A stretch of 64,000 nucleotides of DNA from an uncultured virus (IMG/VR IMGVR_UViG_3300044612_002375). Its lineage: Duplodnaviria; Heunggongvirae; Uroviricota; Caudoviricetes. The stretch lies in IMG/VR virus record IMGVR_UViG_3300044612_002375; one strand, written 5' to 3'. A program made the translations under genes and the position numbers. This document shows positions 1 through 64,000 of this stretch, piece by piece; positions within the stretch are counted from its first letter, which is position 1; each line of letters starts with the position of its first letter. Below the pieces are notes generated by a model. That model was not told where the DNA came from. It did no database searches and worked only from the letters and a program-made list of their open reading frames with translations.

Positions 1-1399
1 CCCCAGCGCTATTTACTGAGGTAGTTAATACCCCAGTTGCATTAAAAGTAATACCGGTTATTGCATATCCTTCATGTGGTGGTCCATAGGAACCAGTATT
101 TCCAGCAGCAGGAGTTGCAGAAATTTGTCTAGCTACACCAGTATCTACTATTGGCGCACTTGCCCACAAGTCGTGTTCAACCGAATATTGATACAGTGCT
201 GATGAAGCGTTTCCAGCAAGCCACATTTTGTCGGTATCTCCGTATATTTCATAACCTGATGTGTTATCTGGAGTAATATCCCATTTCTTTTCAACATAAA
301 AAGTATCTGCTGTGTTTGCAGCAATTCTTCTTCGTTGTCCAATTCCTTTACCAGAAACAATTCTCAACTGATAATTTGTATAACGGTCGTATGCATAAGT
401 TGCTCCGCTTTGAACCAATGTTTTTGCAGCAGCAGAAGAAGCAGTCACACCGCTAATAAATGCTCCACTTGGTTCACCTGTTCTGTCAATTGCAAAATCC
501 GTACCTAAGGCAGCAGTATGATGCATTGGACCGGAAGGGGTTTTTGTGAACCAAGAGTCCAAAAGAATATCATAATATTGAAACGCAGCAAATGGTGTGG
601 ATGAAGCTGCTGTCATCAGCCAAATTCCACCCGTCATTATTTGGTATATTGAACTTTCATCGGGAGTAACCGTCCAAGATGAATCTACAGTCAAGACACT
701 GGATTCAATCACAAAGTTAGTTGCCGGTGCGGAGGCAGATGGTGCTGCAAAGGGGCTTCCAGAAACGGAAGAAAAAGTAGTATTATTAAAAGAATCTACT
801 GCTTGATGATTGGTATCTGCAAATGTCAGAGTGGTTGTATCATTGTAAAGAATTCTTCTTACTTGAGACTGACCATTGTTGAATATCAAACGACAGTTAT
901 AACCGTCCCATTGATTAACTCTCCATTTTTTGGTAGAGTCACCGATTTGAAATGGGCTGGAAGTTGTTGCCGATGTTGCCAAACCATTGTCGTGAATCAC
1001 TCCATCCGAGCAAGCAGTAATTGTTCTTTCTTGTCCTGCGCCAGTACCATAAAGAATTCTAATTTTACTTCCTACACAAATATTTCCCAGTCTACCAAGT
1101 CCACCAATTGTTATGGTAGTGGAAGTTGCGCTGATTGTATGTCCTCTGCTTCCAATGTATGAAGCATATTTTCCGGCAACGGCGGTGGCAGGAGCAATAT
1201 TTGGTGGAGCACATTCTTGCCATGAATCACTATAGGTATCATATCGCCACATTGTCTGACCGACAATGTAGTACATATATCGCGCACTGGCATCAGAGGC
1301 CATCAAAGTAGCGGTGCTGCTTGTTGCTGTAGGAGCAAAACGCATCCATTCGAATACGGGTTGATCAACTTGTGATTTTAAAAGATTTGTTACTGGCAT
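1..1399 (-). CDS. Virion/tail-associated protein with Kelch-like and repeated beta modules (runs off left edge; missing from ORF track)
   Basis: ATG at 1399 (MPVTNLLKSQVDQPVFEWMRFAP...), frame open to position 1; Kelch-like WRYDTYSDSW / YYDILLDSW / YSVEHDLW and repeated RI..GxGxGQxRxI segments. Confidence 0.75.
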   Translation of the reverse strand, partial: MPVTNLLKSQVDQPVFEWMRFAPTATSSTATLMASDASARYMYYIVGQTMWRYDTYSDSWQECAPPNIAPATAVAGKYASYIGSRGHTISATSTTITIGGLGRLGNICVGSKIRILYGTGAGQERTITACSDGVIHDNGLATSATTSSPFQIGDSTKKWRVNQWDGYNCRLIFNNGQSQVRRILYNDTTTLTFADTNHQAVDSFNNTTFSSVSGSPFAAPSASAPATNFVIESSVLTVDSSWTVTPDESSIYQIMTGGIWLMTAASSTPFAAFQYYDILLDSWFTKTPSGPMHHTAALGTDFAIDRTGEPSGAFISGVTASSAAAKTLVQSGATYAYDRYTNYQLRIVSGKGIGQRRRIAANTADTFYVEKKWDITPDNTSGYEIYGDTDKMWLAGNASSALYQYSVEHDLWASAPIVDTGVARQISATPAAGNTGSYGPPHEGYAITGITFNATGVLTTSVNSAG

Positions 1400-1411
1400 A
1401 ATATTTTCCTA

Positions 1412-2035
1412 TTAACTGAATGATAATTTAGAACGAATTGCTTGAGCATAACAAGCTTGAGCATCATTGGCTACACGCCACAATTGATGAAGTGGACCTT
1501 CTGAAACCAATCCTACTACCTGTGATGTCGATAGAGTATATGGATTTCCTGCTGAGTTGTTGAATGTTGTAGCGGTTACAGCATTGTTCACATTTGCGGT
1601 AACTGTTCCCGAAACAGGAATAGTGCCGTTAACTTCAGTGGAGATGGCTGTATTATTTGTTCCAATGGCTTCAATCGTAACTCTTTGTCGAAGTTTGCTA
1701 TCTACAACAGCATTGCTTTCAAGCAATTTATTCATGCGGCGAAGAAGTGTTGCTAGACTTTCTTCATAACTCTCAACATCAATGTAAATTTGCAATGCAT
1801 CAGTTGCATTCATAGATGCTGTATTATAATCTAAAGTCAACACATTGTTGGCAAAACTTACTGCACCATTGGTTGAATCAGCAAAATTATAAATTATTGT
1901 GTTTGCTGTGGTGTTTGTGATGAGAAGAATATTTGCAAGTGTAATAGTATATTGAAGACCCGTAAAAGTTACCGTATTGGCTGCTGGATTAAAGATGTAT
2001 CCACCTACTATATCTGTTCCGACTAATCTTTTCAT
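1412..2035 (-). CDS. Putative virion structural protein
   Basis: 207-aa Thr/Asn-rich ORF with TATAAATA late promoter (2049-2056) and AAGGA SD upstream; fibre-gene context. Confidence 0.6.
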   Translation of the reverse strand: MKRLVGTDIVGGYIFNPAANTVTFTGLQYTITLANILLITNTTANTIIYNFADSTNGAVSFANNVLTLDYNTASMNATDALQIYIDVESYEESLATLLRRMNKLLESNAVVDSKLRQRVTIEAIGTNNTAISTEVNGTIPVSGTVTANVNNAVTATTFNNSAGNPYTLSTSQVVGLVSEGPLHQLWRVANDAQACYAQAIRSKLSFS

Positions 2036-2051
2036 TTGTGTTCCTTTATAT

Positions 2052-2576
2052 TTATAACACCGTTGCCATTGCTATTACAAACGCAGCATCTACCCCACCG
2101 GCACCAGTAGCACCAGTGTTTCCTTGAATACCTTGAGAACCAGTAGCACCAGTGGCACCAGTATTTCCTGCATTTCCTTGTGGACCAGCGCCACCAAATT
2201 CTACCCAAATATTAGAGGCACCATCTGTTACAGCTGTTAGTAGTTTTCCGGTTCCAGTATCATACCAACGATCACCTGCGGTAGGACCCGTTGTTGCTGT
2301 AGTACCTTGAATAAAATCATAATAAGTTCCACCACCACCACCACCACCGCCTCCACCAGTGTAGGCAATTGTTAGAGTATTACCTGTTGGTGTGACAGAT
2401 ATAGAAGTTCCTCCAGCAACATTTACACCACCAGAAAGACCATTTAAAGTAGCAACATATGTACTAATTGATCCCGATGTGGTTTTATCCCATGCAACAC
2501 CATTATATGTCCAAAGAATACCACCATATGAATATGTTACGCCAGCAGAAGGGGATGGGGGGAAATCAATAGGCAT
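2052..2576 (-). CDS. Short fibre/decoration protein with poly-Gly and collagen-like tail
   Basis: MPIDFPPSPSAG..WTYNGVAW N-terminal module, poly-Gly, GDRWYDTGTG module, C-terminal G-x-y repeats. Confidence 0.7.
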   Translation of the reverse strand: MPIDFPPSPSAGVTYSYGGILWTYNGVAWDKTTSGSISTYVATLNGLSGGVNVAGGTSISVTPTGNTLTIAYTGGGGGGGGGGTYYDFIQGTTATTGPTAGDRWYDTGTGKLLTAVTDGASNIWVEFGGAGPQGNAGNTGATGATGSQGIQGNTGATGAGGVDAAFVIAMATVL

Positions 2577-2593
2577 TGTTCTTAATATTTATG

Positions 2594-4288
2594 TTAGAGT
2601 TGAACCCAAATAAAGCCTGATGCGCCTGTTATGGCTGTATATAAAATTCCAGTATTTGTATTAAACCAACGGTCTCCGGGTATATGGATAGATGGAGCTG
2701 AAATGGCTTCTGTAAATTTTGGAGATGCCGTACCTTGTGTGCTACCATCGACAAATTGAATATAAGATGGGCTACCGCCTGCTCCTGTTAATTCTACTAC
2801 AGAAGGAATTTGTAAAGCAGAAGTTGCAATATCATACTTAAATGATGGAATTGCTTGCAGATCACCACTAACATCATTTGAAGTAAACTGAATGGATCCG
2901 GGGGTAGATTTTACAGTTATTAAATTGGTTACAGTAACTTCACCAAGACCAGTAGAAGGGCTTAATGTAATTCCGGCCCCAGCAACTAATTTTGTTACTG
3001 CGCCTTCCCCACCACCACCCGAAATATTAACAGTAAGATTCTGACCACTGGAAGTAACATTTACTCCAGCACCAGTAAAATTAATATTTCCAACATACTT
3101 GGAAATTCTCTGACCATTGAATAGTGCTGCAAGCCCACCACCACCGGGAACAGAAAGTTTTCCAATATAATCTATGATCTTTTGTGTATCTGCACCTTTA
3201 AACTTACCAAGAATTTTATCAATGTGTTTGGCATCTAAAGAAATTTTATTATCTTTAAGTACTAAAGGATATTCAACATCTACTACTGTAGACTGTCCAT
3301 CTTGTCCTGCAGGACCTACTGGGCCTGCTTCTCCTCTTGGTCCAGCAGGACCTTGAGGGCCCACAGGTCCTCTATTACCTTGATCTCCTTTTTCTCCACG
3401 CGGACCTTGCGGTCCCACGGAGCCTTGAGGTCCAATCTTACCTTCAATTCCATCTTTACCGGGTATTCCTTGGTCACCTTTTGGGCCTTGAATGCCTTGT
3501 AGACCTTGTGGACCAACCAATCCTTGATCGCCCTTATCGCCTTTCTCACCCTTCTCTCCTTGTTTTCCTTTTGGACCTTGGATTCCTTGGAAACCAGGTT
3601 CACCCTGATCTCCCTTTTCTCCTTGATCGCCTTGAATACCTTGAACACCATCTTTACCTTGTTCACCTCTTGGACCCTGTGGGCCCATTGGTCCGGGTTC
3701 ACCTTGTGGACCTTGCAGACCAATTTCTCCTCGTAGACCCTGTTGTCCAATTACTGGAGTAGTTTGCTTTATAATAGTTCTTTCAACTATTTCAATCTTT
3801 GGTGGAACAGGTGGCTTTGAAGCAATGACTGGCTTTGGCTGAACAGGAACAACTTCCTCCAACAAATTTTTAATTTGATTGGAGTTACCATAAAGTTTTA
3901 TAACTTTATCATTATTGTTCTGTATAAAATAGTGTTCAGAAACACCATGCCCAAGTTGGAACTTTTCATCATACTGGCATGCTGTTATTTCTTTTAACAG
4001 AACATTCTGGAATAATGGCCCGAAAGGACGTTTTACCTTAAATATTTTTCCACTAGAGGCAGAATAAGTTTTGGTTGGTTCAAAGTATTCTTTTATCTTT
4101 ACTGAATTTCCTTCAATAAGATACTCTTCACCATCAGTGCTACGAAGAAGCAATTTAGTAATTCCAGAACCAATCTTTACTTTAGTTGGGTTAATTGTCG
4201 ATTCTACAATTATAAATTCACAACCTTGTGGCAGTTCTGGGTGCCATTTGGTTAATTTTAATGATGTTTTGTTCTTTCCAAAGAACAT
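2594..4288 (-). CDS. Collagen triple-helix repeat fibre protein
   Basis: Long uninterrupted Gly-X-Y tract (GPQGEPGPMGPQGPRG...) flanked by globular domains. Confidence 0.85.
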   Translation of the reverse strand: MFFGKNKTSLKLTKWHPELPQGCEFIIVESTINPTKVKIGSGITKLLLRSTDGEEYLIEGNSVKIKEYFEPTKTYSASSGKIFKVKRPFGPLFQNVLLKEITACQYDEKFQLGHGVSEHYFIQNNNDKVIKLYGNSNQIKNLLEEVVPVQPKPVIASKPPVPPKIEIVERTIIKQTTPVIGQQGLRGEIGLQGPQGEPGPMGPQGPRGEQGKDGVQGIQGDQGEKGDQGEPGFQGIQGPKGKQGEKGEKGDKGDQGLVGPQGLQGIQGPKGDQGIPGKDGIEGKIGPQGSVGPQGPRGEKGDQGNRGPVGPQGPAGPRGEAGPVGPAGQDGQSTVVDVEYPLVLKDNKISLDAKHIDKILGKFKGADTQKIIDYIGKLSVPGGGGLAALFNGQRISKYVGNINFTGAGVNVTSSGQNLTVNISGGGGEGAVTKLVAGAGITLSPSTGLGEVTVTNLITVKSTPGSIQFTSNDVSGDLQAIPSFKYDIATSALQIPSVVELTGAGGSPSYIQFVDGSTQGTASPKFTEAISAPSIHIPGDRWFNTNTGILYTAITGASGFIWVQL

Positions 4289-4297
4289 CTATTGTAT

Positions 4298-5683
4298 TTA
4301 GACGTATCCTGAAAGAGGTGCTCTTCTCCAAGAATTTCCTACAGCACAAACATATAGGAAATCATTGTCCCAAGCAATGGATCCAGTAACTCCAGCTGAA
4401 GTGCTTGTAGCTGGTGCAGATGCAGGATTTAATACTATTCTATTTCGAACATGTAGTTCACCAAGAGGAGTAGTTACGCCACCAATACCAACATATCCAG
4501 CACAACTTCCGGTAATCCATGCCGTTTTACCAGATCCTATTAATAATTGAGTGTGTCCCAGTGCTTGATTTTCTGCAATAGCAACATTATCTAATTCACT
4601 ATTAGAAGGTTCATATGCAGAAGCGATTATAACTGAATTATTCAATCCCAGTTGGGTATTATTATTAAATGCATTTAAAAATTTTAATGGTTGATATCCT
4701 ATAATTATATTATTTGATGTTGAGGCACATGTGCTACCTTCACCACTATTATTGCTCAGTGCCTCAGAACCAATTATAACGTTATTTATTGCAGTTACAC
4801 CAGAACCAGCTAACGCTCGATAACCAAAAATTGCTGAATTATCAATCCTGTTAGTTCCAACATTTCCTATATTTGTTCCAAATGCTGTTAAGTTATCAGC
4901 AGAAGATACACCCATACATATATTTTTTCCTACTAGTGTTATATTAGCATCTGGAGCACTAATAGCATTTAAATTATCCATACCAAATACGGTGATGTTA
5001 TTTGTTTGAATTAATTTTTGTAAATTTCTATTACCAACAACTACACTTCCAGTAGTAGGTAAACCACTAGTTAAAAGAACTGTATTTAAATTAGATCCAC
5101 CTACATTAATACAATCATCTGTACTCTTTATATACCAAGTATTTCCAAGTAATATTCTTCCTCCAGCTGCCGTAGCTGTATTTACACTTAATACTGAATT
5201 AAACGTTGGATTATAGTTGTCTGGTTGTCCAGCGGCATTAAAAAGATTATTAAGTACAAGAGAACCGGTTAGGAATGAACCAGTAAGACCGAATTCGGGT
5301 ATAAATGCTCCACTAGAAGAAATGCCGTTGGTAAAAGTTTGTAAAGGACCAAAAATATTTGCTACACCAGTAGTTACACCAGTTACATTTCCAGTCAATC
5401 CATTCCATGTACAAACACCTTGAACATTACCTGTATTGCCGTTATATGACGATACACCTCCAATTGAAGATACTGTAACTGTATTTCCTATTGTACCTAA
5501 TGTAATGTTAGAGCCAGCCGATAAAATAATACTTCCGGTTAAACCATTCCACGTACAGACACCTTGCAAAGCACCTGTTTTACCATTGATAGAAATGGTC
5601 CCATCTGCATTAGAACCCGCAGGTCCAGGTGTTCCGGCTACTCCAAATGGTTGTGTATATACTGTTACGTTAAATTCTGCCAT
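4298..5683 (-). CDS. Tail fibre-like protein
   Basis: QGVCTWNGLTG repeats, NxxIG beta-helix-like repeats, C-terminal GSIAWDNDFLYVC..NSWRR fibre motif. Confidence 0.7.
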   Translation of the reverse strand: MAEFNVTVYTQPFGVAGTPGPAGSNADGTISINGKTGALQGVCTWNGLTGSIILSAGSNITLGTIGNTVTVSSIGGVSSYNGNTGNVQGVCTWNGLTGNVTGVTTGVANIFGPLQTFTNGISSSGAFIPEFGLTGSFLTGSLVLNNLFNAAGQPDNYNPTFNSVLSVNTATAAGGRILLGNTWYIKSTDDCINVGGSNLNTVLLTSGLPTTGSVVVGNRNLQKLIQTNNITVFGMDNLNAISAPDANITLVGKNICMGVSSADNLTAFGTNIGNVGTNRIDNSAIFGYRALAGSGVTAINNVIIGSEALSNNSGEGSTCASTSNNIIIGYQPLKFLNAFNNNTQLGLNNSVIIASAYEPSNSELDNVAIAENQALGHTQLLIGSGKTAWITGSCAGYVGIGGVTTPLGELHVRNRIVLNPASAPATSTSAGVTGSIAWDNDFLYVCAVGNSWRRAPLSGYV

Positions 5684-5686
5684 GTG

Positions 5687-6082
5687 TTATCCTCGTGTTA
5701 CGTCTGGTACTACGTCTATCTTTCCCCGTAAAATTGTTTCTACACCTATTGGGTTTATGGTTTGTGCCTGCACATCGTAAAATACTGGTGTATATGGAGG
5801 AAAAGAAGTGGTATAGGTAGAACCAACCGTTATTGCCACAAATCCACCAGTTCCCGTTGCAGATATACCACCTACAATTCCTTCTGGTTGATAAAAAGTA
5901 TTGCCAGAATTAATATATGTACTATAACTTGCAAAAACTTTTGCAGAATAATAACCTTTACGAACTTGCATTGATAGAGTACAACCAGTAAAATTATATG
6001 TGCCACCAGTTACTCCGGTGACAGAAAATACCCATCTCAGACTATCTCCAACAACAACTGTTTGGTCGTAAATGTTAGACAT
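5687..6082 (-). CDS. Small beta-sandwich virion/fibre adaptor protein
   Basis: YNFTGCTLSMQVRK...YDVQ...ILRGKIDVVPDVTR pattern typical of phage fibre-associated adaptor proteins; GGAG SD. Confidence 0.55.
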   Translation of the reverse strand: MSNIYDQTVVVGDSLRWVFSVTGVTGGTYNFTGCTLSMQVRKGYYSAKVFASYSTYINSGNTFYQPEGIVGGISATGTGGFVAITVGSTYTTSFPPYTPVFYDVQAQTINPIGVETILRGKIDVVPDVTRG

Positions 6083-6094
6083 GTAGGCTCCAAA

Positions 6095-6123
6095 AAATAA
6101 TAACCTATTAAAGGTTATTATTT
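6095..6123 (-). terminator. 12-bp AT-rich hairpin followed by U-run (possible terminator or leader hairpin)
   Basis: AAATAATAACCT-5nt-AGGTTATTATTT perfect inverted repeat between GT2-TPR and fibre genes. Confidence 0.45.
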
Positions 6124-6147
6124 ACAAATATTTATGATTTGCGGCAA

Positions 6148-7380
6148 TTAGAGTTTTACAGCTAAATTTTCTGGACTAATCTTTAAAGTTGTTTTTGGTT
6201 CAGGAATTTTTACTGTTTGCATATTGGCTAAAGTCTGTGCCTGTTGGGCATTTATTTGACCTTGAATCTGGGCAATTGCATTGATATAAGCATTTTTATT
6301 ATTTTCTACTCTTGGACGGTGTTCTTCTGGAAGATATGGTTCCGAAAGAAGTTTTTCACAAGCAGCCAATCCCATGTGATACTTTCCAACATAGAATGCA
6401 GTTGTAGCGACTTCATCTAATAGACCCCATCTATAGTTTGCCATATCTACGAATAGAATGTCATTTTGTGGGGGTGGGATTGTTAGTCCCATGGATGCAA
6501 CTAGGAATGCATTTCTTGGACGCCCATATTTTCTATAAATGCAGGACAAATGATACAAAGATTCTGCTCGATCTGGCTTTGTTTCATATGCGCGCATCAT
6601 GGCATCTGTAATCATTTCAATTGGCTTTTCAAGGATTGTACGACACATACCTACTCTAAGCCAAGAAAAATAAACTTCTTCTGCCCAAGATTCTAGTTCT
6701 GTTCTTTTGATATACTCTTGTTCAGCAATATCAAACATTCTGGAATCAAATGCAGATTGTGCTGCATAAAATTGTTTTCTTGGTTGTTTTGGATCTTCTG
6801 CAAGATACTTCTTTAGAATTTCATAGTCATTCTTATATTTTTCAATATCATTGCCAAATTGTCGAGAACGGCAACCTTCAGTACGAACATCCCAAGCATA
6901 GTCGCCTTCTAATTTTTGAACATTCATTGGTTGACGACAGATGGCATATTCATGGAGAGGTTCTTCATACCACCACTTTGTCTTTCCAATATTAAACAAT
7001 TGTGCGCGATACCATACGAACTCACCGCGTTGAATCTTTACAACGTAACCATCCAATTCGTCATTGAACTTTTCAACAGGAAGAGTTCCAGAGATCATAT
7101 CATCGGCATCGATCATCAGTGCCCATTGTGCTTTGCCTTCACACGCTTCGATAGCCAAAGAACGGTTATGACCAAAGTCTTTCCATTCATGGTCTAGAAT
7201 CTCTCCGGGAATTCCCTTGGAATCAAAGAAACTCTTTATAATTTCCTTGGTATTATCTGTCGATCCTGTATCACAGATTACATAATAGTTAATGAATGGG
7301 GCAACAGATTCAAGACAACGCTGAATATTTGGAGCCTCGTTTTTGACGATCATCGATAAAGCTAACTTGTGCATTTTCAT
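6148..7380 (-). CDS. GT2 glycosyltransferase with C-terminal TPR repeats (SunS/GmaR-like architecture)
   Basis: LSMIVKNEA..CLESV..VICDTGSTDNT..WKDFGHNR..MIDADD..LHE motifs, then helical TPR-like repeats. Confidence 0.85.
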   Translation of the reverse strand: MKMHKLALSMIVKNEAPNIQRCLESVAPFINYYVICDTGSTDNTKEIIKSFFDSKGIPGEILDHEWKDFGHNRSLAIEACEGKAQWALMIDADDMISGTLPVEKFNDELDGYVVKIQRGEFVWYRAQLFNIGKTKWWYEEPLHEYAICRQPMNVQKLEGDYAWDVRTEGCRSRQFGNDIEKYKNDYEILKKYLAEDPKQPRKQFYAAQSAFDSRMFDIAEQEYIKRTELESWAEEVYFSWLRVGMCRTILEKPIEMITDAMMRAYETKPDRAESLYHLSCIYRKYGRPRNAFLVASMGLTIPPPQNDILFVDMANYRWGLLDEVATTAFYVGKYHMGLAACEKLLSEPYLPEEHRPRVENNKNAYINAIAQIQGQINAQQAQTLANMQTVKIPEPKTTLKISPENLAVKL

Positions 7381-7382
7381 CC

Positions 7383-7808
7383 TTATGAATTAAAAAATCT
7401 ACGTAATGATCCGGGATTAAACTTTGGAATAAGTTCCCAGTCATCTCTTTCACCATATTTAATTATCTTCAAACCATTGATAGGCATTTTGTCTGCTGTT
7501 TTTTCTTTATCAATGATTTCAAGCAGTTCCCATTCTTCAAGCAATTGAATAATGGCATTTCTTCGTTTAATGTCTTCTTCAGATACATTTGACGGCAAAC
7601 CATCAAGTGCAAATAATTCTTTAAAGTGTGCAACTATATACACTCCATTTTTATGAATTAAATGACATGATTGATATAATACTTTTTTACCTTTTGGTGA
7701 TACCCCTATACGAGATAAAGTTTCACGGACAACCATGAAATCTTCTTCATCAAATAGTTTTATATGTACACCAACATTATTAAAAATTTTATCCGAAGCT
7801 TCTGACAT
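7383..7808 (-). CDS. regA: Translational repressor RegA
   Basis: DFMVVRETLSRIG..LYQSCHLIHK..YIVAHFKELFALDG..RRNAI..LLEEW signature; downstream of gp62. Confidence 0.95.
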   Translation of the reverse strand: MSEASDKIFNNVGVHIKLFDEEDFMVVRETLSRIGVSPKGKKVLYQSCHLIHKNGVYIVAHFKELFALDGLPSNVSEEDIKRRNAIIQLLEEWELLEIIDKEKTADKMPINGLKIIKYGERDDWELIPKFNPGSLRRFFNS

Positions 7809-7820
7809 ATCACACCCTTA

Positions 7821-8222
7821 TTAAGATTTTGGACCACCTGTATCTAAGGATTTTTTTATTTTATCCAGATCCTCGGGTCCAAGAATATTTAGGACTTCCC
7901 TAGCCTTGGATTCTGTGTATCCATATGCTTCTCGAATAAGAGATATATCGTCTTCTGGTTCTTTCTTTGTCCAAGGAGAAAAACGCTTCTTTTTACGAAT
8001 GCCAAGTCTATGAAAGTCAAACTGGCTCTTGTTGTCGAGCCATGGTACACAATTCATTTCATTGGCATGAAAGATCGTATCAGGGAAATACGATAAACAT
8101 CGATTTACAACAAATGGTTTATAAAGTCGAACATCAGCCTCGTCCTTGTCAAGTAGAGCTTTTTTTTCGTGATTGATGCTTGCAAGAAAGTCTTTAAGTT
8201 TTAGCTCTTCGGGCTTCATCAA
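7821..8222 (-). CDS. gp62: Clamp loader small subunit (T4 gp62)
   Basis: YKPFVVNRCLSYFPDTI..ANEMN..RKKKRFSPW; position after gp44. Confidence 0.92.
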   Translation of the reverse strand: MMKPEELKLKDFLASINHEKKALLDKDEADVRLYKPFVVNRCLSYFPDTIFHANEMNCVPWLDNKSQFDFHRLGIRKKKRFSPWTKKEPEDDISLIREAYGYTESKAREVLNILGPEDLDKIKKSLDTGGPKS

Positions 8223-9163
8223 TTAAACTCACAGTCCATCATAAGTTGCACGATAAGAGCCATTGTATTTATTTCCTGATCTGCTGCAAAGCCAGACTTA
8301 TATTGATATTCAGCAATAATAAGAATGGCCTGTGGAATAGAATTGGGCTTCAATGCTGTGTATAGTTCTGTATACAGACGCTTATAGAAGTCTGCTGTAT
8401 TCAGATCCAAGTTTTGAATCACCCACTTACGGCAAGATGTGAAGTCCTTTGCTTTCATGAAGCCAAGAAGTTCCTTATAGGACTCACTGCTTCCCTGAGC
8501 CAAAATACCAACATCAATCTTTCCAGAAGATGCATATTTCTGCAACTCATTGAGGATTCTACGAATGTCTGGAAAATGCTTCTTTACCAGATTAGAAAGA
8601 ACTTGAGTGTCATAGGGAATCTTTTCGTTATTGAGAATGTATTCAATACGCTTGAGGATTCCTACTGCAACCTGAGCCTTCTCAGCACTTGGAACGGTAA
8701 AGTCAATTCCAGTGCACCGAGAATGCAGAGCATCAATGATCCGATTTTTATAGTTGCAAGTCATGACGAATCTGCAGTTATTTGCAAATTCCTCTATGGC
8801 TCCACGCAATGCTGGCTGAATAGACTGTGCATTAGAATAGTCAAACTCGTCCAGAATTACAATCTTAAGTCCACCGTTAAGTGAAACTGTAGAACAATAA
8901 TTACGAATCTTTGTCCGAAGAGTATCAATACCATTCTCTTCAGAGCAGTTGATTATAATGCTGTCGGCACCCAAATCATTCGCCAAGGCACGGGCAACCG
9001 TAGTTTTGCCCGTGCCTGCCTTGCCGTATAGCATCATGTTTGGAATCGTACCTTCCTTGATCATGCCGTTGAACACAGTGGCAAGATCGATAGGAAGAAT
9101 GCAATCGGACAGTGTTTTGGGGCGATACTTTTCGACCCAAAGTAGATTAGTCACATCAGACAC
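8219..9163 (-). CDS. gp44: Clamp loader AAA+ subunit (T4 gp44)
   Basis: LWVEKYRP, Walker A GKAGTGKTT, ILDEFD, SRC motif. Confidence 0.96.
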   Translation of the reverse strand: MSDVTNLLWVEKYRPKTLSDCILPIDLATVFNGMIKEGTIPNMMLYGKAGTGKTTVARALANDLGADSIIINCSEENGIDTLRTKIRNYCSTVSLNGGLKIVILDEFDYSNAQSIQPALRGAIEEFANNCRFVMTCNYKNRIIDALHSRCTGIDFTVPSAEKAQVAVGILKRIEYILNNEKIPYDTQVLSNLVKKHFPDIRRILNELQKYASSGKIDVGILAQGSSESYKELLGFMKAKDFTSCRKWVIQNLDLNTADFYKRLYTELYTALKPNSIPQAILIIAEYQYKSGFAADQEINTMALIVQLMMDCEFN

Positions 9164-9165
9164 GA

Positions 9166-9837
9166 TTAACCCCGCTTGATGGCGATGTAGTAAGAAAGAT
9201 CCAAACTCTTGTGCGTAAACTTAGAAATAATAGTGTCAGTCAATTCAACACTATATGAACCGGGAATGAACTTCATTTCGGAAACATTGATTGTGCCCTC
9301 AAAGTCCTTACCAGTATAGTTTTCATCAATAACAATTTCAAAACTATTGCTTGTGCTCTGGCCTGAGTCATCAACACTAATGATAAACTTACCATCTGCA
9401 CCAACCATACGAAGATCACTTACCTGAAGCACACTAGAAGCCTTAAGAATCTCATTGAGATCCTTTTCATCCAGATCAAACCTAGTAACAGTAGCAGGCA
9501 TCTTGATCTCTCGGGTAGGAACCGTGAGAAGACTTGGTTCAGAATAGTAATAGGTAACGCTAGACCGACCATTGGTAATCACGACATGTGTATCATGAAA
9601 CTCAAGATCGGGATTATTAAACATGCTAATAATACCAAGAAACTTATTGAGATCCCAGATGGGAACATCAACATCAAAGTCCTCGGTTACCTTTGCCTCA
9701 ACATAAATGTTCTTACCAGCCGAAACGGTCTTTAGAAGATTTCCGGGCTGAATAAGAATATTAGAGTTGATGGCTGCAAAATTCTTTAGAATGTTATAGG
9801 TTTCTTTGCTCAAACGCATTTTGGTCACAGTACTCAT
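9166..9837 (-). CDS. gp45: Sliding clamp (T4 gp45)
   Basis: MRLSKET..ILKNFAAINSNI..IWDLNKFL..YYIA; synteny. Confidence 0.94.
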   Translation of the reverse strand: MSTVTKMRLSKETYNILKNFAAINSNILIQPGNLLKTVSAGKNIYVEAKVTEDFDVDVPIWDLNKFLGIISMFNNPDLEFHDTHVVITNGRSSVTYYYSEPSLLTVPTREIKMPATVTRFDLDEKDLNEILKASSVLQVSDLRMVGADGKFIISVDDSGQSTSNSFEIVIDENYTGKDFEGTINVSEMKFIPGSYSVELTDTIISKFTHKSLDLSYYIAIKRG

Positions 9838-9854
9838 ATAAATCTTTCTGTAAA

Positions 9855-10007
9855 TTAATCAAAGTCTTTACGATAAACGCTATCGTTAAGTTGCTGCTTT
9901 TGCTCGTGTCTGTTGCCGCGAACATTTCTCTTCTGTTGCTTCTTGCTTAGGCCAGTAGGCTTGTTCTTGCGGCGATTCTTAAACTTTTCAAAACTCTCTT
10001 CATTCAT
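9855..10007 (-). CDS. Small basic hypothetical protein (50 aa; start re-called at 10007)
   Basis: MNEESFEKFKNRRKNKPTG...; ATG 6 nt after TATAAT; longer ORF-track version overlaps gp46. Confidence 0.6.
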   Translation of the reverse strand: MNEESFEKFKNRRKNKPTGLSKKQQKRNVRGNRHEQKQQLNDSVYRKDFD

Positions 10008-10013
10008 AGTTCT

Positions 10014-10041
10014 ATTATAACTCCAAAATAGGATAATACAA
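10014..10041 (-). promoter_or_regulatory. Sigma70-like promoter TTGTAT-N16-TATAAT (late TATAAATA just upstream at 10045-10052)
   Basis: Read directly; points into small ORF/gp45 operon. Confidence 0.6.
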
Positions 10042-10047
10042 ATATAT

Positions 10048-11769
10048 TTATACCTGAACCTTGATTTTTGAAAAATTATTCTTTTTTTCAAATTGCAAAG
10101 TTTGGTCAAATTTATCAACCAGTGCATCGGCCTTGTGGCTAATGATGTAAATTGAACATTTGTTCTTCATCTTATTCAATACTTTCATAAATGCTTCCGT
10201 ACCTGCTGCATCCAAGGATGAATCTAGAATTTCGTCAAAGATCAACAAATTGCAGTTGAGGCTGTTTTTCATCTTGGCAACTTCACGCCAAGTCAGCAGG
10301 ATCGCCAAGTCGATGCGTTGTTTTTCTCCCTCAGAGAAAGAGGAATATGAGAATGCATCTCTATATCGTGATTTGATGGTTTCCTTGAACTCCTCATCGA
10401 TTGTGAAGTCAACATAGAGATTAAGTTTTCCGAGGAACTTGTTGACGAGTCCATTGATGATGGGAACATAATGTTTGATAATGCGGCTCTTAAGCCCCCC
10501 ATCCTTGAGGATATCATAAACAACATCATAGTGAATTTGTTGAGAGATAAAAGATTCAAGTTTTTTGGCGATATCATTTTTTTTATTTTCCGATTCATTC
10601 AGGCTATTTTCCAGTATAGAAATATTGCTTGAGGCTTCTTTGTCTTTCTTATCTTTTTCAATTACTTTGATGTTTGACTCCGCATTTCCAATTCGGTAGT
10701 TTAGGCTGTTGATCTCTTGCACTTTTGCTCTGGATAAAATGGTGAGTTTTTCATATTCTTTCTTAAATGTCTCTAATTCAACATTTTTCTTTTCCGCAAA
10801 TTTGAGTGCCTCAGAACAATCTTTGGCTTTTTTGCGCTTTTCTTCCAGATGCTTTTCTTTTTGATATTTGGGAAGAACTTGTAAGCAACACTTGCAGGTT
10901 GCGTTTTCTTCTAGTGCCTTAATGTCATCTAACAGGGTGACGTGAAGCGTTTCTGTCTTTACTAACATAGATGGAACATCTTTGAGTGATTCAATCTTTT
11001 TATTAATCTTTGTTATTTGTTCTCCAAGCTTTTTATGATTATCAAGTTCAGTCTTAACTAGGATTCTATCTTTATCTATTTGATCTTGATATTCTTTAAT
11101 ACGATTAATAAGAACATTGATATCATCTGCATTGCTGGTTTTTACTTGATCAATAAATTCTTTTTGAGATTTTATCTTTTCTTGAGCAATCTTGACCAAA
11201 CTTTCATGCTCTCCAATAGACACCTTTAATGAACTTAGTTGGCCCTTTACGTGCTGGTTCATATCTGCCAAGATATCAAGATCCAAAAGACCTTCAATAA
11301 TCTTGCGGCGTTCAGAAGGAGTCAACTGCATGAATGGTATGAAGTTTGACTTACCAAGAATAACAACCTGTTTAAAGGCTGCATAGTCAAAGCCGAGAAT
11401 ATGTTCTTCGAACATTTCTTGGTAATCTTTTGACTTGGCATTCTGGTCAATCATATCCTCATCTTTGATAATTTCAAAGATCTTTGGAGACAGACCACGG
11501 CGAACCAAATAATGAGATCCTGCCTTGTTGAACTCTATCTCAACTAGGCAATTCTTGCCATTAACGGTGTTTACAAGCTGTGGTATATTAATGGGCCGGA
11601 AGGGCTTTCCAAACAATCCAAAGCACAGGGAGTCCAATAGCGCAAAAGACTTGCCATGTCCGTTGGTACCCGTGACTAGCGTAGTCTTATGGTTATCTAG
11701 TTTAATCTCTGAAAAATTTGTGCCAAACGATCCAAAATTTTTAAACCGAACTTTTAAAAATTCAATCAC
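10048..11769 (-). CDS. gp46: Recombination endonuclease ATPase subunit (T4 gp46, Rad50/SbcC-like)
   Basis: FKNFGSFG, GTNGHGKS Walker A, CKCC zinc hook, FSEGEKQRIDLA, LIFDE, ISH. Confidence 0.96.
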   Translation of the reverse strand: MIEFLKVRFKNFGSFGTNFSEIKLDNHKTTLVTGTNGHGKSFALLDSLCFGLFGKPFRPINIPQLVNTVNGKNCLVEIEFNKAGSHYLVRRGLSPKIFEIIKDEDMIDQNAKSKDYQEMFEEHILGFDYAAFKQVVILGKSNFIPFMQLTPSERRKIIEGLLDLDILADMNQHVKGQLSSLKVSIGEHESLVKIAQEKIKSQKEFIDQVKTSNADDINVLINRIKEYQDQIDKDRILVKTELDNHKKLGEQITKINKKIESLKDVPSMLVKTETLHVTLLDDIKALEENATCKCCLQVLPKYQKEKHLEEKRKKAKDCSEALKFAEKKNVELETFKKEYEKLTILSRAKVQEINSLNYRIGNAESNIKVIEKDKKDKEASSNISILENSLNESENKKNDIAKKLESFISQQIHYDVVYDILKDGGLKSRIIKHYVPIINGLVNKFLGKLNLYVDFTIDEEFKETIKSRYRDAFSYSSFSEGEKQRIDLAILLTWREVAKMKNSLNCNLLIFDEILDSSLDAAGTEAFMKVLNKMKNKCSIYIISHKADALVDKFDQTLQFEKKNNFSKIKVQV

Positions 11770-12812
11770 TCTTCATCCTTTGATAGTGCACTATTATACG
11801 CTTCATCTATGATCCTTGCAAGAAACTTCTTGTCAATAGACTTTTCCTGAATAGTCTCAAGTTCTTCGTGAAGAAGTTGGAGAGTATCTTTATGGACATC
11901 TACCGCCACTAGTTCAGGGTTTGCAGATACCTCTTCGGTCACTGCCAGTTCTGCCACGCCTGCTTCATAGAACTTATCCATGTATTTTTCAAAACTCGCA
12001 GCCTTAGTGCGCTTTTTGATAAAAATCTTGACATAGCAGTCCTTGAATTTTGAATAGTCAAGTTTTTCTGGTTCGTCTTCATTATAATCAAGCGTATAGA
12101 ATAGCTTTTTGTTATTTTCGACAAATACCAGTTCTCTAGCCAAAAAGTCAAATACGTGGAATCCTTTTGGTTCCCAAACATCTGAGAAAGCCATTTGGTA
12201 TTGCGTACCCAGATAATAAATATTGTCACGAGTGGACTTAATATGATAATGCCCAGTAAGAACGTATTCAAACTTGTCGAAGTGTTTGGGGTCATATCCT
12301 TGCTCTATAAAGATACCACGAATACTCTGAAAGCCAAATAATTCCAGATGTCCCATAAGAAGGGAGCATGTGGTATTGGTAATAAATTTTGCTGCCTGTC
12401 CTTCGTTTTCTGGATTGATCCAAGGCAAAAGAGCCACACAACCCGCAGAGGTTTGAATCTCGGTAGGTTCAGAATAGATTTCCCAGTTTTGGTATGGTGC
12501 AACTAACTCATGTAATGAGTTTACATTATTATTATTACGGTAATATGTATCATGGTTACCACAAATAGCAATGCACTTGACTCCCATATCTCTAAGGGGT
12601 TCAAAGAAACGGGTTCTTACTTGGTGAAGCGTTTTGAAATTTATATACTTTCTACGATCAAAAACATCTCCCAGATGGAAGATGGTCTTGATGTTGTTTT
12701 CCTTGAGATAAGGAAACAACTGTTCTTCAAAGAACGATAGAAAGTATTCAAGTACGATAGGTGAGTCTGCTTTATAGCCGAAGTGAGTATCGTTAAGAAT
12801 TACTGCTTTCAT
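11766..12812 (-). CDS. gp47: Recombination endonuclease nuclease subunit (T4 gp47, Mre11/SbcD-like); start re-called at 12812
   Basis: [26 protein letters not shown] phosphoesterase motifs. Confidence 0.95.
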
Positions 12813-13833
12813 ATATTCCTGTTTGTTGTAGAACAAATTCTTTTTTTGCAAGTTTCATATCTTCTTCAATCATCATTTCTGCTAATTGAAATACAGATAT
12901 CTTTGGTTGCCAATTTAATTTTTGTCTTGCTTTTGAAGCATCTCCCAAAAGTTCATCCACCTCAGTTGGACGGAAATACTTTGGGTCCACATTGACATAT
13001 TTTTTATAATCTAATCCAACCAATCCAAATGAATAGTCACAAAAATCTCTAACTGAAATCATTTTTCCAGTTGCAATTACATAATCATCTGGAGTATCTT
13101 GCTGCAGCATTAACCACATAGCCTCAACATAATCCCCAGCATAGCCCCAATCTCGTAGTGAGTCTAAATTTCCAAGAGTTAAAGTTGATTGAAGACCACA
13201 AGCAATTCTAGTAACTGCTCTTGTAATTTTACGAGTTACAAAGGTTTCACCACGGCGGGGACTTTCATGATTAAAAAGAATGCCGCAGGAAGCATGCATA
13301 TCATAACTTTCTCTATAATTTCTAGTCAAGTAATGTCCGTATACTTTGGCACATCCATATGGAGAACGTGGATAGAATGGGGTAGTTTCTTTTTGGGGAA
13401 CTTCCATAACTTTTCCAAACATTTCACTACTTGATGCTTGATAATACTTTATTTTGTTTCCAGTTATATCTTGGTATTGTCTAATGGCTTCCAATACATT
13501 CAATGTACCAACAGCATCGGTATTAGTTGTAAAAATTGGCATATCAAATGACAATTGAACGTGACTCTGTGCGCCCAAATTATACACTTCAGTTGGATTA
13601 TGCTTTATTAAAATATTTGATATACTAGTATAATCTGTCAAATCCCCATAATGCAAAAATAACTGTTTATTATGTATTTTTGCATCATTGATTAGATGGT
13701 CTATTCTGTCCGTATTAATTGAAGATGACCTACGAATCAAACCATGTACTTCATATCCTTTTGAAATCAATAAGTCAGCAAGATAGCTGCCATCTTGACC
13801 AGAAATTCCTGTAATGAGTGCTACTTTTTTCAT
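12793..13833 (-). CDS. gmd: GDP-mannose 4,6-dehydratase
   Basis: [54 protein letters not shown]. Confidence 0.96.
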
Positions 13834-14393
13834 ATATCCAATGAATCCTTTTTGACTTTCTTTTTTCTTTTTGTCTTCTTTGGAGTCAACATTTCATCAA
13901 ATCGTTCCATATCAAGGTCAGTCAAGCCAAAGAAATCTCTTCTACCAATATCGATTCCTGCATAGGTTTCATTGAACCAGTTATGGAAATCTTTATCATT
14001 CTGCTGTTCTGCAAATTTATACTGAGTATACTTCTCTCGTTTTTCTTTGTTTATTATACGAACAAAAGAAAACCAGCAAATCTGTGTCAAGTACCCGAAT
14101 GGGCTTGTAGACTTGCTGGGATCAAAGTTGTCAATATATGTGACACAGTTTAAGACTGCATCTGATACCATCTCTTCTCTGTATGGATAATTTGCAAAAT
14201 TAGGACGATAAGAAAGGCGAGATGCAATTTTAAGAATGCATTCGCCTATAAAATCTGGTAACTTTGGTTTTTTACGTCCAGCATTGTCTGCATCGGCAGA
14301 CTTCTTACGATATTCTACTAAAGCATCATATAACTCTTGATTACTCACGTAATCGGCATCTGATGCTTTCTTTTTCTTTTTAGGTTGTTTCAC
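13830..14393 (-). CDS. gp55: Late-transcription sigma factor (T4 gp55)
   Basis: [50 protein letters not shown]. Confidence 0.95.
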
Positions 14394-14399
14394 AAATAT

Positions 14400-14427
14400 A
14401 ATATATACTCAAACAAATAAAAATCAA
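14400..14427 (-). promoter_or_regulatory. Sigma70-like promoter TTGATT-N16-TATATT, 6 nt before the gp55 GTG
   Basis: Read directly; no room for an SD. Confidence 0.6.
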
Positions 14428-14663
14428 TAATTAATTTTTATTTTAATTGTCCCACCATTCGAATGTATTAAATCTGCATTATTAAAATTTTGATACATAT
14501 TTAATGATTTTAAATATCGTTGTATAAACAAATTACCAGCAATAAATGGTCTATTTTCAATATCAATAAATGTCATTTTAGATATTATTTTTTTATTTTT
14601 ATAAAAATCTTCACCGTTACCATCACACATTATTAAAGTTGTATTGTTAAAATTAAGAGTCAT
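14424..14663 (-). CDS. Hypothetical protein
   Basis: 79-aa ORF overlapping the upstream GT2 gene, closing the sugar island. Confidence 0.5.
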   Translation of the reverse strand: MTLNFNNTTLIMCDGNGEDFYKNKKIISKMTFIDIENRPFIAGNLFIQRYLKSLNMYQNFNNADLIHSNGGTIKIKINY

Positions 14664-15390
14664 TTAAAATAAATGTAGAAGATCTATTACCCATTTGATC
14701 TGCAAATGCGGCTTTATATTGGGTATATACATATGAAGGCCAGCATGGGCCAGAAACTCTATATATTTGGCCCAAAATAGACGAGTCTAAATTCATTGTT
14801 TGTGGATATGGGTATCTTACCAAGTTATTTTTAAATAAACTATTTTTATAAATTACCTGGGATCCATCGACTCTGTTTTGTGGATTAATTGGTTCAAAAT
14901 AATTATTTAAATCATAAAAAGATTTATAATTATTTTGTTGTACTTCGGTTCTTGAATTTGAATTTAAATAAAATTCTTTTGATGGGTCATAAAAATAAAC
15001 TCTATTGTAAAACCATTCTAAAGATTTATTCTGTTTTATAAAAAAATCTAATTGCAAAAACGAGTCTTTGACCAAAGCATCATCATCACATAATATTGTT
15101 GTAAAATCTGCCTCAGAGTTTTTTATTGCCTCGTTTATATAATGACCATGCGATGATCCACCTTTTTTAATTTTTGTCTCATCTGACTCGTAAATAGCGC
15201 TATATTTTACTTTTTTATTGTCAAAACCATAAGAAAATAAAATATCTTTAAAAGAATCATCTCCTGAATCATCTATAAAATGCAATTCCCAGTTGTCATA
15301 GTTTAAATTTTTAATACTGTGTAGCGCATTTAAAACAATTTTTGGTCTTTTATAGTAAGCCAAAACAATTAAAAATTTTGTATTGCTCAT
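14653..15390 (-). CDS. Glycosyltransferase family 2
   Basis: YKRP..ALHSI..NWELHFIDDSGD..INEAI..LCDDD. Confidence 0.8.
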   Translation of the reverse strand: MSNTKFLIVLAYYKRPKIVLNALHSIKNLNYDNWELHFIDDSGDDSFKDILFSYGFDNKKVKYSAIYESDETKIKKGGSSHGHYINEAIKNSEADFTTILCDDDALVKDSFLQLDFFIKQNKSLEWFYNRVYFYDPSKEFYLNSNSRTEVQQNNYKSFYDLNNYFEPINPQNRVDGSQVIYKNSLFKNNLVRYPYPQTMNLDSSILGQIYRVSGPCWPSYVYTQYKAAFADQMGNRSSTFILNDS

Positions 15391-16022
15391 AAACCACCTG
15401 ATACTTTTATTATACTACCATTGATGTAAGGCGTTTCAATAATTAAATTAATTATTTTTCCTAAATCTTCACAGTCACCAAAACATTTATTTGGTATTGT
15501 ATTTTTAACATTTTCTAAAATTTTTTCTGGAACTTTATATGTTAGACCCCCATCAAAATATCCAAGTTGAATCGTGTTTGCTGTGACATTATATTTTGCA
15601 TTTTCCATTGCAAAAATTTTTGTCGCCGTTTCACAAAAAGATTTACAAGAGGTATAGACACACGTACCTTTTATTGGATTTGAAGTCAAAATAGAAGACA
15701 TGTATATTACTCTTCCACCTGTATTTTTCCAATTACTTGCACAAGATTTTAAAACATTTAAATATCCTTTAATGTTTACATTTAAAGAATGTTCCAATTC
15801 TTCATCGTTTATATTTGTTATTAAATTATCATAATTTACTACAGAAAAATATAAAACAATATTTGAATTTTTAATATGTTTATCAACTTCTGAATAATTT
15901 CTTACATCACAATCCTTTGAAGATAGTGGACTTATTGTATTGGATTTTATATAAGGTATTGTTTTTGATGCAAGACCACTTGAGCCACCAAATATTACAA
16001 TATTATTATTTTTCAAGTTCAT
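15387..16022 (-). CDS. Short-chain dehydrogenase/reductase (FabG-like); start re-called at 16022
   Basis: IFGGSSGLA Rossmann motif, YTSCK (YxxxK), NVTANTIQLG, YING..I.V.GG. Confidence 0.8.
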   Translation of the reverse strand: MNLKNNNIVIFGGSSGLASKTIPYIKSNTISPLSSKDCDVRNYSEVDKHIKNSNIVLYFSVVNYDNLITNINDEELEHSLNVNIKGYLNVLKSCASNWKNTGGRVIYMSSILTSNPIKGTCVYTSCKSFCETATKIFAMENAKYNVTANTIQLGYFDGGLTYKVPEKILENVKNTIPNKCFGDCEDLGKIINLIIETPYINGSIIKVSGGL

Positions 16023-16881
16023 AAAAATTTTTCGAAGATAGATCTTTTTCTGCAAATTTTCCATACCAAGCTTCGGAGAACATTGGACTAAAATATTTGT
16101 CGCATCCCTCAAAATAATAGTGAGTTACCTGACTATATCTCGATCTATTTGGATCTCTTATAACATCACCACCGTGGATCAAGTTTGCTGCCCAAACCAA
16201 AACTTGGCCTTTTTTGCAAACAAATGTTTTTTGCTCCATTTTTTTAGTTTCAACCAATTGTCTTACAAATTCTTCATACTCAGCGTAGCTGTCAAATTGT
16301 TTTCCATATTCTGGAGCTTTTATTTTTAAATCATAAAAATCAAATATTGGCAATTTATGACTCTTAGGAACAAAAATTAGAGACCCATTGTTTTCATCCA
16401 TGTCTTCCAAAGCAACCCAAGCAGCAGCCAACCATCTATGTGGCATGGAGTGAAAATGTAAAACATCACTATGAAGTGGCTGGTTGCTTCCATAATTAAA
16501 TGTTATTGTTTGGAAAGGAAGTGGTTTTTTTTGATAAAGAGTTGTTAAAAAATTAAGTATTTTTTTATTTAAAGACAGCGATCTTAATAATTTACTTTGT
16601 TTCCAGCCTTCAAATATTCTTTTTCCCTTCGAATAATGATAACCAGATTCTTGTGTCTTAGTTTCATCTTTATTGTTTATTTCATCAATTTCATTTTTAA
16701 ATTGTTCTAATTCTTCATCGGATAAATTTAAATCTAAAACCACATACCCATCTTCGTGAAATTGAACAGCCAAATCTTGTTCTTCTTTTGATAAATTTTG
16801 TGTTTTTAATAGGTCATAAAAAAACGGCGATTCACACCAAGGCCAATTTGTTGATTCAATTTGCGTTTGATACTTTTTCAT
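16006..16881 (-). CDS. Phytanoyl-CoA dioxygenase (PhyH)-family Fe(II)/2-oxoglutarate dioxygenase
   Basis: FHEDGYVV, PLHSD, WVALEDMDENNGSL..VPKSH, LIHGG. Confidence 0.88.
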   Translation of the reverse strand: MKKYQTQIESTNWPWCESPFFYDLLKTQNLSKEEQDLAVQFHEDGYVVLDLNLSDEELEQFKNEIDEINNKDETKTQESGYHYSKGKRIFEGWKQSKLLRSLSLNKKILNFLTTLYQKKPLPFQTITFNYGSNQPLHSDVLHFHSMPHRWLAAAWVALEDMDENNGSLIFVPKSHKLPIFDFYDLKIKAPEYGKQFDSYAEYEEFVRQLVETKKMEQKTFVCKKGQVLVWAANLIHGGDVIRDPNRSRYSQVTHYYFEGCDKYFSPMFSEAWYGKFAEKDLSSKNFYELEK

Positions 16882-17448
16882 TTATTTTTTCCTCAAAAAT
16901 GCTGGATCTACTGATTTATTTAGAACAGTGTTACGATTTCTTTCTTTGTGTTTTTTTAAAGGATTTCCTAACCATATACTCCATGGTGATAAATTGTTTT
17001 TGGTGTAAACAAAGCTTTTTGCTCCTATCAAACAACCTTCTGGTATTTTTACATCCGGCATTACAATTACGTCTGATGCAACTCCAGAAAAATCATTAAA
17101 AACAATGTCTCCTCTAAAAATTTTATTTTGTCCCCAATAATCATTAACGGGCCCATAGTCACCGCTATAATCTTCAGATGCACAAAATAACTTGGAGCCA
17201 TAACCAACAAAACACCAACTTCCGAGAGTTATTGTATGTTCTTTCCCCCCACTCAAAACGGAGTGGGAACATATTTGAATATTATTTCCAGTTTTTAATC
17301 CTGTAGTTATCCAAGTAAAAGGATCTATTCTAACATTATCCCCCAGATAAACTAGTTTAGGGTTTGCAAATAAAACGTTTTGTCCTATAAAAACATTTTG
17401 ACCACAATAACCTAAATGTTTTTTTATTTCTTCATTCCATCCCAGCAT
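16882..17448 (-). CDS. Hexapeptide-repeat sugar acyltransferase; start re-called at 17448
   Basis: CGQNVFIG..LGDNVRID..IPEGCLIGAKSFV..WLGNP left-handed beta-helix pattern. Confidence 0.85.
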   Translation of the reverse strand: MLGWNEEIKKHLGYCGQNVFIGQNVLFANPKLVYLGDNVRIDPFTWITTGLKTGNNIQICSHSVLSGGKEHTITLGSWCFVGYGSKLFCASEDYSGDYGPVNDYWGQNKIFRGDIVFNDFSGVASDVIVMPDVKIPEGCLIGAKSFVYTKNNLSPWSIWLGNPLKKHKERNRNTVLNKSVDPAFLRKK

Positions 17449-18124
17449 AAGTAATCTCGTATATATGGTGTTCGTGATTGTTTGCAGCAACAAATATTGA
17501 ATGTTTTTTTAAATTTAAATTATTTTGTTTACAATAGTCAATTAAATGTTTTTCTTTTATAAAACTAATTCCATAAAAATTATCCCATATATCGGGTAAA
17601 TAATCTATTAATTTGTCTTCGTCTGATATAAAACAAGAAAAAATTATGCTTGCATTTTTATTTTTTTTAAAAACATTTTTTAAATTATTTAAAATTTTAT
17701 GTATTTCATTCACAGGTAAGTGTGTAAAAACAGATATCAAAACAATTATATCAATTTTTTTATTTAAAACTTCTTTTAAATTTTCATCTATAGTACCAAA
17801 ATAAAGTCTTTCATCATTTAAATATTCTTTAGCTAAGTTTAAACGTTTATTTCCGTGACTTGAATTTGTATCTAAACCGTAATAAAAAAAATTTTTTAAT
17901 CTTTCACTAATAAAATTTCCTAAAATTCCAGCACCGCATCCGTAATCCAACACACAAATTCCGTCAATAAATTTATTTTTTATTGGTTCTAAAAAATAAC
18001 TCATACCTATAGAAGCCAGCGGTTCTTCATTTGTTCCACCATATAATATTTTAGGAGGAACTTCTATTATTGGTTTTTGAGTTTTATTTTTCCAAAAATT
18101 ATTCCATATTTTATCTTGAATCAT
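17432..18124 (-). CDS. Class I SAM-dependent methyltransferase
   Basis: VLDYGCGAG motif I; ISVFTHL. Confidence 0.85.
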   Translation of the reverse strand: MIQDKIWNNFWKNKTQKPIIEVPPKILYGGTNEEPLASIGMSYFLEPIKNKFIDGICVLDYGCGAGILGNFISERLKNFFYYGLDTNSSHGNKRLNLAKEYLNDERLYFGTIDENLKEVLNKKIDIIVLISVFTHLPVNEIHKILNNLKNVFKKNKNASIIFSCFISDEDKLIDYLPDIWDNFYGISFIKEKHLIDYCKQNNLNLKKHSIFVAANNHEHHIYEITYAGME

Positions 18125-18858
18125 ATTCCAACTCTATATAAAAAAGGTTTGCTTAAATTTTCTTCTGTAACATACTGAGGTACATTTTGGCACTGATGTT
18201 TTTTATAATTTTGTGCCAAAGGAGAAAAAGACGGATGATTTACAATTTTAAATCCAGCTCTCTTTATACAATTAGTGAATTCTACTTCTGATCCTTCGTA
18301 AGCCGCATAATCTGTACTATGAAAATATCTTAACTTATTTGTGGACGGATCTTTTACAACATTTTTTAAAATATAATTTGTTGCTACACCAAACCCGCCT
18401 CCAGCGTGTGGTATTGATGAAAAAGATATTGGTGAAAAAGAAATAAATCCCAAATTATTATCAATTTTAAATAAAAAATCAACCTCTTCCATATAATTTG
18501 GATGAAAAATTGTTATATCATCTTCATTAAAAATGTAATAATTATACCTGTCTTCGGTTAAGCTATATCCACGAGAAAAAGCTCCAAATGAACCTCCGAC
18601 ATTTTCTCTGTGAGTAACGTAAATTTTTCCATTTTTTATTTTTTTATTGTTAAAAGAATTTATAAAATTTTTTGATTCTTCTCTCCCATCATCATTATTA
18701 ACAATCAAAACATCCATTTTTATTCCTGGATCTATATTTGATTCTATTTCATTTAATGAATAATTTAAATATTCTTTTGTTTGTTCGTAAGAAGAAAAAT
18801 TATTATTATTTTGTCTTCGTGGACCCAAATAAGTTGCTATAATTTTTAAACAGCTCAT
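18121..18858 (-). CDS. Putative glycosyltransferase (GT-A-like)
   Basis: LIVNND, RENVGGSFGAF, YIFNEDD; TAATG coupling to upstream gene. Confidence 0.55.
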   Translation of the reverse strand: MSCLKIIATYLGPRRQNNNNFSSYEQTKEYLNYSLNEIESNIDPGIKMDVLIVNNDDGREESKNFINSFNNKKIKNGKIYVTHRENVGGSFGAFSRGYSLTEDRYNYYIFNEDDITIFHPNYMEEVDFLFKIDNNLGFISFSPISFSSIPHAGGGFGVATNYILKNVVKDPSTNKLRYFHSTDYAAYEGSEVEFTNCIKRAGFKIVNHPSFSPLAQNYKKHQCQNVPQYVTEENLSKPFLYRVGI

Positions 18859-20021
18859 TACCAACCCTTTTTAATGCAGTCTACAATATATTCTCTCTGT
18901 TCTTGGGTTACCCACCATCCAACTGGGATAGAAATTACTTTACCTATAGTTTTATCCAATTGCGGTAAAAAACTTTTGTATTCTTTAACACAAGTGTGTT
19001 TGTCATTTCTTTCGTGTACTTGAGAAACAATTATTCCACAATTTTTCATGTGTTGTATAAATCCATCTCTATTTTCTACAAGCATGCTGTAGATCCAAAA
19101 TGCCGATTCTCTTTCTGCATGTCTTGTTAAAAGACTTACGCCGGAAATATTTTGGAGATGTTCGTCGTAAAATTTGGCATTGTTTTTATGGGCTGACAAT
19201 ATTTGATCTGCGTGTTTTAAATTTTCAATACCAACTGTAGCGCAGACATCATTCATGTGAAACTTAAATCCCCATTCTTTAATATCTGCTTCGCATCTAA
19301 AATCTTTTCTATTATCGTTTCTATCTATTCCATACCATCTAAGCAATTTAGCCCTTTCTTCGGATTGCTTTGATGGCACAACTAAAAGACCACCATCTAC
19401 CGTTGTTATATGTTTTATTGCTTGAAAACTATACATAACCATGTTTCCATGGTTTCCTAAAAATTTTCCTTCGTACTTAGAGCCAAATGCATGTGCACCA
19501 TCTTCAATTATTGCGGGTGCGTAACCGTATAATTTTTTACAATTTTCTTGTATTTTTTTTAATCTATTTAAATCATTGGGATACCCACCCCAGTGTACAA
19601 CAATAATTGCTTTTGTTTTTGGGGATATTTTTCTTTCTAAATCATCCAAATCCATGTTTAATGTACTTGGGTCAATATCAACCCATTTTAATTTAATATT
19701 ATTTGCTAAAATAGGAAAATTAGAAGCAGTACAAGTTAAAGACGTTGTTAATATTTCATCATTTTCTTGTATTCCAGGCCAATAATCGGTATCTTGAAAA
19801 ACTGCAGGATTTTTTAGCATGTGTATAGCTAAATGTAGTGCGGAAGTGCCTGTATTTGTTGTAACCACATTTGAACAATTTAAATAATTTTTTAAATTTG
19901 ATTCAAATTCTTCTACTTTTTGTCCTTGTCCGATAAATCCGCAGTTTAATACTTTTCCAACTTCTTCAGCAGCAGTTGGTGCCATAAAAACTTTAAAAAG
20001 TGGTATATTTTGTGTATCCAT
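18858..20021 (-). CDS. DegT/DnrJ/EryC1/StrS PLP-dependent sugar aminotransferase
   Basis: NTGTSALHLA, VVHWGG, IEDGAHAFG, SFQAIKHITTVDGG. Confidence 0.93.
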   Translation of the reverse strand: MDTQNIPLFKVFMAPTAAEEVGKVLNCGFIGQGQKVEEFESNLKNYLNCSNVVTTNTGTSALHLAIHMLKNPAVFQDTDYWPGIQENDEILTTSLTCTASNFPILANNIKLKWVDIDPSTLNMDLDDLERKISPKTKAIIVVHWGGYPNDLNRLKKIQENCKKLYGYAPAIIEDGAHAFGSKYEGKFLGNHGNMVMYSFQAIKHITTVDGGLLVVPSKQSEERAKLLRWYGIDRNDNRKDFRCEADIKEWGFKFHMNDVCATVGIENLKHADQILSAHKNNAKFYDEHLQNISGVSLLTRHAERESAFWIYSMLVENRDGFIQHMKNCGIIVSQVHERNDKHTCVKEYKSFLPQLDKTIGKVISIPVGWWVTQEQREYIVDCIKKGW

Positions 20022-20022
20022 A

Positions 20023-21021
20023 TTATAATCCTATCCATTTTTTATTATCAAGAGACCATTTAACTAATTGATCTATAGACTGTTCCAAATTATTTTTTGG
20101 AACCCAACCCATTTTAGCCATTTTTTCTCCATCTAAACCATATCTAAGATCGTGGCCCGGTCGGCTAGTATGAAAATCAACTAGTTCATATACAAGTTCT
20201 TTGCCTACGCAATTGGCTATCATTTTTGCTAAAGTTAAATTATCTACTTCTTTTTCTCCAACAATATTGTATTTTTCTGCAGTTTTTCCATTTTTAAGCA
20301 AAAAATCTACGGCATTGCAAACATTTTTTGCATGAATATAAAATCTGCTTCCTGCTTTTGTTAAATTTTTATTTGAATGAATATAAAGTTTATTTCCCAA
20401 ATAAGAATTTTTAATACAAAGTGGAATATATTTTTCTGGATGTTGTCTTTCTCCAAAGACATTCATGCAATGTGTTATCATAATTGGCATTTTGTATGTA
20501 TTTTCAAATGCTACACAAAGCTCTTCGCCTCCAGCTTTAGAAGCAGAATAAGGGTTGCCGGAATTATACCTGTCATTTTCTTTGTAATTTACGCCTTCTG
20601 GCGCAGGTCCAAATACCTCATCAGTTGAAAAATAAATAAAGTTTTTTAAATTTTGTTGTTTTCTTGCAAAATTTAAAATATTACACGTACCAACAACATT
20701 ATCCATAACAAAAAGCATTGGATCTTCAATTGATCTGTCTACGTGAGAAGATGCGCCCAAATGCAGTACGGTGTCAATATTACCTATTGTATTTTTTAAA
20801 ATTTCATTATTATGAAATTCTGATTTCATATCATGCCAAACAAAAGTAATTCTATTTTTGTTTTTTTCCCAATTTGGTAATTCTGTTAGCCGATTTAAAT
20901 TTCCAGAAACATCTAAACGATCTAAAATTACAACATCGCAGTCATCATTTTCTAGCAAATATTCGACCATATGATGGCCAATAAATCCACACCCACCAGT
21001 TACAAGAATTCTATTACGCAT
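20023..21021 (-). CDS. rfbB: NDP-glucose 4,6-dehydratase (RfbB/RmlB-like)
   Basis: ILVTGGCGFIG, ASSHVDRSI, STDEVFG, PYSASK, RPGHDLRY. Confidence 0.88.
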   Translation of the reverse strand: MRNRILVTGGCGFIGHHMVEYLLENDDCDVVILDRLDVSGNLNRLTELPNWEKNKNRITFVWHDMKSEFHNNEILKNTIGNIDTVLHLGASSHVDRSIEDPMLFVMDNVVGTCNILNFARKQQNLKNFIYFSTDEVFGPAPEGVNYKENDRYNSGNPYSASKAGGEELCVAFENTYKMPIMITHCMNVFGERQHPEKYIPLCIKNSYLGNKLYIHSNKNLTKAGSRFYIHAKNVCNAVDFLLKNGKTAEKYNIVGEKEVDNLTLAKMIANCVGKELVYELVDFHTSRPGHDLRYGLDGEKMAKMGWVPKNNLEQSIDQLVKWSLDNKKWIGL

Positions 21022-21709
21022 TTATATTTTCCTTTGAGTATTTTAATATACAGTATTCTGTTTCAAATGCAAGTTTATTTTGATGAGTATTTTGCATCTG
21101 CGTATCATGCAAACGATTGCAGATAAGCTGATCTTCTATAATGTAAGGATCACCAAATTTTTCATATAATTGTTTGTAAATATCACAGTCCATGAGCATG
21201 ATTAATTTTTCATCAAAATAATGTTTTCCTTTAAAAGTCAACACACTAGGAGAACTAATAGTATTTATACCCAAATGCATGTTTTTGTTATAATAAGGTA
21301 TAAATGGTCTAAACATCATATGTATGTTTTTACAGTGCATGGAGCCGTTTACCAACCAGTTACATGATTTATTTTTAAATTCTTCGTAAATTTTTTTTAT
21401 AGAATTTTCATCTACAAAAAAATCGTCACCAAACATTATTTTTATAATTTCAGAAGAACAATTTTTTATTGCAATATTTGCATTTACTGAATTACTTCTT
21501 TCTGTTCCTTTTGAATTTATATATTTTAAATTCAAAAAACTAGAATAATAATTACACAATTCCTTTATGTTATCATCCGTGCTTTGATCGCTGACTACTA
21601 CTTCTATATTTTTTTCTGTTTGTTTTATTATGCTGTTAAGCAACTCTGATAAATAAAGCCAACCATTTCCGTGGGATTCGTAAGTTGGTATTGCTATTGA
21701 TATTTTCAT
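21014..21709 (-). CDS. Glycosyltransferase family 2
   Basis: ISIAIPTYE, EVVVSDQSTD, MFGDD, SPS. Confidence 0.85.
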   Translation of the reverse strand: MKISIAIPTYESHGNGWLYLSELLNSIIKQTEKNIEVVVSDQSTDDNIKELCNYYSSFLNLKYINSKGTERSNSVNANIAIKNCSSEIIKIMFGDDFFVDENSIKKIYEEFKNKSCNWLVNGSMHCKNIHMMFRPFIPYYNKNMHLGINTISSPSVLTFKGKHYFDEKLIMLMDCDIYKQLYEKFGDPYIIEDQLICNRLHDTQMQNTHQNKLAFETEYCILKYSKENINA

Positions 21710-22482
21710 CAGTTTTCTTCCAATATTTTTATTAATGAATACATTGGTGAAATATTTTGCTCCAATGCTTTATAATAATTTTCTTTAACTGCTTCTATTT
21801 TGTTATTATAATCCAAATAACTCAAAGAACAAATATCATTCAAGTCTTTTATTCTTAAAATACCGGCTTCATTAAAGATATTATCAACCGTTGATGCACC
21901 CCAATATATTGGTATTGTACAAGTTAAAAAACAGTCTAAAAGTTTTTCAGTAAACCAAGAATTGGTATCATCATTTTCAATAGCAATTGAAAAACAATAA
22001 TCTTTCAATCCTTCAATCTTATTTTCTATTTCTTTAAACCCACGACCATATAAATCTACACATGGTGGAAGATTATTTATTATATTACGTCTAATTTGAT
22101 GGCCCAATGTAAAATTTTTATTTGATGAAATCATACTAATTAGTTTACTTTTAATAGGCATAAAAGTTGGCGTCTGTATCCAAGATGACATGGATGGATG
22201 CATGTATTTCACAAAAGCAAGAGTTTGTAATTCATCTATGCATGTGTATACAATAATATTATTATTAATATAATAAGTAATATTATTTTTAATTTCTTCT
22301 ATTGTATTTTTTATAATTGCTGGAGATTCATGTAACCAAATTATATTTTTTTTATTTGGTATAATATTTTGGCAATTTATAGAAAGTGCAATGTCTTTAT
22401 TGCATAATTGTGGGTGTGTTTGTTTTAACTGTTTGTATAAAACCTCCCAACAAGGATCTGTTCCAAATATAGTGAGACTCAT
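21709..22482 (-). CDS. GT10 (alpha-1,3-fucosyltransferase-like) glycosyltransferase
   Basis: YCFSIAIEN..WFTEKLLDCF..TIPIYWG; ATGA overlap supports start 22482. Confidence 0.8.
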   Translation of the reverse strand: MSLTIFGTDPCWEVLYKQLKQTHPQLCNKDIALSINCQNIIPNKKNIIWLHESPAIIKNTIEEIKNNITYYINNNIIVYTCIDELQTLAFVKYMHPSMSSWIQTPTFMPIKSKLISMISSNKNFTLGHQIRRNIINNLPPCVDLYGRGFKEIENKIEGLKDYCFSIAIENDDTNSWFTEKLLDCFLTCTIPIYWGASTVDNIFNEAGILRIKDLNDICSLSYLDYNNKIEAVKENYYKALEQNISPMYSLIKILEEN

Positions 22483-23267
22483 ATTATAATCCAATTTTTA
22501 CAATAAATATCTGACCAATTTTTTGGCATTCCTGGAGCAGAACCAAACCAGCTTGATGGAGCAATAACTTTTTTTGAATTGCTTAGCCAAGCACCCCACC
22601 AACTAAAGCTGCTATTGGCTAATATATGATAATTGCACATAGTCATAACACACATATCAATATATTTGTTTCTGGTATCTGGATATACTATAGGACGTTT
22701 TAAATCTTTTAAAAGACTTTCTGTTTTTTCTATATCATCACTAAAAACAAAAATTAATCCATTTTCTGGCAAGATTGACAATGCTTCGTTATAATAATCA
22801 ATGGTGCAAGGTGGATAATTTTGTGGCTGGGAAACATAATCACCAAATCTCATATGCAACGAAATTGCAGGACATTTGGCCACAGCTCGTATATAATCTG
22901 CTTGCTGTTTAATTTCCGATTTAAATTCAAATTCTCTTAATAACTGTTCACGATAATCTATAAAATATTTTTCACTTTGAAAATATCCACATATATCTGT
23001 ATTATCTGGTATTCCAAAGATGCCTGCATTATATGTAAAATTACGTTCCATTGCAGAGTGCACTGAAACTACATTTGATGAATCTTTGGCAGAAAGATTA
23101 TTAAAACAATTTGGTAAAAAAAAGTTTTGAAATTCTATATTTCCCGTATTTGAATACGGAACACCAAATTCATATCCTCTTGTTTTGGCAATGGAATATA
23201 ATGTTGCATATTGAAACAATTGATTGCCAAATAAACCATAAGTCCCCAGTCTATTAAAAGTAATCAT
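22479..23267 (-). CDS. GT11 (alpha-1,2-fucosyltransferase-like) glycosyltransferase
   Basis: GNQLFQYA, GYFQSEKYF, HMRFGDY, NSSFSWWGAWL. Confidence 0.92.
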   Translation of the reverse strand: MITFNRLGTYGLFGNQLFQYATLYSIAKTRGYEFGVPYSNTGNIEFQNFFLPNCFNNLSAKDSSNVVSVHSAMERNFTYNAGIFGIPDNTDICGYFQSEKYFIDYREQLLREFEFKSEIKQQADYIRAVAKCPAISLHMRFGDYVSQPQNYPPCTIDYYNEALSILPENGLIFVFSDDIEKTESLLKDLKRPIVYPDTRNKYIDMCVMTMCNYHILANSSFSWWGAWLSNSKKVIAPSSWFGSAPGMPKNWSDIYCKNWIII

Positions 23268-23899
23268 AGATAGGAAGAATCCTTATCTTCTAAACAGCTA
23301 TCTGTAAAAAATTGCCATTTATTGGCAGATTCTCTGTTATCTGATTGATAGAAATATGGTTTGTTTGGTGTATAAACTTTTTTATAAAATTGTACTGATG
23401 CTGCTCCAATATCCCATGGTTGTTTTAAATCCTCAATACAGTGAATTGCTGCTTGCACCATTTCTTTTCTGTAATCTGGTGTAATATACAAAATAGCATG
23501 AGTTGCCAAGATTCCACCAACTCTCATATAGTCTGGTGTGTATCTTTTAGTTTGGTAACCCCGGTTACCACTTGATACACCAAGATATATGCCGTCTGAG
23601 TCATCAGGAATATCAATAATTGGATTAAACACTTCAGAAAATTCTGCATCATCTTCTAAAATTAGAAGTGGAGTAGAATACTGATCGTCAGCCAAAATAT
23701 CAATATGAGATTGAGCACAACCAACATAATGTGCATTACTTGGAATAGTTCCTTCTGGGGCTGGAATTATTCTTGCTGACTTTCTGTAGGTTTTTTTGAA
23801 ACCGTGTTTGTTTAACCGTTCTTGCATAACTTCTGCATTTTTTGTTGCAGAATCTAAATTTATCCATACGACTGGTATTTCACGTAAATCAATAATCAT
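23264..23899 (-). CDS. GT25-like glycosyltransferase
   Basis: WINLD, GCAQSH, LILEDDA. Confidence 0.8.
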   Translation of the reverse strand: MIIDLREIPVVWINLDSATKNAEVMQERLNKHGFKKTYRKSARIIPAPEGTIPSNAHYVGCAQSHIDILADDQYSTPLLILEDDAEFSEVFNPIIDIPDDSDGIYLGVSSGNRGYQTKRYTPDYMRVGGILATHAILYITPDYRKEMVQAAIHCIEDLKQPWDIGAASVQFYKKVYTPNKPYFYQSDNRESANKWQFFTDSCLEDKDSSYL

Positions 23900-23913
23900 A
23901 AGACCTCACAATA

Positions 23914-23950
23914 AATATAATACATCATATAAAGATGTCAAGTTATTTAG
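23914..23950 (-). promoter_or_regulatory. Tandem late (CTAAATA, 23944-23950) and sigma70-like (TTGACA-N16-TATATT, 23914-23941) promoters of the sugar island
   Basis: Read directly; GAGG SD before the 23899 ATG. Confidence 0.65.
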
Positions 23951-23978
23951 TTGACTTTTTCCTAAGGTACTTTATACT
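23951..23978 (+). promoter_or_regulatory. Sigma70-like promoter TTGACT-N16-TATACT for uvsY
   Basis: Read directly; divergent from the sugar-island promoter. Confidence 0.7.
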
Positions 23979-23987
23979 ACAACCCAA

Positions 23988-24425
23988 ATGAATCTAGAAG
24001 ACCTCAAGAATAATATTACTAAAGATTCCCAAATAGACTCTACAGAATTAGGTGTAGAGGCTCTTAAGATACCTCAAGTACACGCCAAGTATCTTAATAT
24101 GCTTACAGACTTTAAATTGCTTTTGACCAAACACCAGAATGAATATGCAATTCAACGATTGCGTAAGTGGAAAATTTTGACTGGTAAAGCATCCAAAGAA
24201 GAATTGGAAGCATGGGGAGAAGAACCGTTTGATTTGGATCTACTCAAAACTGATGTAGAAAAATTTATTGATGGTGATCCTAAGATTGTTGAATTGAAGT
24301 CTAAAGTGGCTGTCAACGAAATTAAAGTAAAGATGGTTGAGGAATTTTTAAAGGCTATCAATAACCGAAACTTCAATATCAAGTCTGCCATTGACTGGCA
24401 AAAAATGATGAACGGCATAGTATAA
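23988..24425 (+). CDS. uvsY: Recombination mediator UvsY
   Basis: DSQID..EL..EALKIPQVHAKYL..INNRNFNIKSAIDW; precedes uvsW. Confidence 0.92.
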   Translation: MNLEDLKNNITKDSQIDSTELGVEALKIPQVHAKYLNMLTDFKLLLTKHQNEYAIQRLRKWKILTGKASKEELEAWGEEPFDLDLLKTDVEKFIDGDPKIVELKSKVAVNEIKVKMVEEFLKAINNRNFNIKSAIDWQKMMNGIV

Positions 24426-24432
24426 ATATTAT

Positions 24433-25941
24433 GTGGATATTGAAGTTGAATCTGTAGATGAAGTTCGTTACTACATCAAAGCAGAAAAAGGAATCAAGCA
24501 AGAATTACGAGATTATTTCTCGTTTATGGTACCCGGTGCCCAATATATGCCCATGTTCAAACGGCGTATATGGGATGGAAAGATCCGGTTATATGATATC
24601 CTCACATCCACTCTTCCACGCGGATTAAAAACTTATCTTGATAAGTTTTCTCAAGATCGTAAATACTCATTAAATATTAAAGAGAATAGGAATCCTTTAT
24701 GTATAAAGGAAACACAGCTTGCTCAATTCTACGATACCCTAGCGGTGTCGGTGAAAAAGAAGCCCGTGCAGATGCATGCCCATCAGCAGCAAGCAATTAT
24801 TCATGCTTTGAACCATCACAGATGCGTATTGATTTCTCCTACTGGTTCGGGCAAAAGTTTGATAATCTACGTCTTGGTCCGGTTTCTTCAATCCGTCTTA
24901 TCGCCAAATCGAAAGATTTTGATTCTCGTACCAACCGTTGGTCTCGTGAATCAGATGGATTCTGATTTTTTTGATTATTCTTCCCGAGATCCATCTTGGT
25001 CTTGCAAAAAATATATTCATAAAATTTCAGCCGGCGTGAATAAAGATACTAATAAGCAGATAGTAGTCTCTACATGGCAGTCAATATACAAACTACCAAG
25101 AGAGTGGTTTGACCAGTTTGATGCTATCTTCTTTGACGAGTGCCATCAGGCCAAAGCCGAATCTATTAACATGATTGGCCAAAAACTTGCCAAGGCTTGG
25201 TTTCGTATTGGTACAACAGGAACACTAGACCAAGCACAGGCACATCGACTGAGTATCGAAGGTATCCTTGGTCCCGCTATTCAGTTCATTCAAACAAAGA
25301 ACTTAATGAACAAAGGATTGCTTGCCACTATTGGAATCGACTGTATTCTGTTACAGTATACAGACGAAGAAAAGCAGTTGCTCAAGAAGCAAAAATACCC
25401 TGACGAATTAAAGTGGATTATAACTAATAATAAGAGGAACGAATTTGTCAAAGAACTTGCCCTCAAAACCAAAGGCAACACGCTCGTCCTCTTCAATTAC
25501 GTCGAAGATCACGGAAAGCCTCTCGCCGCTCTCTTGGAGTCAGCAAAAAGCGGTAGACCAATATATTTCATCTCTGGAAAAACAGAAGCAGACACAAGAG
25601 AATATATTAGAAAAGTCGTTGATACGGAAAGAGATGCTATACTGGTTGCGAGTTATGGCACTACTAGCGCTGGTATCAACATTGTTAATATCGACAATAT
25701 TATTTTTGCCTCGCCTACTAAATCTATAATTAGATTGTTACAGAGCATTGGTCGTGGTCTAAGAGTATCTGCAAAAAAGAAGACTCTCAAAGTTTTTGAC
25801 ATTGTAGATGATCTATGCTGGCTGAAACACAAGAACCATATCTTTCGTCACTTTGAAGAACGTATAAAAATATACAAAAAAGAAAAGTTTGACCATAAGA
25901 TCTTTTCTATGTCTTTAAAAGACAGCATAAAAGATAAATAA
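24433..25941 (+). CDS. uvsW: RNA-DNA/DNA-DNA helicase UvsW
   Basis: WDGKIRL, SPTGSGKS, DECH, GTTGT, QSIGRGLR. Confidence 0.96.
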   Translation: MDIEVESVDEVRYYIKAEKGIKQELRDYFSFMVPGAQYMPMFKRRIWDGKIRLYDILTSTLPRGLKTYLDKFSQDRKYSLNIKENRNPLCIKETQLAQFYDTLAVSVKKKPVQMHAHQQQAIIHALNHHRCVLISPTGSGKSLIIYVLVRFLQSVLSPNRKILILVPTVGLVNQMDSDFFDYSSRDPSWSCKKYIHKISAGVNKDTNKQIVVSTWQSIYKLPREWFDQFDAIFFDECHQAKAESINMIGQKLAKAWFRIGTTGTLDQAQAHRLSIEGILGPAIQFIQTKNLMNKGLLATIGIDCILLQYTDEEKQLLKKQKYPDELKWIITNNKRNEFVKELALKTKGNTLVLFNYVEDHGKPLAALLESAKSGRPIYFISGKTEADTREYIRKVVDTERDAILVASYGTTSAGINIVNIDNIIFASPTKSIIRLLQSIGRGLRVSAKKKTLKVFDIVDDLCWLKHKNHIFRHFEERIKIYKKEKFDHKIFSMSLKDSIKDK

Positions 25942-25962
25942 TAGTGAAGGGAGGACATATAC

Positions 25963-26634
25963 ATGTCCGAATCACTTCCCGAGAATTCTTTTGGCGGTGT
26001 ATTGCGAGTTGTTAAACTTACTTCAGGTGAAGAAATAATTGGTATGGTTAATGAGGCTTACACCGATAGAATTTCAATTAAACTGCCTGCTCGGCTTGAA
26101 GCCTATGTTGTTCGTGATGAACAAGGAGAATTGGTAGAATACGTTAAACTAACAAATTATCTTTCCAATATTCGCGGTCATGAAATTTCTCTGACACGCA
26201 ATGTCATAGTTTATATTGGAGCACCTACTCTAGAACTAGAGAAAATGTATGAGATCTATTTCATGACAATGCAGACAGATCCCAAAACTGTAGTTTCATC
26301 TCTTCCTGATGATATGAAGTTTGCACACGAATCTGGTCTTCAAATGTTGAATGATTTATTCACAAATGAAGATTTTGTAAATTTTGTCAATGATCTGATA
26401 GATAACTTTGAAGAAGCTGAAATTTTACTAGATGAGGGTGACGAAGAAGATATATTGTCAAACGAAGACCAAGAATCCCCTATAAACGAACCACCTCCAG
26501 AAGAGCCTGCACCCCAACCCAAGCGCAAGAAGCGCCGTAAAGTCAAGCCTGAGCAAAACAAATTGCCATTTGACCCAAATCTGCCACCAGAAAACCCTGA
26601 GAGCTGGTCTGACAACCCCACCGACTATCTTTAA
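25963..26634 (+). CDS. Sm-like-fold protein with acidic tail (usual neighbour of uvsW in T4-like phages)
   Basis: VVKLTSGEEII N-terminal motif; GGAGG SD. Confidence 0.65.
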   Translation: MSESLPENSFGGVLRVVKLTSGEEIIGMVNEAYTDRISIKLPARLEAYVVRDEQGELVEYVKLTNYLSNIRGHEISLTRNVIVYIGAPTLELEKMYEIYFMTMQTDPKTVVSSLPDDMKFAHESGLQMLNDLFTNEDFVNFVNDLIDNFEEAEILLDEGDEEDILSNEDQESPINEPPPEEPAPQPKRKKRRKVKPEQNKLPFDPNLPPENPESWSDNPTDYL

Positions 26635-27158
26635 GTAAGTATGGCGGGGGGATTGGGTGATATTGTATAATATGAATATTTAAATTTGCAATTGGCTTTT
26701 TGAACAATTGCATCACTATTGTCAGATTGAAAATTTAATCCACTCAAATATATTGGAACAATATTTGTAAAAGTTATTGTTATAGGGCTATTGTTAGCAA
26801 GTCCAAATGGACCTGTATAGATGCTTAGGGTTCCTGTAATATGCCAGGTTTGATAATCAATATTATATTCAGTATCATTTTCAATATTTGTAATATTTCG
26901 AATCCATGAGTATATGGAATTCCAATTTGTCATATTTTCATCAACAATGAATTCCACTGCCAGAGGTTCAAATCCAGCAACCATACTTGGAACTGGAATT
27001 GTAGTACCCAAAGTAGTTGGTTGAACTAGATCTGGAACAGAAATACCGGGAAGGTTTGCTCTCTGGCACATAAGTTCCAGTTGGCTAGTACCTCTATTAA
27101 ATTTAAGAGTAAAGTAATTATTGTAAAGTGGATTGGTATTACTTGAGCAGGTTGCCAT
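26631..27158 (-). CDS. gp3: Tail completion/terminator protein (T4 gp3)
   Basis: CQRANLPGIS..FEPLAVEFIVDENMTNW..LSGLNF..FKYSYY. Confidence 0.88.
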   Translation of the reverse strand: MATCSSNTNPLYNNYFTLKFNRGTSQLELMCQRANLPGISVPDLVQPTTLGTTIPVPSMVAGFEPLAVEFIVDENMTNWNSIYSWIRNITNIENDTEYNIDYQTWHITGTLSIYTGPFGLANNSPITITFTNIVPIYLSGLNFQSDNSDAIVQKANCKFKYSYYTISPNPPAILT

Positions 27159-27179
27159 AGAAATATTTATGGATAAAAG

Positions 27180-27209
27180 AAAACCCTCCCGATTTCTCGG
27201 GAGGGTTTT
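27180..27209 (-). terminator. Rho-independent terminator after gp23
   Basis: AAAACCCTCCCGA-GAAA-TCGGGAGGGTTTT perfect stem-loop. Confidence 0.9.
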
Positions 27210-27237
27210 TGAACTTACGCTATCAACTAACTTCTAA

Positions 27238-28692
27238 TCAGCCGTTACCGTGGAGGTTGGCAACTTGAGATAGACGATAGTATTGGTTACGACCTTGCGA
27301 TAGTGTCTCGCCATCTGGAGCATTGCTGCTGTTAAGAACGAAGGGGTTTGCAACAACTCCGTAACGGGTCTTGAACGCAACACGTGGTTGGAAAGTGTTG
27401 GGGTCAACTGCACGGACCATTTGGAGAGGAACGTATGGGCAGTAGAAGATACCTGCGTCATATGGACTTTCACCCTTATAGCCAGCAACGAAGAAGTTGG
27501 CACCAAGTGGGGCATATGGATCGATATAAACACGGATCTTACCACTTAGAATACCAGCAAAGGTTGCTTGTGTGTCATCAACATTGAGTTGAGGAGCAAT
27601 GGCTGGGCTGAGGCTCATGAAACCAGACATAGCGAGGGCAGCTGCGGTATCGCTATCGCAGATGATGAAGTTACCCTTACCACGGCGGGTTTCCTTGGCG
27701 ATTGCATTGCATTCGCGCTCGATTTGGAAGCTGAGACCACGGAAGCGTTCAGCAGACCAACGACCGTCCGAGTCACCAGCGAGGTTATAAACACCCTTGG
27801 TGGTTAGATCGGGTTGTTGTGAACCAGACTTCGCAACAAAGTAAATGGTTCTGACGATCTCGCGGTTAATTTCAGCAAGAATTTCTGTGCTGAGAAGATT
27901 AGCGAGTTCGGCTTCAGCATCAAGACCGTGAACAGCCTTAAGGTCTTGTGCCAATTCGACTGAGTAGTTGCTGCTTAGAGCACGTGTACGGGCTTGTACA
28001 GCAACGCGGTCGATGGAGAAAGACATTTGATTCAATGTCTTATATGGATCTTGAGCTGCTGCTCCACCACCAAGACCTTCACCAAAGTTGGTCAACATAC
28101 CACGGAGAGCATTGAATGAGTTGATACCAGATGTAGCGTATGAAGTATAGTTTATACCACCACAGAATCCGGGGGAATAGTTCCATCCAGCAGATAGACC
28201 GTAACCACCGCATACACCTGCAAAGCTGAGACCAGTAAAGGTATATCCTGAACCACCGTATACTGGTTGTGGTTCTTGGAACATAGCTTCGGTGTAATTG
28301 TTATTACCATAGCTAAGGCCGGGTAGACCAGCGCCATATTGCGAACGCATAGCAAAGATTAGGCCGGTTGGGGCAGTCATGGGTTGAACGCCGCAGATGT
28401 CGTATGCCATAAGATTTGGCATGGAACGACGAACGAGGCTGATTAGAACGGGATCATAACCAGAGACGGCACCAGTGTTGTAACCAGTGGAGGTGGCGGG
28501 GCCACCGAGGTTACCGGAGCTCATATCCTCAGCGAGGTGTTGGCTACGAATGGCTTGCTCTTGGTTCTCAAGAAGGACGGCAGTGACCTTCTTACGGTAA
28601 TCATCACCGATTGGAGACAGAGCTTCGTGATTGAGCACTGGATTCCATTTCTCGGTTAGAATGTCATATGGGGTATTGTCTTGAAATTGCAT
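27238..28692 (-). CDS. gp23: Major capsid protein (T4 gp23)
   Basis: VTAVLLENQE, DPVLISLVRRSMPNL, GVQPMTAPTGLIFAMR, ELAQDLKAVHGLDAEAEL, YCPYVPL, FKTRYG. Confidence 0.98.
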   Translation of the reverse strand: MQFQDNTPYDILTEKWNPVLNHEALSPIGDDYRKKVTAVLLENQEQAIRSQHLAEDMSSGNLGGPATSTGYNTGAVSGYDPVLISLVRRSMPNLMAYDICGVQPMTAPTGLIFAMRSQYGAGLPGLSYGNNNYTEAMFQEPQPVYGGSGYTFTGLSFAGVCGGYGLSAGWNYSPGFCGGINYTSYATSGINSFNALRGMLTNFGEGLGGGAAAQDPYKTLNQMSFSIDRVAVQARTRALSSNYSVELAQDLKAVHGLDAEAELANLLSTEILAEINREIVRTIYFVAKSGSQQPDLTTKGVYNLAGDSDGRWSAERFRGLSFQIERECNAIAKETRRGKGNFIICDSDTAAALAMSGFMSLSPAIAPQLNVDDTQATFAGILSGKIRVYIDPYAPLGANFFVAGYKGESPYDAGIFYCPYVPLQMVRAVDPNTFQPRVAFKTRYGVVANPFVLNSSNAPDGETLSQGRNQYYRLSQVANLHGNG

Positions 28693-28739
28693 TTTAGTAA
28701 ATTCTCCTGTGAGTTAAAATTATTTAGTAATTAGTAAAG

Positions 28740-29801
28740 TTATAGTTTCTTATTTAATCTACCCATTACATTCGCATAGTTTTCTACGAGTGTTGTTGGA
28801 GCAGAAACAGTCTTTGAGAAGGTCATATCCTCATCAACTGCTCTTGAGGGTGCAGAAACTCTATTACCCTGCAAATAGTTTTCCTTGATGGCTACCAACT
28901 TGTTACGATACTCTTCGGGAGTGTTGAAGTTGATATTTTCCATCAAATTTTGTAGTCTGTTTACTTGAGTGTCGGCAAGATTCTTGGTTTCGGCAACAAA
29001 GATTCCAGCACACTCGGTGAGTGCGATCTCTTTCTTGAGATCAATGCTAAACTTCATGGACTCATTGAGAGATTCTTGAAGTTTTCTGTTTTGCTCATAG
29101 AGTTCATCAAGAACATTGTACTTCTCGTTTGGAACATCAATGTAGTGATTCTCAAAGAGATTCTTGAGGCCACTAATGAAATTCTCAGCAATAGTGGTCT
29201 TGATACCTTGTTCGACGGCAACAGTGTTTTCTGTCATCCACTCTTCAACAACGTACTCAAGATAATCATCAACCTTTTCAACCAATGAGTTGGTTACATT
29301 AGAGAGATAGTCTTTGGCATTCTCATCAAGTTCAACAAGAACCTTGGCAACTTCTGATTCAACTCTGTCAGAGACAGCAGCCTCAAAGATTGCTTCAAGT
29401 TGTTCTAGAGAAGACTTATTGACATTACCTTCACCAAGAAGAGAAATGATGGCATCACGGAATTGTGCCTTTAGTTCTTCGTTGGTCTCAACAGGCATTT
29501 CTTCTTCTTCGCCTTCTTCGCCTTCTTGAGCATCATTATCAATGGCAGTATCTTCTTCGCCATCTTTTGCAACAGTAGCACGCATACCTGGAGCAGCAAC
29601 TCTCATGGTTGCGGGTACGCCAGGTTGACTAGCAGATGCTACAGTTGCGGGAACGCCAGTTGTATCAATTGGAGCAGGAACCATGGATCCACCGCCGGTG
29701 GCTACCATATCGGAACGACCAGTTGCGTCCATAACGGTCTTTACTCCACCCATTACTTGGGCAGCGGCTTCAGATAAATTTAGTTTTTTGTTCTTTTTCA
29801 T
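28740..29801 (-). CDS. gp22: Prohead core scaffold (T4 gp22)
   Basis: IFEAAV, VDDYLEYVVEEWMTEN, GLKNLFENHYIDVP. Confidence 0.93.
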   Translation of the reverse strand: MKKNKKLNLSEAAAQVMGGVKTVMDATGRSDMVATGGGSMVPAPIDTTGVPATVASASQPGVPATMRVAAPGMRATVAKDGEEDTAIDNDAQEGEEGEEEEMPVETNEELKAQFRDAIISLLGEGNVNKSSLEQLEAIFEAAVSDRVESEVAKVLVELDENAKDYLSNVTNSLVEKVDDYLEYVVEEWMTENTVAVEQGIKTTIAENFISGLKNLFENHYIDVPNEKYNVLDELYEQNRKLQESLNESMKFSIDLKKEIALTECAGIFVAETKNLADTQVNRLQNLMENINFNTPEEYRNKLVAIKENYLQGNRVSAPSRAVDEDMTFSKTVSAPTTLVENYANVMGRLNKKL

Positions 29802-29845
29802 GTCAATTAATCCTTAAGGTTAAATTATTTAGTATATTTTAATTT

Positions 29846-30682
29846 TTAATATCCTCTGAAACCAGAGGGATGTCCCATTGAACTTGCCGCACCAGCGCTT
29901 TGGACTGCACCAAGTTCTCTTGTACGTCTCAAAACTTCCTTACCACCTAACATTTCAACACCAATTTTTAGACCCAATAGCGGATTATAAGGATCTATTG
30001 CTCCCAAATTTTTGCTATATTGCATTACTTTTTGAGCAAGTGGATTGTTTTCATTTGCAATCTTACTGGTTCCTGTCAAATTTTCTATTTGAGATAGTAC
30101 ATCACCGGCTACAGCTTCAAATCCAGAAAGAGTCATTTCTTGTTCTTTGCTAGCACCACTGCGGGCCACATCTAATGCACCTTTCAAAGAAACATTACTA
30201 CCAGCAGCAGTACTACCAGGTCTAGCTTTAATTTGTGAAGAGAAAAGACCTTTGGCTAAAAGCAGTTTTACGGCTGCAGGCATCATTTGGTCTGCAAAAT
30301 CCAAAGCACTTTGAGCTTGACCTAATGAGGTTATATAGTCTAAACCACCTTGGGTATTGTCTTGTTCTTCGCCCTTCTCATTTGTTGTACGTGAATTTGG
30401 AATATTAGAATTACCCCACATTATTTTTCCACGCAAACCTTCATCTTTTGTTTTTCCCTTTTTATCTTTATTTGTTGAAAGAAAATCTCCAGGTTGGATA
30501 TCATCTCCCCCACCCAATCCTTTTCCACCTGCACCACCATTAAAAGTAAAAGAAGGTCTCTTTTTAGTTTCTTTTTTACGACCAGGAGGTACAAAAGTAA
30601 CACCAGTCATAGATTCTTCAGTTAATTGAAGAATGTATTTAATGTAATCTTTGGAACCTTCGGTGATGCAGTCAAATGACAT
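29846..30682 (-). CDS. Hypothetical protein between gp21 and gp22 (possible internal head protein)
   Basis: 278-aa ORF coupled to gp21 by TAATG overlap. Confidence 0.6.
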   Translation of the reverse strand: MSFDCITEGSKDYIKYILQLTEESMTGVTFVPPGRKKETKKRPSFTFNGGAGGKGLGGGDDIQPGDFLSTNKDKKGKTKDEGLRGKIMWGNSNIPNSRTTNEKGEEQDNTQGGLDYITSLGQAQSALDFADQMMPAAVKLLLAKGLFSSQIKARPGSTAAGSNVSLKGALDVARSGASKEQEMTLSGFEAVAGDVLSQIENLTGTSKIANENNPLAQKVMQYSKNLGAIDPYNPLLGLKIGVEMLGGKEVLRRTRELGAVQSAGAASSMGHPSGFRGY

Positions 30683-31326
30683 TACATACTCCTAAAATAA
30701 TCGTTGAATAGTTTTACGATATTTTCGTTTAAATCTCTTTTGGAAGAACTTTTAATAATTCTTTTAGCATTGTTGAATTCTTTTTCAGACCAGCTGCCAT
30801 TTTCAAGAATCCATTCTTTTCCTTCCATGATTCCATTGACGAAAGCATTTGGAGCTGATGGATCGGCTACGATATCAACCGCAGCAAGCATGAAATCTTC
30901 TTGAACTTCTTGATAACCATTCTTACTCTTTAAAGAACCCATTCCACGGGTAGATACACCTAATTGTGCACCTTCTTCGATTAGGTTCTTTACAATACGA
31001 CCCATTGGGGTATCCATGATCTTAGCCTTACCGTAAATGGTATTGCCATCTTCATGAAGTTCCTTGACGATGTGAGATACACGATCAAGGTTGACTGTTG
31101 GGCCAGTTGGATGGTTTAGTTCACCAAGAGCACGGCCTTTGTCAACGTACTCGGTGATATATCTTTTGCATTCCTTGATAAGAATGCCCTGAGGATATAC
31201 TCTACCATTGCGATTCTTTACGCTGGCTTGCATAAAGATACCTTCAATGAAATAAGCCTTATCACCGTTTCCAGTGTTCTCTTTGATATACTTAATATCT
31301 TCGTTTATTTCAGTTATTAGTTTCAT
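30682..31326 (-). CDS. gp21: Prohead protease (T4 gp21)
   Basis: MKLITE, IEGIFMQ..NRNGRVYP, ALGELNHP, GVSTRGMGS, DIVADPSAP. Confidence 0.97.
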   Translation of the reverse strand: MKLITEINEDIKYIKENTGNGDKAYFIEGIFMQASVKNRNGRVYPQGILIKECKRYITEYVDKGRALGELNHPTGPTVNLDRVSHIVKELHEDGNTIYGKAKIMDTPMGRIVKNLIEEGAQLGVSTRGMGSLKSKNGYQEVQEDFMLAAVDIVADPSAPNAFVNGIMEGKEWILENGSWSEKEFNNAKRIIKSSSKRDLNENIVKLFNDYFRSM

Positions 31327-31480
31327 TGGTGGGCTTTATGATGGTTTTTGCTACTGTTTCGTACATTCCTTCAATTTTTTTGCCAGTCTTCTCATAAAGA
31401 AGCTTGGAGGTATTCTCTTTGAAAGCAACTACGTTCTCATCAATCATATTCTTTATTAGTTCATTTACTTTGGGATTCAT
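31310..31480 (-). CDS. Small prohead core protein (gp67/gp68 position)
   Basis: 56-aa ORF, ATGA overlap with upstream gene; synteny. Confidence 0.55.
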   Translation of the reverse strand: MNPKVNELIKNMIDENVVAFKENTSKLLYEKTGKKIEGMYETVAKTIIKPTNETNN

Positions 31481-31905
31481 TTTTGTAATACCTTTACTTT
31501 CTGGCAAAATTCAAGATGCTGATCTAAATTGGCCTTGCTTTCAAAAATAGATTCAACCATTAGGGTTCTATTTTTTGGGCTAAGTTGATCAAATAGTATC
31601 TTGATATCTTTAAGTTCTTTCTCTGTTATATTTATAACACTTTCATTTTTTAATTTAATTTTTGATGGATTTGAAGGATCATAAGATTCTAAAAACTCAA
31701 CAAAATTTTTAATTTCTTCTGATTTGGGAGTAAATTTGAATGAAGGCTCAAATAACTTCTTCTGGGTATGAATTTTTAGATATTCAATATTTTCATTTAG
31801 TTTTGTGCTTAAAGCACTTCTCAGAGATTTTTTGAATTCCTCATCATTATTTTGAATTAAACTTTCAAAACTCTTTTTTAGAAGTATGGTACTAGTTTCA
31901 TTCAT
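31477..31905 (-). CDS. Prohead core-like protein (gp67/gp68 position)
   Basis: 142-aa ORF between portal and protease. Confidence 0.55.
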   Translation of the reverse strand: MNETSTILLKKSFESLIQNNDEEFKKSLRSALSTKLNENIEYLKIHTQKKLFEPSFKFTPKSEEIKNFVEFLESYDPSNPSKIKLKNESVINITEKELKDIKILFDQLSPKNRTLMVESIFESKANLDQHLEFCQKVKVLQK

Positions 31906-33461
31906 TGTGGTGGCTCTCCTTCGCCAGCAGCCTGTTGTTGAGCCATCTGTGCCATTTGCTCAGCTTGGATTCTCTGTCTGTCAACTGCTATTTCTTTATT
32001 CATCTCTTGCATTTCTTCTTCAGTTTGTTTCAAAATCTTTCTACGAACATATTCTGAAGAGAAATACTTTCCAACATATGGATCAACAAACTGAACCATC
32101 TTTAGACGTTCTGCTAAAATTTCTGCTTCTTTGAGGTCCCAGAAATAATTGTCGGTATTGAATACTACTTTGATTTCTGGACGAAGTTCGTGCCAGTCAT
32201 CTTCAGTCATTATACCTTTTAGGATCAATTGGACTCGCAATAGATCCAAGAACAATTTGCTGAATTGATGGCGAAGTCTTTCAATAAATTTATAGAACTT
32301 GACTTCTTCTCTGGTAATTTCTACGGAACGGCCCATATTAAATCCAGTTTGATCTGACATCAAACGGCTAAGAGGAACGTTTAATGAAGCATACAACTTT
32401 TTCTTAAAGTATTCTACGTCTTCAATTTGAGACATGGCATTACCACCGGGAAGAGTAGTAATCTGTGTGCCATTAGAACCTTCACGGCGAGGAATCCAGT
32501 AATCTTCCAATACAGAAAGATGGTTTCTTTCGTCACGCACTTCGCCAGTAGTTTGATTGTAGATCAGGCGTGTGCGGAAACGGCTCATCATGTCACGAAC
32601 GTACTGTTCAGCCTTTTGCTTAGGAAGCTGTCCTACGTCAACGTAGAAGACTCTTCGTTCGGGTGCACGTGCAACACGGTAAACTAGAAGAGAATCTTCT
32701 AGTTGTCTCAACATGTTCAATGGTCTGATTGCTTTGTGCAGATAGCCAAGAACTCTTTTTGTATTGAGATCAATAACGCCAGATGGAACATAAACTATAC
32801 TATCTGGAGACAGATGCAGACCACCCGGTCCAGTCAACATATATGTTTCTTTATCGGTATTGGTATAAAGATAATATTCTTCAATTTTTTTGATTACACC
32901 AACTTGAGTATTTCCGACTCGTTCTTGTTGTTTTTCAACTTTACGAATCTTTTTTATCTTTAGAGGATCAAGAGGAATAATTTCCTCAATTCCATTCATT
33001 GGTTGATCTTTATCAATTGCAATATTATAAAATATACGAGAATCAATATACCATCTTCTAAAAATTTCATATGATTTTCCATTGAAATCCATTAGATGGA
33101 TGATTCTTTCAAATTCTTTGTAAATCTTTAATTTAATTGGCTCAGCAATTGGAACACTGACAAGATCTAATTTTACTGGTTTGCGGTCTGTACCCGGTAC
33201 AATTGATGCGTTTACAATTTCATCAATAGCATTGTCTACCTCTGGATAGATAGACATATTGCGATATTGAATGATGGATGCACCTTCATCACGAAGGTTG
33301 GCAGCATAGTCCAAAGCGGTTCCAAAAAATCCACCAGCCTCAACGGTAACAGTTCCATCAAAGATTTCAGGAGCAGCAATATTTTGCGCTACAATCTCAC
33401 TTTTTTTCTGTGGTTCGTCTTTTGTTCTACCAAACTGGAATCCAAAAATATCTATTTCCAT
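31902..33461 (-). CDS. gp20: Portal protein (T4 gp20)
   Basis: PEVDNAIDEIVN, YLHKAIRPLNMLRQLED, RAPERRVFYVDVG, EDYWIPRREG, LNVPLSRL. Confidence 0.97.
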   Translation of the reverse strand: MEIDIFGFQFGRTKDEPQKKSEIVAQNIAAPEIFDGTVTVEAGGFFGTALDYAANLRDEGASIIQYRNMSIYPEVDNAIDEIVNASIVPGTDRKPVKLDLVSVPIAEPIKLKIYKEFERIIHLMDFNGKSYEIFRRWYIDSRIFYNIAIDKDQPMNGIEEIIPLDPLKIKKIRKVEKQQERVGNTQVGVIKKIEEYYLYTNTDKETYMLTGPGGLHLSPDSIVYVPSGVIDLNTKRVLGYLHKAIRPLNMLRQLEDSLLVYRVARAPERRVFYVDVGQLPKQKAEQYVRDMMSRFRTRLIYNQTTGEVRDERNHLSVLEDYWIPRREGSNGTQITTLPGGNAMSQIEDVEYFKKKLYASLNVPLSRLMSDQTGFNMGRSVEITREEVKFYKFIERLRHQFSKLFLDLLRVQLILKGIMTEDDWHELRPEIKVVFNTDNYFWDLKEAEILAERLKMVQFVDPYVGKYFSSEYVRRKILKQTEEEMQEMNKEIAVDRQRIQAEQMAQMAQQQAAGEGEPPQ

Positions 33462-33474
33462 CAATAATTCCTTT

Positions 33475-34041
33475 TTATAAGCTGTCTCTTTGTGTTATGC
33501 TATCAATTGAAATTGTATCGTAAACAAAGACTACGTTAAAAGTATTTAACACATTTGGACGAGCCATGCTAAAAGACATCTCATTTATTGTTCTGGGCCA
33601 CAATCCATTTAAACGGAAACGCTTTAAAACATTTTCATTCAATCCAAGATGTTCAATATACCAGTTAACTTTATAGTTTGGGGTAACTGAATATCTTGTT
33701 TTATTGTCAACATGATTGTTTATAAAATTATGCCACCGATGAAATCTTTTCCACAAATCTCCACTATCTGTGTCATCTACAATGGACACAGACCATGTGG
33801 AATACAGTTTTTCACCGGGATAATTTAATTTTCTACCAAAATAGTCATATGAAACTGTGCTTGTCTGTAGAGTAGGTATAAGAGTTGATCTAATATGAAA
33901 TGGAATTGCGGTTCCAGCATTATTCGAATTGCCTGCATTAGAAGCAGTAGCAGCCCCAGAAGGAAAACTTCCTGTCACCAAAAATCTATTTTGGCGAGTA
34001 CCACCTTTAAAGTTATCTTTAAATTCATTTAGTGATGCCAT
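33475..34041 (-). CDS. gp19: Tail tube protein paralog 2 (T4 gp19-like)
   Basis: GGTRQNRF, YFGRKLNYPGE, WSVSIVDD, LWP. Confidence 0.8.
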   Translation of the reverse strand: MASLNEFKDNFKGGTRQNRFLVTGSFPSGAATASNAGNSNNAGTAIPFHIRSTLIPTLQTSTVSYDYFGRKLNYPGEKLYSTWSVSIVDDTDSGDLWKRFHRWHNFINNHVDNKTRYSVTPNYKVNWYIEHLGLNENVLKRFRLNGLWPRTINEMSFSMARPNVLNTFNVVFVYDTISIDSITQRDSL

Positions 34042-34043
34042 GG

Positions 34044-34583
34044 TCAGATTCCAGTAAGTATGTCTATATAATCGAATGTTAATGTTACATCAAAGGTAAC
34101 AAATTCAGATGAGCCTAAGTCAAAATTAATTCCACCAACTTCACTTGGCCAACATCTATTTAATTTAATTTTTCTTAATACTTCACCATTTGGTCTCAAT
34201 TGTTCTATAAAAAAAGTAGTTTGTAAATTGGAATAAGAATAATTGTTACCTTCTACTTTATGTGTAAGATGGCCATCCAATTTTTCTTTCCAACTATTAA
34301 ATGCTTTCCATAAAGCACTGTCATTGTCATCATAAATTCTAACTGGCCATACTGAATATTGACGGTCTCCGGCAAAATACGCCATTCTTCCTCTGTATGG
34401 AACACCTATAACACCAACATCTGCTTTTGGTAATGATCCAGATGATATAAGAAATGAACTAGTAGAATTATTATTCCCAACATTTACTGTACTTGGAAAA
34501 GTAGGAATAATACGAAAACGGTTTGCTCTAGTACCGCCCTTAAACCCAGCTTTAAATTGGTTTAATGAGTTATATGATGCCAT
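34044..34583 (-). CDS. gp19: Tail tube protein paralog 1 (T4 gp19-like)
   Basis: GGTRANRF, VPYRGR..AGDR..W..RIYDD, CWPSEVG.I, FDVTLTFDY. Confidence 0.88.
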   Translation of the reverse strand: MASYNSLNQFKAGFKGGTRANRFRIIPTFPSTVNVGNNNSTSSFLISSGSLPKADVGVIGVPYRGRMAYFAGDRQYSVWPVRIYDDNDSALWKAFNSWKEKLDGHLTHKVEGNNYSYSNLQTTFFIEQLRPNGEVLRKIKLNRCWPSEVGGINFDLGSSEFVTFDVTLTFDYIDILTGI

Positions 34584-34584
34584 A

Positions 34585-35886
34585 TTATTGGTTTAGAGTT
34601 ATATTGAGTGTAAACGAGGTTGTTCCAATCAATGGAGTTACATTTACAAAGATTGTAAGTGTTGATACATTGTCATTGTTGTTGGTAGAATCGCAAATAA
34701 CTTGATTTTTTGTAGCATCCAAATACGTAGTATATTGTAACAAATAATTTGTTATTTCTCCAGTAACTAGATTTCTGGTTGTTGAATTATTCAACTCATA
34801 GAGATATTTAAGACCAATGTTTGTAATATCTCTCTTCATTTTGGCCTTCATTTGAGCTGGGCCAATTCTTTCATCAACTATTGGATTAGATGTTGAAGCA
34901 GTTGCTCCAACTAAATCAGCACCAAGGAATTTGGTTGTATAATTTAAGAAATAGTTTACACGAGCATTTTTAAGAAGATTTTTAAGATCAGTATCAGCAA
35001 AGTTTACTGTGGTTGTTACATCTCCATTTAAAATGAAGCCTCTAGCCGATCCTGCAATAGTTAAATAAAGTTCATTTCTAGCATTAACGCGTGTAAACAT
35101 ACCAGCAACATCAGCACTAAGATTATTAACATAAGTCAGTACACCGGAAGTATAAAGAGATGGAACTGGAAGATTTGTTACTGTTTTTTGACCATACACA
35201 GAAAATACACGATCAGCTACAGTTGCGCCTTCGACAAATGATGTTCCATTAAAAACAAAATTTGTTAAAGTTGTTCCCGCACCATCATCTAGACTGGGAA
35301 ATACACCAATAGTATATGGTGCTTCCCTTTCAAGCCATCTTTGGGCGCCAGAAAAACCTAAACCAGTTGCACCCATAATCAAATCAAAGTCTGTATTATA
35401 ATCAGTTTTCCAATCCAAAAAACCTTTTGTAGTTCCTGCAACAACAAGATTACCACCGTACGAAAGATAATCTAATGCATATAAAAATTCTCTTCCGGCA
35501 CCAGTAACTCCAAGATTACTGGTTTGATCACTATTAATTATACCATCATAGATAAAGAATCCAAAACTATTTCCTGTAGTTGTTGTAGGATTTATTAAAG
35601 CCCCAGTAACACCATTTAATTTGTTTAAATCATTAATCATTGCTGATGGCGAAGTGTAATACACATACGTTGATGCGGTAGTACCTATTGCTGGCGATGA
35701 CTTAATTGCTCTGGCATAAATTAGCCAACCAAATAAATTTCCGGGATTGTTTGATGCTCCAACAGAACTAAATGTTGGGGCTACATAAGTTAAACCTATC
35801 AAATAGCCGCAATCCATCTTAAATGCATCAGAGGCTGTTTCAGTTCGAAATTGATTAGTGCTAGTAAAAGAACTAAGAGTTGGCAT
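34585..35886 (-). CDS. gp18: Highly diverged, shortened tail sheath protein (T4 gp18-like)
   Basis: Between gp17 and gp19; remnants YLSYGGNL, AGSARG, YELNNSTTR, VICDSTNN. Confidence 0.7.
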   Translation of the reverse strand: MPTLSSFTSTNQFRTETASDAFKMDCGYLIGLTYVAPTFSSVGASNNPGNLFGWLIYARAIKSSPAIGTTASTYVYYTSPSAMINDLNKLNGVTGALINPTTTTGNSFGFFIYDGIINSDQTSNLGVTGAGREFLYALDYLSYGGNLVVAGTTKGFLDWKTDYNTDFDLIMGATGLGFSGAQRWLEREAPYTIGVFPSLDDGAGTTLTNFVFNGTSFVEGATVADRVFSVYGQKTVTNLPVPSLYTSGVLTYVNNLSADVAGMFTRVNARNELYLTIAGSARGFILNGDVTTTVNFADTDLKNLLKNARVNYFLNYTTKFLGADLVGATASTSNPIVDERIGPAQMKAKMKRDITNIGLKYLYELNNSTTRNLVTGEITNYLLQYTTYLDATKNQVICDSTNNNDNVSTLTIFVNVTPLIGTTSFTLNITLNQ

Positions 35887-35922
35887 GATTGTCCTTTTTT
35901 ATCACTAATATTTAGTAATTTT

Positions 35923-37572
35923 TTATACCTTCTTCCAAACAACATTTCCATCAGAAAATTCATCATCTTCCATAGATTCTTCGCTTAACATGAATAAAGT
36001 ATTGTCATCTTCTGGCTTTTTGGCTTCTTCATAATTAAATTTTGCGCTTTCAATCAAATCTGCAAAGTATTCTTGTCTTGTTAACCAAGCAAAGAATACC
36101 AAAGTCATTACCAAATCATCATTATGTCCTTCTTCGGCCTTGAATGTATTTGACTTTGAAACAAATGTTATTAATTCAGCCAATATTCTTTCATCATTTA
36201 TTAAAATTTTGTCTTCTTCAACTAACCTTTTAAATATAGCACACCCTAATTTTTTGGTTTGGGTAGTTGTTCTTAATCCCATTTCACTTCTTCCACCAGC
36301 AAATCCTTGTGACAACATTTGTCCTTTCCGACCCATTATTTTGGTCATAAGAACATTTTCATATTCCAAATCATTATAAAGAATAGAAGAAACTTGCCCA
36401 CCTATGTCATTTGTTTCTACAAGGACATAAGCATTATTATATCGTTCTCCAACTTTTTTAATTACATTTGGAAAATTAAAAGGACTTACTGCATTATTTC
36501 GATATGATGCAACTACCTTATATGGAGTCGAAGTACCATTTATTACAGTGAATGCCGAATAGTCTGAACCTTGTCCTCTGGAGACATCGGCTTGTAAAAA
36601 GTAAATTTCATCTTTTTTAGGAAGTTCAAATATTCTAAGTCCATCAGAATCTTCTTGCAAAAACTCCTCTGGTGCCAAAACGTTTAGTTTTGAGGTAGCG
36701 ATCAGTGTATTGGACGATCCCAAGAAACTACAGCCATATTCCTGTTCAAACTGCTCTGGGCTTGTATTGGCAATCTGTTCCGCTGCCCAAACATCGTCTC
36801 TTTTTCTTCCACCCGAGGTAATCGGTACATCTCTCCAACTAACTTCTATGGGAATAAATTTATTCTTTAGTTTATGGCCCTCTGCTCTATTGGCATCAAC
36901 CCAAAGTTTATGAAAGTGATTCATTCCATTAGGGGTAGAAACTATTACAAGCTTGGTGGTGGTACCTGCTGAAATGGTAGGATAGGTAGATGCATAAAAT
37001 TCTTCAGCTACGTGAGATGGCAAGAAGGCATATTCGTCTAAAAGAAGAAAATTAAACGAACCACCACGGATTGCACCGGAAGAGGTAGCATCACATACTA
37101 CTCTGGAACCATTTTCCAATTTTAAAGATGTCTTATTCCACTCCACTACACCCTGTTGTAGGAATTGTGGTAAATTTTCATAGGCTAACTGTAATTTTGA
37201 ATACAATTCATCTTTGGCCGTCTTTAGTCTGTTTGCTAAAATTGCCACGCTTACACTTTGGTTAAAGGTAATATAATGACAGATATAACCAATTACGGAG
37301 GTAGACTTACCAGACTGACGAGGCCATTTTGAAATAACAAATCTATTTTTATGAATATAATTAACAAACTTTTGTTGATAATCATAAAGCTCAAAGGGCA
37401 TGATACCCTTGTCAAGAGTTTTTACTTTGATGTATTTGTTACAAAAGTATACAGGATCATTTGCACATTTAATATATTCGTCTAGTTGTTCTTTTGTATA
37501 CTGAAGCTCAATGCCCGGTGGTTTGAGTTTTGAATTATTTCTATATCCCTGATTATTCTTGTTGAGACTCAT
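35923..37572 (-). CDS. gp17: Terminase large subunit (T4 gp17)
   Basis: PRQSGKST, LLDEYAF, STPNGMNHF, FEQEYGCSF, ADVSRG, HNDDLVM. Confidence 0.97.
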   Translation of the reverse strand: MSLNKNNQGYRNNSKLKPPGIELQYTKEQLDEYIKCANDPVYFCNKYIKVKTLDKGIMPFELYDYQQKFVNYIHKNRFVISKWPRQSGKSTSVIGYICHYITFNQSVSVAILANRLKTAKDELYSKLQLAYENLPQFLQQGVVEWNKTSLKLENGSRVVCDATSSGAIRGGSFNFLLLDEYAFLPSHVAEEFYASTYPTISAGTTTKLVIVSTPNGMNHFHKLWVDANRAEGHKLKNKFIPIEVSWRDVPITSGGRKRDDVWAAEQIANTSPEQFEQEYGCSFLGSSNTLIATSKLNVLAPEEFLQEDSDGLRIFELPKKDEIYFLQADVSRGQGSDYSAFTVINGTSTPYKVVASYRNNAVSPFNFPNVIKKVGERYNNAYVLVETNDIGGQVSSILYNDLEYENVLMTKIMGRKGQMLSQGFAGGRSEMGLRTTTQTKKLGCAIFKRLVEEDKILINDERILAELITFVSKSNTFKAEEGHNDDLVMTLVFFAWLTRQEYFADLIESAKFNYEEAKKPEDDNTLFMLSEESMEDDEFSDGNVVWKKV

Positions 37573-37993
37573 TCTTTATTGCCTCTATATCAATCACATT
37601 TTTTTCTGTACTTCTATCTTTATTTAACAGGTTCTGCAAATCCTTTGTTGAACCAACAAATACAGAATTATTTGTCTGCTTTATTTCAGTCTTACTATTT
37701 GTAGTTTCTTTAGCTTTTTTGTGCACATCCAATACATTGTTGTTTAAATCTGCCATTGTCTTTAAAAGAATAGCAACCACTTCAAACGCTCTGGGTGCAT
37801 CAGATTCAGTAGCAACTTTCAATGCAGCCTCCAAAGCAATATTTCCGCTACCAATCAAATCTTTTAGATTTGATTGTACAAGTGTATAATCTTTTTGAAA
37901 ATTATTTGCATCGTACGTACCACCCATAATTTCTTTTGATTTGGAATCTGGGTGTACTGGGACATTAAAAAATTTAGCTAATTGTTTATTCAT
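37553..37993 (-). CDS. gp16: Terminase small subunit (T4 gp16)
   Basis: DY....NL..LI, PRAFEV, NNSVFVGSTKDLQ. Confidence 0.9.
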   Translation of the reverse strand: MNKQLAKFFNVPVHPDSKSKEIMGGTYDANNFQKDYTLVQSNLKDLIGSGNIALEAALKVATESDAPRAFEVVAILLKTMADLNNNVLDVHKKAKETTNSKTEIKQTNNSVFVGSTKDLQNLLNKDRSTEKNVIDIEAIKNESQQE

Positions 37994-38667
37994 GAGTCAA
38001 ATCCAAATGCGATTCCAGCTGTTAGGCCAGAAACAGAAACTGAATTGATAACAGTTCCATTTTGCACTTTTCCAAATATATAACTTTTTGCTACAAAAGT
38101 AAATGAAGAAATATTAATACGGCGAGTAGAAAGATCGCCATCATACCTTTCACTGATGCTATTAGAAACCATTGTTATGGGTATATTGATACCCGGTTTT
38201 GCAGGATTTAAATCCATTGTTATCACGTGATGTGGATTAAAATATGGCATTATTTGTTCAACAATTTGCAGTGTATCATCAATATGTCTTGAATAAATAA
38301 ACAAAGTAAATCCTATATTGACTGGAATTTCTTCGGTTATAACCAGTGGATTTTCGGCACAATTTGCTGTTGACCGTGAAAGTGAAGGTGTATTTACATT
38401 GCGTCTTCGGCTTGGATCCGCTTGTATGTTCGTCATAACATAACTCATACGCGGAAGCTGGTTTTCAATTCTTAAACCATCATTAATTGATGATGGTTCT
38501 AAAAACCTTATTATAAATTTTTCTTGAGAAGCATAAGTAATGGGCACACGAATGTTAAGATCGTTACCACCATCAGGATTAACATGGTCAACAGATATAT
38601 TGTTGAATAGGGTACCAAATCCTATCACTATTTTTCTAAGACTTTGGTTGTAAAAATATCCAAACAT
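37990..38667 (-). CDS. gp15: Tail sheath stabiliser/terminator (T4 gp15)
   Basis: YFYNQSLRK...FGTLFNNI, VPITYA..EKF, LPRMS, QIVEQIMPYFNP. Confidence 0.92.
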   Translation of the reverse strand: MFGYFYNQSLRKIVIGFGTLFNNISVDHVNPDGGNDLNIRVPITYASQEKFIIRFLEPSSINDGLRIENQLPRMSYVMTNIQADPSRRRNVNTPSLSRSTANCAENPLVITEEIPVNIGFTLFIYSRHIDDTLQIVEQIMPYFNPHHVITMDLNPAKPGINIPITMVSNSISERYDGDLSTRRINISSFTFVAKSYIFGKVQNGTVINSVSVSGLTAGIAFGFDS

Positions 38668-38675
38668 TTATTACC

Positions 38676-39341
38676 TTAAGGACTTTCTTCTGTTGCAAAA
38701 GGATTCTGAGGATCAAACGTATATCCGTTGGCTTCTGTTTGTAGAATATCATTTACACCAGCAGTTGTACCGATATTTATATTGAGTGGTATGATTTGAG
38801 AACCAGATAGTCCACGAGTTTGAGAAATAATAGAATCAATTGTTTGATTATTTGTTTCAACCTTCTCATAACTATAGGTAAACAATTCTGCAGTTATCAT
38901 ATAAGAATAAAGCTTTCCAAATGGATACAATGGATTTTCATGTTCTACAAAGTTTATTTCAAATAAAGACTTTGAAAGAGGAAAATAAATTAAATCACCT
39001 TCTCTTGGTCTTGTTACAGACGGTTGATTTGCAATTACTTCTTGAGCAAATCTTTTTCTTGCAAAAAGTAATGTAACTTTATCTTTAATCTCAAGACCAA
39101 ATTGAGTTATTACATCAGTTCCATCAAATCCTTTATAATTCATCAAATACATTTCTAGTGTATAAGATTTTGTAAATGATGATCCAGGATCTTCACCAAA
39201 AATTCCATCTATTGAAAAATATTCTCTTGGAACATATATACAATCCTGTCCCATTGCCTGTATTACTTCTATAGTAATACTTTCGGTGAGATCTTGCTCA
39301 CCTTTATTACTATAATTTGATATGTATGGGTTTGTTGCCAT
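38676..39341 (-). CDS. gp14: Neck protein (T4 gp14)
   Basis: EQDL, YVPRE, FGLEIKD, RPREGDLIYFP, LFEINFVEHENP, NPF. Confidence 0.93.
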   Translation of the reverse strand: MATNPYISNYSNKGEQDLTESITIEVIQAMGQDCIYVPREYFSIDGIFGEDPGSSFTKSYTLEMYLMNYKGFDGTDVITQFGLEIKDKVTLLFARKRFAQEVIANQPSVTRPREGDLIYFPLSKSLFEINFVEHENPLYPFGKLYSYMITAELFTYSYEKVETNNQTIDSIISQTRGLSGSQIIPLNINIGTTAGVNDILQTEANGYTFDPQNPFATEESP

Positions 39342-39342
39342 T

Positions 39343-40170
39343 TTAACCTATTAGTGGATCTGGGGGCAGTTCTTGTGTTTTTACGAGCTGTTGTTCTATG
39401 ACATTGAGTTCGTTCATGGCTTCCGTCATCATTGCTGGTGCATTTAACTGTGCACCACCGGGCAAAGGAACTCCTGCAAACTTTAACAAATTTTGAGCCC
39501 ATTGTTTTTTCAATAGTGCAGTATAATATCTTTTGAAAACTCTATCATTCCAAACTTTATTATATTGACTGGTATCAATTTGAACATAGGCTTCCACCAT
39601 CAAAAATGCTCCTGCGGGAAGTTTACTATGTTCTGTATCCAAGAAAAGCCTATCGGTTGTTCTTGTGTATGTAAATGATGTGGGATAGTTAAATACATCG
39701 TTAACTAGTTTGATATAACTCATACCTTCCATGTATGCAGCCATTGGTCCTTGTGGGGCACCAGATTGATTAAAATACAATCCGAAGAAATCAAATAATG
39801 TCATTTGATACCGTAAATCAAACATATAATCACCAACAATATCGCTTGGTGCATATACTTTTGTAATGGTACGAATATCTGTTGCTATAGGCCAGTAACC
39901 AGTATTGCCATCTTCATCTGTTTTAATTTGTGCACCGAGAGCTGGTCCAAATTGAGTTGTGTCAAAATATCTATTAGCCCTATCTGCTTCTGTTATTCTA
40001 TATGCAAATAAAGCACGTTGATTAAAATCAAAGTGTCTTTCATACATATATTCCAGTGCTTCGTCAAGACGATCTTCAGCTTGAGTGGGGTCTATGTTTA
40101 CCTGAATAACAGGAGCACCAAGGGATCTATAGCAATAGTCTATAAAATTTTGACGGGTTGTAATGGCCAT
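39343..40170 (-). CDS. gp13: Neck protein (T4 gp13)
   Basis: LGAPVIQVNI..QAEDRLDEAL, KKQWAQNL.KF.GV.LPGG. Confidence 0.93.
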   Translation of the reverse strand: MAITTRQNFIDYCYRSLGAPVIQVNIDPTQAEDRLDEALEYMYERHFDFNQRALFAYRITEADRANRYFDTTQFGPALGAQIKTDEDGNTGYWPIATDIRTITKVYAPSDIVGDYMFDLRYQMTLFDFFGLYFNQSGAPQGPMAAYMEGMSYIKLVNDVFNYPTSFTYTRTTDRLFLDTEHSKLPAGAFLMVEAYVQIDTSQYNKVWNDRVFKRYYTALLKKQWAQNLLKFAGVPLPGGAQLNAPAMMTEAMNELNVIEQQLVKTQELPPDPLIG

Positions 40171-40178
40171 GAAAATAT

Positions 40179-40625
40179 TTATGTATTTTTCATAATGTTA
40201 TTCAGTTTTTCAAATAAACGCTGATTCTCTTCACTATTATTTACGGTTAATTGTATCAACTGAACGGATGCTGGATCCAAATTTTCAATAGAATGTTTTC
40301 TATTTCTATCTTCTTTATCATAGAAACTTGGATCATAATTACTAAATCCCGGCATTTTTAATGGGCAATCGATTTTAGGATAATCAAGTTTACAGTATTC
40401 GCCCGGATTTCTTATTAGCCATGTATGCTTATGATCCCCACAGCCACATTTTCCACAATAATAATGATTGGAATCTTTGCTTTTCTTTAAGAATTTACAA
40501 GGTGGTATAGTACCATTTCCATAGCAAGAAATGTATCTTAATTGTTTTGTAGGAAGATCAGTTTTATAGTTATTAAATCCACGCGATGCAATCGCCATGG
40601 CAAACGAAACAATCTTTTTTAACAT
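40179..40625 (-). CDS. Cys-rich hypothetical protein
   Basis: RYISCYG..PPC..YYCGKCGCGD..CKL..CPL; TAATG coupling. Confidence 0.6.
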   Translation of the reverse strand: MLKKIVSFAMAIASRGFNNYKTDLPTKQLRYISCYGNGTIPPCKFLKKSKDSNHYYCGKCGCGDHKHTWLIRNPGEYCKLDYPKIDCPLKMPGFSNYDPSFYDKEDRNRKHSIENLDPASVQLIQLTVNNSEENQRLFEKLNNIMKNT

Positions 40626-41248
40626 TATGGAGCCTCATATATAAGTACCATTCCAGCTGGTATAACACTTCTTTCTAAGAAAGCTTTATGGTTATCTGAA
40701 ACATTTGCAATAATTTTTATTACTGTATTGCTGAAACTTATTACCTGAGTTGTTTCATAGTCATATCCCATAAGGGTAGTCAATAAATAGTGAATTCCAT
40801 CAGGAGTTCCCTTTTTTCCGAAGTATTGATAATCTACTTGTATTGAAAATTTTGGAATATTTGAAAGAACATCTGACAATTCATCAGATGAGAAATCTTC
40901 TCCGGGGAAATATAATTCAGCCAATCCCTGTAGCAATTCAGTTGGCATAAATACTGGACTTCTCAATACTTCCCATGGAATATATGCACCATAGCCATAT
41001 TTCATGCTGTACAGCCAACGAAGATATTGTTTAACAATAGGAACAATTGTCACATTAGAAGTATTGCTTTGATATTCCTGAATTATCCACTCTGGAAACA
41101 ATGATTCAACTGTTAGATTATCACCAATAAATTTGTCTTTTCCAACATTATATAATTCTGAACCATATTGCTTTAATGCTTTTTCAAAAAGCAATTCAAC
41201 TTTTTGAGCAATACTTACGGGTAATCTGTTAAAGAACAGAGGAATCAT
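40625..41248 (-). CDS. Minimal baseplate wedge protein (gp7/tail protein I-like)
   Basis: Follows gp6; LFPEWI, QYLRWL, KKGT..GI.YLL, IPAGM motifs. Confidence 0.55.
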   Translation of the reverse strand: MIPLFFNRLPVSIAQKVELLFEKALKQYGSELYNVGKDKFIGDNLTVESLFPEWIIQEYQSNTSNVTIVPIVKQYLRWLYSMKYGYGAYIPWEVLRSPVFMPTELLQGLAELYFPGEDFSSDELSDVLSNIPKFSIQVDYQYFGKKGTPDGIHYLLTTLMGYDYETTQVISFSNTVIKIIANVSDNHKAFLERSVIPAGMVLIYEAP

Positions 41249-42318
41249 AGTCCGTATACCACCTGTATTCCAGCTATGACTTTGGCTTCTAGGTATTCCA
41301 TTAGAGCCGCTTGACTTCCAGTAGAAAGATCAGTTACATAAACATTAACAGATCCGGGAATGTCACCATTTCTTACATATACCATATCTGGATCAGATGT
41401 TCCAGAGATGCCAGAACCAACTATAGCATTAGTAAAATCTTTTAGAGTTACACATCGGTCATAGTTTAATTCAAAAAGTAGTTTTGCTTTGGCAGTATCG
41501 AGCGATATCGTATTATAACCACCACCGGGAGTGCCAATAAGATCAAAATCATTATTTGGGTCAGCTAATACAGCGTTATTTCCACTTGTTCCATTTGCAG
41601 TAACGGCACGAACTATAACGGACTTAGAAGTAGGGACGGTATTTGCATTTGCAAAATTATTAGTAACTAGATAACCATTAGCAGAATTTGTAACAGTAAA
41701 ATAATTGTTGTCTGTATTGGTAGTCATATTACCTTTACTAACTCGTGTCCATTTTACTTTTTCAGCTTTATTTAAAGAATCTGGAATAACATAAAAAGAA
41801 ATAGTATCGGGGTCAATGTTATATGGTAAAAGTATTGACTGACTTGTAAAGTCATAATTGCTAAATGTTTGCACATTTGATCCAGCATATAGATACATTT
41901 CCTGTGCACTTGTTAAACCCCCAGGTGTTCCATTTATAACAAAGAAATTTACATTACTTCCATCTGTCGCCGTAGCTGCATAAGATTGATAATCTTGAAC
42001 ATATGCACGAGTAGAAACCTTTACGGCTGCAGATTTTACAAGCGGAACAACAATTGAATGATTAGAGGCAATTGATATTACAGATTCTAATAATGTTGCT
42101 GTTGATAAAAATGATTCGGTAAATCCAAATTGTGAATATACACCATTATATGCTGTGGCAGTTGATAGAATATTAATTAAAAGATTGGCAGTGCTAGCTT
42201 GGTTTCTAAAATCAATGTCGGTCAAACCGGGCTGTATTTCTAAAAAAGAAATCAATGAATTTTTAATATCTTCAAAATCCAAAGAGGCTACATTTAAAGT
42301 TTTTAAATTATATGTCAT
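41245..42318 (-). CDS. gp6: Short baseplate wedge protein (T4 gp6-like)
   Basis: LDFEDIKNSLISFL, ESFLSTATLLESVISIA, RCVTLKDF. Confidence 0.85.
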   Translation of the reverse strand: MTYNLKTLNVASLDFEDIKNSLISFLEIQPGLTDIDFRNQASTANLLINILSTATAYNGVYSQFGFTESFLSTATLLESVISIASNHSIVVPLVKSAAVKVSTRAYVQDYQSYAATATDGSNVNFFVINGTPGGLTSAQEMYLYAGSNVQTFSNYDFTSQSILLPYNIDPDTISFYVIPDSLNKAEKVKWTRVSKGNMTTNTDNNYFTVTNSANGYLVTNNFANANTVPTSKSVIVRAVTANGTSGNNAVLADPNNDFDLIGTPGGGYNTISLDTAKAKLLFELNYDRCVTLKDFTNAIVGSGISGTSDPDMVYVRNGDIPGSVNVYVTDLSTGSQAALMEYLEAKVIAGIQVVYGL

Positions 42319-42698
42319 GATAATGGTATCTCTATCTGGCAGGATGATTTATTTTGACTAGTCAAAGATATTTCTGTAGAAAATTGAATATCAAAGATTA
42401 TTACTGTATCTGAATAATAATTCACAGTAACCGATACATCAAATATTTTTCTTATTGAGGATTTGATTACTGACCTCAAAGTACTTGTAATAATTTGTCT
42501 ATTAACGGCAACATCATAGGTATAATCTCTGATATTTGCTCCAAAACTCATGTTTGAAACATTTTCACCTTTATTTGTTCTCAGTACATTTTCAATTTGT
42601 TGAACTATAGAATTTGTACCACTTACAAATGCCAAATCTTTTTTGGAATTTGCAGTTGATACTTTTTCTAATAATATTGAAAAATCTTTGGTTTTCAT
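42315..42698 (-). CDS. gp25: Baseplate wedge protein (T4 gp25-like)
   Basis: SIVQQIENVLRTNKGE..FGANI; precedes gp6. Confidence 0.75.
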   Translation of the reverse strand: MKTKDFSILLEKVSTANSKKDLAFVSGTNSIVQQIENVLRTNKGENVSNMSFGANIRDYTYDVAVNRQIITSTLRSVIKSSIRKIFDVSVTVNYYSDTVIIFDIQFSTEISLTSQNKSSCQIEIPLS

Positions 42699-42715
42699 TC
42701 TAATTTATTTATACA

Positions 42716-43567
42716 TTATGACCAGATCTCCCCATTATTTGGGGTAAATGGATCATTAAAGTTACCAGGATTATTAGGTATATCCAGTTGTTCATTCCAT
42801 GGCGGTACTGTATTTTGATTATTCCCACCACTAGAATTTATTGGTGCAGAAGTTGATGGTAATATATCAGATAGAGTTAAAATGGTTTCATGTGTACCGG
42901 AATTAGTAAAAACATGTTTTACACCAAGCACCCAATAAATACCATTTATTACTGATCCACCTGAAAAATATGGATAACCACTTATATTGTTTGCTAAAAT
43001 TTCTACAAAGTTACCAACTTTTATTGAATAGTCACCAGCAATATTAATTGTTAGTTTTCTGGCATACTTTAAAGCATCCAAAAACTCTTTTCTTTTAACG
43101 GGAGTAGCTTTTGGAGTATTCCAAAAAGTAGCAACATTTAATCTAAGTTTTAAATATGCTTCAAACTTAGGTCCAAGATCAGGGCAACTACAGTTATATG
43201 GAGCTTCAGGTACTCCCCAAAGACAACCAAAAAAGTCTTTTCCTAATCTAGTATTATTACTTATTTCTTTGCATTCATTTGAAGCGGTGCCAAGGTATAT
43301 ATCTAATGGATATGTAAGACCTTCTGTACCATAAGTGACACCAGGAAATGACCACAATGAAGTAGAACTAGTAATACCTACAGCAGTAGCAATAGCTGAT
43401 ATACCAGGGAATTTAGAAAAACATTCTTCCAATGAGTTTGGAGTTGATGTAACACCTTGCACTATTTGAGCATTTGCACATACATATTCGCTCCTAGAAC
43501 CAAAATTTCCAATTGGTACATTTAAAACATTTGTTCCAAGAGTTACAGTTTTTCCACGTTTTGGCAT
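42716..43567 (-). CDS. Putative baseplate hub C-terminal portion (gp27/late control D-like)
   Basis: KLTINIAGD.SIKVG..V.I...INGIYWVLGVKHVF; N-terminal Cys-containing region. Confidence 0.5.
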   Translation of the reverse strand: MPKRGKTVTLGTNVLNVPIGNFGSRSEYVCANAQIVQGVTSTPNSLEECFSKFPGISAIATAVGITSSTSLWSFPGVTYGTEGLTYPLDIYLGTASNECKEISNNTRLGKDFFGCLWGVPEAPYNCSCPDLGPKFEAYLKLRLNVATFWNTPKATPVKRKEFLDALKYARKLTINIAGDYSIKVGNFVEILANNISGYPYFSGGSVINGIYWVLGVKHVFTNSGTHETILTLSDILPSTSAPINSSGGNNQNTVPPWNEQLDIPNNPGNFNDPFTPNNGEIWS

Positions 43568-45522
43568 TAGCAGCTCCCATCTACTACGTTTTCAGCACTA
43601 AAATAATACAACATTTTTCCTTTTAATTCGGGTGGTACAGCTATACCCCCTTCAACAGCAAGTCTTTCTGCGGTAGTTTTATACATCTTTACAATATGTG
43701 CAATCGTATCGCCAGCCGTATTTGGAATTGTAGTATAACATCCAATAGGTCGATATTTGAATCCCGAACCAAGACCAGTACTGACCCATCCAGGTGGATA
43801 ATATGCTGGAGTTCCTAAACCAGCAGTGCGTTCATTTAGATTGATTGCCCAAGAATCATTAGGACCTGTGCCAGTTGCCATATTTGTTGGATCAGATTCC
43901 CACAATTCCATTGCTGTCCAATAAGTACTACCAGCACCATTGGTAAATTTTAATCCTTCCCATTTGTAACGCCATTTAAGACCGTCCCCGCCAATCAATG
44001 GTATGGAAGTAAATGGATCTGGTGCATATCGAATCAAACTAGCAAAGAATGATTCTTCACCATCACCCATACAGCATAAAGAATACAATACAAAGTTTTC
44101 TCTTTCTATTTGTCGTCTTATTTCCAAATTTTCAGGAACATATGTATTTCCTTTATACAAGTTTGTCAAGTTTGTTTGAATTACATTATATAAAAAATTA
44201 TTTACTGGTGTTGGAGCATTAACTGGATTTGGATAATTTGGATGGATTTCAGTAGCATCAAATATATTTTTCCACATATCGATATTATCTGAATGTGAAA
44301 AATAACCACTATTTCCCATATAATTTATTTGAGAATAAGATTTTGCAAAACCAAATTCTCCAGATCCATATGTGGGTGGAGCATTATCATTTGTTGTGTT
44401 ATCATCTGAGATCCAACCCCAGTTCTTCTCACAAATCATTTCCTCGGCACCAGAAGTAACACCATTTATAGCACCACTAGATGCTATTACTTCAATATTA
44501 TATTTTTCTCCATCATCTTGAAAATGATATGTCAGAGCTTTTGTTGTATAATCTTGTTTTTGTTGATTGGTAGTAAGATATAATGGCACACTATCTAAAA
44601 ATTTTGGTGTTTTTCTAACATAGAAATAGTTTTTAGATACCCATTGATTTGTTGGATCTGTTCTTAAATTATAGATTTTTTTATAGACATTACCATTGGT
44701 CGATGTTTGTGATGGAACGTCTGAATCATAAACACTGTATCTATAATTCTTATTTGTATATTTGGTAAATGTTTGAGTGTCATCATTTTTCTTTTCATAG
44801 AAATATTTAAAATTAATATAGTCACCAAAATCCGACCAAAACAAATATCTTGGTTCTCGTGTTCCGTTTGATGTTTCTGGCCCTACAGCCAAACTAGAAA
44901 TATAATTTAAATATTGAAAAGCACTATCTGTGGAGACATATGTTAGATTATTATTATTTCCCGGACTTAACATTTTTAAACAAAAAAAGTTACTAGGATT
45001 TACCGTAATTTCACCTCTAAATGTAGTAGTAGCACTACCATATCCCAATTTGTTAAAAGCATTTTGATCAAAATAATTTAAAATATTATTTAAAGAATCA
45101 ACTCTATCTTCAAGTTTTCCATTGGATGTTAATAAATCCGATGCTGAAGTTTTTTGAGATAATTTATAAAAACTATTTGTAACATTTATAGATACAAAGT
45201 TTTCTTCTGTTTCAGATGCAGCATTATTTACATAGGTTGTACTAGTAATAGAAAGTCTTATCATCGTACCATCAGTCATATACATTAAGGCATAATCAAT
45301 TTTATTGTTTTGAATAAACGTGGTTATATCTTGTGTATCGCGCACAACTATAGCGCCAACAGGAAATATTTCAAAGACACTTTCTTCTAATTCCAAACGT
45401 TGAAACTGGCACTGACTATTTCTGTTTAAAATATTAAATGCATATTGTGAATCTGTAGAACTTGTAAGTACGATTGCACTTAATGGTGAGTCAAATGGAT
45501 TTGATTGTAAATTTGGAGGCAT
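43567..45522 (-). CDS. Putative baseplate hub N-terminal portion (gp27-like) with large insertions
   Basis: LEESVFE.FP.G.IVVRD and YLFWSDF..INFK motifs; after gp53. Confidence 0.5.
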   Translation of the reverse strand: MPPNLQSNPFDSPLSAIVLTSSTDSQYAFNILNRNSQCQFQRLELEESVFEIFPVGAIVVRDTQDITTFIQNNKIDYALMYMTDGTMIRLSITSTTYVNNAASETEENFVSINVTNSFYKLSQKTSASDLLTSNGKLEDRVDSLNNILNYFDQNAFNKLGYGSATTTFRGEITVNPSNFFCLKMLSPGNNNNLTYVSTDSAFQYLNYISSLAVGPETSNGTREPRYLFWSDFGDYINFKYFYEKKNDDTQTFTKYTNKNYRYSVYDSDVPSQTSTNGNVYKKIYNLRTDPTNQWVSKNYFYVRKTPKFLDSVPLYLTTNQQKQDYTTKALTYHFQDDGEKYNIEVIASSGAINGVTSGAEEMICEKNWGWISDDNTTNDNAPPTYGSGEFGFAKSYSQINYMGNSGYFSHSDNIDMWKNIFDATEIHPNYPNPVNAPTPVNNFLYNVIQTNLTNLYKGNTYVPENLEIRRQIERENFVLYSLCCMGDGEESFFASLIRYAPDPFTSIPLIGGDGLKWRYKWEGLKFTNGAGSTYWTAMELWESDPTNMATGTGPNDSWAINLNERTAGLGTPAYYPPGWVSTGLGSGFKYRPIGCYTTIPNTAGDTIAHIVKMYKTTAERLAVEGGIAVPPELKGKMLYYFSAENVVDGSC

Positions 45523-45523
45523 A

Positions 45524-46342
45524 TCATGTATATTTAATCGTAATTAAACGACTCGTCACTTTAGACAATTCACTTGGATTAAATATATTCACCTTTCTAT
45601 TTGCATACTGTGCTACTTCTTGGGTTGTTTGTTCTGCGGTTTTAGAGCTCGCAGGACTATAAACATTTGGAACATCTCCTAACAACATGTTTTTAAATAA
45701 CAGTGATCCAACAGGTCCATAATCTTCAATTAATTCTACTGTATCTATATAAGAGTACTTTTCAATTACGTTAATTGGTGTTTCTGTAGAATTTATAAAT
45801 GTTGATGGTGCTTCAAAATCAACATATTGTGCCTCAATACCTCCACTTGCAAAAGGAACCCCATTGCTTGGTGTTGGTTTCATTGTTACTCTTTTTGTAT
45901 ATGAATCTTGATTTTCTACAATGTAGATATCTCCATCTAAAGAAAAATTACCAACATAATTAAAATCAAATGGATTGCCTCCAGTTGCCGAATATGGTAA
46001 TACTAAACTACCAGCACTTATATAATAACCAGTATTTCCTGTCGAGTTTGCAATTTTTGCTGTTTCTTTGTATTTGTTATTTTGAATAAAATCAGTATAG
46101 TTATCAATAAACAAGAAAAATGGATTTATTGTTTGATTAGCTAGAAGAATCAACCAAAAAGAATTGGGATCTTCATATAGAGTTGAAGCAGCCTCTACCA
46201 ATGTGGTTTTGCTATCAAATTCAAATTGTCTTTTGCTAACTAAATCAAAGCTAAACTTATAGTAACTAAAATAATCACTAATAGAAAAAGATCCAAGTGT
46301 AGTTTCAAAAGTTCGTTTTGGAAGTTTATCAAAGTATTTCAT
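45524..46342 (-). CDS. gp53: Baseplate wedge protein (T4 gp53)
   Basis: MKYFDKLP, LYEDP..FWLILLAN..INP, NRKVNIF.P. Confidence 0.8.
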   Translation of the reverse strand: MKYFDKLPKRTFETTLGSFSISDYFSYYKFSFDLVSKRQFEFDSKTTLVEAASTLYEDPNSFWLILLANQTINPFFLFIDNYTDFIQNNKYKETAKIANSTGNTGYYISAGSLVLPYSATGGNPFDFNYVGNFSLDGDIYIVENQDSYTKRVTMKPTPSNGVPFASGGIEAQYVDFEAPSTFINSTETPINVIEKYSYIDTVELIEDYGPVGSLLFKNMLLGDVPNVYSPASSKTAEQTTQEVAQYANRKVNIFNPSELSKVTSRLITIKYT

Positions 46343-47148
46343 TATCCAGAGTATCCAAAATAATAATCTGAAATTTCAGATTTAGACCAAGTAGCATTTG
46401 CATCTGGAACATATGTACCAGTTTCAAATTCAACAAAATTGAGACCAAGCATAACAGCGGATGAACGATAGTCTTTGAGATACCGCAATACTGGATCACC
46501 GTAGTCAGCATGTTTAACTACAATACCACTCAAAACACAAGGAAGAGGTTCGCCAAACCAATCCGCAGTTCTATTTGGATTTATATCTCCACCATTCATT
46601 ACGGAAATATTCCATAGTCTTTGTGGATAAGATCTTTCGGGCAAGCCTGTAGCAACTACTGGATAAGATCCTTTTCTAAAAGTTCCAACTATATCAGTAA
46701 CAACATTTGACTCATCTGGTGATTTTGGAACAAACAAATATTCAAAGTAATAACTTTTTCTAGCCTCTGAAACCATGGTAAGTTCGGTAATATTACTAAA
46801 TCTTCTATAAGTATCAGTTGCATATTGCCTTTCAGCAAAGAATGCTACTGGCTGCATTACTCTTGAATACAAAGTTCCAAAGTTATCTAAGCCACCGCTA
46901 TTGGCTGCACCTGCCATAGAAATTACTGGTCCAACAGGATTTTGACCTTCACCAAATTGGTGAATGATACTATAACCCGGTTCTTTTGGCATAGGAAGTA
47001 TTATGGTAGAATCGGATCTAGTTACGATAGAATCTCTGGTTCTTTCAAAATTCTTCAAAGAATAGGTTGCAACATCAAATCTTAGTTGCAAAGGAACTTC
47101 AGCACCAGAAGCGCTACCTGCAATTGGGTATATATATGTTGATGCCAT
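46342..47148 (-). CDS. gp48: Baseplate tail-tube cap (T4 gp48-like); start re-called at 47148
   Basis: IILPMP, RKSYYFEYLFVPKSPDES..I..F, CVLSGI.V, LNFVE; late promoter 7 nt before ATG. Confidence 0.75.
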   Translation of the reverse strand: MASTYIYPIAGSASGAEVPLQLRFDVATYSLKNFERTRDSIVTRSDSTIILPMPKEPGYSIIHQFGEGQNPVGPVISMAGAANSGGLDNFGTLYSRVMQPVAFFAERQYATDTYRRFSNITELTMVSEARKSYYFEYLFVPKSPDESNVVTDIVGTFRKGSYPVVATGLPERSYPQRLWNISVMNGGDINPNRTADWFGEPLPCVLSGIVVKHADYGDPVLRYLKDYRSSAVMLGLNFVEFETGTYVPDANATWSKSEISDYYFGYSG

Positions 47149-47155
47149 ACTACAA

Positions 47156-47176
47156 TATTTAGCAATATCATAAATA
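47156..47176. promoter_or_regulatory. Back-to-back late promoters (CTAAATA on -, ATAAATA on +)
   Basis: 47156-47162 and 47170-47176, 7 and 6 nt from the ATGs of gp48 and gp4. Confidence 0.7.
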
Positions 47177-47182
47177 TTTAAA

Positions 47183-47614
47183 ATGGCGTACAGAACACAG
47201 TTTTTTCCAAAAAACAAAGAGAAATACATAGGCGATTGTGAAAAGATCGTCTGCAGATCTCTGTGGGAAAGAACTGTTTGCAAATTTTGCGACGATCACC
47301 CAAATATAATAAAATGGTCATCTGAAGAAATTGCAATTCCTTATGTGCATCCAATAGAGAAAAAGATTAAAAACTATTATCCAGATTTTTTAATAGAGAT
47401 AAAGCAAAACAATAATAAAAAAATTTGGATGGTAGAAGTTAAACCCAAAAAACAAACCTTCTTAAAGGAAAATGCCACCAAAAAAGAAAAATATATATGG
47501 GCAGTAAATACTGCAAAGTGGAAGGCAGCGGAAAATTATTGTGAAAAACACAATATAGAATTTAAAATTTTAACAGAAAAAGAGTTATATAACAAATGTC
47601 ATCCTCACCCATAA
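47183..47614 (+). CDS. gp4: Head completion nuclease (T4 gp4; TnsA-like fold)
   Basis: PKNKEKYIGD..I.CRSLWE, WSSEE..IPY, YYPDF, EVKP..QT, N.AKW.AA. Confidence 0.92.
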   Translation: MAYRTQFFPKNKEKYIGDCEKIVCRSLWERTVCKFCDDHPNIIKWSSEEIAIPYVHPIEKKIKNYYPDFLIEIKQNNNKKIWMVEVKPKKQTFLKENATKKEKYIWAVNTAKWKAAENYCEKHNIEFKILTEKELYNKCHPHP

Positions 47615-48192
47615 ACACCAATAATATTGACAATCTAAAAAATTATTTGAATGCCAGTGGCGGTCTTCAAAGAGCCAATAGATATGCTGTAAAAATTTAT
47701 AGACCCGAATTAGATGACCTTCCTAGTGGTCAAGTATCGTCATCATATATAACTGTTTATCCATCTGAAATTTCTTTTGGTGCACGTGCGACGAATTACA
47801 TATATGATGGACTACAAGGTTACAATTATGGTAGAGCTGTTCCCAATTCTACAAAATTTGTTGGTGGAATTGTAATGACTTTTTATGTTACTGGCGATCT
47901 ATTTGTTTTAAATTATTTCAATGACTGGTTTGATGCCATGTACAATAGAAATAATAATACTTTTTTTGTTCCTTGGTATACTGAAACTGTACAACCTGCA
48001 AACCTTCAACTTACATATTTGGATTTAAATGGAAACCAGTCGGTTTCAACAAATAACCAATCTCTATGGACATTTCAAGAAGTATATCCAGTAGAGGCAC
48101 TGCCTATTCAATTGTCTGCCAAAGCAGATTCTCCCTTACTTTATCAAGTTGTATTGAATTACAGATCTATTACTAGATCTTCTATACGATAA
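47596..48192 (+). CDS. Baseplate tail-tube initiator (gp54/gp19-like)
   Basis: GGLQRANRY, F..WFD, EVYP....IQL tube-fold motifs; position after gp4. Confidence 0.7.
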   Translation: MSSSPINTNNIDNLKNYLNASGGLQRANRYAVKIYRPELDDLPSGQVSSSYITVYPSEISFGARATNYIYDGLQGYNYGRAVPNSTKFVGGIVMTFYVTGDLFVLNYFNDWFDAMYNRNNNTFFVPWYTETVQPANLQLTYLDLNGNQSVSTNNQSLWTFQEVYPVEALPIQLSAKADSPLLYQVVLNYRSITRSSIR

Positions 48193-48208
48193 ATTTTTTG
48201 GAATTATT

Positions 48209-48865
48209 ATGGATATTTTAAATTTATTTAAAGACTCGCAACCAAAGTTTGAAACCACACTTCCTTTTAGTAAAAAGAAAGTTTTATTTACTGCATTTAA
48301 AGTAAAAGATGCTAAAAAAATATCTTTGATACTTAATGAAGATAATAAAAAATTATCATTATTGGCGTTATATGAATGCATAAAAGACAACTGTGATTTA
48401 AAAAATGTACAAGATCTGTGTCTTGCTGATGCAGAATACTTATTTCTACAAATTAGATCTAAAAGTGTTGATGAATTGATTAACGTGATTGTGAATCAAG
48501 AAAAAACTCAAATTGGTATATCTAATATTGAAAATAAAAATGCAATTCAATCATTGAATATACCAGTAGGTGAGTCCATTACAATTACTCTAGCAACTCC
48601 TTCTTTAAGTGATTTACTAAAACAAGATTCATTTTCGGATGAAATTTATTCTAAATCATGCATCAAGAGTATAATAATTTCTGGTCAAGTTTTTTACTTA
48701 GATAAATTTGTAAATGAAAAGTGCAAGGAGCTCATCGATAATCTCCCTTTGTTTACTATGAAACAAATTAATGAATTTGTAAAAAACGAACCAAGATTAT
48801 GGTTCAAGGTCGAAAAAGAAAATAGTGAAAGTGAGGTATCTGGTTTCCTAAGTTTTTTTATCTAG
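48209..48865 (+). CDS. gp26: Baseplate hub assembly/chaperone protein (T4 gp26-like)
   Basis: PKFETTLP, FTAFKVK, DAEYLFLQIRSKSVDE, C-terminal GFLSFF. Confidence 0.85.
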   Translation: MDILNLFKDSQPKFETTLPFSKKKVLFTAFKVKDAKKISLILNEDNKKLSLLALYECIKDNCDLKNVQDLCLADAEYLFLQIRSKSVDELINVIVNQEKTQIGISNIENKNAIQSLNIPVGESITITLATPSLSDLLKQDSFSDEIYSKSCIKSIIISGQVFYLDKFVNEKCKELIDNLPLFTMKQINEFVKNEPRLWFKVEKENSESEVSGFLSFFI

Positions 48866-49062
48866 CAGCAAGTTACTTTGATGTTGTTGACTACTATCAA
48901 ACTAACTTCTCTTTAATGAAAGAACTAAAATGGAGTGTACAAGATATCGAAAATATGTATTTTTGGGAGAGAGAAGTGTATATTAACATTCTGGTAAATT
49001 ACAATTTAGAACAAGAACAGAAACAATTACATAATCAAACAGCAGGACAACACTTTGGATAA
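48853..49062 (+). CDS. gp51: gp51-like baseplate hub assembly domain (probably reached by -1 frameshift from gp26; first ATG at 48916; missing from ORF track)
   Basis: -1 frame reads YLAASYFDVVDYYQTNFSLMKELKWSVQDIENMYFWEREVYINIL..., matching the gp51 pattern YY.TNF.LM....S..IENM..WER..Y. Confidence 0.8.
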   Translation, partial: FFYLAASYFDVVDYYQTNFSLMKELKWSVQDIENMYFWEREVYINILVNYNLEQEQKQLHNQTAGQHFG

Positions 49063-49504
49063 TAATAATGAAGCAAAAATAAACATTGAAGCAGAAAAAA
49101 CTGTATTCAGTGATGCCATAGGAAGATCTGAACAAAAACTAGAAATGACAGAATCATCATATTCAGTTACTCCTTCTCCTTTTAGTACTCAAAATCTGTC
49201 CATGATATCTATGGATACCAGTGTAAATGTTTCTCCAGTTATTGCTGCACCAAATCAATCCAGAATAATTCCAATGCAGGCTAATACCGGTTTCATGGAT
49301 AATTCTAAAACTTCAAATATTGAAAAACAAATTAAAGATAATATCATGCCATCTCTTCAGAAGATTGCACAGCAAGTAAATGACATGAATGTATCTACTA
49401 AGAATCAAAATACTGATTTGGTAGAAAGACCTACAATCGCTCCAACAAATCTAATATTTTTAGATAGAGCAACTAAAACATCATCAGCCCCAAATTGGGC
49501 ATAA
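49055..49504 (+). CDS. Hypothetical protein in the tape-measure slot
   Basis: 149-aa Ser/Asn/Thr-rich ORF (TTG start) directly after gp51, followed by terminator. Confidence 0.55.
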   Translation: MDNNNEAKINIEAEKTVFSDAIGRSEQKLEMTESSYSVTPSPFSTQNLSMISMDTSVNVSPVIAAPNQSRIIPMQANTGFMDNSKTSNIEKQIKDNIMPSLQKIAQQVNDMNVSTKNQNTDLVERPTIAPTNLIFLDRATKTSSAPNWA

Positions 49505-49529
49505 AAAAAGCCCCCTTGCGGGGGCTTTT
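49503..49529. terminator. Bidirectional rho-independent terminator
   Basis: AAAAGCCCCC-TTGC-GGGGGCTTTT between convergent genes. Confidence 0.9.
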
Positions 49530-49530
49530 C

Positions 49531-50388
49531 TCAATCGTTCTCCATTTCGGAGAAGTACTTTAGAGGATCCTTTTCCTCAATGTCTTCAGACACCACTGTG
49601 TCTGCCACATCATCCTCAATGCTCTTGCTTTCAGTAAACTGAGCACGAATATCATCACCAACAGCCTTCTTGTAACGCTCAGAGAGTTCTGCGTAACTCT
49701 TGAACTGGCTCTTGTCAATAAATGGCTTCAGAGGATACTGCTTCTTCCAAAGTTCCTCTAGCTTCTTGTCATCTCCACCAAGAAGCGGGGCAGGAGATGC
49801 AAATTCTGAACGGTCATAGTTTACGTAACCTCCGACATTACGAATCTTGATCTTAAAGTCTGCACCAGTCCAGAAGTTGAATGGGTCAACTGCAACCTCA
49901 TCCTGATACTCAGGGTGAGCGAGGCTCTGAATCTTCTGGAAGATCTTGGTGCCATACTGGTAAAGAAAAACCTTTCCCTTATTCTCTGGATTAGCAGGAT
50001 CTTCAATTACAAGAATATTGGAGATGTAAGCCAACTTACGCTTACGATTACGTGCAATGTTCTTATCATCTTCAATACCACTGTTCCAGAGTTCTGTGTT
50101 ACCCTGACAAATTGGGCACTTCTCACCAATCGTAGTGGGGCAGTTTTCAAATAGCCAACCACCCTTGCCCTTGAAAGCATGGCTGTACATGGACACAAAT
50201 GGAGTATCTTCGCCCTGAATTTCAGGCAGGAAGCGGATTACAGCGTATCCATTACCTGACTTATCGATACCGGGCTTCCAAATACGTTCGTCCTTGTAAC
50301 TCTCCTTAGAGGTGAGCTTATCCATACGCTCGGTTAGAGATGCGACTGAGTTCTTACTCTTCTTCTTAAAATCTGCAAAGTTTGACAT
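49531..50388 (-). CDS. gp32: Single-stranded DNA-binding protein (T4 gp32)
   Basis: DERIWKP..DKSGNGYAVIRFLP, H.F...GGW..ENCPTT..CPIC, DPF.FW.GA.FKIKIR, acidic tail. Confidence 0.97.
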   Translation of the reverse strand: MSNFADFKKKSKNSVASLTERMDKLTSKESYKDERIWKPGIDKSGNGYAVIRFLPEIQGEDTPFVSMYSHAFKGKGGWLFENCPTTIGEKCPICQGNTELWNSGIEDDKNIARNRKRKLAYISNILVIEDPANPENKGKVFLYQYGTKIFQKIQSLAHPEYQDEVAVDPFNFWTGADFKIKIRNVGGYVNYDRSEFASPAPLLGGDDKKLEELWKKQYPLKPFIDKSQFKSYAELSERYKKAVGDDIRAQFTESKSIEDDVADTVVSEDIEEKDPLKYFSEMEND

Positions 50389-50427
50389 AGTATTTTCCCG
50401 AGGACCTACCTCGGCCTTTCTATTCTA

Positions 50428-50455
50428 ATTATAGCCCAATTAGATGGTTAGTCAA
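50428..50455 (-). promoter_or_regulatory. Sigma70-like promoter TTGACT-N16-TATAAT for gp32
   Basis: Read directly. Confidence 0.7.
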
Positions 50456-50681
50456 TTGGGAGTTTCTTGGTTTTGCCATTCTTTAGTAAATGGCGGTCTC
50501 TGGCTTCAATTTGAATTTTTTCAATTATTGGTCTGGTAATAAGTTTACCAGCCATACTTGGGTCAATATTCATTTCTTCAGATAATTCAAGTATACAATC
50601 CATAAAACTTAGTTTTGTAGATTTTACTCTATCTAAAACTTTATTTGAAAATTTTTCTTTTGCTGCTTCGTCTATATACAT
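50448..50681 (-). CDS. gp33: Late-promoter co-activator (T4 gp33); start re-called at 50681
   Basis: EKFS..V....K...SFMDCI....NID....KLI..P..EKIQ.EA....LL....KLPI; upstream of gp32. Confidence 0.85.
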   Translation of the reverse strand: MYIDEAAKEKFSNKVLDRVKSTKLSFMDCILELSEEMNIDPSMAGKLITRPIIEKIQIEARDRHLLKNGKTKKLPID

Positions 50682-50687
50682 GGTTTT

Positions 50688-50715
50688 ATTATATACGTTA
50701 TATTCCAATAATCAA
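50688..50715 (-). promoter_or_regulatory. Sigma70-like promoter TTGATT-N16-TATAAT, 6 nt before gp33 ATG
   Basis: Read directly. Confidence 0.65.
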
Positions 50716-50764
50716 TAATTAAATACATCTAAATATTCATGAACTAATTAACGAGGTCTAATCC

Positions 50765-51712
50765 ATGCCATCAGGAACAGGCGTAACATCAGATGCGATT
50801 CCAATTCAAACAGCAGGTATAACCGCATATATTGCGACCGATTATGTCGGTACAGGCGGTATTACAGGTCACTACCAACTCATTAAACTTGGGTATGGTG
50901 TCGATGGATCTGCGACAGTTGTAAATTCAGCAAATCCACTTCCAGTAACAATTGCCACTGGAATGACTGCCACTATTTCTGGATTCACAGGAACCATTGA
51001 TGTACGTGGTATAGGTGGTGCTGCAGTGGTGGTGTCTGGTTCAGTAGTCACAACTGGTCTAACTTCATCTCCATTATTTGTTAGAACTTTTACAGGATCA
51101 CAAGTAGAAGTCACTGGCGGTCGTTATCTAGGAAAATCTAACGATTCGGTTTCTGTATGGGGTCCAAATGGTCTCACATACATTTATGTAAATTTAGTAG
51201 ACCAAGCTGGAAATTCTTTAAGTTACACCAATGGTGCACTAAACGTTAACGTTGCTGGTGCAACAATCAATGCCACCATTCCTTCTACCGTTACTGTAGT
51301 AGGTCTTTCCGGTGCTACTGCTGTAGGAGTTAACGTAGGTAACACTGTTGGAATTAATGATACAAATATTCTAACTGGTATGACTGCCATCTATGGTCAG
51401 GTCGTAGGTCTAAGAAGTGATCTTGGTGGATTTGCTGTAATTCGTCCAACTGGTGGAACTGCTTATAGACTAACAAGCACAACAACTGCAGCAGCATTTG
51501 CTGGATTTACTTGTAAGAGTGGAATAAATGTAAAAGCTGCATCTGCGAATACCGATGTAATCTACATAACTACTGATACAACTGCCTCTCTTACTTCTCT
51601 TGGATACGAATTAGATCCCGGAGAATCGTTATTCATAGATATAATAAATTCTAGTCTTTTGGCCCACAGAGCAAAATCAGGTTCTCAAATTATTAGTTAC
51701 CTAGCGACCTAA
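50765..51712 (+). CDS. Putative virion structural protein (Gly/Thr-rich)
   Basis: CTAAATA late promoter and GAGG SD upstream; NPLPV repeat; C-terminal KAASANT..IY...GYELDPGES domain. Confidence 0.65.
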   Translation: MPSGTGVTSDAIPIQTAGITAYIATDYVGTGGITGHYQLIKLGYGVDGSATVVNSANPLPVTIATGMTATISGFTGTIDVRGIGGAAVVVSGSVVTTGLTSSPLFVRTFTGSQVEVTGGRYLGKSNDSVSVWGPNGLTYIYVNLVDQAGNSLSYTNGALNVNVAGATINATIPSTVTVVGLSGATAVGVNVGNTVGINDTNILTGMTAIYGQVVGLRSDLGGFAVIRPTGGTAYRLTSTTTAAAFAGFTCKSGINVKAASANTDVIYITTDTTASLTSLGYELDPGESLFIDIINSSLLAHRAKSGSQIISYLAT

Positions 51713-51713
51713 T

Positions 51714-53024
51714 ATGTCTTTATTTTCGTTAAATACAGCAAAAACATCGTATTCATATACAACACAATTTGTTGGTAATACGGCAGATCCTTGTTTTACA
51801 AAAGGTAATCTGAATGGTTCTGCTAATATTTTTGTTACTGGTAACTCGCTGTTCTTTGATTATTCTGAAGTAAAAACTGGAAATGATTTAAAGTTTTTAA
51901 ATAAATTCTTCAATGGTCTTACAACTGGAAGTACTTTTAATTTTTCTAGTGGAGTATATTATAACAATGCCACTTCTTCTAGTATAAATTGGAATGGTAC
52001 ATTACAATTACAAGGTATATCCGGAACTTTTAAACAATATATCTCATGCTCTGGTGTTACGGGGACTGCAGCTCTTACTGGTGGATATTACGTAAGTAAA
52101 AATTTTACGAATCCTATACAATTTACTGCAACGACGGGCAATACTGCCCATATATTAATATCAAATACACCTAGAAGCAGTCCATTAAATTTTGATTTCT
52201 TTGGCGTATATGGATCTGATTATGGATTTGAAGAATACGTAGAAGTTTTGGGAAGTACATTAAACTCTGGAAGACTTAAAGTAAAAAATTACATAAAATT
52301 AAATGATGATACCGAAGTAATTTATCTTGTAAATTCGGTAACCAATGAGAATAGATTTTTTAATAAATCACAAATTGATTTACTCCACAGAGGTATTCCT
52401 TCGTTAGCAGTTTCTGCCACTTCACCTCTCCAAAATGGAGTAATTAAAATTGCAGGAGCAACTTCCGGTATTGTTTCTATGTTGTTGGAAAATCAAAATG
52501 CAATGCAACATGCATTAAGACAACAACAAGATACTGCAAACGTATATTACTATTATCCAAATTCTACGTTAAAAACAATAAACGCAAATACTGAAAACAT
52601 AGTTGACTATAGAAACATTTCTATTTCGTATTCAAATGTCTTTATCCTAAAGGTTGTAACATCATATTTTATCTCCTATAATACTGATGGATTTAATATT
52701 TCAGAATTTATTGGAACTAATCAATATAATGATATTATCTTTGTGGATAACACACAAACAGAGACACTTTCAATAGTGAGCAGTACAGCTGTCGCACCAA
52801 TCAAAATAGATCTTTCTGATGCACAGAATAAAGGTTCTATTATAAACCTATTTTTGGATAGCAATTGCACACAGCCACTAATAGAAAACTATTATCTTCT
52901 TGGTGAACCTGGATATGAAGGAGCTTGCTTTATCTATCTTGTAGATAGAGCAAACTCATCAAAAACTGTATTTATGCAAATTACTAAGAATACAACCAAT
53001 GTTCTAAGAATTGCTGTTGCTTAA
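51714..53024 (+). CDS. Hypothetical, probably virion protein
   Basis: 436-aa ORF co-transcribed with 50765; GxT-rich. Confidence 0.6.
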   Translation: MSLFSLNTAKTSYSYTTQFVGNTADPCFTKGNLNGSANIFVTGNSLFFDYSEVKTGNDLKFLNKFFNGLTTGSTFNFSSGVYYNNATSSSINWNGTLQLQGISGTFKQYISCSGVTGTAALTGGYYVSKNFTNPIQFTATTGNTAHILISNTPRSSPLNFDFFGVYGSDYGFEEYVEVLGSTLNSGRLKVKNYIKLNDDTEVIYLVNSVTNENRFFNKSQIDLLHRGIPSLAVSATSPLQNGVIKIAGATSGIVSMLLENQNAMQHALRQQQDTANVYYYYPNSTLKTINANTENIVDYRNISISYSNVFILKVVTSYFISYNTDGFNISEFIGTNQYNDIIFVDNTQTETLSIVSSTAVAPIKIDLSDAQNKGSIINLFLDSNCTQPLIENYYLLGEPGYEGACFIYLVDRANSSKTVFMQITKNTTNVLRIAVA

Positions 53025-53293
53025 TTCACATTTTTAGAAAATGGTTCTGTACGCCATTTATTATAATAGTCAATCATATCTCCTTGCAAATCAGTCACAA
53101 ACATATAAGCTTTTTCTGGAAGTAAGATACCATCCTGTACTTTTGTATATGGCAACCATGTTGCTAGAGTAATCTTTCCCATCTCCAAGGACATTATCAT
53201 TGCTGCATCCTTAATAAATAATCCTTTATTGGATTCCGTGCACTCTGCAATGATTTCTTCTGTTTCTGATACTTTTATAAATTTAATTTTCAC
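53021..53293 (-). CDS. Small Sm-like-fold protein (paralog of 63160-63468)
   Basis: FIKV...EEIIAE...KD..WLPY pattern. Confidence 0.6.
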   Translation of the reverse strand: MKIKFIKVSETEEIIAECTESNKGLFIKDAAMIMSLEMGKITLATWLPYTKVQDGILLPEKAYMFVTDLQGDMIDYYNKWRTEPFSKNVN

Positions 53294-53781
53294 TTTTTCT
53301 CCATTGGTACAGTCATTTTAGCGCCACAACCACATGGCTTTCTTTTGGCATTTATTTCTTTTTTTGCCTGATCGCTCATTGGGTCTATCTGTGAACGATA
53401 TACTATTTTAACATTATTATTCAGATTGTCAATATCTGCTGTAGTGGTATCTTGATAATAAAAAGAAAAATATGGTATCTTTAACCATTCATTAAATTTT
53501 TTTCTTCTTTTTTCGCAACCACAATTACCTTTTGTAATCTTTACGATAAGGTATTTTATACCTGTATGTTTTGTTATGAATTCAACAACATCTCCAAAAC
53601 CAATATACTTTTTTACAATGCCAAACATCTTTTCAATTTCAAATTTAAAAGAAATCTGTTTTTTAAATATAAAATTTGGGTATTTTTTACCTTCTAAATT
53701 TTTATCCAACGGTATAGATATTGTCGATCCGTCACCGTTTTGAGTTACATGGGAATTAAATGAAAATCTATCAATAAACAT
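53290..53781 (-). CDS. Hypothetical protein with CGC motifs
   Basis: GFGDVV..IT..TGIK..NCGCEKRRKKFN and C-terminal KPCGCG; TATAAATA at 53798-53805. Confidence 0.6.
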   Translation of the reverse strand: MFIDRFSFNSHVTQNGDGSTISIPLDKNLEGKKYPNFIFKKQISFKFEIEKMFGIVKKYIGFGDVVEFITKHTGIKYLIVKITKGNCGCEKRRKKFNEWLKIPYFSFYYQDTTTADIDNLNNNVKIVYRSQIDPMSDQAKKEINAKRKPCGCGAKMTVPMEKK

Positions 53782-53808
53782 ATATACACTCCATTTTTAT
53801 TTATACCA

Positions 53809-56800
53809 TTATACAGTACTGCAAGTTATGTTACCAGAACGTATATTTATTTCTGTAGGTGATACTTGTTGAACAATGATATTTGCTCCAGCAGGAATTC
53901 CTGAATCAGATATACCACCTATAAATGCCAATGGTTCAAGCAATGAAATTTCACCCTCTCCCTGAGGATATACGTTGGGCCGGGTTACATTTATTTTATG
54001 CCATTTTGTTGAAGATGGACTTCCATATACTGGTGCATATGCATTTGCATTGTCGGGGTCAAATAAATTGATTCCGGTAGGAATAGTCGAATTATTTGGT
54101 AAAGTTGCTCCAGTTGGAAACCCTCCGTAAGTATATGGGCCTAAAATATTGTAAGGAAGTGATAATGGCGCCTTTGCTTGGTAGAACCATACTCTATTAT
54201 AGAAATCCTGTGTTTGAGAATCATAAACAGTTAGCGGGGTTTGTGTTGCGTCACTCTTATATTCAACCCATAACCATCCACCCGGACCAAGAATAGTTTC
54301 ATTAGGAGTTGGTGATAAGCAAACATCTCCACTTTGTTCACAACTTAAAACAGTACCATCTGGTAAAGTCGTTGCGCCATAAACAGAAGTATTATAAGAA
54401 GATTGAACTTGCTTCAATATATCACCACCGACATATACGAATGGGTACATTAGATCTCCAGCCAGTTTGTAGCTTGTGGTGGCGTTACTGGGTATCAATC
54501 TAGTAAATCTATAAGGATCTTTTGTATAAAATATTTTAAATGTACTTGATTCCGAATCCCATCCATAATAACTTAGGCGCGAAGCATAATTTACATAACT
54601 TATATTTGTCATTACCGTCCGACAGCATAGTCCCTGTCTACTAAAATTTTTATATGATTGAATAAAATAGTCTTTGCTGGAATTAAATCCTATTCTGCCA
54701 ACACAGTCTGTGCAGGTGTCTGATACCGTTGTATCGTCAACAGGCGGACAACAATTTCTTACACATGAACTTCTGTCGCATGAATTATCACATCTTCCGA
54801 TACATGCTGGATCTTGTGGTGCCCAATATGTTGATGATTTATGTTGAGGCAACCCAGTTGCTTGCCAGCACAAATCAGCTTTTTCTGGGCATGACGAAGC
54901 TGCACCATTTACACCAGCCACCATTCCAGAAGTGTTAGCATTGCTTCCAAATGAGGAATATGTTAAACATTCATCACCAAGAGGTGAAGGTTGAACACTA
55001 TGATTTGGAACAAAGTTTTGATATCTTCTTAATAGTGCACTCATCCAATAATATTCTGGATGACCGCTATATGAATAGTTGTCATTTTTTAAACCAGTTC
55101 CATCAGTAGGATCTGGCTCTCCAAGTACACTGCAAAGATCTCTTGCTCTTACTGGATTGTCAACTTCATTGCCTTCTGCTGAAAATGCACAGTATCCGCC
55201 CCATAACCATTTTGAAAAATCCCATGCTCCGGGTACTGCTCTGAAGAATGCCTGTCTTTTAAAGTATTTGGGAATACTTGATGATCCACTTTTGAACTGG
55301 TTAACTTTAGCTTCTGGATCAGCAAAATCGTTATAATTCCACACAGGAGCAATAATATCACCATATTTGATAGCAATAGCATGAGCATAACCAAATGATA
55401 TATCGCTATAACCAAATTCACTTATATCTTCTTCATCAGTTGGAACTAATCCAAATGGGTCTTGTCCCGCAGATTCTCCTTGACGAGTCCAAATATAAGT
55501 TTTATTTACTTTAAAAGAAGTATTTCCAAATCCAACATTTGAAATATCGTTATTTGACTTATATAGTACGGCAAATCCATTTGCTCCAGCAGTAATTTTT
55601 ATAATTTCACCATCAAAAGTTTTGCTCCAACTTCCAAAAGTTGATTCCGTATCAGTGGATTTCCATGATGGAAGCATTTCTGTTCTTCCCCACACATATA
55701 CGGTATTTTTATTAGCAACCATGCTGTAATCAGGCCCACCATCAGCAAAGATAAGCTGAGAATCATCGCTATGTCTAGAAACATTAGTAACTTTCTTTGC
55801 AACAAAACTATAGTCGCCAGAAGAAAAATCATTTGCTTTATAATATTCAACATTCCATTGATCAGAAATAGCCTTTACTTCATTTGGAACAAAGGTTGTA
55901 TATACGGTTCCCGTTGCAGTGCCTTCAGGATCCATGTAAGTGTAACTTCCCCATACTCTCACTTGGTTGTCACTTTGGATTGCAATAGTGTGGTAGTATC
56001 CTGCACCAATGTTTGTAAATATTGGAATCTCTGACAATGGATTTGTTGGATCCATTAATATGCATCTTTTATCTGCTGGTGGATCTTCATTAGTATTTGG
56101 GTATTCACACCAATAGTTTAAATTAATATATGTTATACCATTTAATTCAACTTTGAGTAATCCTGCATTGACTGGATCTATTGCAACATCATATTCAATA
56201 TCAGAAACATATGCTGGCTTAGCCGCATGAGTTGTTAAATAATTTTTACCAAGAAAATTTGTATTGGTTTGATCTCCATATTTTTTCTGACCATATACAT
56301 TATTTCCAGTTGTGTATAGAAGTCCATATGAAGTAATTGCGGATGTATGTTTAGAACCATTTGCAACATCTGACCATCTATGGGTTTTATTCATCAAGGC
56401 ATTATCGCCTATATTGAAGCGAGCATTATCGCAGCCCTTATCTCCCCATGCTTTTAATTTATATTGCTGTAGGGGTGCATCTGGATCTGGCTCTGGTGGG
56501 CGACTTCCGGCTCCACAAACATCACCACCATTATCACCCTCACACGTTCCAACAGGAGGACATGGACTATAATCAAAAAATTCAGGATATTCTATAAGAG
56601 CAATTTCAAAGTCTATACCTTTACCACCTAATTTTTTAACAATTCCAAGTTGAGTACTATTATTTTGACTTTCATCGGCAATACGAGCCTTAATGTCTTC
56701 TGGAATATTTGTTAATCCATTATTTGAATAACCAGATGCTACAATTTTTCCATTATATGTAATGAAATAATTTGTATTTAATCCAGTATATACGTTTACG

Positions 56801-59268
56801 ATAGATTTAACAAGCCATTTTGTGGTATCATTATTATTTCCAGCCGGTGTCAATAGTCCCGGAACAACACTTTGATTATAATTAAATCCAGAACAACTAT
56901 TGTTTTTGCATCCCCATGCAGCCACATTATTGGATTCCAGATAGACTGGAAGTGTTGCCCTGCGTGGAAAAAGGAACATATCATCCTGATCACCAGCACC
57001 AGTATAATTTGAAAGTAATTTTTGTTTAATAATTTTTGGAGTTACGGTACCTGTTACTGGTTGCACTCCCAAGAATTCTACTAAATTAATATATCCAGAA
57101 CTACCTCCTACAACTGCAGACACATAGGGATTTAAAACAAGTTCTCCATCATTATCAAAACTTGCTGATTGAATTATTTGAGTAGTTTCAGCTGCTATAT
57201 CAATAGCATGATCTTTTACTCTGAGTATTCCGGCTACAACCATTCCTTCCAGTGATTCAATAACATAATTGTAATCATCAATTAAAATTGTATCACCGAT
57301 CTTAATTGGTGTACAACTATTAGCAGATGACTGTGATGGATTTTCAGATAAACTATAAAAATAATTGTAGTATGCTTTTAAAAATCTTTCGGGATCAAAA
57401 TATGAACCAGCAACAACATAACTGTTGTTTACACAATAATCTTTAAATGCATACAAATCAAAATGGAATAATGGTATTTGTGATCCAACATACATGAAAC
57501 GTCTTGGTGTTGTTCTCATCAAAGACCATCTCATTGCCTCTTCGGGATGATATTTAAATTTAGCTGCAACACCATCGTTTGAAGAACCTACTGAGTTAAT
57601 GTAGCCAGAATAGGGTCTTTCATATGGAGTCACCAAAACATTTGCATGATTTAAATTGGGAACTAAATCAGGATGTATTGAACCTACATCAGATCTATGG
57701 GCCCACGATTCAAAATGATGTTCTAATGTGATATAGCCTACCAAGGCATCACGTAATTTTGTTTGTTTGCCTGTAATTTCTCTATATTTTATAATATATT
57801 CAGTTACACCACCCGGTCTTGAATTATTTAAAAGTTGATATGCTGAATATGATGGACCTAAATCTTTAAATTGATTAGAAGTACCAAATGTCCATATATC
57901 AAATCCAGATTTGTAAGATCCATAATTTTTATCTCCTATCAAAGCCAATCTCTGAAGATATGGAGAAATGCCATATTGGTAGCATGAAGTTCTATATTGT
58001 GGGTTAAATGTAATGTCTTCGGATGATACACATCCTGTCCCCGATGCACCTTTTGTACTTGCAATATATTTTTGACTAGCAAAAGGATACGAAGACGCAC
58101 GAATTCTATCATCAACAGAACTTGTTGAATCCAATTTATCCGGAGATGCGCACCAGCAACATCCTGCTTCAGATATTTTCATGGGAACTGAGAAGGGATT
58201 CATGAAAGGCAAATAACCATAGTTATTTACTCTTGTAGACATATTTTGTTTTTTAAATACTGTATCTGATATACCACCTTTTAGATGTGCAAATTTACGG
58301 CAATGACAAGGACGTGATGGCCAAAACCAAACACTATACCGGTCAGCAGCTGCGCATGATGGATCGTATAATTCTGAAGACTGACTACCAACTTCATTAC
58401 CAAATGGATTTAAAGCTGGATAGCATGTTTCCGTTGCTGGTTGTCCACCACCAAAAGCTCTTCTATTAAATCCTTGACACTGTGGAACACTTGGGTCACC
58501 TCCAAATGCAAATTCAGGCGGATACCAAATAAAATGGCATCCTGTATGACGGTACATGATATCAAGCGGTTCTGTTTTTTCTACTCCCAGTCCTGCCATG
58601 CATTGTTTACACGCATCTGGGTCTGGTGGGTTACATGGTTGTCCGGGACAACCTGTATTAGTGCCCCCACCGCCACCACCACCGCCGCCCCCTCCACCAC
58701 CACCGCCTCCTCCACCATCATCGCCTCCACCATTACAAGTAGGATAACAAGATTGACAGAACTGAGCGCACGGACTATTGGCAAAGTCTGGATCTTCTGC
58801 ACAGTATCCACCACCTGGATTGCAACCATCTTGATTTGAGTCTGGACATAATAGTCGTATCAAATTAATACATTGTTGAGCATCATTTATATTCCCGAGA
58901 CCAGATATAATTCCTCTCGATCTTAAGTAGTCAATGCATTCGTCTCCCATTAATTCAAAACAATTAACGTCAAGAATTCTATTTGGAGGTGGTACTGGTA
59001 AATCTGCCCCATATTGTTCATCACATAGATTTGTACAAGCAGAACTACATTCCGCACACTTTGTTTTAGCTATTTCAGAGCAACCAACTCCATATTGTTC
59101 ATAACAATTATTACTTTTATCATTTTTAAACATACAATCGCAACATTCTTGTGGATATATGTCTGAACATTTCTGTAAATTATCATTATACAGATTTTTT
59201 TGATAAGTTACTGTTGGTGAAATGTCTTTCGACAAATACGCATTGTTATTTGAAAATATAAATTTCAT
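53809..59268 (-). CDS. Giant Cys-rich protein with RCC1/BLIP-II-like repeats and poly-Gly linker (putative receptor-binding virion protein)
   Basis: 1819 aa; NGSKHTSAIT..GLLYTTGNNVYGQ, GAGYYHTIAI..VRVWG, GGPDYS..VYVWG repeats; dense Cys clusters. Confidence 0.7.
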   Translation of the reverse strand: MKFIFSNNNAYLSKDISPTVTYQKNLYNDNLQKCSDIYPQECCDCMFKNDKSNNCYEQYGVGCSEIAKTKCAECSSACTNLCDEQYGADLPVPPPNRILDVNCFELMGDECIDYLRSRGIISGLGNINDAQQCINLIRLLCPDSNQDGCNPGGGYCAEDPDFANSPCAQFCQSCYPTCNGGGDDGGGGGGGGGGGGGGGGGGTNTGCPGQPCNPPDPDACKQCMAGLGVEKTEPLDIMYRHTGCHFIWYPPEFAFGGDPSVPQCQGFNRRAFGGGQPATETCYPALNPFGNEVGSQSSELYDPSCAAADRYSVWFWPSRPCHCRKFAHLKGGISDTVFKKQNMSTRVNNYGYLPFMNPFSVPMKISEAGCCWCASPDKLDSTSSVDDRIRASSYPFASQKYIASTKGASGTGCVSSEDITFNPQYRTSCYQYGISPYLQRLALIGDKNYGSYKSGFDIWTFGTSNQFKDLGPSYSAYQLLNNSRPGGVTEYIIKYREITGKQTKLRDALVGYITLEHHFESWAHRSDVGSIHPDLVPNLNHANVLVTPYERPYSGYINSVGSSNDGVAAKFKYHPEEAMRWSLMRTTPRRFMYVGSQIPLFHFDLYAFKDYCVNNSYVVAGSYFDPERFLKAYYNYFYSLSENPSQSSANSCTPIKIGDTILIDDYNYVIESLEGMVVAGILRVKDHAIDIAAETTQIIQSASFDNDGELVLNPYVSAVVGGSSGYINLVEFLGVQPVTGTVTPKIIKQKLLSNYTGAGDQDDMFLFPRRATLPVYLESNNVAAWGCKNNSCSGFNYNQSVVPGLLTPAGNNNDTTKWLVKSIVNVYTGLNTNYFITYNGKIVASGYSNNGLTNIPEDIKARIADESQNNSTQLGIVKKLGGKGIDFEIALIEYPEFFDYSPCPPVGTCEGDNGGDVCGAGSRPPEPDPDAPLQQYKLKAWGDKGCDNARFNIGDNALMNKTHRWSDVANGSKHTSAITSYGLLYTTGNNVYGQKKYGDQTNTNFLGKNYLTTHAAKPAYVSDIEYDVAIDPVNAGLLKVELNGITYINLNYWCEYPNTNEDPPADKRCILMDPTNPLSEIPIFTNIGAGYYHTIAIQSDNQVRVWGSYTYMDPEGTATGTVYTTFVPNEVKAISDQWNVEYYKANDFSSGDYSFVAKKVTNVSRHSDDSQLIFADGGPDYSMVANKNTVYVWGRTEMLPSWKSTDTESTFGSWSKTFDGEIIKITAGANGFAVLYKSNNDISNVGFGNTSFKVNKTYIWTRQGESAGQDPFGLVPTDEEDISEFGYSDISFGYAHAIAIKYGDIIAPVWNYNDFADPEAKVNQFKSGSSSIPKYFKRQAFFRAVPGAWDFSKWLWGGYCAFSAEGNEVDNPVRARDLCSVLGEPDPTDGTGLKNDNYSYSGHPEYYWMSALLRRYQNFVPNHSVQPSPLGDECLTYSSFGSNANTSGMVAGVNGAASSCPEKADLCWQATGLPQHKSSTYWAPQDPACIGRCDNSCDRSSCVRNCCPPVDDTTVSDTCTDCVGRIGFNSSKDYFIQSYKNFSRQGLCCRTVMTNISYVNYASRLSYYGWDSESSTFKIFYTKDPYRFTRLIPSNATTSYKLAGDLMYPFVYVGGDILKQVQSSYNTSVYGATTLPDGTVLSCEQSGDVCLSPTPNETILGPGGWLWVEYKSDATQTPLTVYDSQTQDFYNRVWFYQAKAPLSLPYNILGPYTYGGFPTGATLPNNSTIPTGINLFDPDNANAYAPVYGSPSSTKWHKINVTRPNVYPQGEGEISLLEPLAFIGGISDSGIPAGANIIVQQVSPTEINIRSGNITCSTV

Positions 59269-59297
59269 TTTATCAACAATCTAATAATTAAAATAAA

Positions 59298-59531
59298 TTA
59301 ACCGTCACAGCAATTTGCACAAGGATTAGTTCCGCTTCTTGGTGGATTAAAAATAATTCTTGGAAGTCTTTGTGTTCCTGGTCTGTTCATTCGCAATACC
59401 AAAATATCACTGGGATCTACAGGTGCAGTTGTCAACATGGTATTTCCATACAATGTAATAAAATTTTCATACAATGTTGGATTGCAGCAGGAACGTTTGG
59501 CGACACATTGACAACAGGCTTTTTTAGGCAT
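59298..59531 (-). CDS. Small Cys-rich protein
   Basis: MPKKACCQC..CC..CANCC; TATAAATA late promoter at 59549-59556. Confidence 0.6.
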   Translation of the reverse strand: MPKKACCQCVAKRSCCNPTLYENFITLYGNTMLTTAPVDPSDILVLRMNRPGTQRLPRIIFNPPRSGTNPCANCCDG

Positions 59532-59564
59532 ATGAAGATCTCACACTATATTTATACGCAAATA

Positions 59565-59595
59565 CAACAAAAGCTCCTAAAAGGAGCTTTTGTTG
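59565..59595 (-). terminator. Rho-independent terminator after wHTH gene
   Basis: CAACAAAAGCTCCT-3nt-AGGAGCTTTTGTTG perfect 14-bp inverted repeat. Confidence 0.8.
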
Positions 59596-59614
59596 CTACA
59601 AACTTTACTAAAAT

Positions 59615-59851
59615 TTAACGAGACCGATTACGGACTACACGGTAGTACGAACGACCATTCTTTGTCTCACGAACTACGGTGTAGTTCATGTCAAAGCGAT
59701 CAAAAGCCTCACGGAGATCATGCATCGTTGCGCGCATATTAGTAACGCGGAAACGCTTGCGAGCCTCGCCAGCAGTCAAAGACGCACCGCTGCGCATAAA
59801 ATCAAACACTCTCTGAATCTTGGTCGGACGATCAACAGTAGTAATTTCCAT
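59615..59851 (-). CDS. Small winged helix-turn-helix DNA-binding protein; start re-called at 59851
   Basis: TKIQRVFDFMRSG.SLTAGEARKRF.V.NMRATMHDLR..GRSYYR; AAAGGA SD. Confidence 0.75.
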   Translation of the reverse strand: MEITTVDRPTKIQRVFDFMRSGASLTAGEARKRFRVTNMRATMHDLREAFDRFDMNYTVVRETKNGRSYYRVVRNRSR

Positions 59852-59881
59852 AAACTTTCCTTTCTTATAAGAAGTTGCAAT

Positions 59882-59909
59882 AATATACACCCCATATCCT
59901 AACTGTCAA
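59882..59909 (-). promoter_or_regulatory. Sigma70-like promoter TTGACA-N16-TATATT
   Basis: Read directly upstream of wHTH gene. Confidence 0.75.
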
Positions 59910-59945
59910 GCAATTCCCTAAATAATTCTGACTGAAGGAGGCCCT

Positions 59946-60545
59946 ATGGCTCAGAGCAATCGTCAGTTCGTAAAATTTGTGAGGCAACATCTCGCAGAAT
60001 ACGGTATGAAACTTATTATTGGCCGTGGAAAGCATGTAAATGTAGATGGTTTCCGTTGTTCTGGCTATTTTGATGAATCTGGCAAGGCTATTGCCGTTGC
60101 GGGCAAAGCAAATGAATTTATGCAGGTTTTGGTACATGAATATTGTCATTTTTTGCAATATATAAACAGCTCTAAAATTTATAACAAATCTTATGAGGCA
60201 TCAACCATTGTTGATGCGTGGTTAAAAGGCAAAAATTATCCTCTTAAAAAGGTAAAACGGGCTTTTTTCATTGTACGAGCCATGGAGAGAGACTGCGAAA
60301 GACGAGCTATGAAGATCATCAAGGACTTCAACCTAGCCATTAACAGCAAAATGTACGCAAAACGAGCCCATGTGTACATCTACAGCCACTTTTTAATGGA
60401 AAAAACTCGTAAATTTCACTCATACAAGCGAAATCCATACTATAGCAAGTATGTTTTAAAGATTATGCCATCAAATATGGCTGTTTTGAGCCACAAAACA
60501 ATCCCACCGAAGGTTTATTCGGTGTTAGAATCGTTTACAATTTGA
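59946..60545 (+). CDS. HEXXH zinc metallopeptidase-like protein
   Basis: VLVHEYCHFLQ and downstream MERDCE; CTAAATA at 59918-59924 and AAGGAGG SD. Confidence 0.7.
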   Translation: MAQSNRQFVKFVRQHLAEYGMKLIIGRGKHVNVDGFRCSGYFDESGKAIAVAGKANEFMQVLVHEYCHFLQYINSSKIYNKSYEASTIVDAWLKGKNYPLKKVKRAFFIVRAMERDCERRAMKIIKDFNLAINSKMYAKRAHVYIYSHFLMEKTRKFHSYKRNPYYSKYVLKIMPSNMAVLSHKTIPPKVYSVLESFTI

Positions 60546-60880
60546 GATTTTAAATATTTTGATACAAATTTTGTAAATGGTTGTTTGCCATAGGGCCATC
60601 TATCATCTTTATCCATAAATCCATAGTGCACCAAGTCATCTATGTACTCTTCAAGCATTTTTAAAGTTACATCATCAATATTCCATTTGATGTTGTCGTC
60701 TTCATTTACTGCTGGATTTTCAGCAGCATTATGTTCTGCGACAGCAAGGTCGGATATCTTTGCAAGGTTGCCAAGAATTTCCATTGATTTGGCGCATTGA
60801 TAAAAAAGATCCTTTTTGATTGGATCTTCTTCTTTGCGAGCCAAGTTGCGAATTTCGTAAACTAGCTCTGGGATTTTCAT
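60515..60880 (-). CDS. Hypothetical protein
   Basis: 121-aa ORF with AAGGAG SD. Confidence 0.65.
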   Translation of the reverse strand: MKIPELVYEIRNLARKEEDPIKKDLFYQCAKSMEILGNLAKISDLAVAEHNAAENPAVNEDDNIKWNIDDVTLKMLEEYIDDLVHYGFMDKDDRWPYGKQPFTKFVSKYLKSQIVNDSNTE

Positions 60881-60890
60881 CTGTAACTCC

Positions 60891-61253
60891 TTAACTTAAC
60901 GTTAGGAGATACTTGGTTTGTTGTACGACTCCAAGCATCTCATCACGTATATTTAACAGTTCTGTTTGCGAGTCATCTATTTCTTTTGGAAGTTCATTCA
61001 TCAAATAATCTTCAAAAGAATTCAATACTTGATTTGCAGATGTGCGATAAGGACCATTTAGTTGAAGTTCACTAATTTGTTTTAGTTCTTCCTTGCCTAG
61101 AGCACCCATATAGGTCTCAGCAAAGGTGTCCAAAAGAGCATCAATAGACTCATAAGCCTTTCCTAGGGCTTTGTGTGCAGCATAGGATTTAGTACCCCAG
61201 TGATGAAGTCTAAGTTCATTTTGAAAATTTAAAATGGTTTTGATGATGGACAT
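60891..61253 (-). CDS. Ferritin/Dps-like four-helix-bundle protein
   Basis: HHWGTKSYAAHKALG..YE..D.F.E and LLNIRDE..TKYLLTL. Confidence 0.75.
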   Translation of the reverse strand: MSIIKTILNFQNELRLHHWGTKSYAAHKALGKAYESIDALLDTFAETYMGALGKEELKQISELQLNGPYRTSANQVLNSFEDYLMNELPKEIDDSQTELLNIRDEMLGVVQQTKYLLTLS

Positions 61254-61263
61254 AGTATAATAT

Positions 61264-61470
61264 TTATAAACGATGTGCTTGTTTGAATACTATAAAGTCT
61301 TCTGGCACATCTTCCTTATTTTTGTTTGCTCTTTGTTTTGCTTTTTTGTATTCCACATCTGTAAGTAGAAGAGGGGTGACTTCTCCCTCCGAATCAACGT
61401 GTGCTACAAAATAATAACTGGCATTTTCATTTGGTTTACGATTGAGATTTTTAATTTTTTTCTTGGCCAT
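61264..61470 (-). CDS. Hypothetical protein
   Basis: MAKKKIKN..., TAATG coupling with upstream ORF. Confidence 0.6.
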   Translation of the reverse strand: MAKKKIKNLNRKPNENASYYFVAHVDSEGEVTPLLLTDVEYKKAKQRANKNKEDVPEDFIVFKQAHRL

Positions 61471-61751
61471 TACATTTCTACCCAAGAATAACCGTTTCCA
61501 TCATAATAGTAAACATACATTCGGCCATTTGTAACCCAAAACTGACCTTTGACAGGATTTATTGGTATACTGTCTGAAATATAAGTTTCAGTAGTACCTG
61601 TAAATTCCCAAGGATTGTTTGTTTCCCATGGAGCACTGTTTGTATTAGACTGTGCTTTCCAAAGTTTTCCTTGATATAAAACATAATCTCCTGCTGAATA
61701 TACGTTCAGAGTTCCATCAGCAGAGAATTTTTTATATTCACCACGATACAT
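61470..61751 (-). CDS. Small protein with CBM5/12-like carbohydrate-binding motif
   Basis: YSAGDYVLYQGKLWKAQ..P..W, plus C-terminal P..GQFW..MYVYY..WVE module. Confidence 0.6.
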   Translation of the reverse strand: MYRGEYKKFSADGTLNVYSAGDYVLYQGKLWKAQSNTNSAPWETNNPWEFTGTTETYISDSIPINPVKGQFWVTNGRMYVYYYDGNGYSWVEM

Positions 61752-61753
61752 TA

Positions 61754-62398
61754 TTAAGCAACCGCATAATCGACTGTAATTGTGCCTAAAACTTTTCCTG
61801 TTGTAGTATTAGTAACAATCAATGATCCAGTACCAGATGAAGATGCAGCGCATGTAATACCTACAGCCAAAGTTTCATTGGCAGTAATTGTAAACGGTGA
61901 ACCATAGGTGGCTAAACCTACTGATCCACTTGCAATATTATTTTTTGCATACAGGAGTGTTGGCGCAGCTCCGGTTCCTGTAATTGTAGATGTTAAAGAT
62001 ATAGTAATGGTAGGAATACCTTCTACAAATATAAATTGCACTCTATTGGTAGTTGCACTTGGTAATAATTGAGGACCTGAAGAAGATGCAAATCTATTTT
62101 GAATAACAGTAATTTGAGGCGAACTTAAATTTCCCCAAGTTGCAGGAGAAAGAGTAAGAGCATCATAAAGATTTGCTACACCGGTTTCATTGGTAACATC
62201 ATAATCCATCATAGCAAACTGGTCTTGAAATGCTATGTTTGACATTACCATTCCGTTGTTTGTGTTAACCCACATTTGTAGGTTATCATCCCAAGTAAAT
62301 GGTCCCATTGGTGTGGTAATATTTTTTTGACTAGACCCCGATGATATTTGACCGGTCATCGAAGTAAAAAAGTTATTCATTGTATTTTTTACGCCCAT
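61754..62398 (-). CDS. Hypothetical protein with Thr-rich beta C-terminal domain
   Basis: 214-aa ORF, AAGGA SD. Confidence 0.65.
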   Translation of the reverse strand: MGVKNTMNNFFTSMTGQISSGSSQKNITTPMGPFTWDDNLQMWVNTNNGMVMSNIAFQDQFAMMDYDVTNETGVANLYDALTLSPATWGNLSSPQITVIQNRFASSSGPQLLPSATTNRVQFIFVEGIPTITISLTSTITGTGAAPTLLYAKNNIASGSVGLATYGSPFTITANETLAVGITCAASSSGTGSLIVTNTTTGKVLGTITVDYAVA

Positions 62399-62412
62399 AG
62401 TGTTCCTTATAA

Positions 62413-62772
62413 TTATTTAGATAATTTAAATAACTTTTTAAGTTTGTCAAAAAAAGATTGATTTAACTTATTATTAACTATAGTTAAACTATTTTCCAAT
62501 ATTTTAATATTTTCATTAATTTTATTAACTTCTGTTATTAATTCTTGAATTTGTTTATTATTAATCTTATCAGTTTCTTTAACTTCATTTAACTGATATA
62601 TTACATCATTAATTACATTTTTTGTGTTAATAAACTCATCTGTTAATCTTTGAACATGCAAATAAAATGAATCATTTACTTGTTTTTTAGTAAATGATTC
62701 ATTAATAAACACTGGATTTGTTTCAGAATTTATAGAATTAAAAAATGAATTCATTGTTTCTTTTGCGCCCAT
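62413..62772 (-). CDS. Coiled-coil hypothetical protein
   Basis: 119 aa, heptad-like Asn/Ile/Leu pattern, GAGG SD, C-terminal SFFDKLKKLF. Confidence 0.6.
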   Translation of the reverse strand: MGAKETMNSFFNSINSETNPVFINESFTKKQVNDSFYLHVQRLTDEFINTKNVINDVIYQLNEVKETDKINNKQIQELITEVNKINENIKILENSLTIVNNKLNQSFFDKLKKLFKLSK

Positions 62773-62778
62773 ATTACC

Positions 62779-63156
62779 TCATTTATTACAAACTATACCA
62801 TCATCATTAGTATAATAGATTTGATGAAATATTTCTCCACACCACTTATCACAAACGGGACATGGTTTAGAATTTCTAAAATTTCCAAATCTATTGAATC
62901 TAAAATTCAACAAAACCAATTTTTCTCCACGGAGACTCTTTGGAACTTTTCTATATGCATCCAACTCGGAGTGCATATCTGCGCATCTATATCCCAAACG
63001 CACAGTATCGGGGTGGGTCTTAAAAACATTTTGACCCACCGCGATAATCTTGCGCTTATAGATGATCAAAGATATGTGCTTCTTTTGTCTTTCCATTGCC
63101 ATTGACAGTGGCTTGGCAATCGGAAGATAATTTTCAATCACATGATCTATATTCAT
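62779..63156 (-). CDS. Zinc-dependent cytidine/dCMP deaminase-fold protein
   Basis: HSE..A and SKPCPVC zinc motifs; IIAVGQN. Confidence 0.85.
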   Translation of the reverse strand: MNIDHVIENYLPIAKPLSMAMERQKKHISLIIYKRKIIAVGQNVFKTHPDTVRLGYRCADMHSELDAYRKVPKSLRGEKLVLLNFRFNRFGNFRNSKPCPVCDKWCGEIFHQIYYTNDDGIVCNK

Positions 63157-63159
63157 ATT

Positions 63160-63468
63160 TTACAACGTCAGCTTCAGTCCACCCGTCTTATCAACGGTCT
63201 TGGACGGAGTAACGAGTCCTTTATTGAGACTGGAATCATACTGAGTCTTGAGTTCATCAAGAGGCTCAACAGTAAAAGCAATGAAGGTCTTGGGAATAGT
63301 TACACCCTTAGCAGCCTTGCTATACATAAGCCAAGGCATTAGACCAATATTACCTTCACCAACTGGGATAAGAATTGCGGGATCCTTGAGGAGCCAAGAA
63401 TCTGTTTGCTCTTCAAATCTTGCGAGAATTTCTTCACCCGAGTTTAGTCTAAATAGTTTTACGTTCAT
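63160..63468 (-). CDS. Small Sm-like-fold protein
   Basis: VKLFRLNSGEEILA..LKDP..GLMPW; AAAGGA SD. Confidence 0.7.
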   Translation of the reverse strand: MNVKLFRLNSGEEILARFEEQTDSWLLKDPAILIPVGEGNIGLMPWLMYSKAAKGVTIPKTFIAFTVEPLDELKTQYDSSLNKGLVTPSKTVDKTGGLKLTL

Positions 63469-63484
63469 AAATTTCCTTTGTCAC

Positions 63485-63512
63485 ATTATAGCACTCAGAC
63501 AGAGAAAGTCAA
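63485..63512 (-). promoter_or_regulatory. Sigma70-like promoter TTGACT-N16-TATAAT
   Basis: Read directly upstream of the 63468 ATG. Confidence 0.75.
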
Positions 63513-63520
63513 AATAAAAC

Positions 63521-64000
63521 ATGATGCGATTTAGAGAATTTTTGCTGGAAGCACCAGCCCCACCAAACATTAAAGAACTACAAGATTATGTTTATGGAAA
63601 AGAGGCTGGAGGAAATGAAGATGTCGTATTGGGTCTACATGGTGGACCCAATGATCCAACAATTGGATTTGGTCACAGTCTACAAGATATAAAACAATCT
63701 AAAGAAAAATTTAATAGACTCTTTCCGGGGCTTAACGCAGATGATGTTTTTTCTGGAAAATCCAAAATAACACGAGAACAAGCTCAAACTTTATATGATG
63801 ATGATACAAATGATCAAATTAAAAAATTAAGAAAAAGTATTCTAAATTTCGATGATTATACACCAGAAGCACAAAAAGGTTTATACTCTTCTTCTTTTAG
63901 AGGAGTACTTGGTGGATCACCCAAAGCAGTTTCATTATTAAATGCAGGAAAATATGATGAAGCAGCCGATGAACTTTTAAATAATGATGAGTATAGAAAA
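63521..64000 (+). CDS. T4-lysozyme-like (GH24) muramidase, truncated by window end (missing from ORF track)
   Basis: MMRFREFLLEA...KEAG...DPTIGFGH...ITREQAQTLYDDD...FDDYTPEAQKGL...LLNAGKYDEAADELL; frame open to 64000. Confidence 0.8.
   Translation, partial: MMRFREFLLEAPAPPNIKELQDYVYGKEAGGNEDVVLGLHGGPNDPTIGFGHSLQDIKQSKEKFNRLFPGLNADDVFSGKSKITREQAQTLYDDDTNDQIKKLRKSILNFDDYTPEAQKGLYSSSFRGVLGGSPKAVSLLNAGKYDEAADELLNNDEYRK

Follow-up and report, generated by a model that had tools for sequence, protein, structure and literature searches.

The window, a stretch of 64,000 nucleotides, belongs to an uncultured T4-like myovirus of fresh water (a lake) and makes up its replication and virion part. A glycosyltransferase (GT) gene, GT2_410, starts 2 nt past the stop codon of regA, where the block of replication genes ends; the small gene unk131 and a set of fibre genes lie beyond it, and most other sugar genes form an island elsewhere in the window (Table 1).

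Table 1. Features of the window discussed in the text
Feature	Coordinates	Strand	Description
col174	2052..2576	-	Small Gly/Thr-rich protein; Pfam Collagen 8e-4, under cut-off
Collagen-like tail fibre	2594..4288	-	564 aa; Pfam Collagen 7.9e-26; tail-fibre PHROGs
tail461	4298..5683	-	Variable fibre/tail protein; phrog_17312 tail protein at C-terminus, 4e-7
unk131	5687..6082	-	131 aa, beta-rich, conserved GT partner protein; phrog_1084
GT/fibre module spacer	6083..6147	-	Intergenic; CATAAATA (late-promoter-like) and 12-bp AU-rich hairpin, then U-run
GT2_410	6148..7380	-	Soluble GT-A + C-terminal TPR-like GT of SgtA/SunS/ThuS/GmaR type; candidate protein O-glycosyltransferase
Gmd	12793..13833	-	GDP-mannose 4,6-dehydratase; PF16363 6e-140
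Sugar island	14424..23899	-	Hypervariable, 11-kb, ~30% GC, between gp55 and uvsY; Pfam
gp18 tail sheath	34585..35886	-	Short, 433 aa; phrog_23
unk315	50765..51712	+	Orphan; 13 G-hydrophobic-T-[A/G] sites
unk436	51714..53024	+	Orphan, co-transcribed with unk315; 7 G-x-T

The glycosyltransferase and its neighbourhood

GT2_410 matches PF00535 (1.2e-12) and, in PDB profile searches, GmaR (1.9e-14), SunS (5e-10) and ThuS (6e-6), while residues 254–303 match a designed TPR (CTPR; 7.5e-7); the PDB sequence and profile searches gave nothing beyond these. The best Foldseek hits of its AF2 model (pLDDT 87.4) are SunS and ThuS over 390–394 of 409 columns (E 7e-15, TM 0.57–0.59), with TarS as runner-up (TM 0.33, E 1.8e-8), which bears out the SunS-type assignment made in the earlier note for this TPR-GT2. 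With the SunS equivalog TIGR04195 the score is 35 bits, far below the cut-off of 350. The DADD motif (D90, D92 and D93) is invariant in 25 sequences, and no TM-like segment was found.

The closest characterised relative of GT2_410 is SgtA, whose acceptor is exactly G-x-Thr. PMC7157674 describes this enzyme as a GT-A+TPR protein encoded directly upstream of bclA3, which in vitro transfers beta-O-GlcNAc onto Thr of GPT-repeat (collagen) peptides. The 358-aa Clostridioides difficile SgtA-type ORF, retrieved by a primer sequence published in the same paper, aligns with GT2_410 in BLASTP at 26% identity over 287 aa (E 1.3e-16), and the gene 3' of it contains 60 G-x-T and 23 GPT. Because the likeness is just 26%, donor and acceptor are not transferable from SgtA to GT2_410. 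Since GT2_410 matches both the SunS/ThuS fold and the SgtA sequence, it is reasonable to infer a phage-encoded protein GT with a G-x-Thr precedent. GT2_410 most probably works in the cytoplasm as a protein O-glycosyltransferase akin to SgtA, GmaR and SunS. The best 120 of its 3052 homologs share at least 65% identity. Beside two homologs from bacteria, 34 and 29% identical, no gene is obviously G-x-T-rich except for a 784-aa ORF (13 versus 6.8).

The gene order regA–GT–unk131–variable fibre is kept in all four relatives' loci examined, and the GT is present in 4/4 records holding regA. Unk131 follows the GT directly in each of the four relatives (46–48% identity); its G32-x-T34 is invariant, it has five G-x-T against 2.4 expected (p 0.06), and, as a lead from the atlas, 16% of the members in one cluster carry BppU_N. 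Unk131 may be a baseplate or fibre adaptor. The fibre slot 3' of unk131 is hypervariable, with non-homologous fibre genes in relatives, and GT2_410 is more conserved than any fibre protein. The spacer, whose hairpin stands between GT2_410 and the fibre genes, folds as RNA at -13.4 kcal/mol (z -3.0) and, judging by its motifs, would carry a promoter and a terminator.

Five GTs of the window lie above the Pfam cut-off (three GT2, one GT10 and one GT11); a weak GT25-like gene and seven enzymes that tailor sugars come in addition, in agreement with the roughly seven glycosyltransferases and NDP-sugar enzymes reported earlier. Gmd adjoins gp47 in the loci of two relatives (L087 and L088) and is missing there in two others (L090 and L091). 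The island encodes a GT2, an SDR, a PhyH dioxygenase, a hexapeptide acyltransferase, a methyltransferase, a DegT aminotransferase, an epimerase/dehydratase, a further GT2 and GT10-, GT11- and GT25-like proteins. It occupies the same locus in G002, G004 and G005; the content in G004 is 23–58% identical or unrelated, with flanks 98–100% identical. None of the island proteins has a TM-like segment, and the island contains no membrane protein resembling a flippase, polymerase, ligase or polyprenyl-phosphate transferase.

Distribution of G-x-T in virion proteins

The earlier note had proposed that G-x-[T/S/C] saturates the structural proteins, core ones included. Every tetrapeptide quoted there was found in the gene named: GKTG, GLTG (three times), GNTG, GVTT (twice), GVTA, GVTG, GVCT (twice) and GSCA in tail461; GITA, GITG, GMTA (twice), GFTG, GLTS, GATA and GGTA in unk315; GLTY, GTTA, GVTG (twice), GATG, GATV and GATA in the sheath; GVCG and GFCG in gp23. 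The raw density of G-x-[STC] in 79 newly called ORFs is likewise higher in virion proteins (1.72–1.81 per 100 aa) than in non-structural ones (0.74). However, the contrast between structural and replication proteins is reproduced by shuffled sequences, and relative to 1000 within-protein shuffles the virion proteins stand at 1.23-fold (106 versus 86.1) and 1.08-fold (87 versus 80.8), compared with 1.12-fold (57 versus 51.0) in non-structural proteins. The apparent saturation is mostly amino-acid composition.

What exceeds composition is G-x-T, with 105 occurrences in virion proteins versus 78.9 by shuffling (z 2.9; rank 6 of 356 residue pairs at the same spacing) and 19 versus 18.5 in non-structural proteins. 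Neither G-x-S (74 versus 76.7, 0.97-fold) nor G-x-C (14 versus 11.4, not significant) is enriched in virion proteins by the same shuffles, and the two GVCT are one duplicated repeat, which leaves the proposed degeneracy for Ser and Cys unsupported. The extended motif G-x-[STC]-[GA] gives 36 versus 15.8 and 23 versus 13.3 in virion proteins and 7 versus 5.2 in non-structural ones.

The entire virion excess of G-x-T resides in five proteins: unk315 (13 versus 6.2, p 0.0025), tail461 (14 versus 6.7, p 0.005), col174 (11 versus 6.5, p 0.022), sheath (10 versus 5.3) and unk436 (7 versus 3.1, p 0.028), although no single excess passes a Bonferroni correction for 79 proteins. The remaining virion proteins show no excess (50 versus 50.8), and the capsid, portal, tube, neck and baseplate proteins are without it. 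In gp23, which is exposed more than any other protein, G-x-[STC] occurs 11 times versus 7.5 (z 1.5) and G-x-T only twice.

Unlike in the window phage, neither the sheaths nor the virion proteins of T4 (57 versus 61.8), S-SKS1 (27 versus 21.4) and P-SSM2 (54 versus 50.3), phages that gave no match in a search with the window GT, have an excess of G-x-T. The excess is therefore not generic to T4-like structures.

In the fibre module, tail461 begins with four copies of an N-G-x-T-G-x-hydrophobic repeat, and 0/14 of its G-x-T sites fall within G-X-Y runs. Col174 has a collagen-like run of 12 triplets with Thr at five of the Y positions (GNTGATGATG...), and its residues 78–127 resemble residues 502–564 at the C-terminus of the 564-aa fibre (36.5% identity). 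A triplet census of that fibre found Thr at Y in none of 51 G-X-Y triplets (Q 21, K 7, R 5 and V 4 among others), and its G-x-[STC] count is not in excess of shuffling (9 versus 11.7). The fibres in the same slot in relatives include one with long GPT runs (L091; G-x-T 55 versus 25.9) and two with GATGATGATG runs (L087 and L088; 9 versus 5.6 and 10 versus 5.9); that of the most divergent relative is a Q-type collagen with no excess (7 versus 5.9). Thr-collagen can thus be neither the only nor the conserved substrate of the GT, since the 564-aa fibre and that of the most divergent relative are without it. The jumbo phage Tunturi_5, an independent lineage, shares with the window phage a GT (31.5% identical) beside a G-x-T-rich fibre, here of 1469 aa (79 versus 30.1). 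Collagen-like runs hold 66 of these 79 sites, leaving 13 versus 11.7 outside them, and the Tunturi_5 portal, a minor tail protein and a second fibre show no excess.

Sheath, unk315 and unk436

In these three families G-x-T is enriched about 2–2.5-fold, an excess that is specific to the spacing and holds down to 28–45% identity; the corresponding ratios are 0.94–1.03 for G-T, 0.70–0.85 for G-x-x-T and 0.5–0.7 for G-x-V. The mean is 10.3 versus 5.1 in 80 sheath sequences, 12.9 versus 5.7 in 33 unk315 sequences (window plus 32 homologs, 43–100% identity) and 7.4 versus 3.0 in 52 unk436 homologs (28–100% identity). In each family the excess traces to about 8–11 ancestral sites, with new sites in divergent homologs close to the composition expectation, and replacement of motif Thr is not more biased to Ser than that of other Thr (0.28 versus 0.40 and 0.21 versus 0.26).

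The C-terminal half of the sheath aligns with T4 gp18 residues 465–643 (E 1.2e-13). Four of its five Thr conserved at 90% or more (T69, T93, T205 and T328) fall in G-x-T, and G326-A-T328, within the conserved domain aligned to gp18, is clade-invariant. In unk436 four G-x-T sites are kept in 17–23 of 23 aligned sequences. Unk315 has no Pfam, PHROG or PDB match; its sites keep their positions among homologs, x being hydrophobic and the +3 residue small. AF2 models the single chain poorly (pLDDT 60.8). The three-copy model scored 0.55 and the best of its controls 0.00, with runs agreeing to 46% or more and a pLDDT of 61 or higher; 20 of the 30 solved pairs and 1 of the 23 single chains reach the mark applied. 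In this model the chains are intertwined, with several motif segments at inter-chain contacts, suggesting that unk315 is probably a homotrimeric fibre- or spike-like virion protein.

Possible acceptors of GT2_410

From the observed fold and kinship of the enzyme, the synteny and the motif statistics, the fibres are probably sugar-coated, and a fibre glycosylation system like that of SgtA and BclA3 is likely; a protein acceptor, specificity for Thr and a part for the island can be inferred. Before assembly, GT2_410 would add the first sugar to Thr in the Gly-x-Thr contexts of fibre proteins made by the phage itself. Candidates for the acceptor are col174 with its collagen-like GNT/GAT triplets, tail461 with its N-G-x-T-G repeats and, in relatives, fibres with GPT/GAT runs. 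The island, with GDP-6-deoxyhexose and amino-sugar enzymes and fucosyltransferase-like GTs, all soluble, may lengthen this sugar into a strain-specific glycan. Taken whole, with glycosylation of fibre G-x-Thr and possible extension by the island, this explanation is preferred tentatively. Counting against it are the lack of Thr at Y in the 564-aa fibre, the place of the GT next to regA, the low TIGR04195 score, the modest likeness to SgtA, the neighbours of the bacterial homologs, p-values that fail correction and the G-x-T excess in some non-virion proteins. The G-x-T sites of the sheath, trimeric unk315 and unk436 could be either acceptors or purely structural.

The excess might instead be entirely structural, with Gly ending a turn, a hydrophobic x packing inward and Thr opening a beta-strand or filling the collagen Y position in trimeric fibres and sheath, and the GT acting on a protein of the host, on a small peptide that is secreted, as SunS does, or on some other acceptor early or midway in infection. 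The conserved positions and their flanking residues, the ancestral origin of the sites, the unbiased replacement of Thr, the inter-chain contacts in the unk315 model and the gp18-like setting of G326-A-T328 all favour this alternative. The junction of the GT with regA and the hairpin parting it from the fibres suit expression in the early or middle phase, or a target outside the virion, as well as they suit fibre glycosylation. Such a structural origin is nevertheless rather unlikely, given the restriction of the excess to Thr and to one spacing, its absence from the three control phages and the acceptor of SgtA; Pfam annotation of the window also showed no gene for a glycocin-type precursor, a transporter or a thiol-disulfide oxidoreductase.

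It is less probable again that the island, possibly with the GT, remodels the host surface (LPS/O-antigen-like conversion or superinfection exclusion) or modifies DNA rather than the virion. In its treatment of cyanomyovirus clusters rich in GTs (GT10, GT11 and GT25) and NDP-sugar epimerases, PMC12801897 reads them as modifying the host cell surface or protecting DNA, and it describes P-SSM2 with such genes; P-SSM2 lacks the motif excess, against the link between motif and island drawn in the earlier note. With its hypervariable content, low GC and fixed position, the island cassette also resembles O-antigen loci. However, membrane proteins for flipping, polymerising or ligating are absent from it, GT10- and GT11-type enzymes extend glycans and do not initiate them, and a conserved protein-type GT beside fibres would be left unexplained; for the GT itself, this alternative is compatible with fibre glycosylation.

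A general O/S-glycosylation sequon G-x-[T/S/C], bearing an island-made glycan over the whole virion and its core, is not supported and appears improbable: the three conserved non-fibre families, the sheath Thr, the suggestion of a conserved substrate for an enzyme conserved beyond any fibre, and a SunS/ThuS fold that permits Cys acceptors in principle are outweighed by the shuffle results for Ser, Cys, gp23 and the virion proteins beyond the five, and by the confinement of the Tunturi_5 excess to collagen runs. The earlier reading, as a whole, is partly supported, as regards a SunS-type, phage-encoded protein GT with a G-x-Thr precedent.

Among non-virion proteins, an excess of G-x-T was observed in uvsW (4 versus 1.1) and in the Tunturi_5 terminase (9 versus 2.5).

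Distribution of the G-x-T motif

The earlier note had described G-x-[T/S/C] as saturating the virion proteins and read it as a virion-wide O/S-glycosylation sequon. Every tetrapeptide that it quoted is present in the sequence, but most of the virion proteins show no enrichment of the motif beyond composition. Counts were taken over the 79 ORFs of the window, called as longest non-overlapping ORFs, and are given as observed versus expected, with expectations from 1000 shuffles per protein. G-x-[STC] occurs 106 versus 86.1 times in securely annotated virion proteins, 87 versus 80.8 times in probable virion proteins and 57 versus 51.0 times in non-structural proteins. The raw density is 2.4-fold higher in virion proteins (1.7-1.8 per 100 aa) than in non-structural proteins (0.74 per 100 aa); since the shuffled counts track the observed counts, this contrast is reproduced by composition alone. 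Gly, Thr and Ser are abundant in the virion proteins of the window, and the saturation seen by eye in such Gly/Thr-rich proteins is mostly composition.

G-x-T is the sole combination of residue and spacing that stands out in the virion proteins (105 versus 78.9, z 2.9, rank 6 of 356 pairs). The proposed S/T/C degeneracy is not borne out, with G-x-S at 74 versus 76.7 and G-x-C at 14 versus 11.4; the neighbouring spacings G-T and G-x-x-T are at 0.90x and 0.76x of expectation, and G-x-T in non-structural proteins is at 19 versus 18.5. The excess lies in five proteins (unk315, tail461, col174, the sheath and unk436; see the table), and without them the virion count is 50 versus 50.8, so that the motif is not virion-wide either. 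None of the per-protein p-values survives correction for 79 tests, and the value of 0.0165 obtained for the helicase uvsW indicates the noise level of the per-protein test. Local composition was rejected as the cause of the excess because shuffling within 30-aa blocks keeps the signal (p 0.0075-0.05 for the five proteins) and the neighbouring spacings are not enriched. Both cited G-x-C strings of gp23 (GVCG and GFCG) fall within a Gly/Ser/Tyr-rich stretch at residues ~120-185. An 1819-aa ORF with 3.5% Cys and RCC1-like repeats (PF13540 and PF25390, below cut-off) shows no G-x-T excess, and its G-x-[STC] count is 29 versus 32.2.

Features of the window, with G-x-T counts as observed versus shuffle-expected
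Feature	Coordinates (strand)	Description	G-x-T
unk315	50765-51712 (+)	315-aa protein	13 vs 6.2
tail461	4298-5683 (-)	461-aa fibre	14 vs 6.7
col174	2052-2576 (-)	protein with collagen-like triplets	11 vs 6.5
Sheath	34585-35886 (-)	gp18	10 vs 5.3
unk436	51714-53024 (+)	436-aa protein	7 vs 3.1
unk131	5687-6082 (-)	131-aa protein	5 vs 2.4 (borderline)
51-triplet collagen fibre	2594-4288 (-)	564 aa	
GT-TPR	6148-7380 (-)	candidate protein O-glycosyltransferase	
Gmd	12793-13833	counted with the sugar island (Pfam)	
Sugar island	14424-23899	GC ~30%; with Gmd: GDP-mannose dehydratase, SDR, dioxygenase, hexapeptide acyltransferase, methyltransferase, DegT aminotransferase, epimerase/dehydratase, five further GTs (Pfam)	
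Virion genes		gp23, gp20, gp21, gp22, gp18, gp19, gp13-15, gp6, gp25, gp53, gp48 (Pfam/PHROG)	
Packaging, replication and regulatory genes		terminase gp16/17, gp44/62/45, gp46/47, regA, uvsY, uvsW, gp32, gp33, gp55 (Pfam/PHROG)	
gp23	27238-28692 (-)		
Tail-tube matches	26631-27158, 33475-34041, 34044-34583, 47596-48192	PHROG 45	
TnsA-like ORF	47183-47614 (+)	endonuclease, PF08722 (2.4e-21)	
RCC1-like ORF	53809-59268 (-)	1819 aa	
CBM_5_12 protein	61470-61751 (-)	93 aa, carbohydrate-binding module	

Pfam and PHROG annotation of the 79 ORFs identifies the phage as a T4-like myovirus. Its gp23 reaches no more than 53% identity with those of isolated phages, cyanomyoviruses giving the best matches, and no nucleotide-level match was found among isolated phages; viral metagenome contigs include many relatives, both close and distant. 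The G-x-T excess recurs among homologs. The 33 unk315 sequences (the window and 32 homologs at 43-100% identity) contain 10-15 G-x-T each, with a mean of 12.9 versus 5.7, while the means are 10.3 versus 5.1 for 80 sheath sequences (identity down to 36%) and 7.4 versus 3.0 for 52 unk436 homologs (28-100% identity). Specificity for Thr and for a gap of one residue holds across these families, with G-T at 0.94-1.03x, G-x-x-T at 0.70-0.85x, G-x-S at 0.86-1.13x and G-x-V at 0.5-0.7x. It consists mostly of a core of positionally conserved sites: conservation is 0.78-0.79 for motif Thr and 0.53-0.55 for other Thr, and new G-x-T sites in divergent homologs appear in about the number expected from composition. 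Since family members are not independent, this pattern points to purifying selection on a small number of ancestral sites rather than many events. The replacement of motif Thr by Ser versus Val is the same as for other Thr and has no discriminating power.

The G-x-T excess is not generic to T4-like particles. The counts are 57 versus 61.8 (0.92x) in 31 virion proteins of T4, 27 versus 21.4 (1.26x) in nine of S-SKS1 and 54 versus 50.3 (1.07x) in 14 of P-SSM2, and those of the respective sheaths are 1 versus 4.7, 5 versus 5.7 and 10 versus 7.3. Together with the GT-TPR enzyme, enrichment is seen in this clade and, in collagen-like runs only, in a fibre of the jumbo phage Tunturi_5; the comparison covers only two independent lineages with the enzyme and these three phages without it. 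Within the clade, no relative was found in which the locus is covered and the enzyme is absent; the sole record without it (G003) likewise lacks regA. The Tunturi_5 large terminase (L108 1-1914) has 9 G-x-T versus 2.5 expected, and non-virion proteins can thus share an excess.

The GT-TPR enzyme and known glycosylation systems

The enzyme (about 410 aa) contains a GT2 domain (PF00535). PDB-wide searches with the single protein and with a 25-sequence profile produced hits only with GmaR (1.9e-14), SunS (5e-10), ThuS (6e-6) and a designed TPR (CTPR; 7.5e-7), the last falling on residues 254-303. The AF2 model (pLDDT 87.4) comprises a GT-A beta/alpha core followed by ten helices, and the helices at residues 177-387 form a TPR-like C-terminal domain with structural matches to CTPR and OGT-TPR. 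Foldseek places SunS and ThuS at ranks 1-6 (E 7e-15 to 4e-13, TM 0.57-0.59, full-length chains over 390-394 columns), with TarS as the runner-up (1.8e-8, TM 0.33). For the DxD metal/nucleotide-sugar motif, an IDADD sequence aligns with the DADD/DADE/DADN motifs of SgtA, GmaR and SunS, and Asp90, Asp92 and Asp93 are invariant among the 25 sequences.

In a pairwise BLASTP search the enzyme is 26% identical over 287 aa (query 3-273, subject 1-264, E 1.3e-16) to an SgtA-type ORF, an alignment longer than those to GmaR or SunS. This ORF was fetched from metagenome contigs with a primer from PMC7157674, its 358-aa length agrees with that of SgtA and the gene that follows it encodes 60 G-x-T, 23 of them GPT. 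According to PMC7157674, SgtA of C. difficile (358 aa) consists of a GT-A domain and C-terminal TPRs, sgtA lies directly upstream of bclA3, which encodes a collagen-like glycoprotein of the exosporium, and SgtA transfers beta-O-GlcNAc in vitro onto Thr in peptides that represent the collagen-like GPT region; the first sugar of BclA3 is extended by other enzymes. The window enzyme resembles SgtA in its domain order and size (410 aa), and the genes of both precede genes for collagen-like or fibre proteins; the precedent for an acceptor is the Thr of Gly-x-Thr triplets, on which, by analogy, the window enzyme might act. It differs in being phage-encoded and located in the cytoplasm of a freshwater host, in the conserved 131-aa protein (unk131) that intervenes between it and the fibres, in that the largest collagen of the window is without Thr and in that many candidate sites lie outside collagen (N-G-x-T-G repeats, sheath and unk315). 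No literature connecting SgtA/BclA3 with phages was found in the papers searched.

The glycocin S-/O-glycosyltransferases SunS and ThuS (PDB entries 7MSN, 7MSP and 7MSK) are the best full-length structural match and share the domain order, the length class and a similar GT-A N-terminal half (5e-10). However, G-x-C is unenriched in the window, and Pfam/PHROG annotation of the 79 ORFs identified no precursor peptide, C39 transporter or thiol-disulfide oxidoreductases, which make up a glycocin cluster (PMC12457901). Assignment as a SunS equivalog was rejected, with TIGR04195 scoring 35.1 bits against a cut-off of 350 and matching residues 8-94 only. GmaR of Listeria monocytogenes, the best PDB sequence match, is a 637-aa flagellin O-GlcNAc transferase/antirepressor with GT, TPR, linker and antirepressor domains, and acts in the cytoplasm on a structural protein that polymerises (PMC9638930). 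The window enzyme shares the GT domain followed by TPR but has neither the linker nor the antirepressor domain; only the GT domains align (6-115 to 13-121), and a GmaR-type bifunctional protein was likewise rejected. Of the earlier interpretation, a protein-type glycosyltransferase with a G-x-Thr precedent is retained, and the virion-wide S/T/C motif is not.

The enzyme has 3052 homologs, the best 120 of which are at least 65% identical, and is thus more conserved than its neighbours. No cyanophage homologs were found among isolated phages. Bacterial homologs occur at only three loci in the scan, including a phage contig assigned to a MAG, and their neighbourhoods are uninformative. A 3067-base genome contig (L092) encodes enzyme residues 142-409 at 100% identity and is binned in a lake Terrimicrobiaceae MAG; either this is phage DNA that was binned wrongly, or it hints at the host.

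Gene order and downstream fibres

All four relatives' loci examined have the order regA, enzyme, 131-aa protein and a non-homologous fibre gene, and all four records with regA also carry the enzyme. GPT/GAT runs are present in the downstream fibres of three of the four relatives. The variable fibre of L091 has long GPT runs and N-G-x-T-G repeats (G-x-T 55 versus 25.9), those of L087 and L088 have GATGATGATG runs (9 versus 5.6 and 10 versus 5.9) and the remaining one, from the most divergent relative (L090), is a Q-type collagen without G-x-T excess (7 versus 5.9). Within the window, Thr is absent from all Y positions of the 51-triplet collagen fibre and present in five of 12 triplets of col174, which lies three genes away from the enzyme; tail461 contains four N-G-x-T-G repeats. 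No relatives of tail461 or unk315 were found among isolated phages. The best isolated-phage match to the enzyme, from Tunturi_5, adjoins a 1469-aa tail fibre with 79 G-x-T versus 30.1 expected, of which 66 lie within collagen-like runs; outside the runs the count is 13 versus 11.7. The portal, minor tail protein and second fibre of Tunturi_5 have no G-x-T excess, and its sheath was not found with PF04984. In G004 (L087 6998-9350) the enzyme gene is duplicated in tandem, with both copies before the 131-aa gene; the products (410 and 372 aa) are 91% and 60% identical to that of the window.

The enzyme gene starts 2 nt past the regA stop and is followed, before the 131-aa gene, by CATAAATA and then by a 12-bp AU-rich hairpin (-13.4 kcal/mol, z -3.0), which was folded separately and is not listed by the sigma-70/terminator scan. 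The enzyme therefore closes the replication-gene block, which counts against a simple operon of fibre genes. The T4 late-promoter consensus TATAAATA occurs at a chance-level frequency (10 versus 9.7).

The reading tentatively preferred, with a likelihood that falls a little short of even, is that the window phage has a fibre-glycosylation system resembling SgtA/BclA3. Mycobacteriophages, for which glycosylated phage particles have so far been documented, modify their own virion proteins with phage-encoded glycosyltransferases and carry the glycans on C-terminal extensions of capsid and tail-tube subunits (Freeman et al. 2023, as cited in PMC12619734 and PMC12801897). In contrast, the capsid and tube proteins of the window have no motif excess, and the candidate targets are the fibres. 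If the enzyme does modify fibres, very abundant lake phages (3052 enzyme homologs) would decorate their receptor-binding organelles with sugars, the genes for which are swapped between near-identical genomes, and this would matter for host range, for resistance to recognition by hosts or grazers and for the reading of fibre diversity from sequence only. A clean assay is on offer, with one soluble enzyme, short G-x-T peptides and the published protocol of the nearest relative, which for SgtA uses HEPES at pH 7.5, Mn2+ and UDP-GlcNAc according to PMC7157674; the peptides named as test substrates are GNTGATGATG and the SINGKTGALQ type.

Structural context of the sites and the sugar island

A purely structural motif, combined with a non-virion target of the enzyme, is possible though on the unlikely side, and the model of unk315 bears on it. 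This protein matched no known family, and profile searches of the PDB and Atlas gave insignificant spike or shaft leads only. The monomer model (pLDDT 60.8) is too poor for site mapping, while in the three-copy model the chains form an intertwined trimer that has a central coiled coil (score 0.55 against 0.00 for the best control, with a run agreement of at least 46% and a pLDDT of at least 61); 20 of 30 solved pairs and one of 23 single chains reached the mark, counts that hold only roughly for unk315. Several motif segments lie within the modelled inter-chain contacts, which favours a structural role of the hydrophobic x without deciding that of the Thr. In the sheath, Gly326-Ala-Thr328 is clade-invariant and belongs to the conserved C-terminal domain, which can be aligned to residues 465-643 of T4 gp18, where the equivalent residues are G-D-K.

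A narrower chance, and on present evidence an unlikely one, is given to G-x-Thr as a true sequon of an abundant freshwater T4-like clade, in which GT-TPR would prime fibres and also conserved sites of the contractile sheath and of the trimeric 315- and 436-aa proteins, and the island would complete strain-specific 'phage serotypes'. A bacterial virus would then carry a swappable glycan coat, with a logic like that of O-antigen diversity. 

The uvsY-gp55 locus is hypervariable, and each relative has a different low-GC gene set there, even where the flanks are 98-100% identical. Among the relatives compared (L104, L105 and L106), one with such flanks has island genes that are unrelated to those of the window or share 23-58% identity with them, and in two more distant ones the interval holds ~10-20 wholly different genes with a GC content of 0.20-0.33. 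No TM-like segments were found in the island proteins, and an all-soluble island would fit stepwise glycosylation in the cytoplasm, which does not in itself prove the acceptor.

Use of the island on the host surface or on DNA, which is partly compatible with fibre glycosylation, seems improbable. In its favour, PMC12801897 describes LPS/cell-wall gene clusters in cyanomyoviruses such as P-SSM2 and S-SCSM2R, and cyanophage clusters of this type, which like the island combine GT2/GT10/GT11/GT25 with NDP-sugar epimerases in T4-like aquatic phages, are interpreted there as modifying the host surface or DNA. Unlike the window, the cyanophage isolates yielded no GT-TPR homolog, and G-x-T in P-SSM2 is close to expectation (54 versus 50.3). 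The virion-wide sequon first proposed is very doubtful, the motif being neither virion-wide nor S/T/C.

Among the four ORFs that match the tail-tube family, 33475-34041 and 34044-34583 are 36% identical, indicating several tube-like paralogs in this phage. The TnsA-like ORF, which runs opposite to the gp48-like gene and overlaps its start, may be a mobile or homing element. In the most divergent relative, a 35%-identical copy of the 93-aa CBM_5_12 protein is encoded at L090 12569-12853, with gp45 and gp46 on either side.

Follow-up and report, generated by a model that had tools for sequence, protein, structure and literature searches.

The T4 tail is described as having a sheath of 23 rings and gp29 as its tape measure (PMC3004832). 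In the same account, domains I and II of the T4 sheath protein gp18 (residues 88-345) are solvent-exposed, and domains III and IV make up the conserved core. Extra sheath domains are reported to be dispensable for assembly or contraction, and the smallest phage sheath given in that source is 341 aa (PMC9230969). The closest cultured relative of the virus considered here is Pelagibacter phage Mosig (portal identity 48.6%). The window is the whole 64,000-nt stretch of DNA analyzed from an uncultured Caudoviricetes virus (IMGVR_UViG_3300044612_002375), with positions 33475..49504 as the region of interest. What is said of the genome beyond the window is based on relatives' contigs, which together with the window cover ~131 kb of the genome circle.

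The initial annotation described a T4-like head on a drastically reduced tail. Its head, portal and neck genes are indeed strongly T4-like in Pfam searches (gp23, 7.5e-133; portal, 2.4e-167), whereas the large terminase is weaker (1.8e-21). It had also reported a 433-aa sheath, a 357-aa gp6, a 207-aa ORF after gp6 and a 149-aa ORF after gp26, all of which were found as claimed, and the T4 sizes quoted for gp18, gp6, gp7 and gp29 (590 aa) agree with the T4 record. We consider it likely that the genes in this region specify the tail and inner baseplate of T4-like myophages, an uncultured and abundant aquatic lineage, and that every tail subunit has been cut to its conserved core. The features that bear on this reading are the following.

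26631..27158, minus strand: gp3-like tail-tube terminator, 175 aa (phrog_45 tail tube, 2.3e-25; T4 gp3 by BLASTP, E 2e-10)
33475..34041, minus strand: second tail-tube paralog, 188 aa (phrog_45, 1.1e-27)
34044..34583, minus strand: gp19 tail tube, 179 aa (phrog_45, 1.4e-32; T4 gp19 by BLASTP, E 1e-14)
34585..35886, minus strand: tail sheath of core-only type, 433 aa (structure model and family profile)
37990..38667, minus strand: gp15 sheath stabilizer/terminator, 225 aa (Pfam T4-gp15_tss, 1.1e-53)
38676..40170, minus strand: neck proteins gp14 (221 aa) and gp13 (275 aa) (Pfam T4_neck-protein, 4.2e-42; phrog_679, 1.5e-59; phrog_211, 5.7e-31)
40179..40625, minus strand: conserved Cys-rich protein, 148 aa, between the wedge and neck genes
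40625..41248, minus strand: 207-aa ORF in the gp7/P2 gpI position, after gp6
41245..42318, minus strand: gp6 wedge subunit, N-terminal half only, 357 aa (Pfam Gp6-like_1st, 2.8e-8, above cut-off)
42315..42698, minus strand: gp25, 127 aa (Pfam GPW_gp25, 5.8e-7, above cut-off)
42716..43567, minus strand: 283-aa ORF, probable C-terminal hub part with a Cys-rich N-terminal half (matches to the end of phrog_350)
43567..45522, minus strand: 651-aa ORF, probable N-terminal hub part plus ~220 further residues (hhalign chain to Mosig_00129)
45524..46342, minus strand: gp53-like wedge subunit, 272 aa (Pfam Phage_gp53, 4.7e-5, above cut-off; phrog_232, 2.9e-5)
46342..47283, minus strand: gp48-like tail tube cap, 313 aa as listed (phrog_230 baseplate tail tube cap, 1.3e-8)
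47183..47614, plus strand: gp4 head completion protein, 143 aa (phrog_218, 2.1e-48)
47596..48192, plus strand: tube-fold protein in the gp54 position, 198 aa (phrog_45, 6.2e-10; weak Phage_T4_gp19 match, 0.022)
48209..48865, plus strand: gp26-type baseplate hub protein, 218 aa (Pfam T4_baseplate, 1e-23; phrog_150, 9.1e-26)
49055..49504, plus strand: small conserved ORF, 149 aa, at the site where Mosig has a 655-aa ORF

The sheath had been called degenerate, and prediction of its structure had been suggested as a check. The resulting AF2 model is a confident, near-complete contractile-sheath fold (pLDDT 89.6, pTM 0.89) and does not bear this description out. Foldseek returned T4 gp18 as the top match (E 8.5e-12), and VIA-align gave Z scores of 25.1 for the PVC sheath (351 aa), 25.0 for AFP, 24.4 for the T4-like KP1 sheath (chain residues 13..634) and 22.9 for pyocin R2. 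Model residues 1..422 were aligned to solved sheaths in both the extended and contracted states. The family profile matched residues 464-642 of T4 gp18 (E 3.8e-12); family scores were weak (phrog_23, 3.1e-7), and there was no Pfam match. As modeled, the protein lacks only the region matching exposed domains I and II of T4 gp18 and retains the conserved core common to solved contractile sheaths of 350-385 aa. Its 433 aa exceed both the 396 aa of the P2 sheath and the length of the smallest reported phage sheath.

Relatives of this sheath are encoded on at least 473 viral contigs, and its best 50 named matches in the viral library are all sheath or tail proteins. Of the 146 protein clusters that match at E <= 0.001, 120 are listed; these span 279-441 aa, nearly all of them lying at 425-441 aa. 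Complete sheaths (77 in 82 loci) measure 426-441 aa, and the persistence of this length across deep divergence argues that the sheath is in use. The lengths of the compact set as a whole are near-constant in relatives down to ~30-45% identity, and the identical set of ORFs, at the same lengths, turns up in dozens of independent contigs, beyond what chance would give. The short tail genes are genuine, and a large group of T4-like aquatic phages, all uncultured, has conserved them.

Several wedge components carry recognizable T4 relationships. For gp25, present in 27 of 30 eligible loci within a narrow length range, there was also a weak second match below the cut-off (Pfam Sheath_initiator, 0.0032). 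The gp6 protein matched phrog_219 (1e-20) over positions 4-261 of 598, its family profile matched T4 gp6 residues 26-347 (E 1.7e-14), and 28 of 31 eligible loci carry it, at 356-365 aa. The 207-aa ORF comes after gp6, as in the T4 6-7 and P2 J-I arrangements, and recurs at 203-222 aa in 34 of 37 eligible loci. It is gp7-like in position only: it has no significant match to any Pfam, PHROG or PDB profile or by hhalign and no match to a longer form, and it is not significantly similar to gp7 or gpI; its invariant KGT aligns with the "HKGT" of P2 gpI at a nonsignificant E of 0.24. It is a candidate third wedge subunit. The 148-aa Cys-rich protein has no Pfam or PHROG match, occurs in 37 of 39 eligible loci, and contains six Cys residues (C34, C43, C57, C60, C62 and C87) that are invariant in 20 sequences. 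Wedge genes were not found upstream of gp13 in three eligible loci (L071, L079 and L081), and the two of these that were inspected have other, opposite-strand genes there.

A chain of sequence matches makes it probable that the hub is divided over two adjacent ORFs, of 651 aa and 283 aa. By hhalign, residues 8-428 of the 651-aa family (A2) match the N-terminal part of a set of giant proteins (A6; probability 98.9%, E 2e-17), and this part matches Mosig_00129 (97.4%, E 1.2e-11), a full-length phrog_350 protein (E 3.4e-79) sited between gp53 and gp5. Residues ~95-237 of the 283-aa ORF match the C-termini of proteins of 1.3-2.1 kaa and ~350 aa, regions that equal the last ~90 positions of phrog_350. 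For this ORF there is also a sub-threshold match to the end of a YQBQ-like model (E 0.038), with further values for P0260 (5.7e-4) and P0271 (0.027), and the 651-aa ORF has an Atlas lead to Gp44-like/Phage_GPD clusters (0.92). Links of the hub to T4 gp27 (E 0.061) and P2 gpD (E 0.083) are weak, with sub-threshold YQBQ matches in addition. The 651-aa and 283-aa ORFs occur in 24 of 28 and 25 of 30 eligible loci, respectively, with narrow length ranges. Such a split hub would correspond to the hub type that Kyanoviridae have at the gp27 position, as part of an overall explanation that has good odds of being correct.

The T4 record includes a tube, tube terminator, sheath stabilizer and tube cap, and homologs of all of these are present in the window. 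The gp3-like protein is 34% identical to T4 gp3 over 71 aa (BLASTP), and its gene adjoins the major capsid gene, the same site as a "tail tube protein" in Mosig. Pfam Phage_T4_gp19 matches gp19 below the cut-off (5e-6), and the neighboring tube paralog is 36% identical to gp19 (E 2e-34); of the 82 related loci in which a sheath was matched, 76 have a homolog of this paralog. The listed TTG start of the gp48-like gene overlaps the gp4 gene, and its homolog in relative G007 is 274 aa; the gene probably starts at a codon inside the listed frame. In Mosig, a "tail tube initiator" precedes gp26, comparable to the window ORF in the gp54 position. Components found include gp25, gp53, gp48, the gp54-like protein, gp26, gp3 and gp15, and the compact set is apparently a complete, stripped-down contractile tail and not a degenerate stub.

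The absence of a recognizable gp5 spike, PAAR or gp8 noted earlier was confirmed by family searches, which gave no Gp5_OB, PAAR or gp8 match among window ORFs of at least 100 aa plus 10 small nonoverlapping ORFs. The initial annotation allowed that a full-length gp5, gp8, tape measure or second sheath might lie elsewhere in the genome; none of these, and no PAAR, was recognized in the ~131 kb. Likewise, no gp5, gp5.4, gp8 to gp12, gp27 (phrog_1135) or gp29 (phrog_1283) was recognized. The tip or length ruler may be truly unusual. Synteny makes it reasonable to place the 149-aa ORF in the tape-measure slot, the order being gp54-gp26-gp51-90 aa-42 aa-655 aa in Mosig and gp54-like-gp26-48 aa-149 aa in the window. 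Only residues 16-149 of this ORF are conserved (97-98% identical in relatives G002 and G006), and it has no family match.

Other conserved or variable ORFs of the window are candidates for contact with the host:

2594..4288, minus strand: collagen-repeat tail fiber, 564 aa (Pfam Collagen, 7.9e-26; phrog_5073 tail fiber, 3.8e-37)
50765..53024, plus strand: two beta-rich ORFs of 315 and 436 aa (conserved in relatives)
53809..59268, minus strand: RCC1-repeat protein, 1819 aa (Pfam RCC1_2, 4e-8)

The 315-aa and 436-aa ORFs have no family match, are 90-96% identical in G002 and G006 and 41-47% identical in G007, and are candidate outer tail or fiber parts. The RCC1-repeat protein, a candidate receptor-binding protein without similarity to Mosig VrlC, is only 66% identical in relatives whose adjoining genes are 90-100% identical, and its G007 counterpart is 2278 aa and 28% identical. 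Collagen-like ORFs near the same site in relatives range from 890 to >2335 aa.

Taken together, the sheath keeps the core fold of all contractile sheaths without the region of gp18's two exposed domains. The wedge would be made up of gp25, gp53, the 207-aa protein and a gp6 reduced to its N-terminal half, around a hub of the Kyanoviridae gp27-position kind divided over two genes, with the tube, its paralog, gp48, the gp54-like protein, gp26, gp3 and gp15 completing the set. Such a tail, built on a small baseplate, would contract in the manner of P2, Mu, R-type pyocins and PVC/AFP particles. Lineage-specific proteins that bind the host may stand in for the missing outer baseplate (the C-terminal part of gp7, and gp8 to gp12); these would be the hypervariable RCC1 protein, the collagen-like fibers and the 315-aa and 436-aa ORFs.

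The earlier proposal of a reduced contractile machine holds insofar as the sheath and wedge subunits are much smaller than those of T4 or Mosig, but its extension to a short, possibly non-contractile stub with a different entry route is very unlikely. The unrecognized tape measure, gp5, PAAR and gp8, and an ORF of just 134-149 aa in the 655-aa slot of Mosig, would fit a stub. However, tail length is set by the number of stacked rings and not by subunit size, so the small subunits leave a short or non-contractile tail unsupported. The sheath core that matches extended and contracted sheaths, its constant length, and the presence of gp25 with sheath stabilizer, tube terminator and tube cap homologs also speak against a stub, and tape measures are reported as generally unrecognizable in marine T4-like phages (PMC7029224).

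We also give a low probability to a contractile but truly short tail, in which the ~134 conserved residues of the small post-gp26 ORF would act as the ruler. Tape measures scale at ~1.5 Å per residue (T4, with 590 aa and a 925 Å sheath, gives 1.57), and the tail would then be ~20 nm long with ~five sheath rings. The position and conservation of this ORF are consistent with such a role, no longer, well-conserved helical ORF was found, and ORFs of 450, 462 and 478 aa have only their first 27 residues in common. Yet the ORF lacks similarity to Mosig_00133, itself without a PHROG match and a tape measure only as we infer it, and the ruler may instead be one of the relatives' polar or helical ORFs (450-554 aa). 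The idea that the short genes are decayed, or arose from faulty assembly or gene calling, has only the weak sheath family scores in its favor; the frames are intact, the same lengths recur in independent contigs from ~100% to 30-45% identity, and the sheath model is confident, making this explanation exceedingly improbable.

The tail and baseplate of T4 (Straboviridae) are among the known systems closest to the compact contractile tail favored here. Homologs include gp3, gp4, gp6 (N-terminal half), gp13, gp14, gp15, gp18 (core), gp19, gp25, gp26, gp48, gp53 and the gp54-like protein, and the late-gene order gp13-gp14-gp15-gp16-gp17-gp18-gp19-gp20 is the same. In contrast, the T4 sheath is 659 aa and includes the domain I and II region, T4 gp6 is 660 aa, and nothing similar to the 1032-aa gp7 was found, the 207-aa ORF merely occupying its position. 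Mosig and other Kyanoviridae share the head-neck-tail order, the hub type (Mosig_00129, phrog_350) and a gp3-like gene after the capsid gene. Mosig differs in its full-size proteins, which include a 639-aa sheath, 619-aa gp6, 874-aa post-gp6 ORF, 486-aa gp8, 2045-aa VrlC, 361-aa OB-domain gp5, unsplit 483-aa hub and 655-aa ORF after gp26/gp51; the window has no like-sized counterpart of any of these.

In size, the window proteins resemble those of P2: 433 versus 396 aa for the sheath, 357 versus 302 aa for gp6 (gpJ), 207 versus 176 aa for the next ORF (gpI), and 127 versus 115 aa for gp25 (gpW). The order gp25-gp6-next ORF equals P2 W-J-I, and phage Mu has a simple baseplate and gene order similar to P2. 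P2 gpI, gpJ, gpD and gpV have no significant sequence similarity to window proteins, however; the gp6 and gp53 of the window are T4-type by sequence, its head, neck and replication genes are T4-like, and no P2-type tape measure or spike was recognized in it. PVC, AFP and R-type pyocin sheaths provide the best structural matches, with ~306-311 residues aligned over model range 1..422. Their sequence identity to the window sheath is only 12-14%, and the window sheath is 50-80 aa longer and has its sequence kinship with T4 gp18.

The window comes from the genome of a T4-like phage whose portal protein, among 50,697 phage records, is most similar to that of Pelagibacter phage Mosig EXVC030M (Kyanoviridae; 48.6% identity), followed by those of cyanomyophages at about 48%. 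At the DNA level, the 16-kb tail region had no match in the phage collection and no near-identical record was found; a search for tRNA genes in the window also found none. The structural genes are arranged as follows, with several ORFs designated by size.

Minus strand, baseplate and wedge run: gp48-like, gp53-like, 651-aa ORF, 283-aa ORF, gp25, gp6 (357 aa), 207-aa ORF, 148-aa Cys-rich ORF
Minus strand, continuation: gp13, gp14, gp15, gp16, gp17, sheath (433 aa), gp19, second tube paralogue, portal gp20, gp21, gp22, gp23, gp3-like
Plus strand, beside the minus-strand run: gp4, tube-fold ORF in the gp54 position, gp26, 149-aa ORF

Two tail-tube paralogues that are 36% identical lie side by side at 33475-34583. 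Homologues of each occur in 76 of 82 related loci, and Mosig has one tube gene at this place. Between the wedge and neck genes (40179-40625) is the conserved 148-aa protein, which carries six invariant cysteines, including a C-x2-C-x-C stretch, and for which a search for a known family returned none. The gp4 head-completion protein (47183-47614) matches the N-terminal domain of the Pfam TnsA-like endonucleases (2.4e-21). Positions 12793-23899 hold sugar-nucleotide and glycan genes, which encode two GDP-mannose dehydratase/epimerase types, a DegT-type aminotransferase, a methyltransferase, a hexapeptide transferase, PhyH, and GT2, GT10, GT11 and GT25-like transferases. From about 14 kb to 24 kb of the window, the G+C content is 28-31% versus 34-43% elsewhere. 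Tripeptide counts in 24 virion proteins gave no clear enrichment over expectation ([ST][GA]S, 27 versus 17.8; DS[DE], 4 versus 3.3; LS[AGS], 13 versus 12.4).

A search of 5.8 billion proteins recovered 146 relatives of the 433-aa sheath at E <= 0.001; among the 120 matches listed, lengths are 279-441 aa, nearly all 425-441 aa, with identity down to 39%. An AF2 model made from 36 relatives is confident (pLDDT 89.6, pTM 0.89), and a Foldseek comparison with the PDB places T4 gp18 first (E 8.5e-12), followed by the AFP, PVC and pyocin sheaths. All 50 matches listed by VIA-align for model range 1..422 are sheaths, in both extended and contracted states, with Z from 25.1 to 15.7. These include the 351-aa PVC sheath (Z 25.1, 306 residues aligned), the AFP sheath (Z 25.0), the 655-residue sheath of a T4-like Klebsiella phage (Z 24.4, 315 residues aligned, model 1..422 on chain 13..634), and the pyocin R2 sheath (Z 22.9). 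Alignment with extended-state sheaths starts at residue 1 of the model and takes in the last strand (425-432) in some entries, in a monomer model where linkage of subunits by their arms is not visible. By sequence, the family profile matches T4 gp18 residues 464-642 (E 3.8e-12) and the protein matches the tail sheath family phrog_23 (3.1e-7), with no Pfam family at E <= 1. Predicted core fold and sequence kinship thus both place it in the contractile sheath superfamily (T4 gp18 / P2 FI / pyocin / PVC / TssC).

The multi-domain architecture of gp18 was not found in this protein, of which about 300-315 of the 433 aa align to T4-type sheaths of 609-655 residues (chain 13..634 and 21..646). In T4 gp18, domains I and II (residues 88-345) are solvent-exposed and domains III and IV form the conserved core, according to the structural literature (PMC3004832). 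Subtracting the 258 residues of domains I and II from 659 leaves about 400, near 433. Another study (PMC9230969) gives 341 aa as the smallest reported phage sheath, describes the extra domains as not essential for assembly or contraction, and notes that most genomes larger than 100 kb encode sheaths with at least three domains. The core-type sheath found here runs against this last trend. Taken together, these points make such a sheath unusual for a phage of this size, yet its small size does not indicate decay.

The initial annotation had described the sheath as degenerate and the tail as a short, possibly non-contractile stub. The first description does not fit a confident model with a near-complete core sheath fold and T4 gp18 as its top match. 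The second is not supported either, because in addition to this sheath fold the phage retains homologues of gp25, gp6 (N-terminal half), gp53, gp48, gp26, gp19, gp3 and gp15, plus the tube-fold ORF in the gp54 position. The ORF sizes on which that account was built are correct, and the T4 sizes it quoted agree with the T4 record. In comparison, the corresponding genes of Mosig, the closest cultured relative, are large: sheath 639 aa, gp6 619 aa, the ORF after gp6 874 aa, gp8 486 aa, VrlC 2045 aa, and gp5 361 aa. Because Mosig has full-size tail genes, the shortening is real and specific to the lineage of the window.

This lineage is not small. Sequences related to the 433-aa sheath occur on at least 473 IMG/VR stretches, from which 80 loci were kept. 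Complete sheath ORFs number 77 among the 82 loci with a sheath match, and span only 426-441 aa. The other ORFs were counted in those loci for which enough upstream DNA had been fetched, and their lengths are similarly constrained.

Compact tail ORFs in related loci (loci with the ORF / eligible loci; length range)
Cys-rich ORF: 37/39; 132-169 aa
207-aa ORF: 34/37; 203-222 aa
gp6: 28/31; 356-365 aa
gp25: 27/30; 125-144 aa
283-aa ORF: 25/30; 234-287 aa
651-aa ORF: 24/28; 638-678 aa

Three loci (L071, L079 and L081) are missing all wedge genes, and the two of these that were inspected both have other, opposite-strand genes upstream of gp13. Two further loci, L010 and L013, are also without the two hub ORFs. 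Those of L013 fall outside the fetched range because extra DNA lies between its wedge genes and sheath, and L010 looks alike. The compact tail set is a trait of the lineage.

In the wedge, the gp25 protein scores above its Pfam cut-off, and gp6 reaches 33.9 bits with the Pfam family Gp6-like_1st (cut-off 27). The gp6 family profile matches only residues 26-347 of T4 gp6, its N-terminal half (E 1.7e-14), and this match ends at family position 298 of 358. The C-terminal half of T4 gp6 forms the inter-wedge dimer, as described in the structural report (PMC3004832), and this half is absent from the 357-aa protein. A comparison of the gp6 family with P2 gpJ by hhalign was not significant. The gp6-type gene is immediately followed by the 207-aa ORF (gp25-gp6-207 aa in the window, 6-7 in T4, J-I in P2), which is near P2 gpI (176 aa) in size. 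Its family found no Pfam, PHROG or PDB-profile match, a search for longer relatives found none, and hhalign gave no significant score with T4 gp7 (E 0.23), P2 gpI (E 0.24) or Mosig_00105, the ORF after gp6 in Mosig (E 0.37). An invariant KGT in this ORF aligns with 'HKGT' of P2 gpI, in an alignment (E 0.24) that does not amount to evidence. Judging by its position, the 207-aa ORF is a candidate for the third wedge subunit.

For the putative hub, searches of Pfam, PHROG and the PDB gave nothing for the 651-aa family (37 sequences) itself, and only one of its 37 members matches the 'tail protein' family phrog_350 (at 0.0011). For the 283-aa ORF, an exhaustive HMMER search recovered 100 relatives, in which residues ~95-237 of the ORF match the C-termini both of giant proteins (1.3-2.1 kaa) and of much shorter ones (about 350 aa). 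The matched region corresponds to the last ~90 positions of phrog_350, and the giant relatives also carry the first ~330 positions of this family at their N-termini. By profile comparison, the 651-aa family matches the N-terminal part of the giants over its residues 8-428 (probability 98.9%, E 2e-17), and this N-terminal part in turn matches Mosig_00129 (97.4%, E 1.2e-11). Mosig_00129 belongs to phrog_350 over its full length (E 3.4e-79), and its gene sits at the hub position, with gp53 on one side and gp5 on the other. From these links it follows that the two adjacent ORFs together hold both ends of the hub-position protein of Kyanoviridae, arranged as in the unsplit protein. The 651-aa and 283-aa ORFs are thus probably a split baseplate hub, with the N-part in the former and the C-part in the latter in place of one chain, and the same split is seen in 24-25 related loci.

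Scores against hubs of known structure are weak (E 0.061 to T4 gp27 and E 0.083 to a C-terminal motif of P2 gpD), and three matches to the final part of Pfam's YQBQ-like model are sub-threshold (0.038, 5.7e-4 and 0.027). A language-model lead pointed to the Gp44-like and Phage_GPD clusters (0.92). PDB profile searches with the alignments of the 651-aa, 207-aa, 283-aa and giant families were empty. By hhalign, there was no significant match of the 651-aa family with T4 gp27, T4 gp29 or Mosig_00133 (the 655-aa ORF after gp26/gp51 in Mosig), or of the 283-aa family with P2 gpD or gpV. The 283-aa ORF also shares a 15-residue stretch with Mosig gp5 (9/15 identical, E 0.001 for the pair). Kinship with gp5 on this basis was set aside because the wider 283-aa family points to a hub C-terminus. 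The giant proteins themselves (P0253-P0331), in which the two phrog_350 ends stand more than 1000 residues apart, may be hubs with a giant insert.

Records of relatives allowed the search for missing tail parts to be extended past the window. One of these, G006 (82 kb), overlaps window positions 48854-64000 with 90-100% protein identity for most genes and reaches 66.8 kb past the right end, to DNA polymerase and fibre genes. Another, G007 (83 kb), connects DNA polymerase, via collagen-like fibre genes, to genes at the left end of the window. The two overlaps give a genome circle of about 131-135 kb, a size that agrees with the longest family contigs (134-136 kb); CheckV figures imply about 180 kb. 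The kinship of G007 with the window is a mosaic: the replication and recombination proteins gp44, gp46, gp47, UvsW and gp32 are 95-99% identical, tail and baseplate proteins only 33-55%, and capsid and portal 72-75% (G007 loci L102-L105 and L052). This pattern suggests that lineages have exchanged entire modules. In G006, both strands of positions 45974-50123 (L026) contain long open frames, and the translation is rich in Leu, Val, Gly, His and Arg, in contrast to the remainder of the phage; the stretch may be an insert of high G+C content or reflect a chimeric join in the contig.

The Gp5_OB, PAAR and gp8 families gave no match on the window ORFs, including 10 small non-overlapping ORFs, and in G002-G006 neither Gp5_OB nor PAAR was found at E <= 0.1. 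The same kind of search found Gp5_OB in T4 (1.8e-68) and in Mosig (1.1e-29). With Mosig gp8 and gp5 as queries, G002-G006 again yielded no match, and the canonical Mosig sheath had no match in G006 and, in G002 and G007, none other than the short sheath gene. The earlier statement that no gp5 spike, PAAR or gp8 is recognizable is therefore borne out, and none of the genes that would count against the earlier account, namely a full-length gp5, gp8, tape measure or second canonical sheath, came up in the window or the records of relatives. An ORF at 63521 with a weak lysozyme match is neither gp5 nor a tape measure (its counterpart in a relative is 277 aa). VrlC identity was rejected both for an 1819-aa RCC1 protein and for a collagen-like ORF of more than 2335 aa in G002.

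No tape measure was recognized, phrog_1283 had no match, and relatives of Mosig_00133 were absent from G002 and G006, the two records searched. An unrecognized tape measure is normal for marine T4-like phages. A pelagimyophage study states that the protein could not be identified (PMC7029224), and the text of an article describing a cyanomyophage whose tail measures 418 nm never mentions it (0 occurrences; PMC10665884). The 149-aa ORF that follows gp26 is conserved in relatives and resembles nothing searched; Mosig has 655 aa in the corresponding place, after gp26/gp51. Tape-measure candidates of 450-554 aa are weak and poorly conserved. A 450-aa ORF has no similarity to Mosig_00133 or T4 gp29, and its relatives match only its first 27 residues. 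ORFs of 554 aa and 510 aa beyond the window are polar and of low complexity, and a 774-aa ORF matches only phrog_4590 (function unknown) at its C-terminus, which looks HNH-like by eye. Lying 2-8 kb past the right end of the window are ORFs of 450-478 aa (L027:4408-5760, L028:13959-15347 and L105:3816-5252) with a conserved 27-residue N-terminus followed by near-complete divergence even between close relatives. Our guess is that these join a conserved targeting leader to variable cargo, as would fit packaged internal proteins.

One could take the missing proteins at face value and propose a tail with neither a gp5-type spike nor a conventional tape measure. Its piercing tip would be either the split hub with a conserved Cys-rich insert (the N-terminal half of the 283-aa ORF plus the C-terminal 220 residues of the 651-aa ORF) or the 148-aa Cys-rich protein, and the small ORF after gp26 would set a tail of about 20 nm on a T4-size head. 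To our knowledge, contractile phage tails are rarely as short as this. We consider this proposal improbable as a whole. The working we favor is a compact contractile tail in which a small inner baseplate, in the size class of P2, Mu and pyocins, would nucleate tube and sheath, and sheath contraction would then drive the tube through the envelope. Host binding would fall to lineage-specific outer proteins, namely the RCC1 protein and collagen-like fibres such as the ORF of more than 2335 aa in G002. The 1819-aa RCC1-repeat protein (53809-59268) and its adjoining 163-aa ORF (53290-53781) are only ~66-67% identical in relatives whose neighboring genes are 90-100% identical, and the RCC1 protein of G007 is 2278 aa with 28% identity. 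These two genes form a hypervariable spot, as expected for host recognition. Public viral contigs contain many members of this lineage, so the parts it uses to recognize and enter hosts are relevant to the ecology of aquatic phages.

Full-text searches of the literature listed no description of such a lineage. The observation that first drew attention to this tail was largely right. This natural 'minimal T4 tail' could help decide which T4 parts are dispensable, and the lineage could reveal if the elaborate baseplate of T4 grew from a core of this kind or, conversely, was cut down in this lineage. In textbooks, T4 exemplifies the complex contractile tail, and P2, Mu, pyocins and PVC particles exemplify the simple kind. 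Compared with T4, the multi-domain gp18 sheath, full-length gp6 and one-chain hub are not found, whereas a member of the sheath superfamily, gp25 and the N-terminal half of gp6 are. Here, T4-type genes for head, neck, tube and replication are combined with a sheath and wedge that are as small as those of simple tails, yet T4-like in sequence. The tail is T4-type by descent and a simple tail by size.
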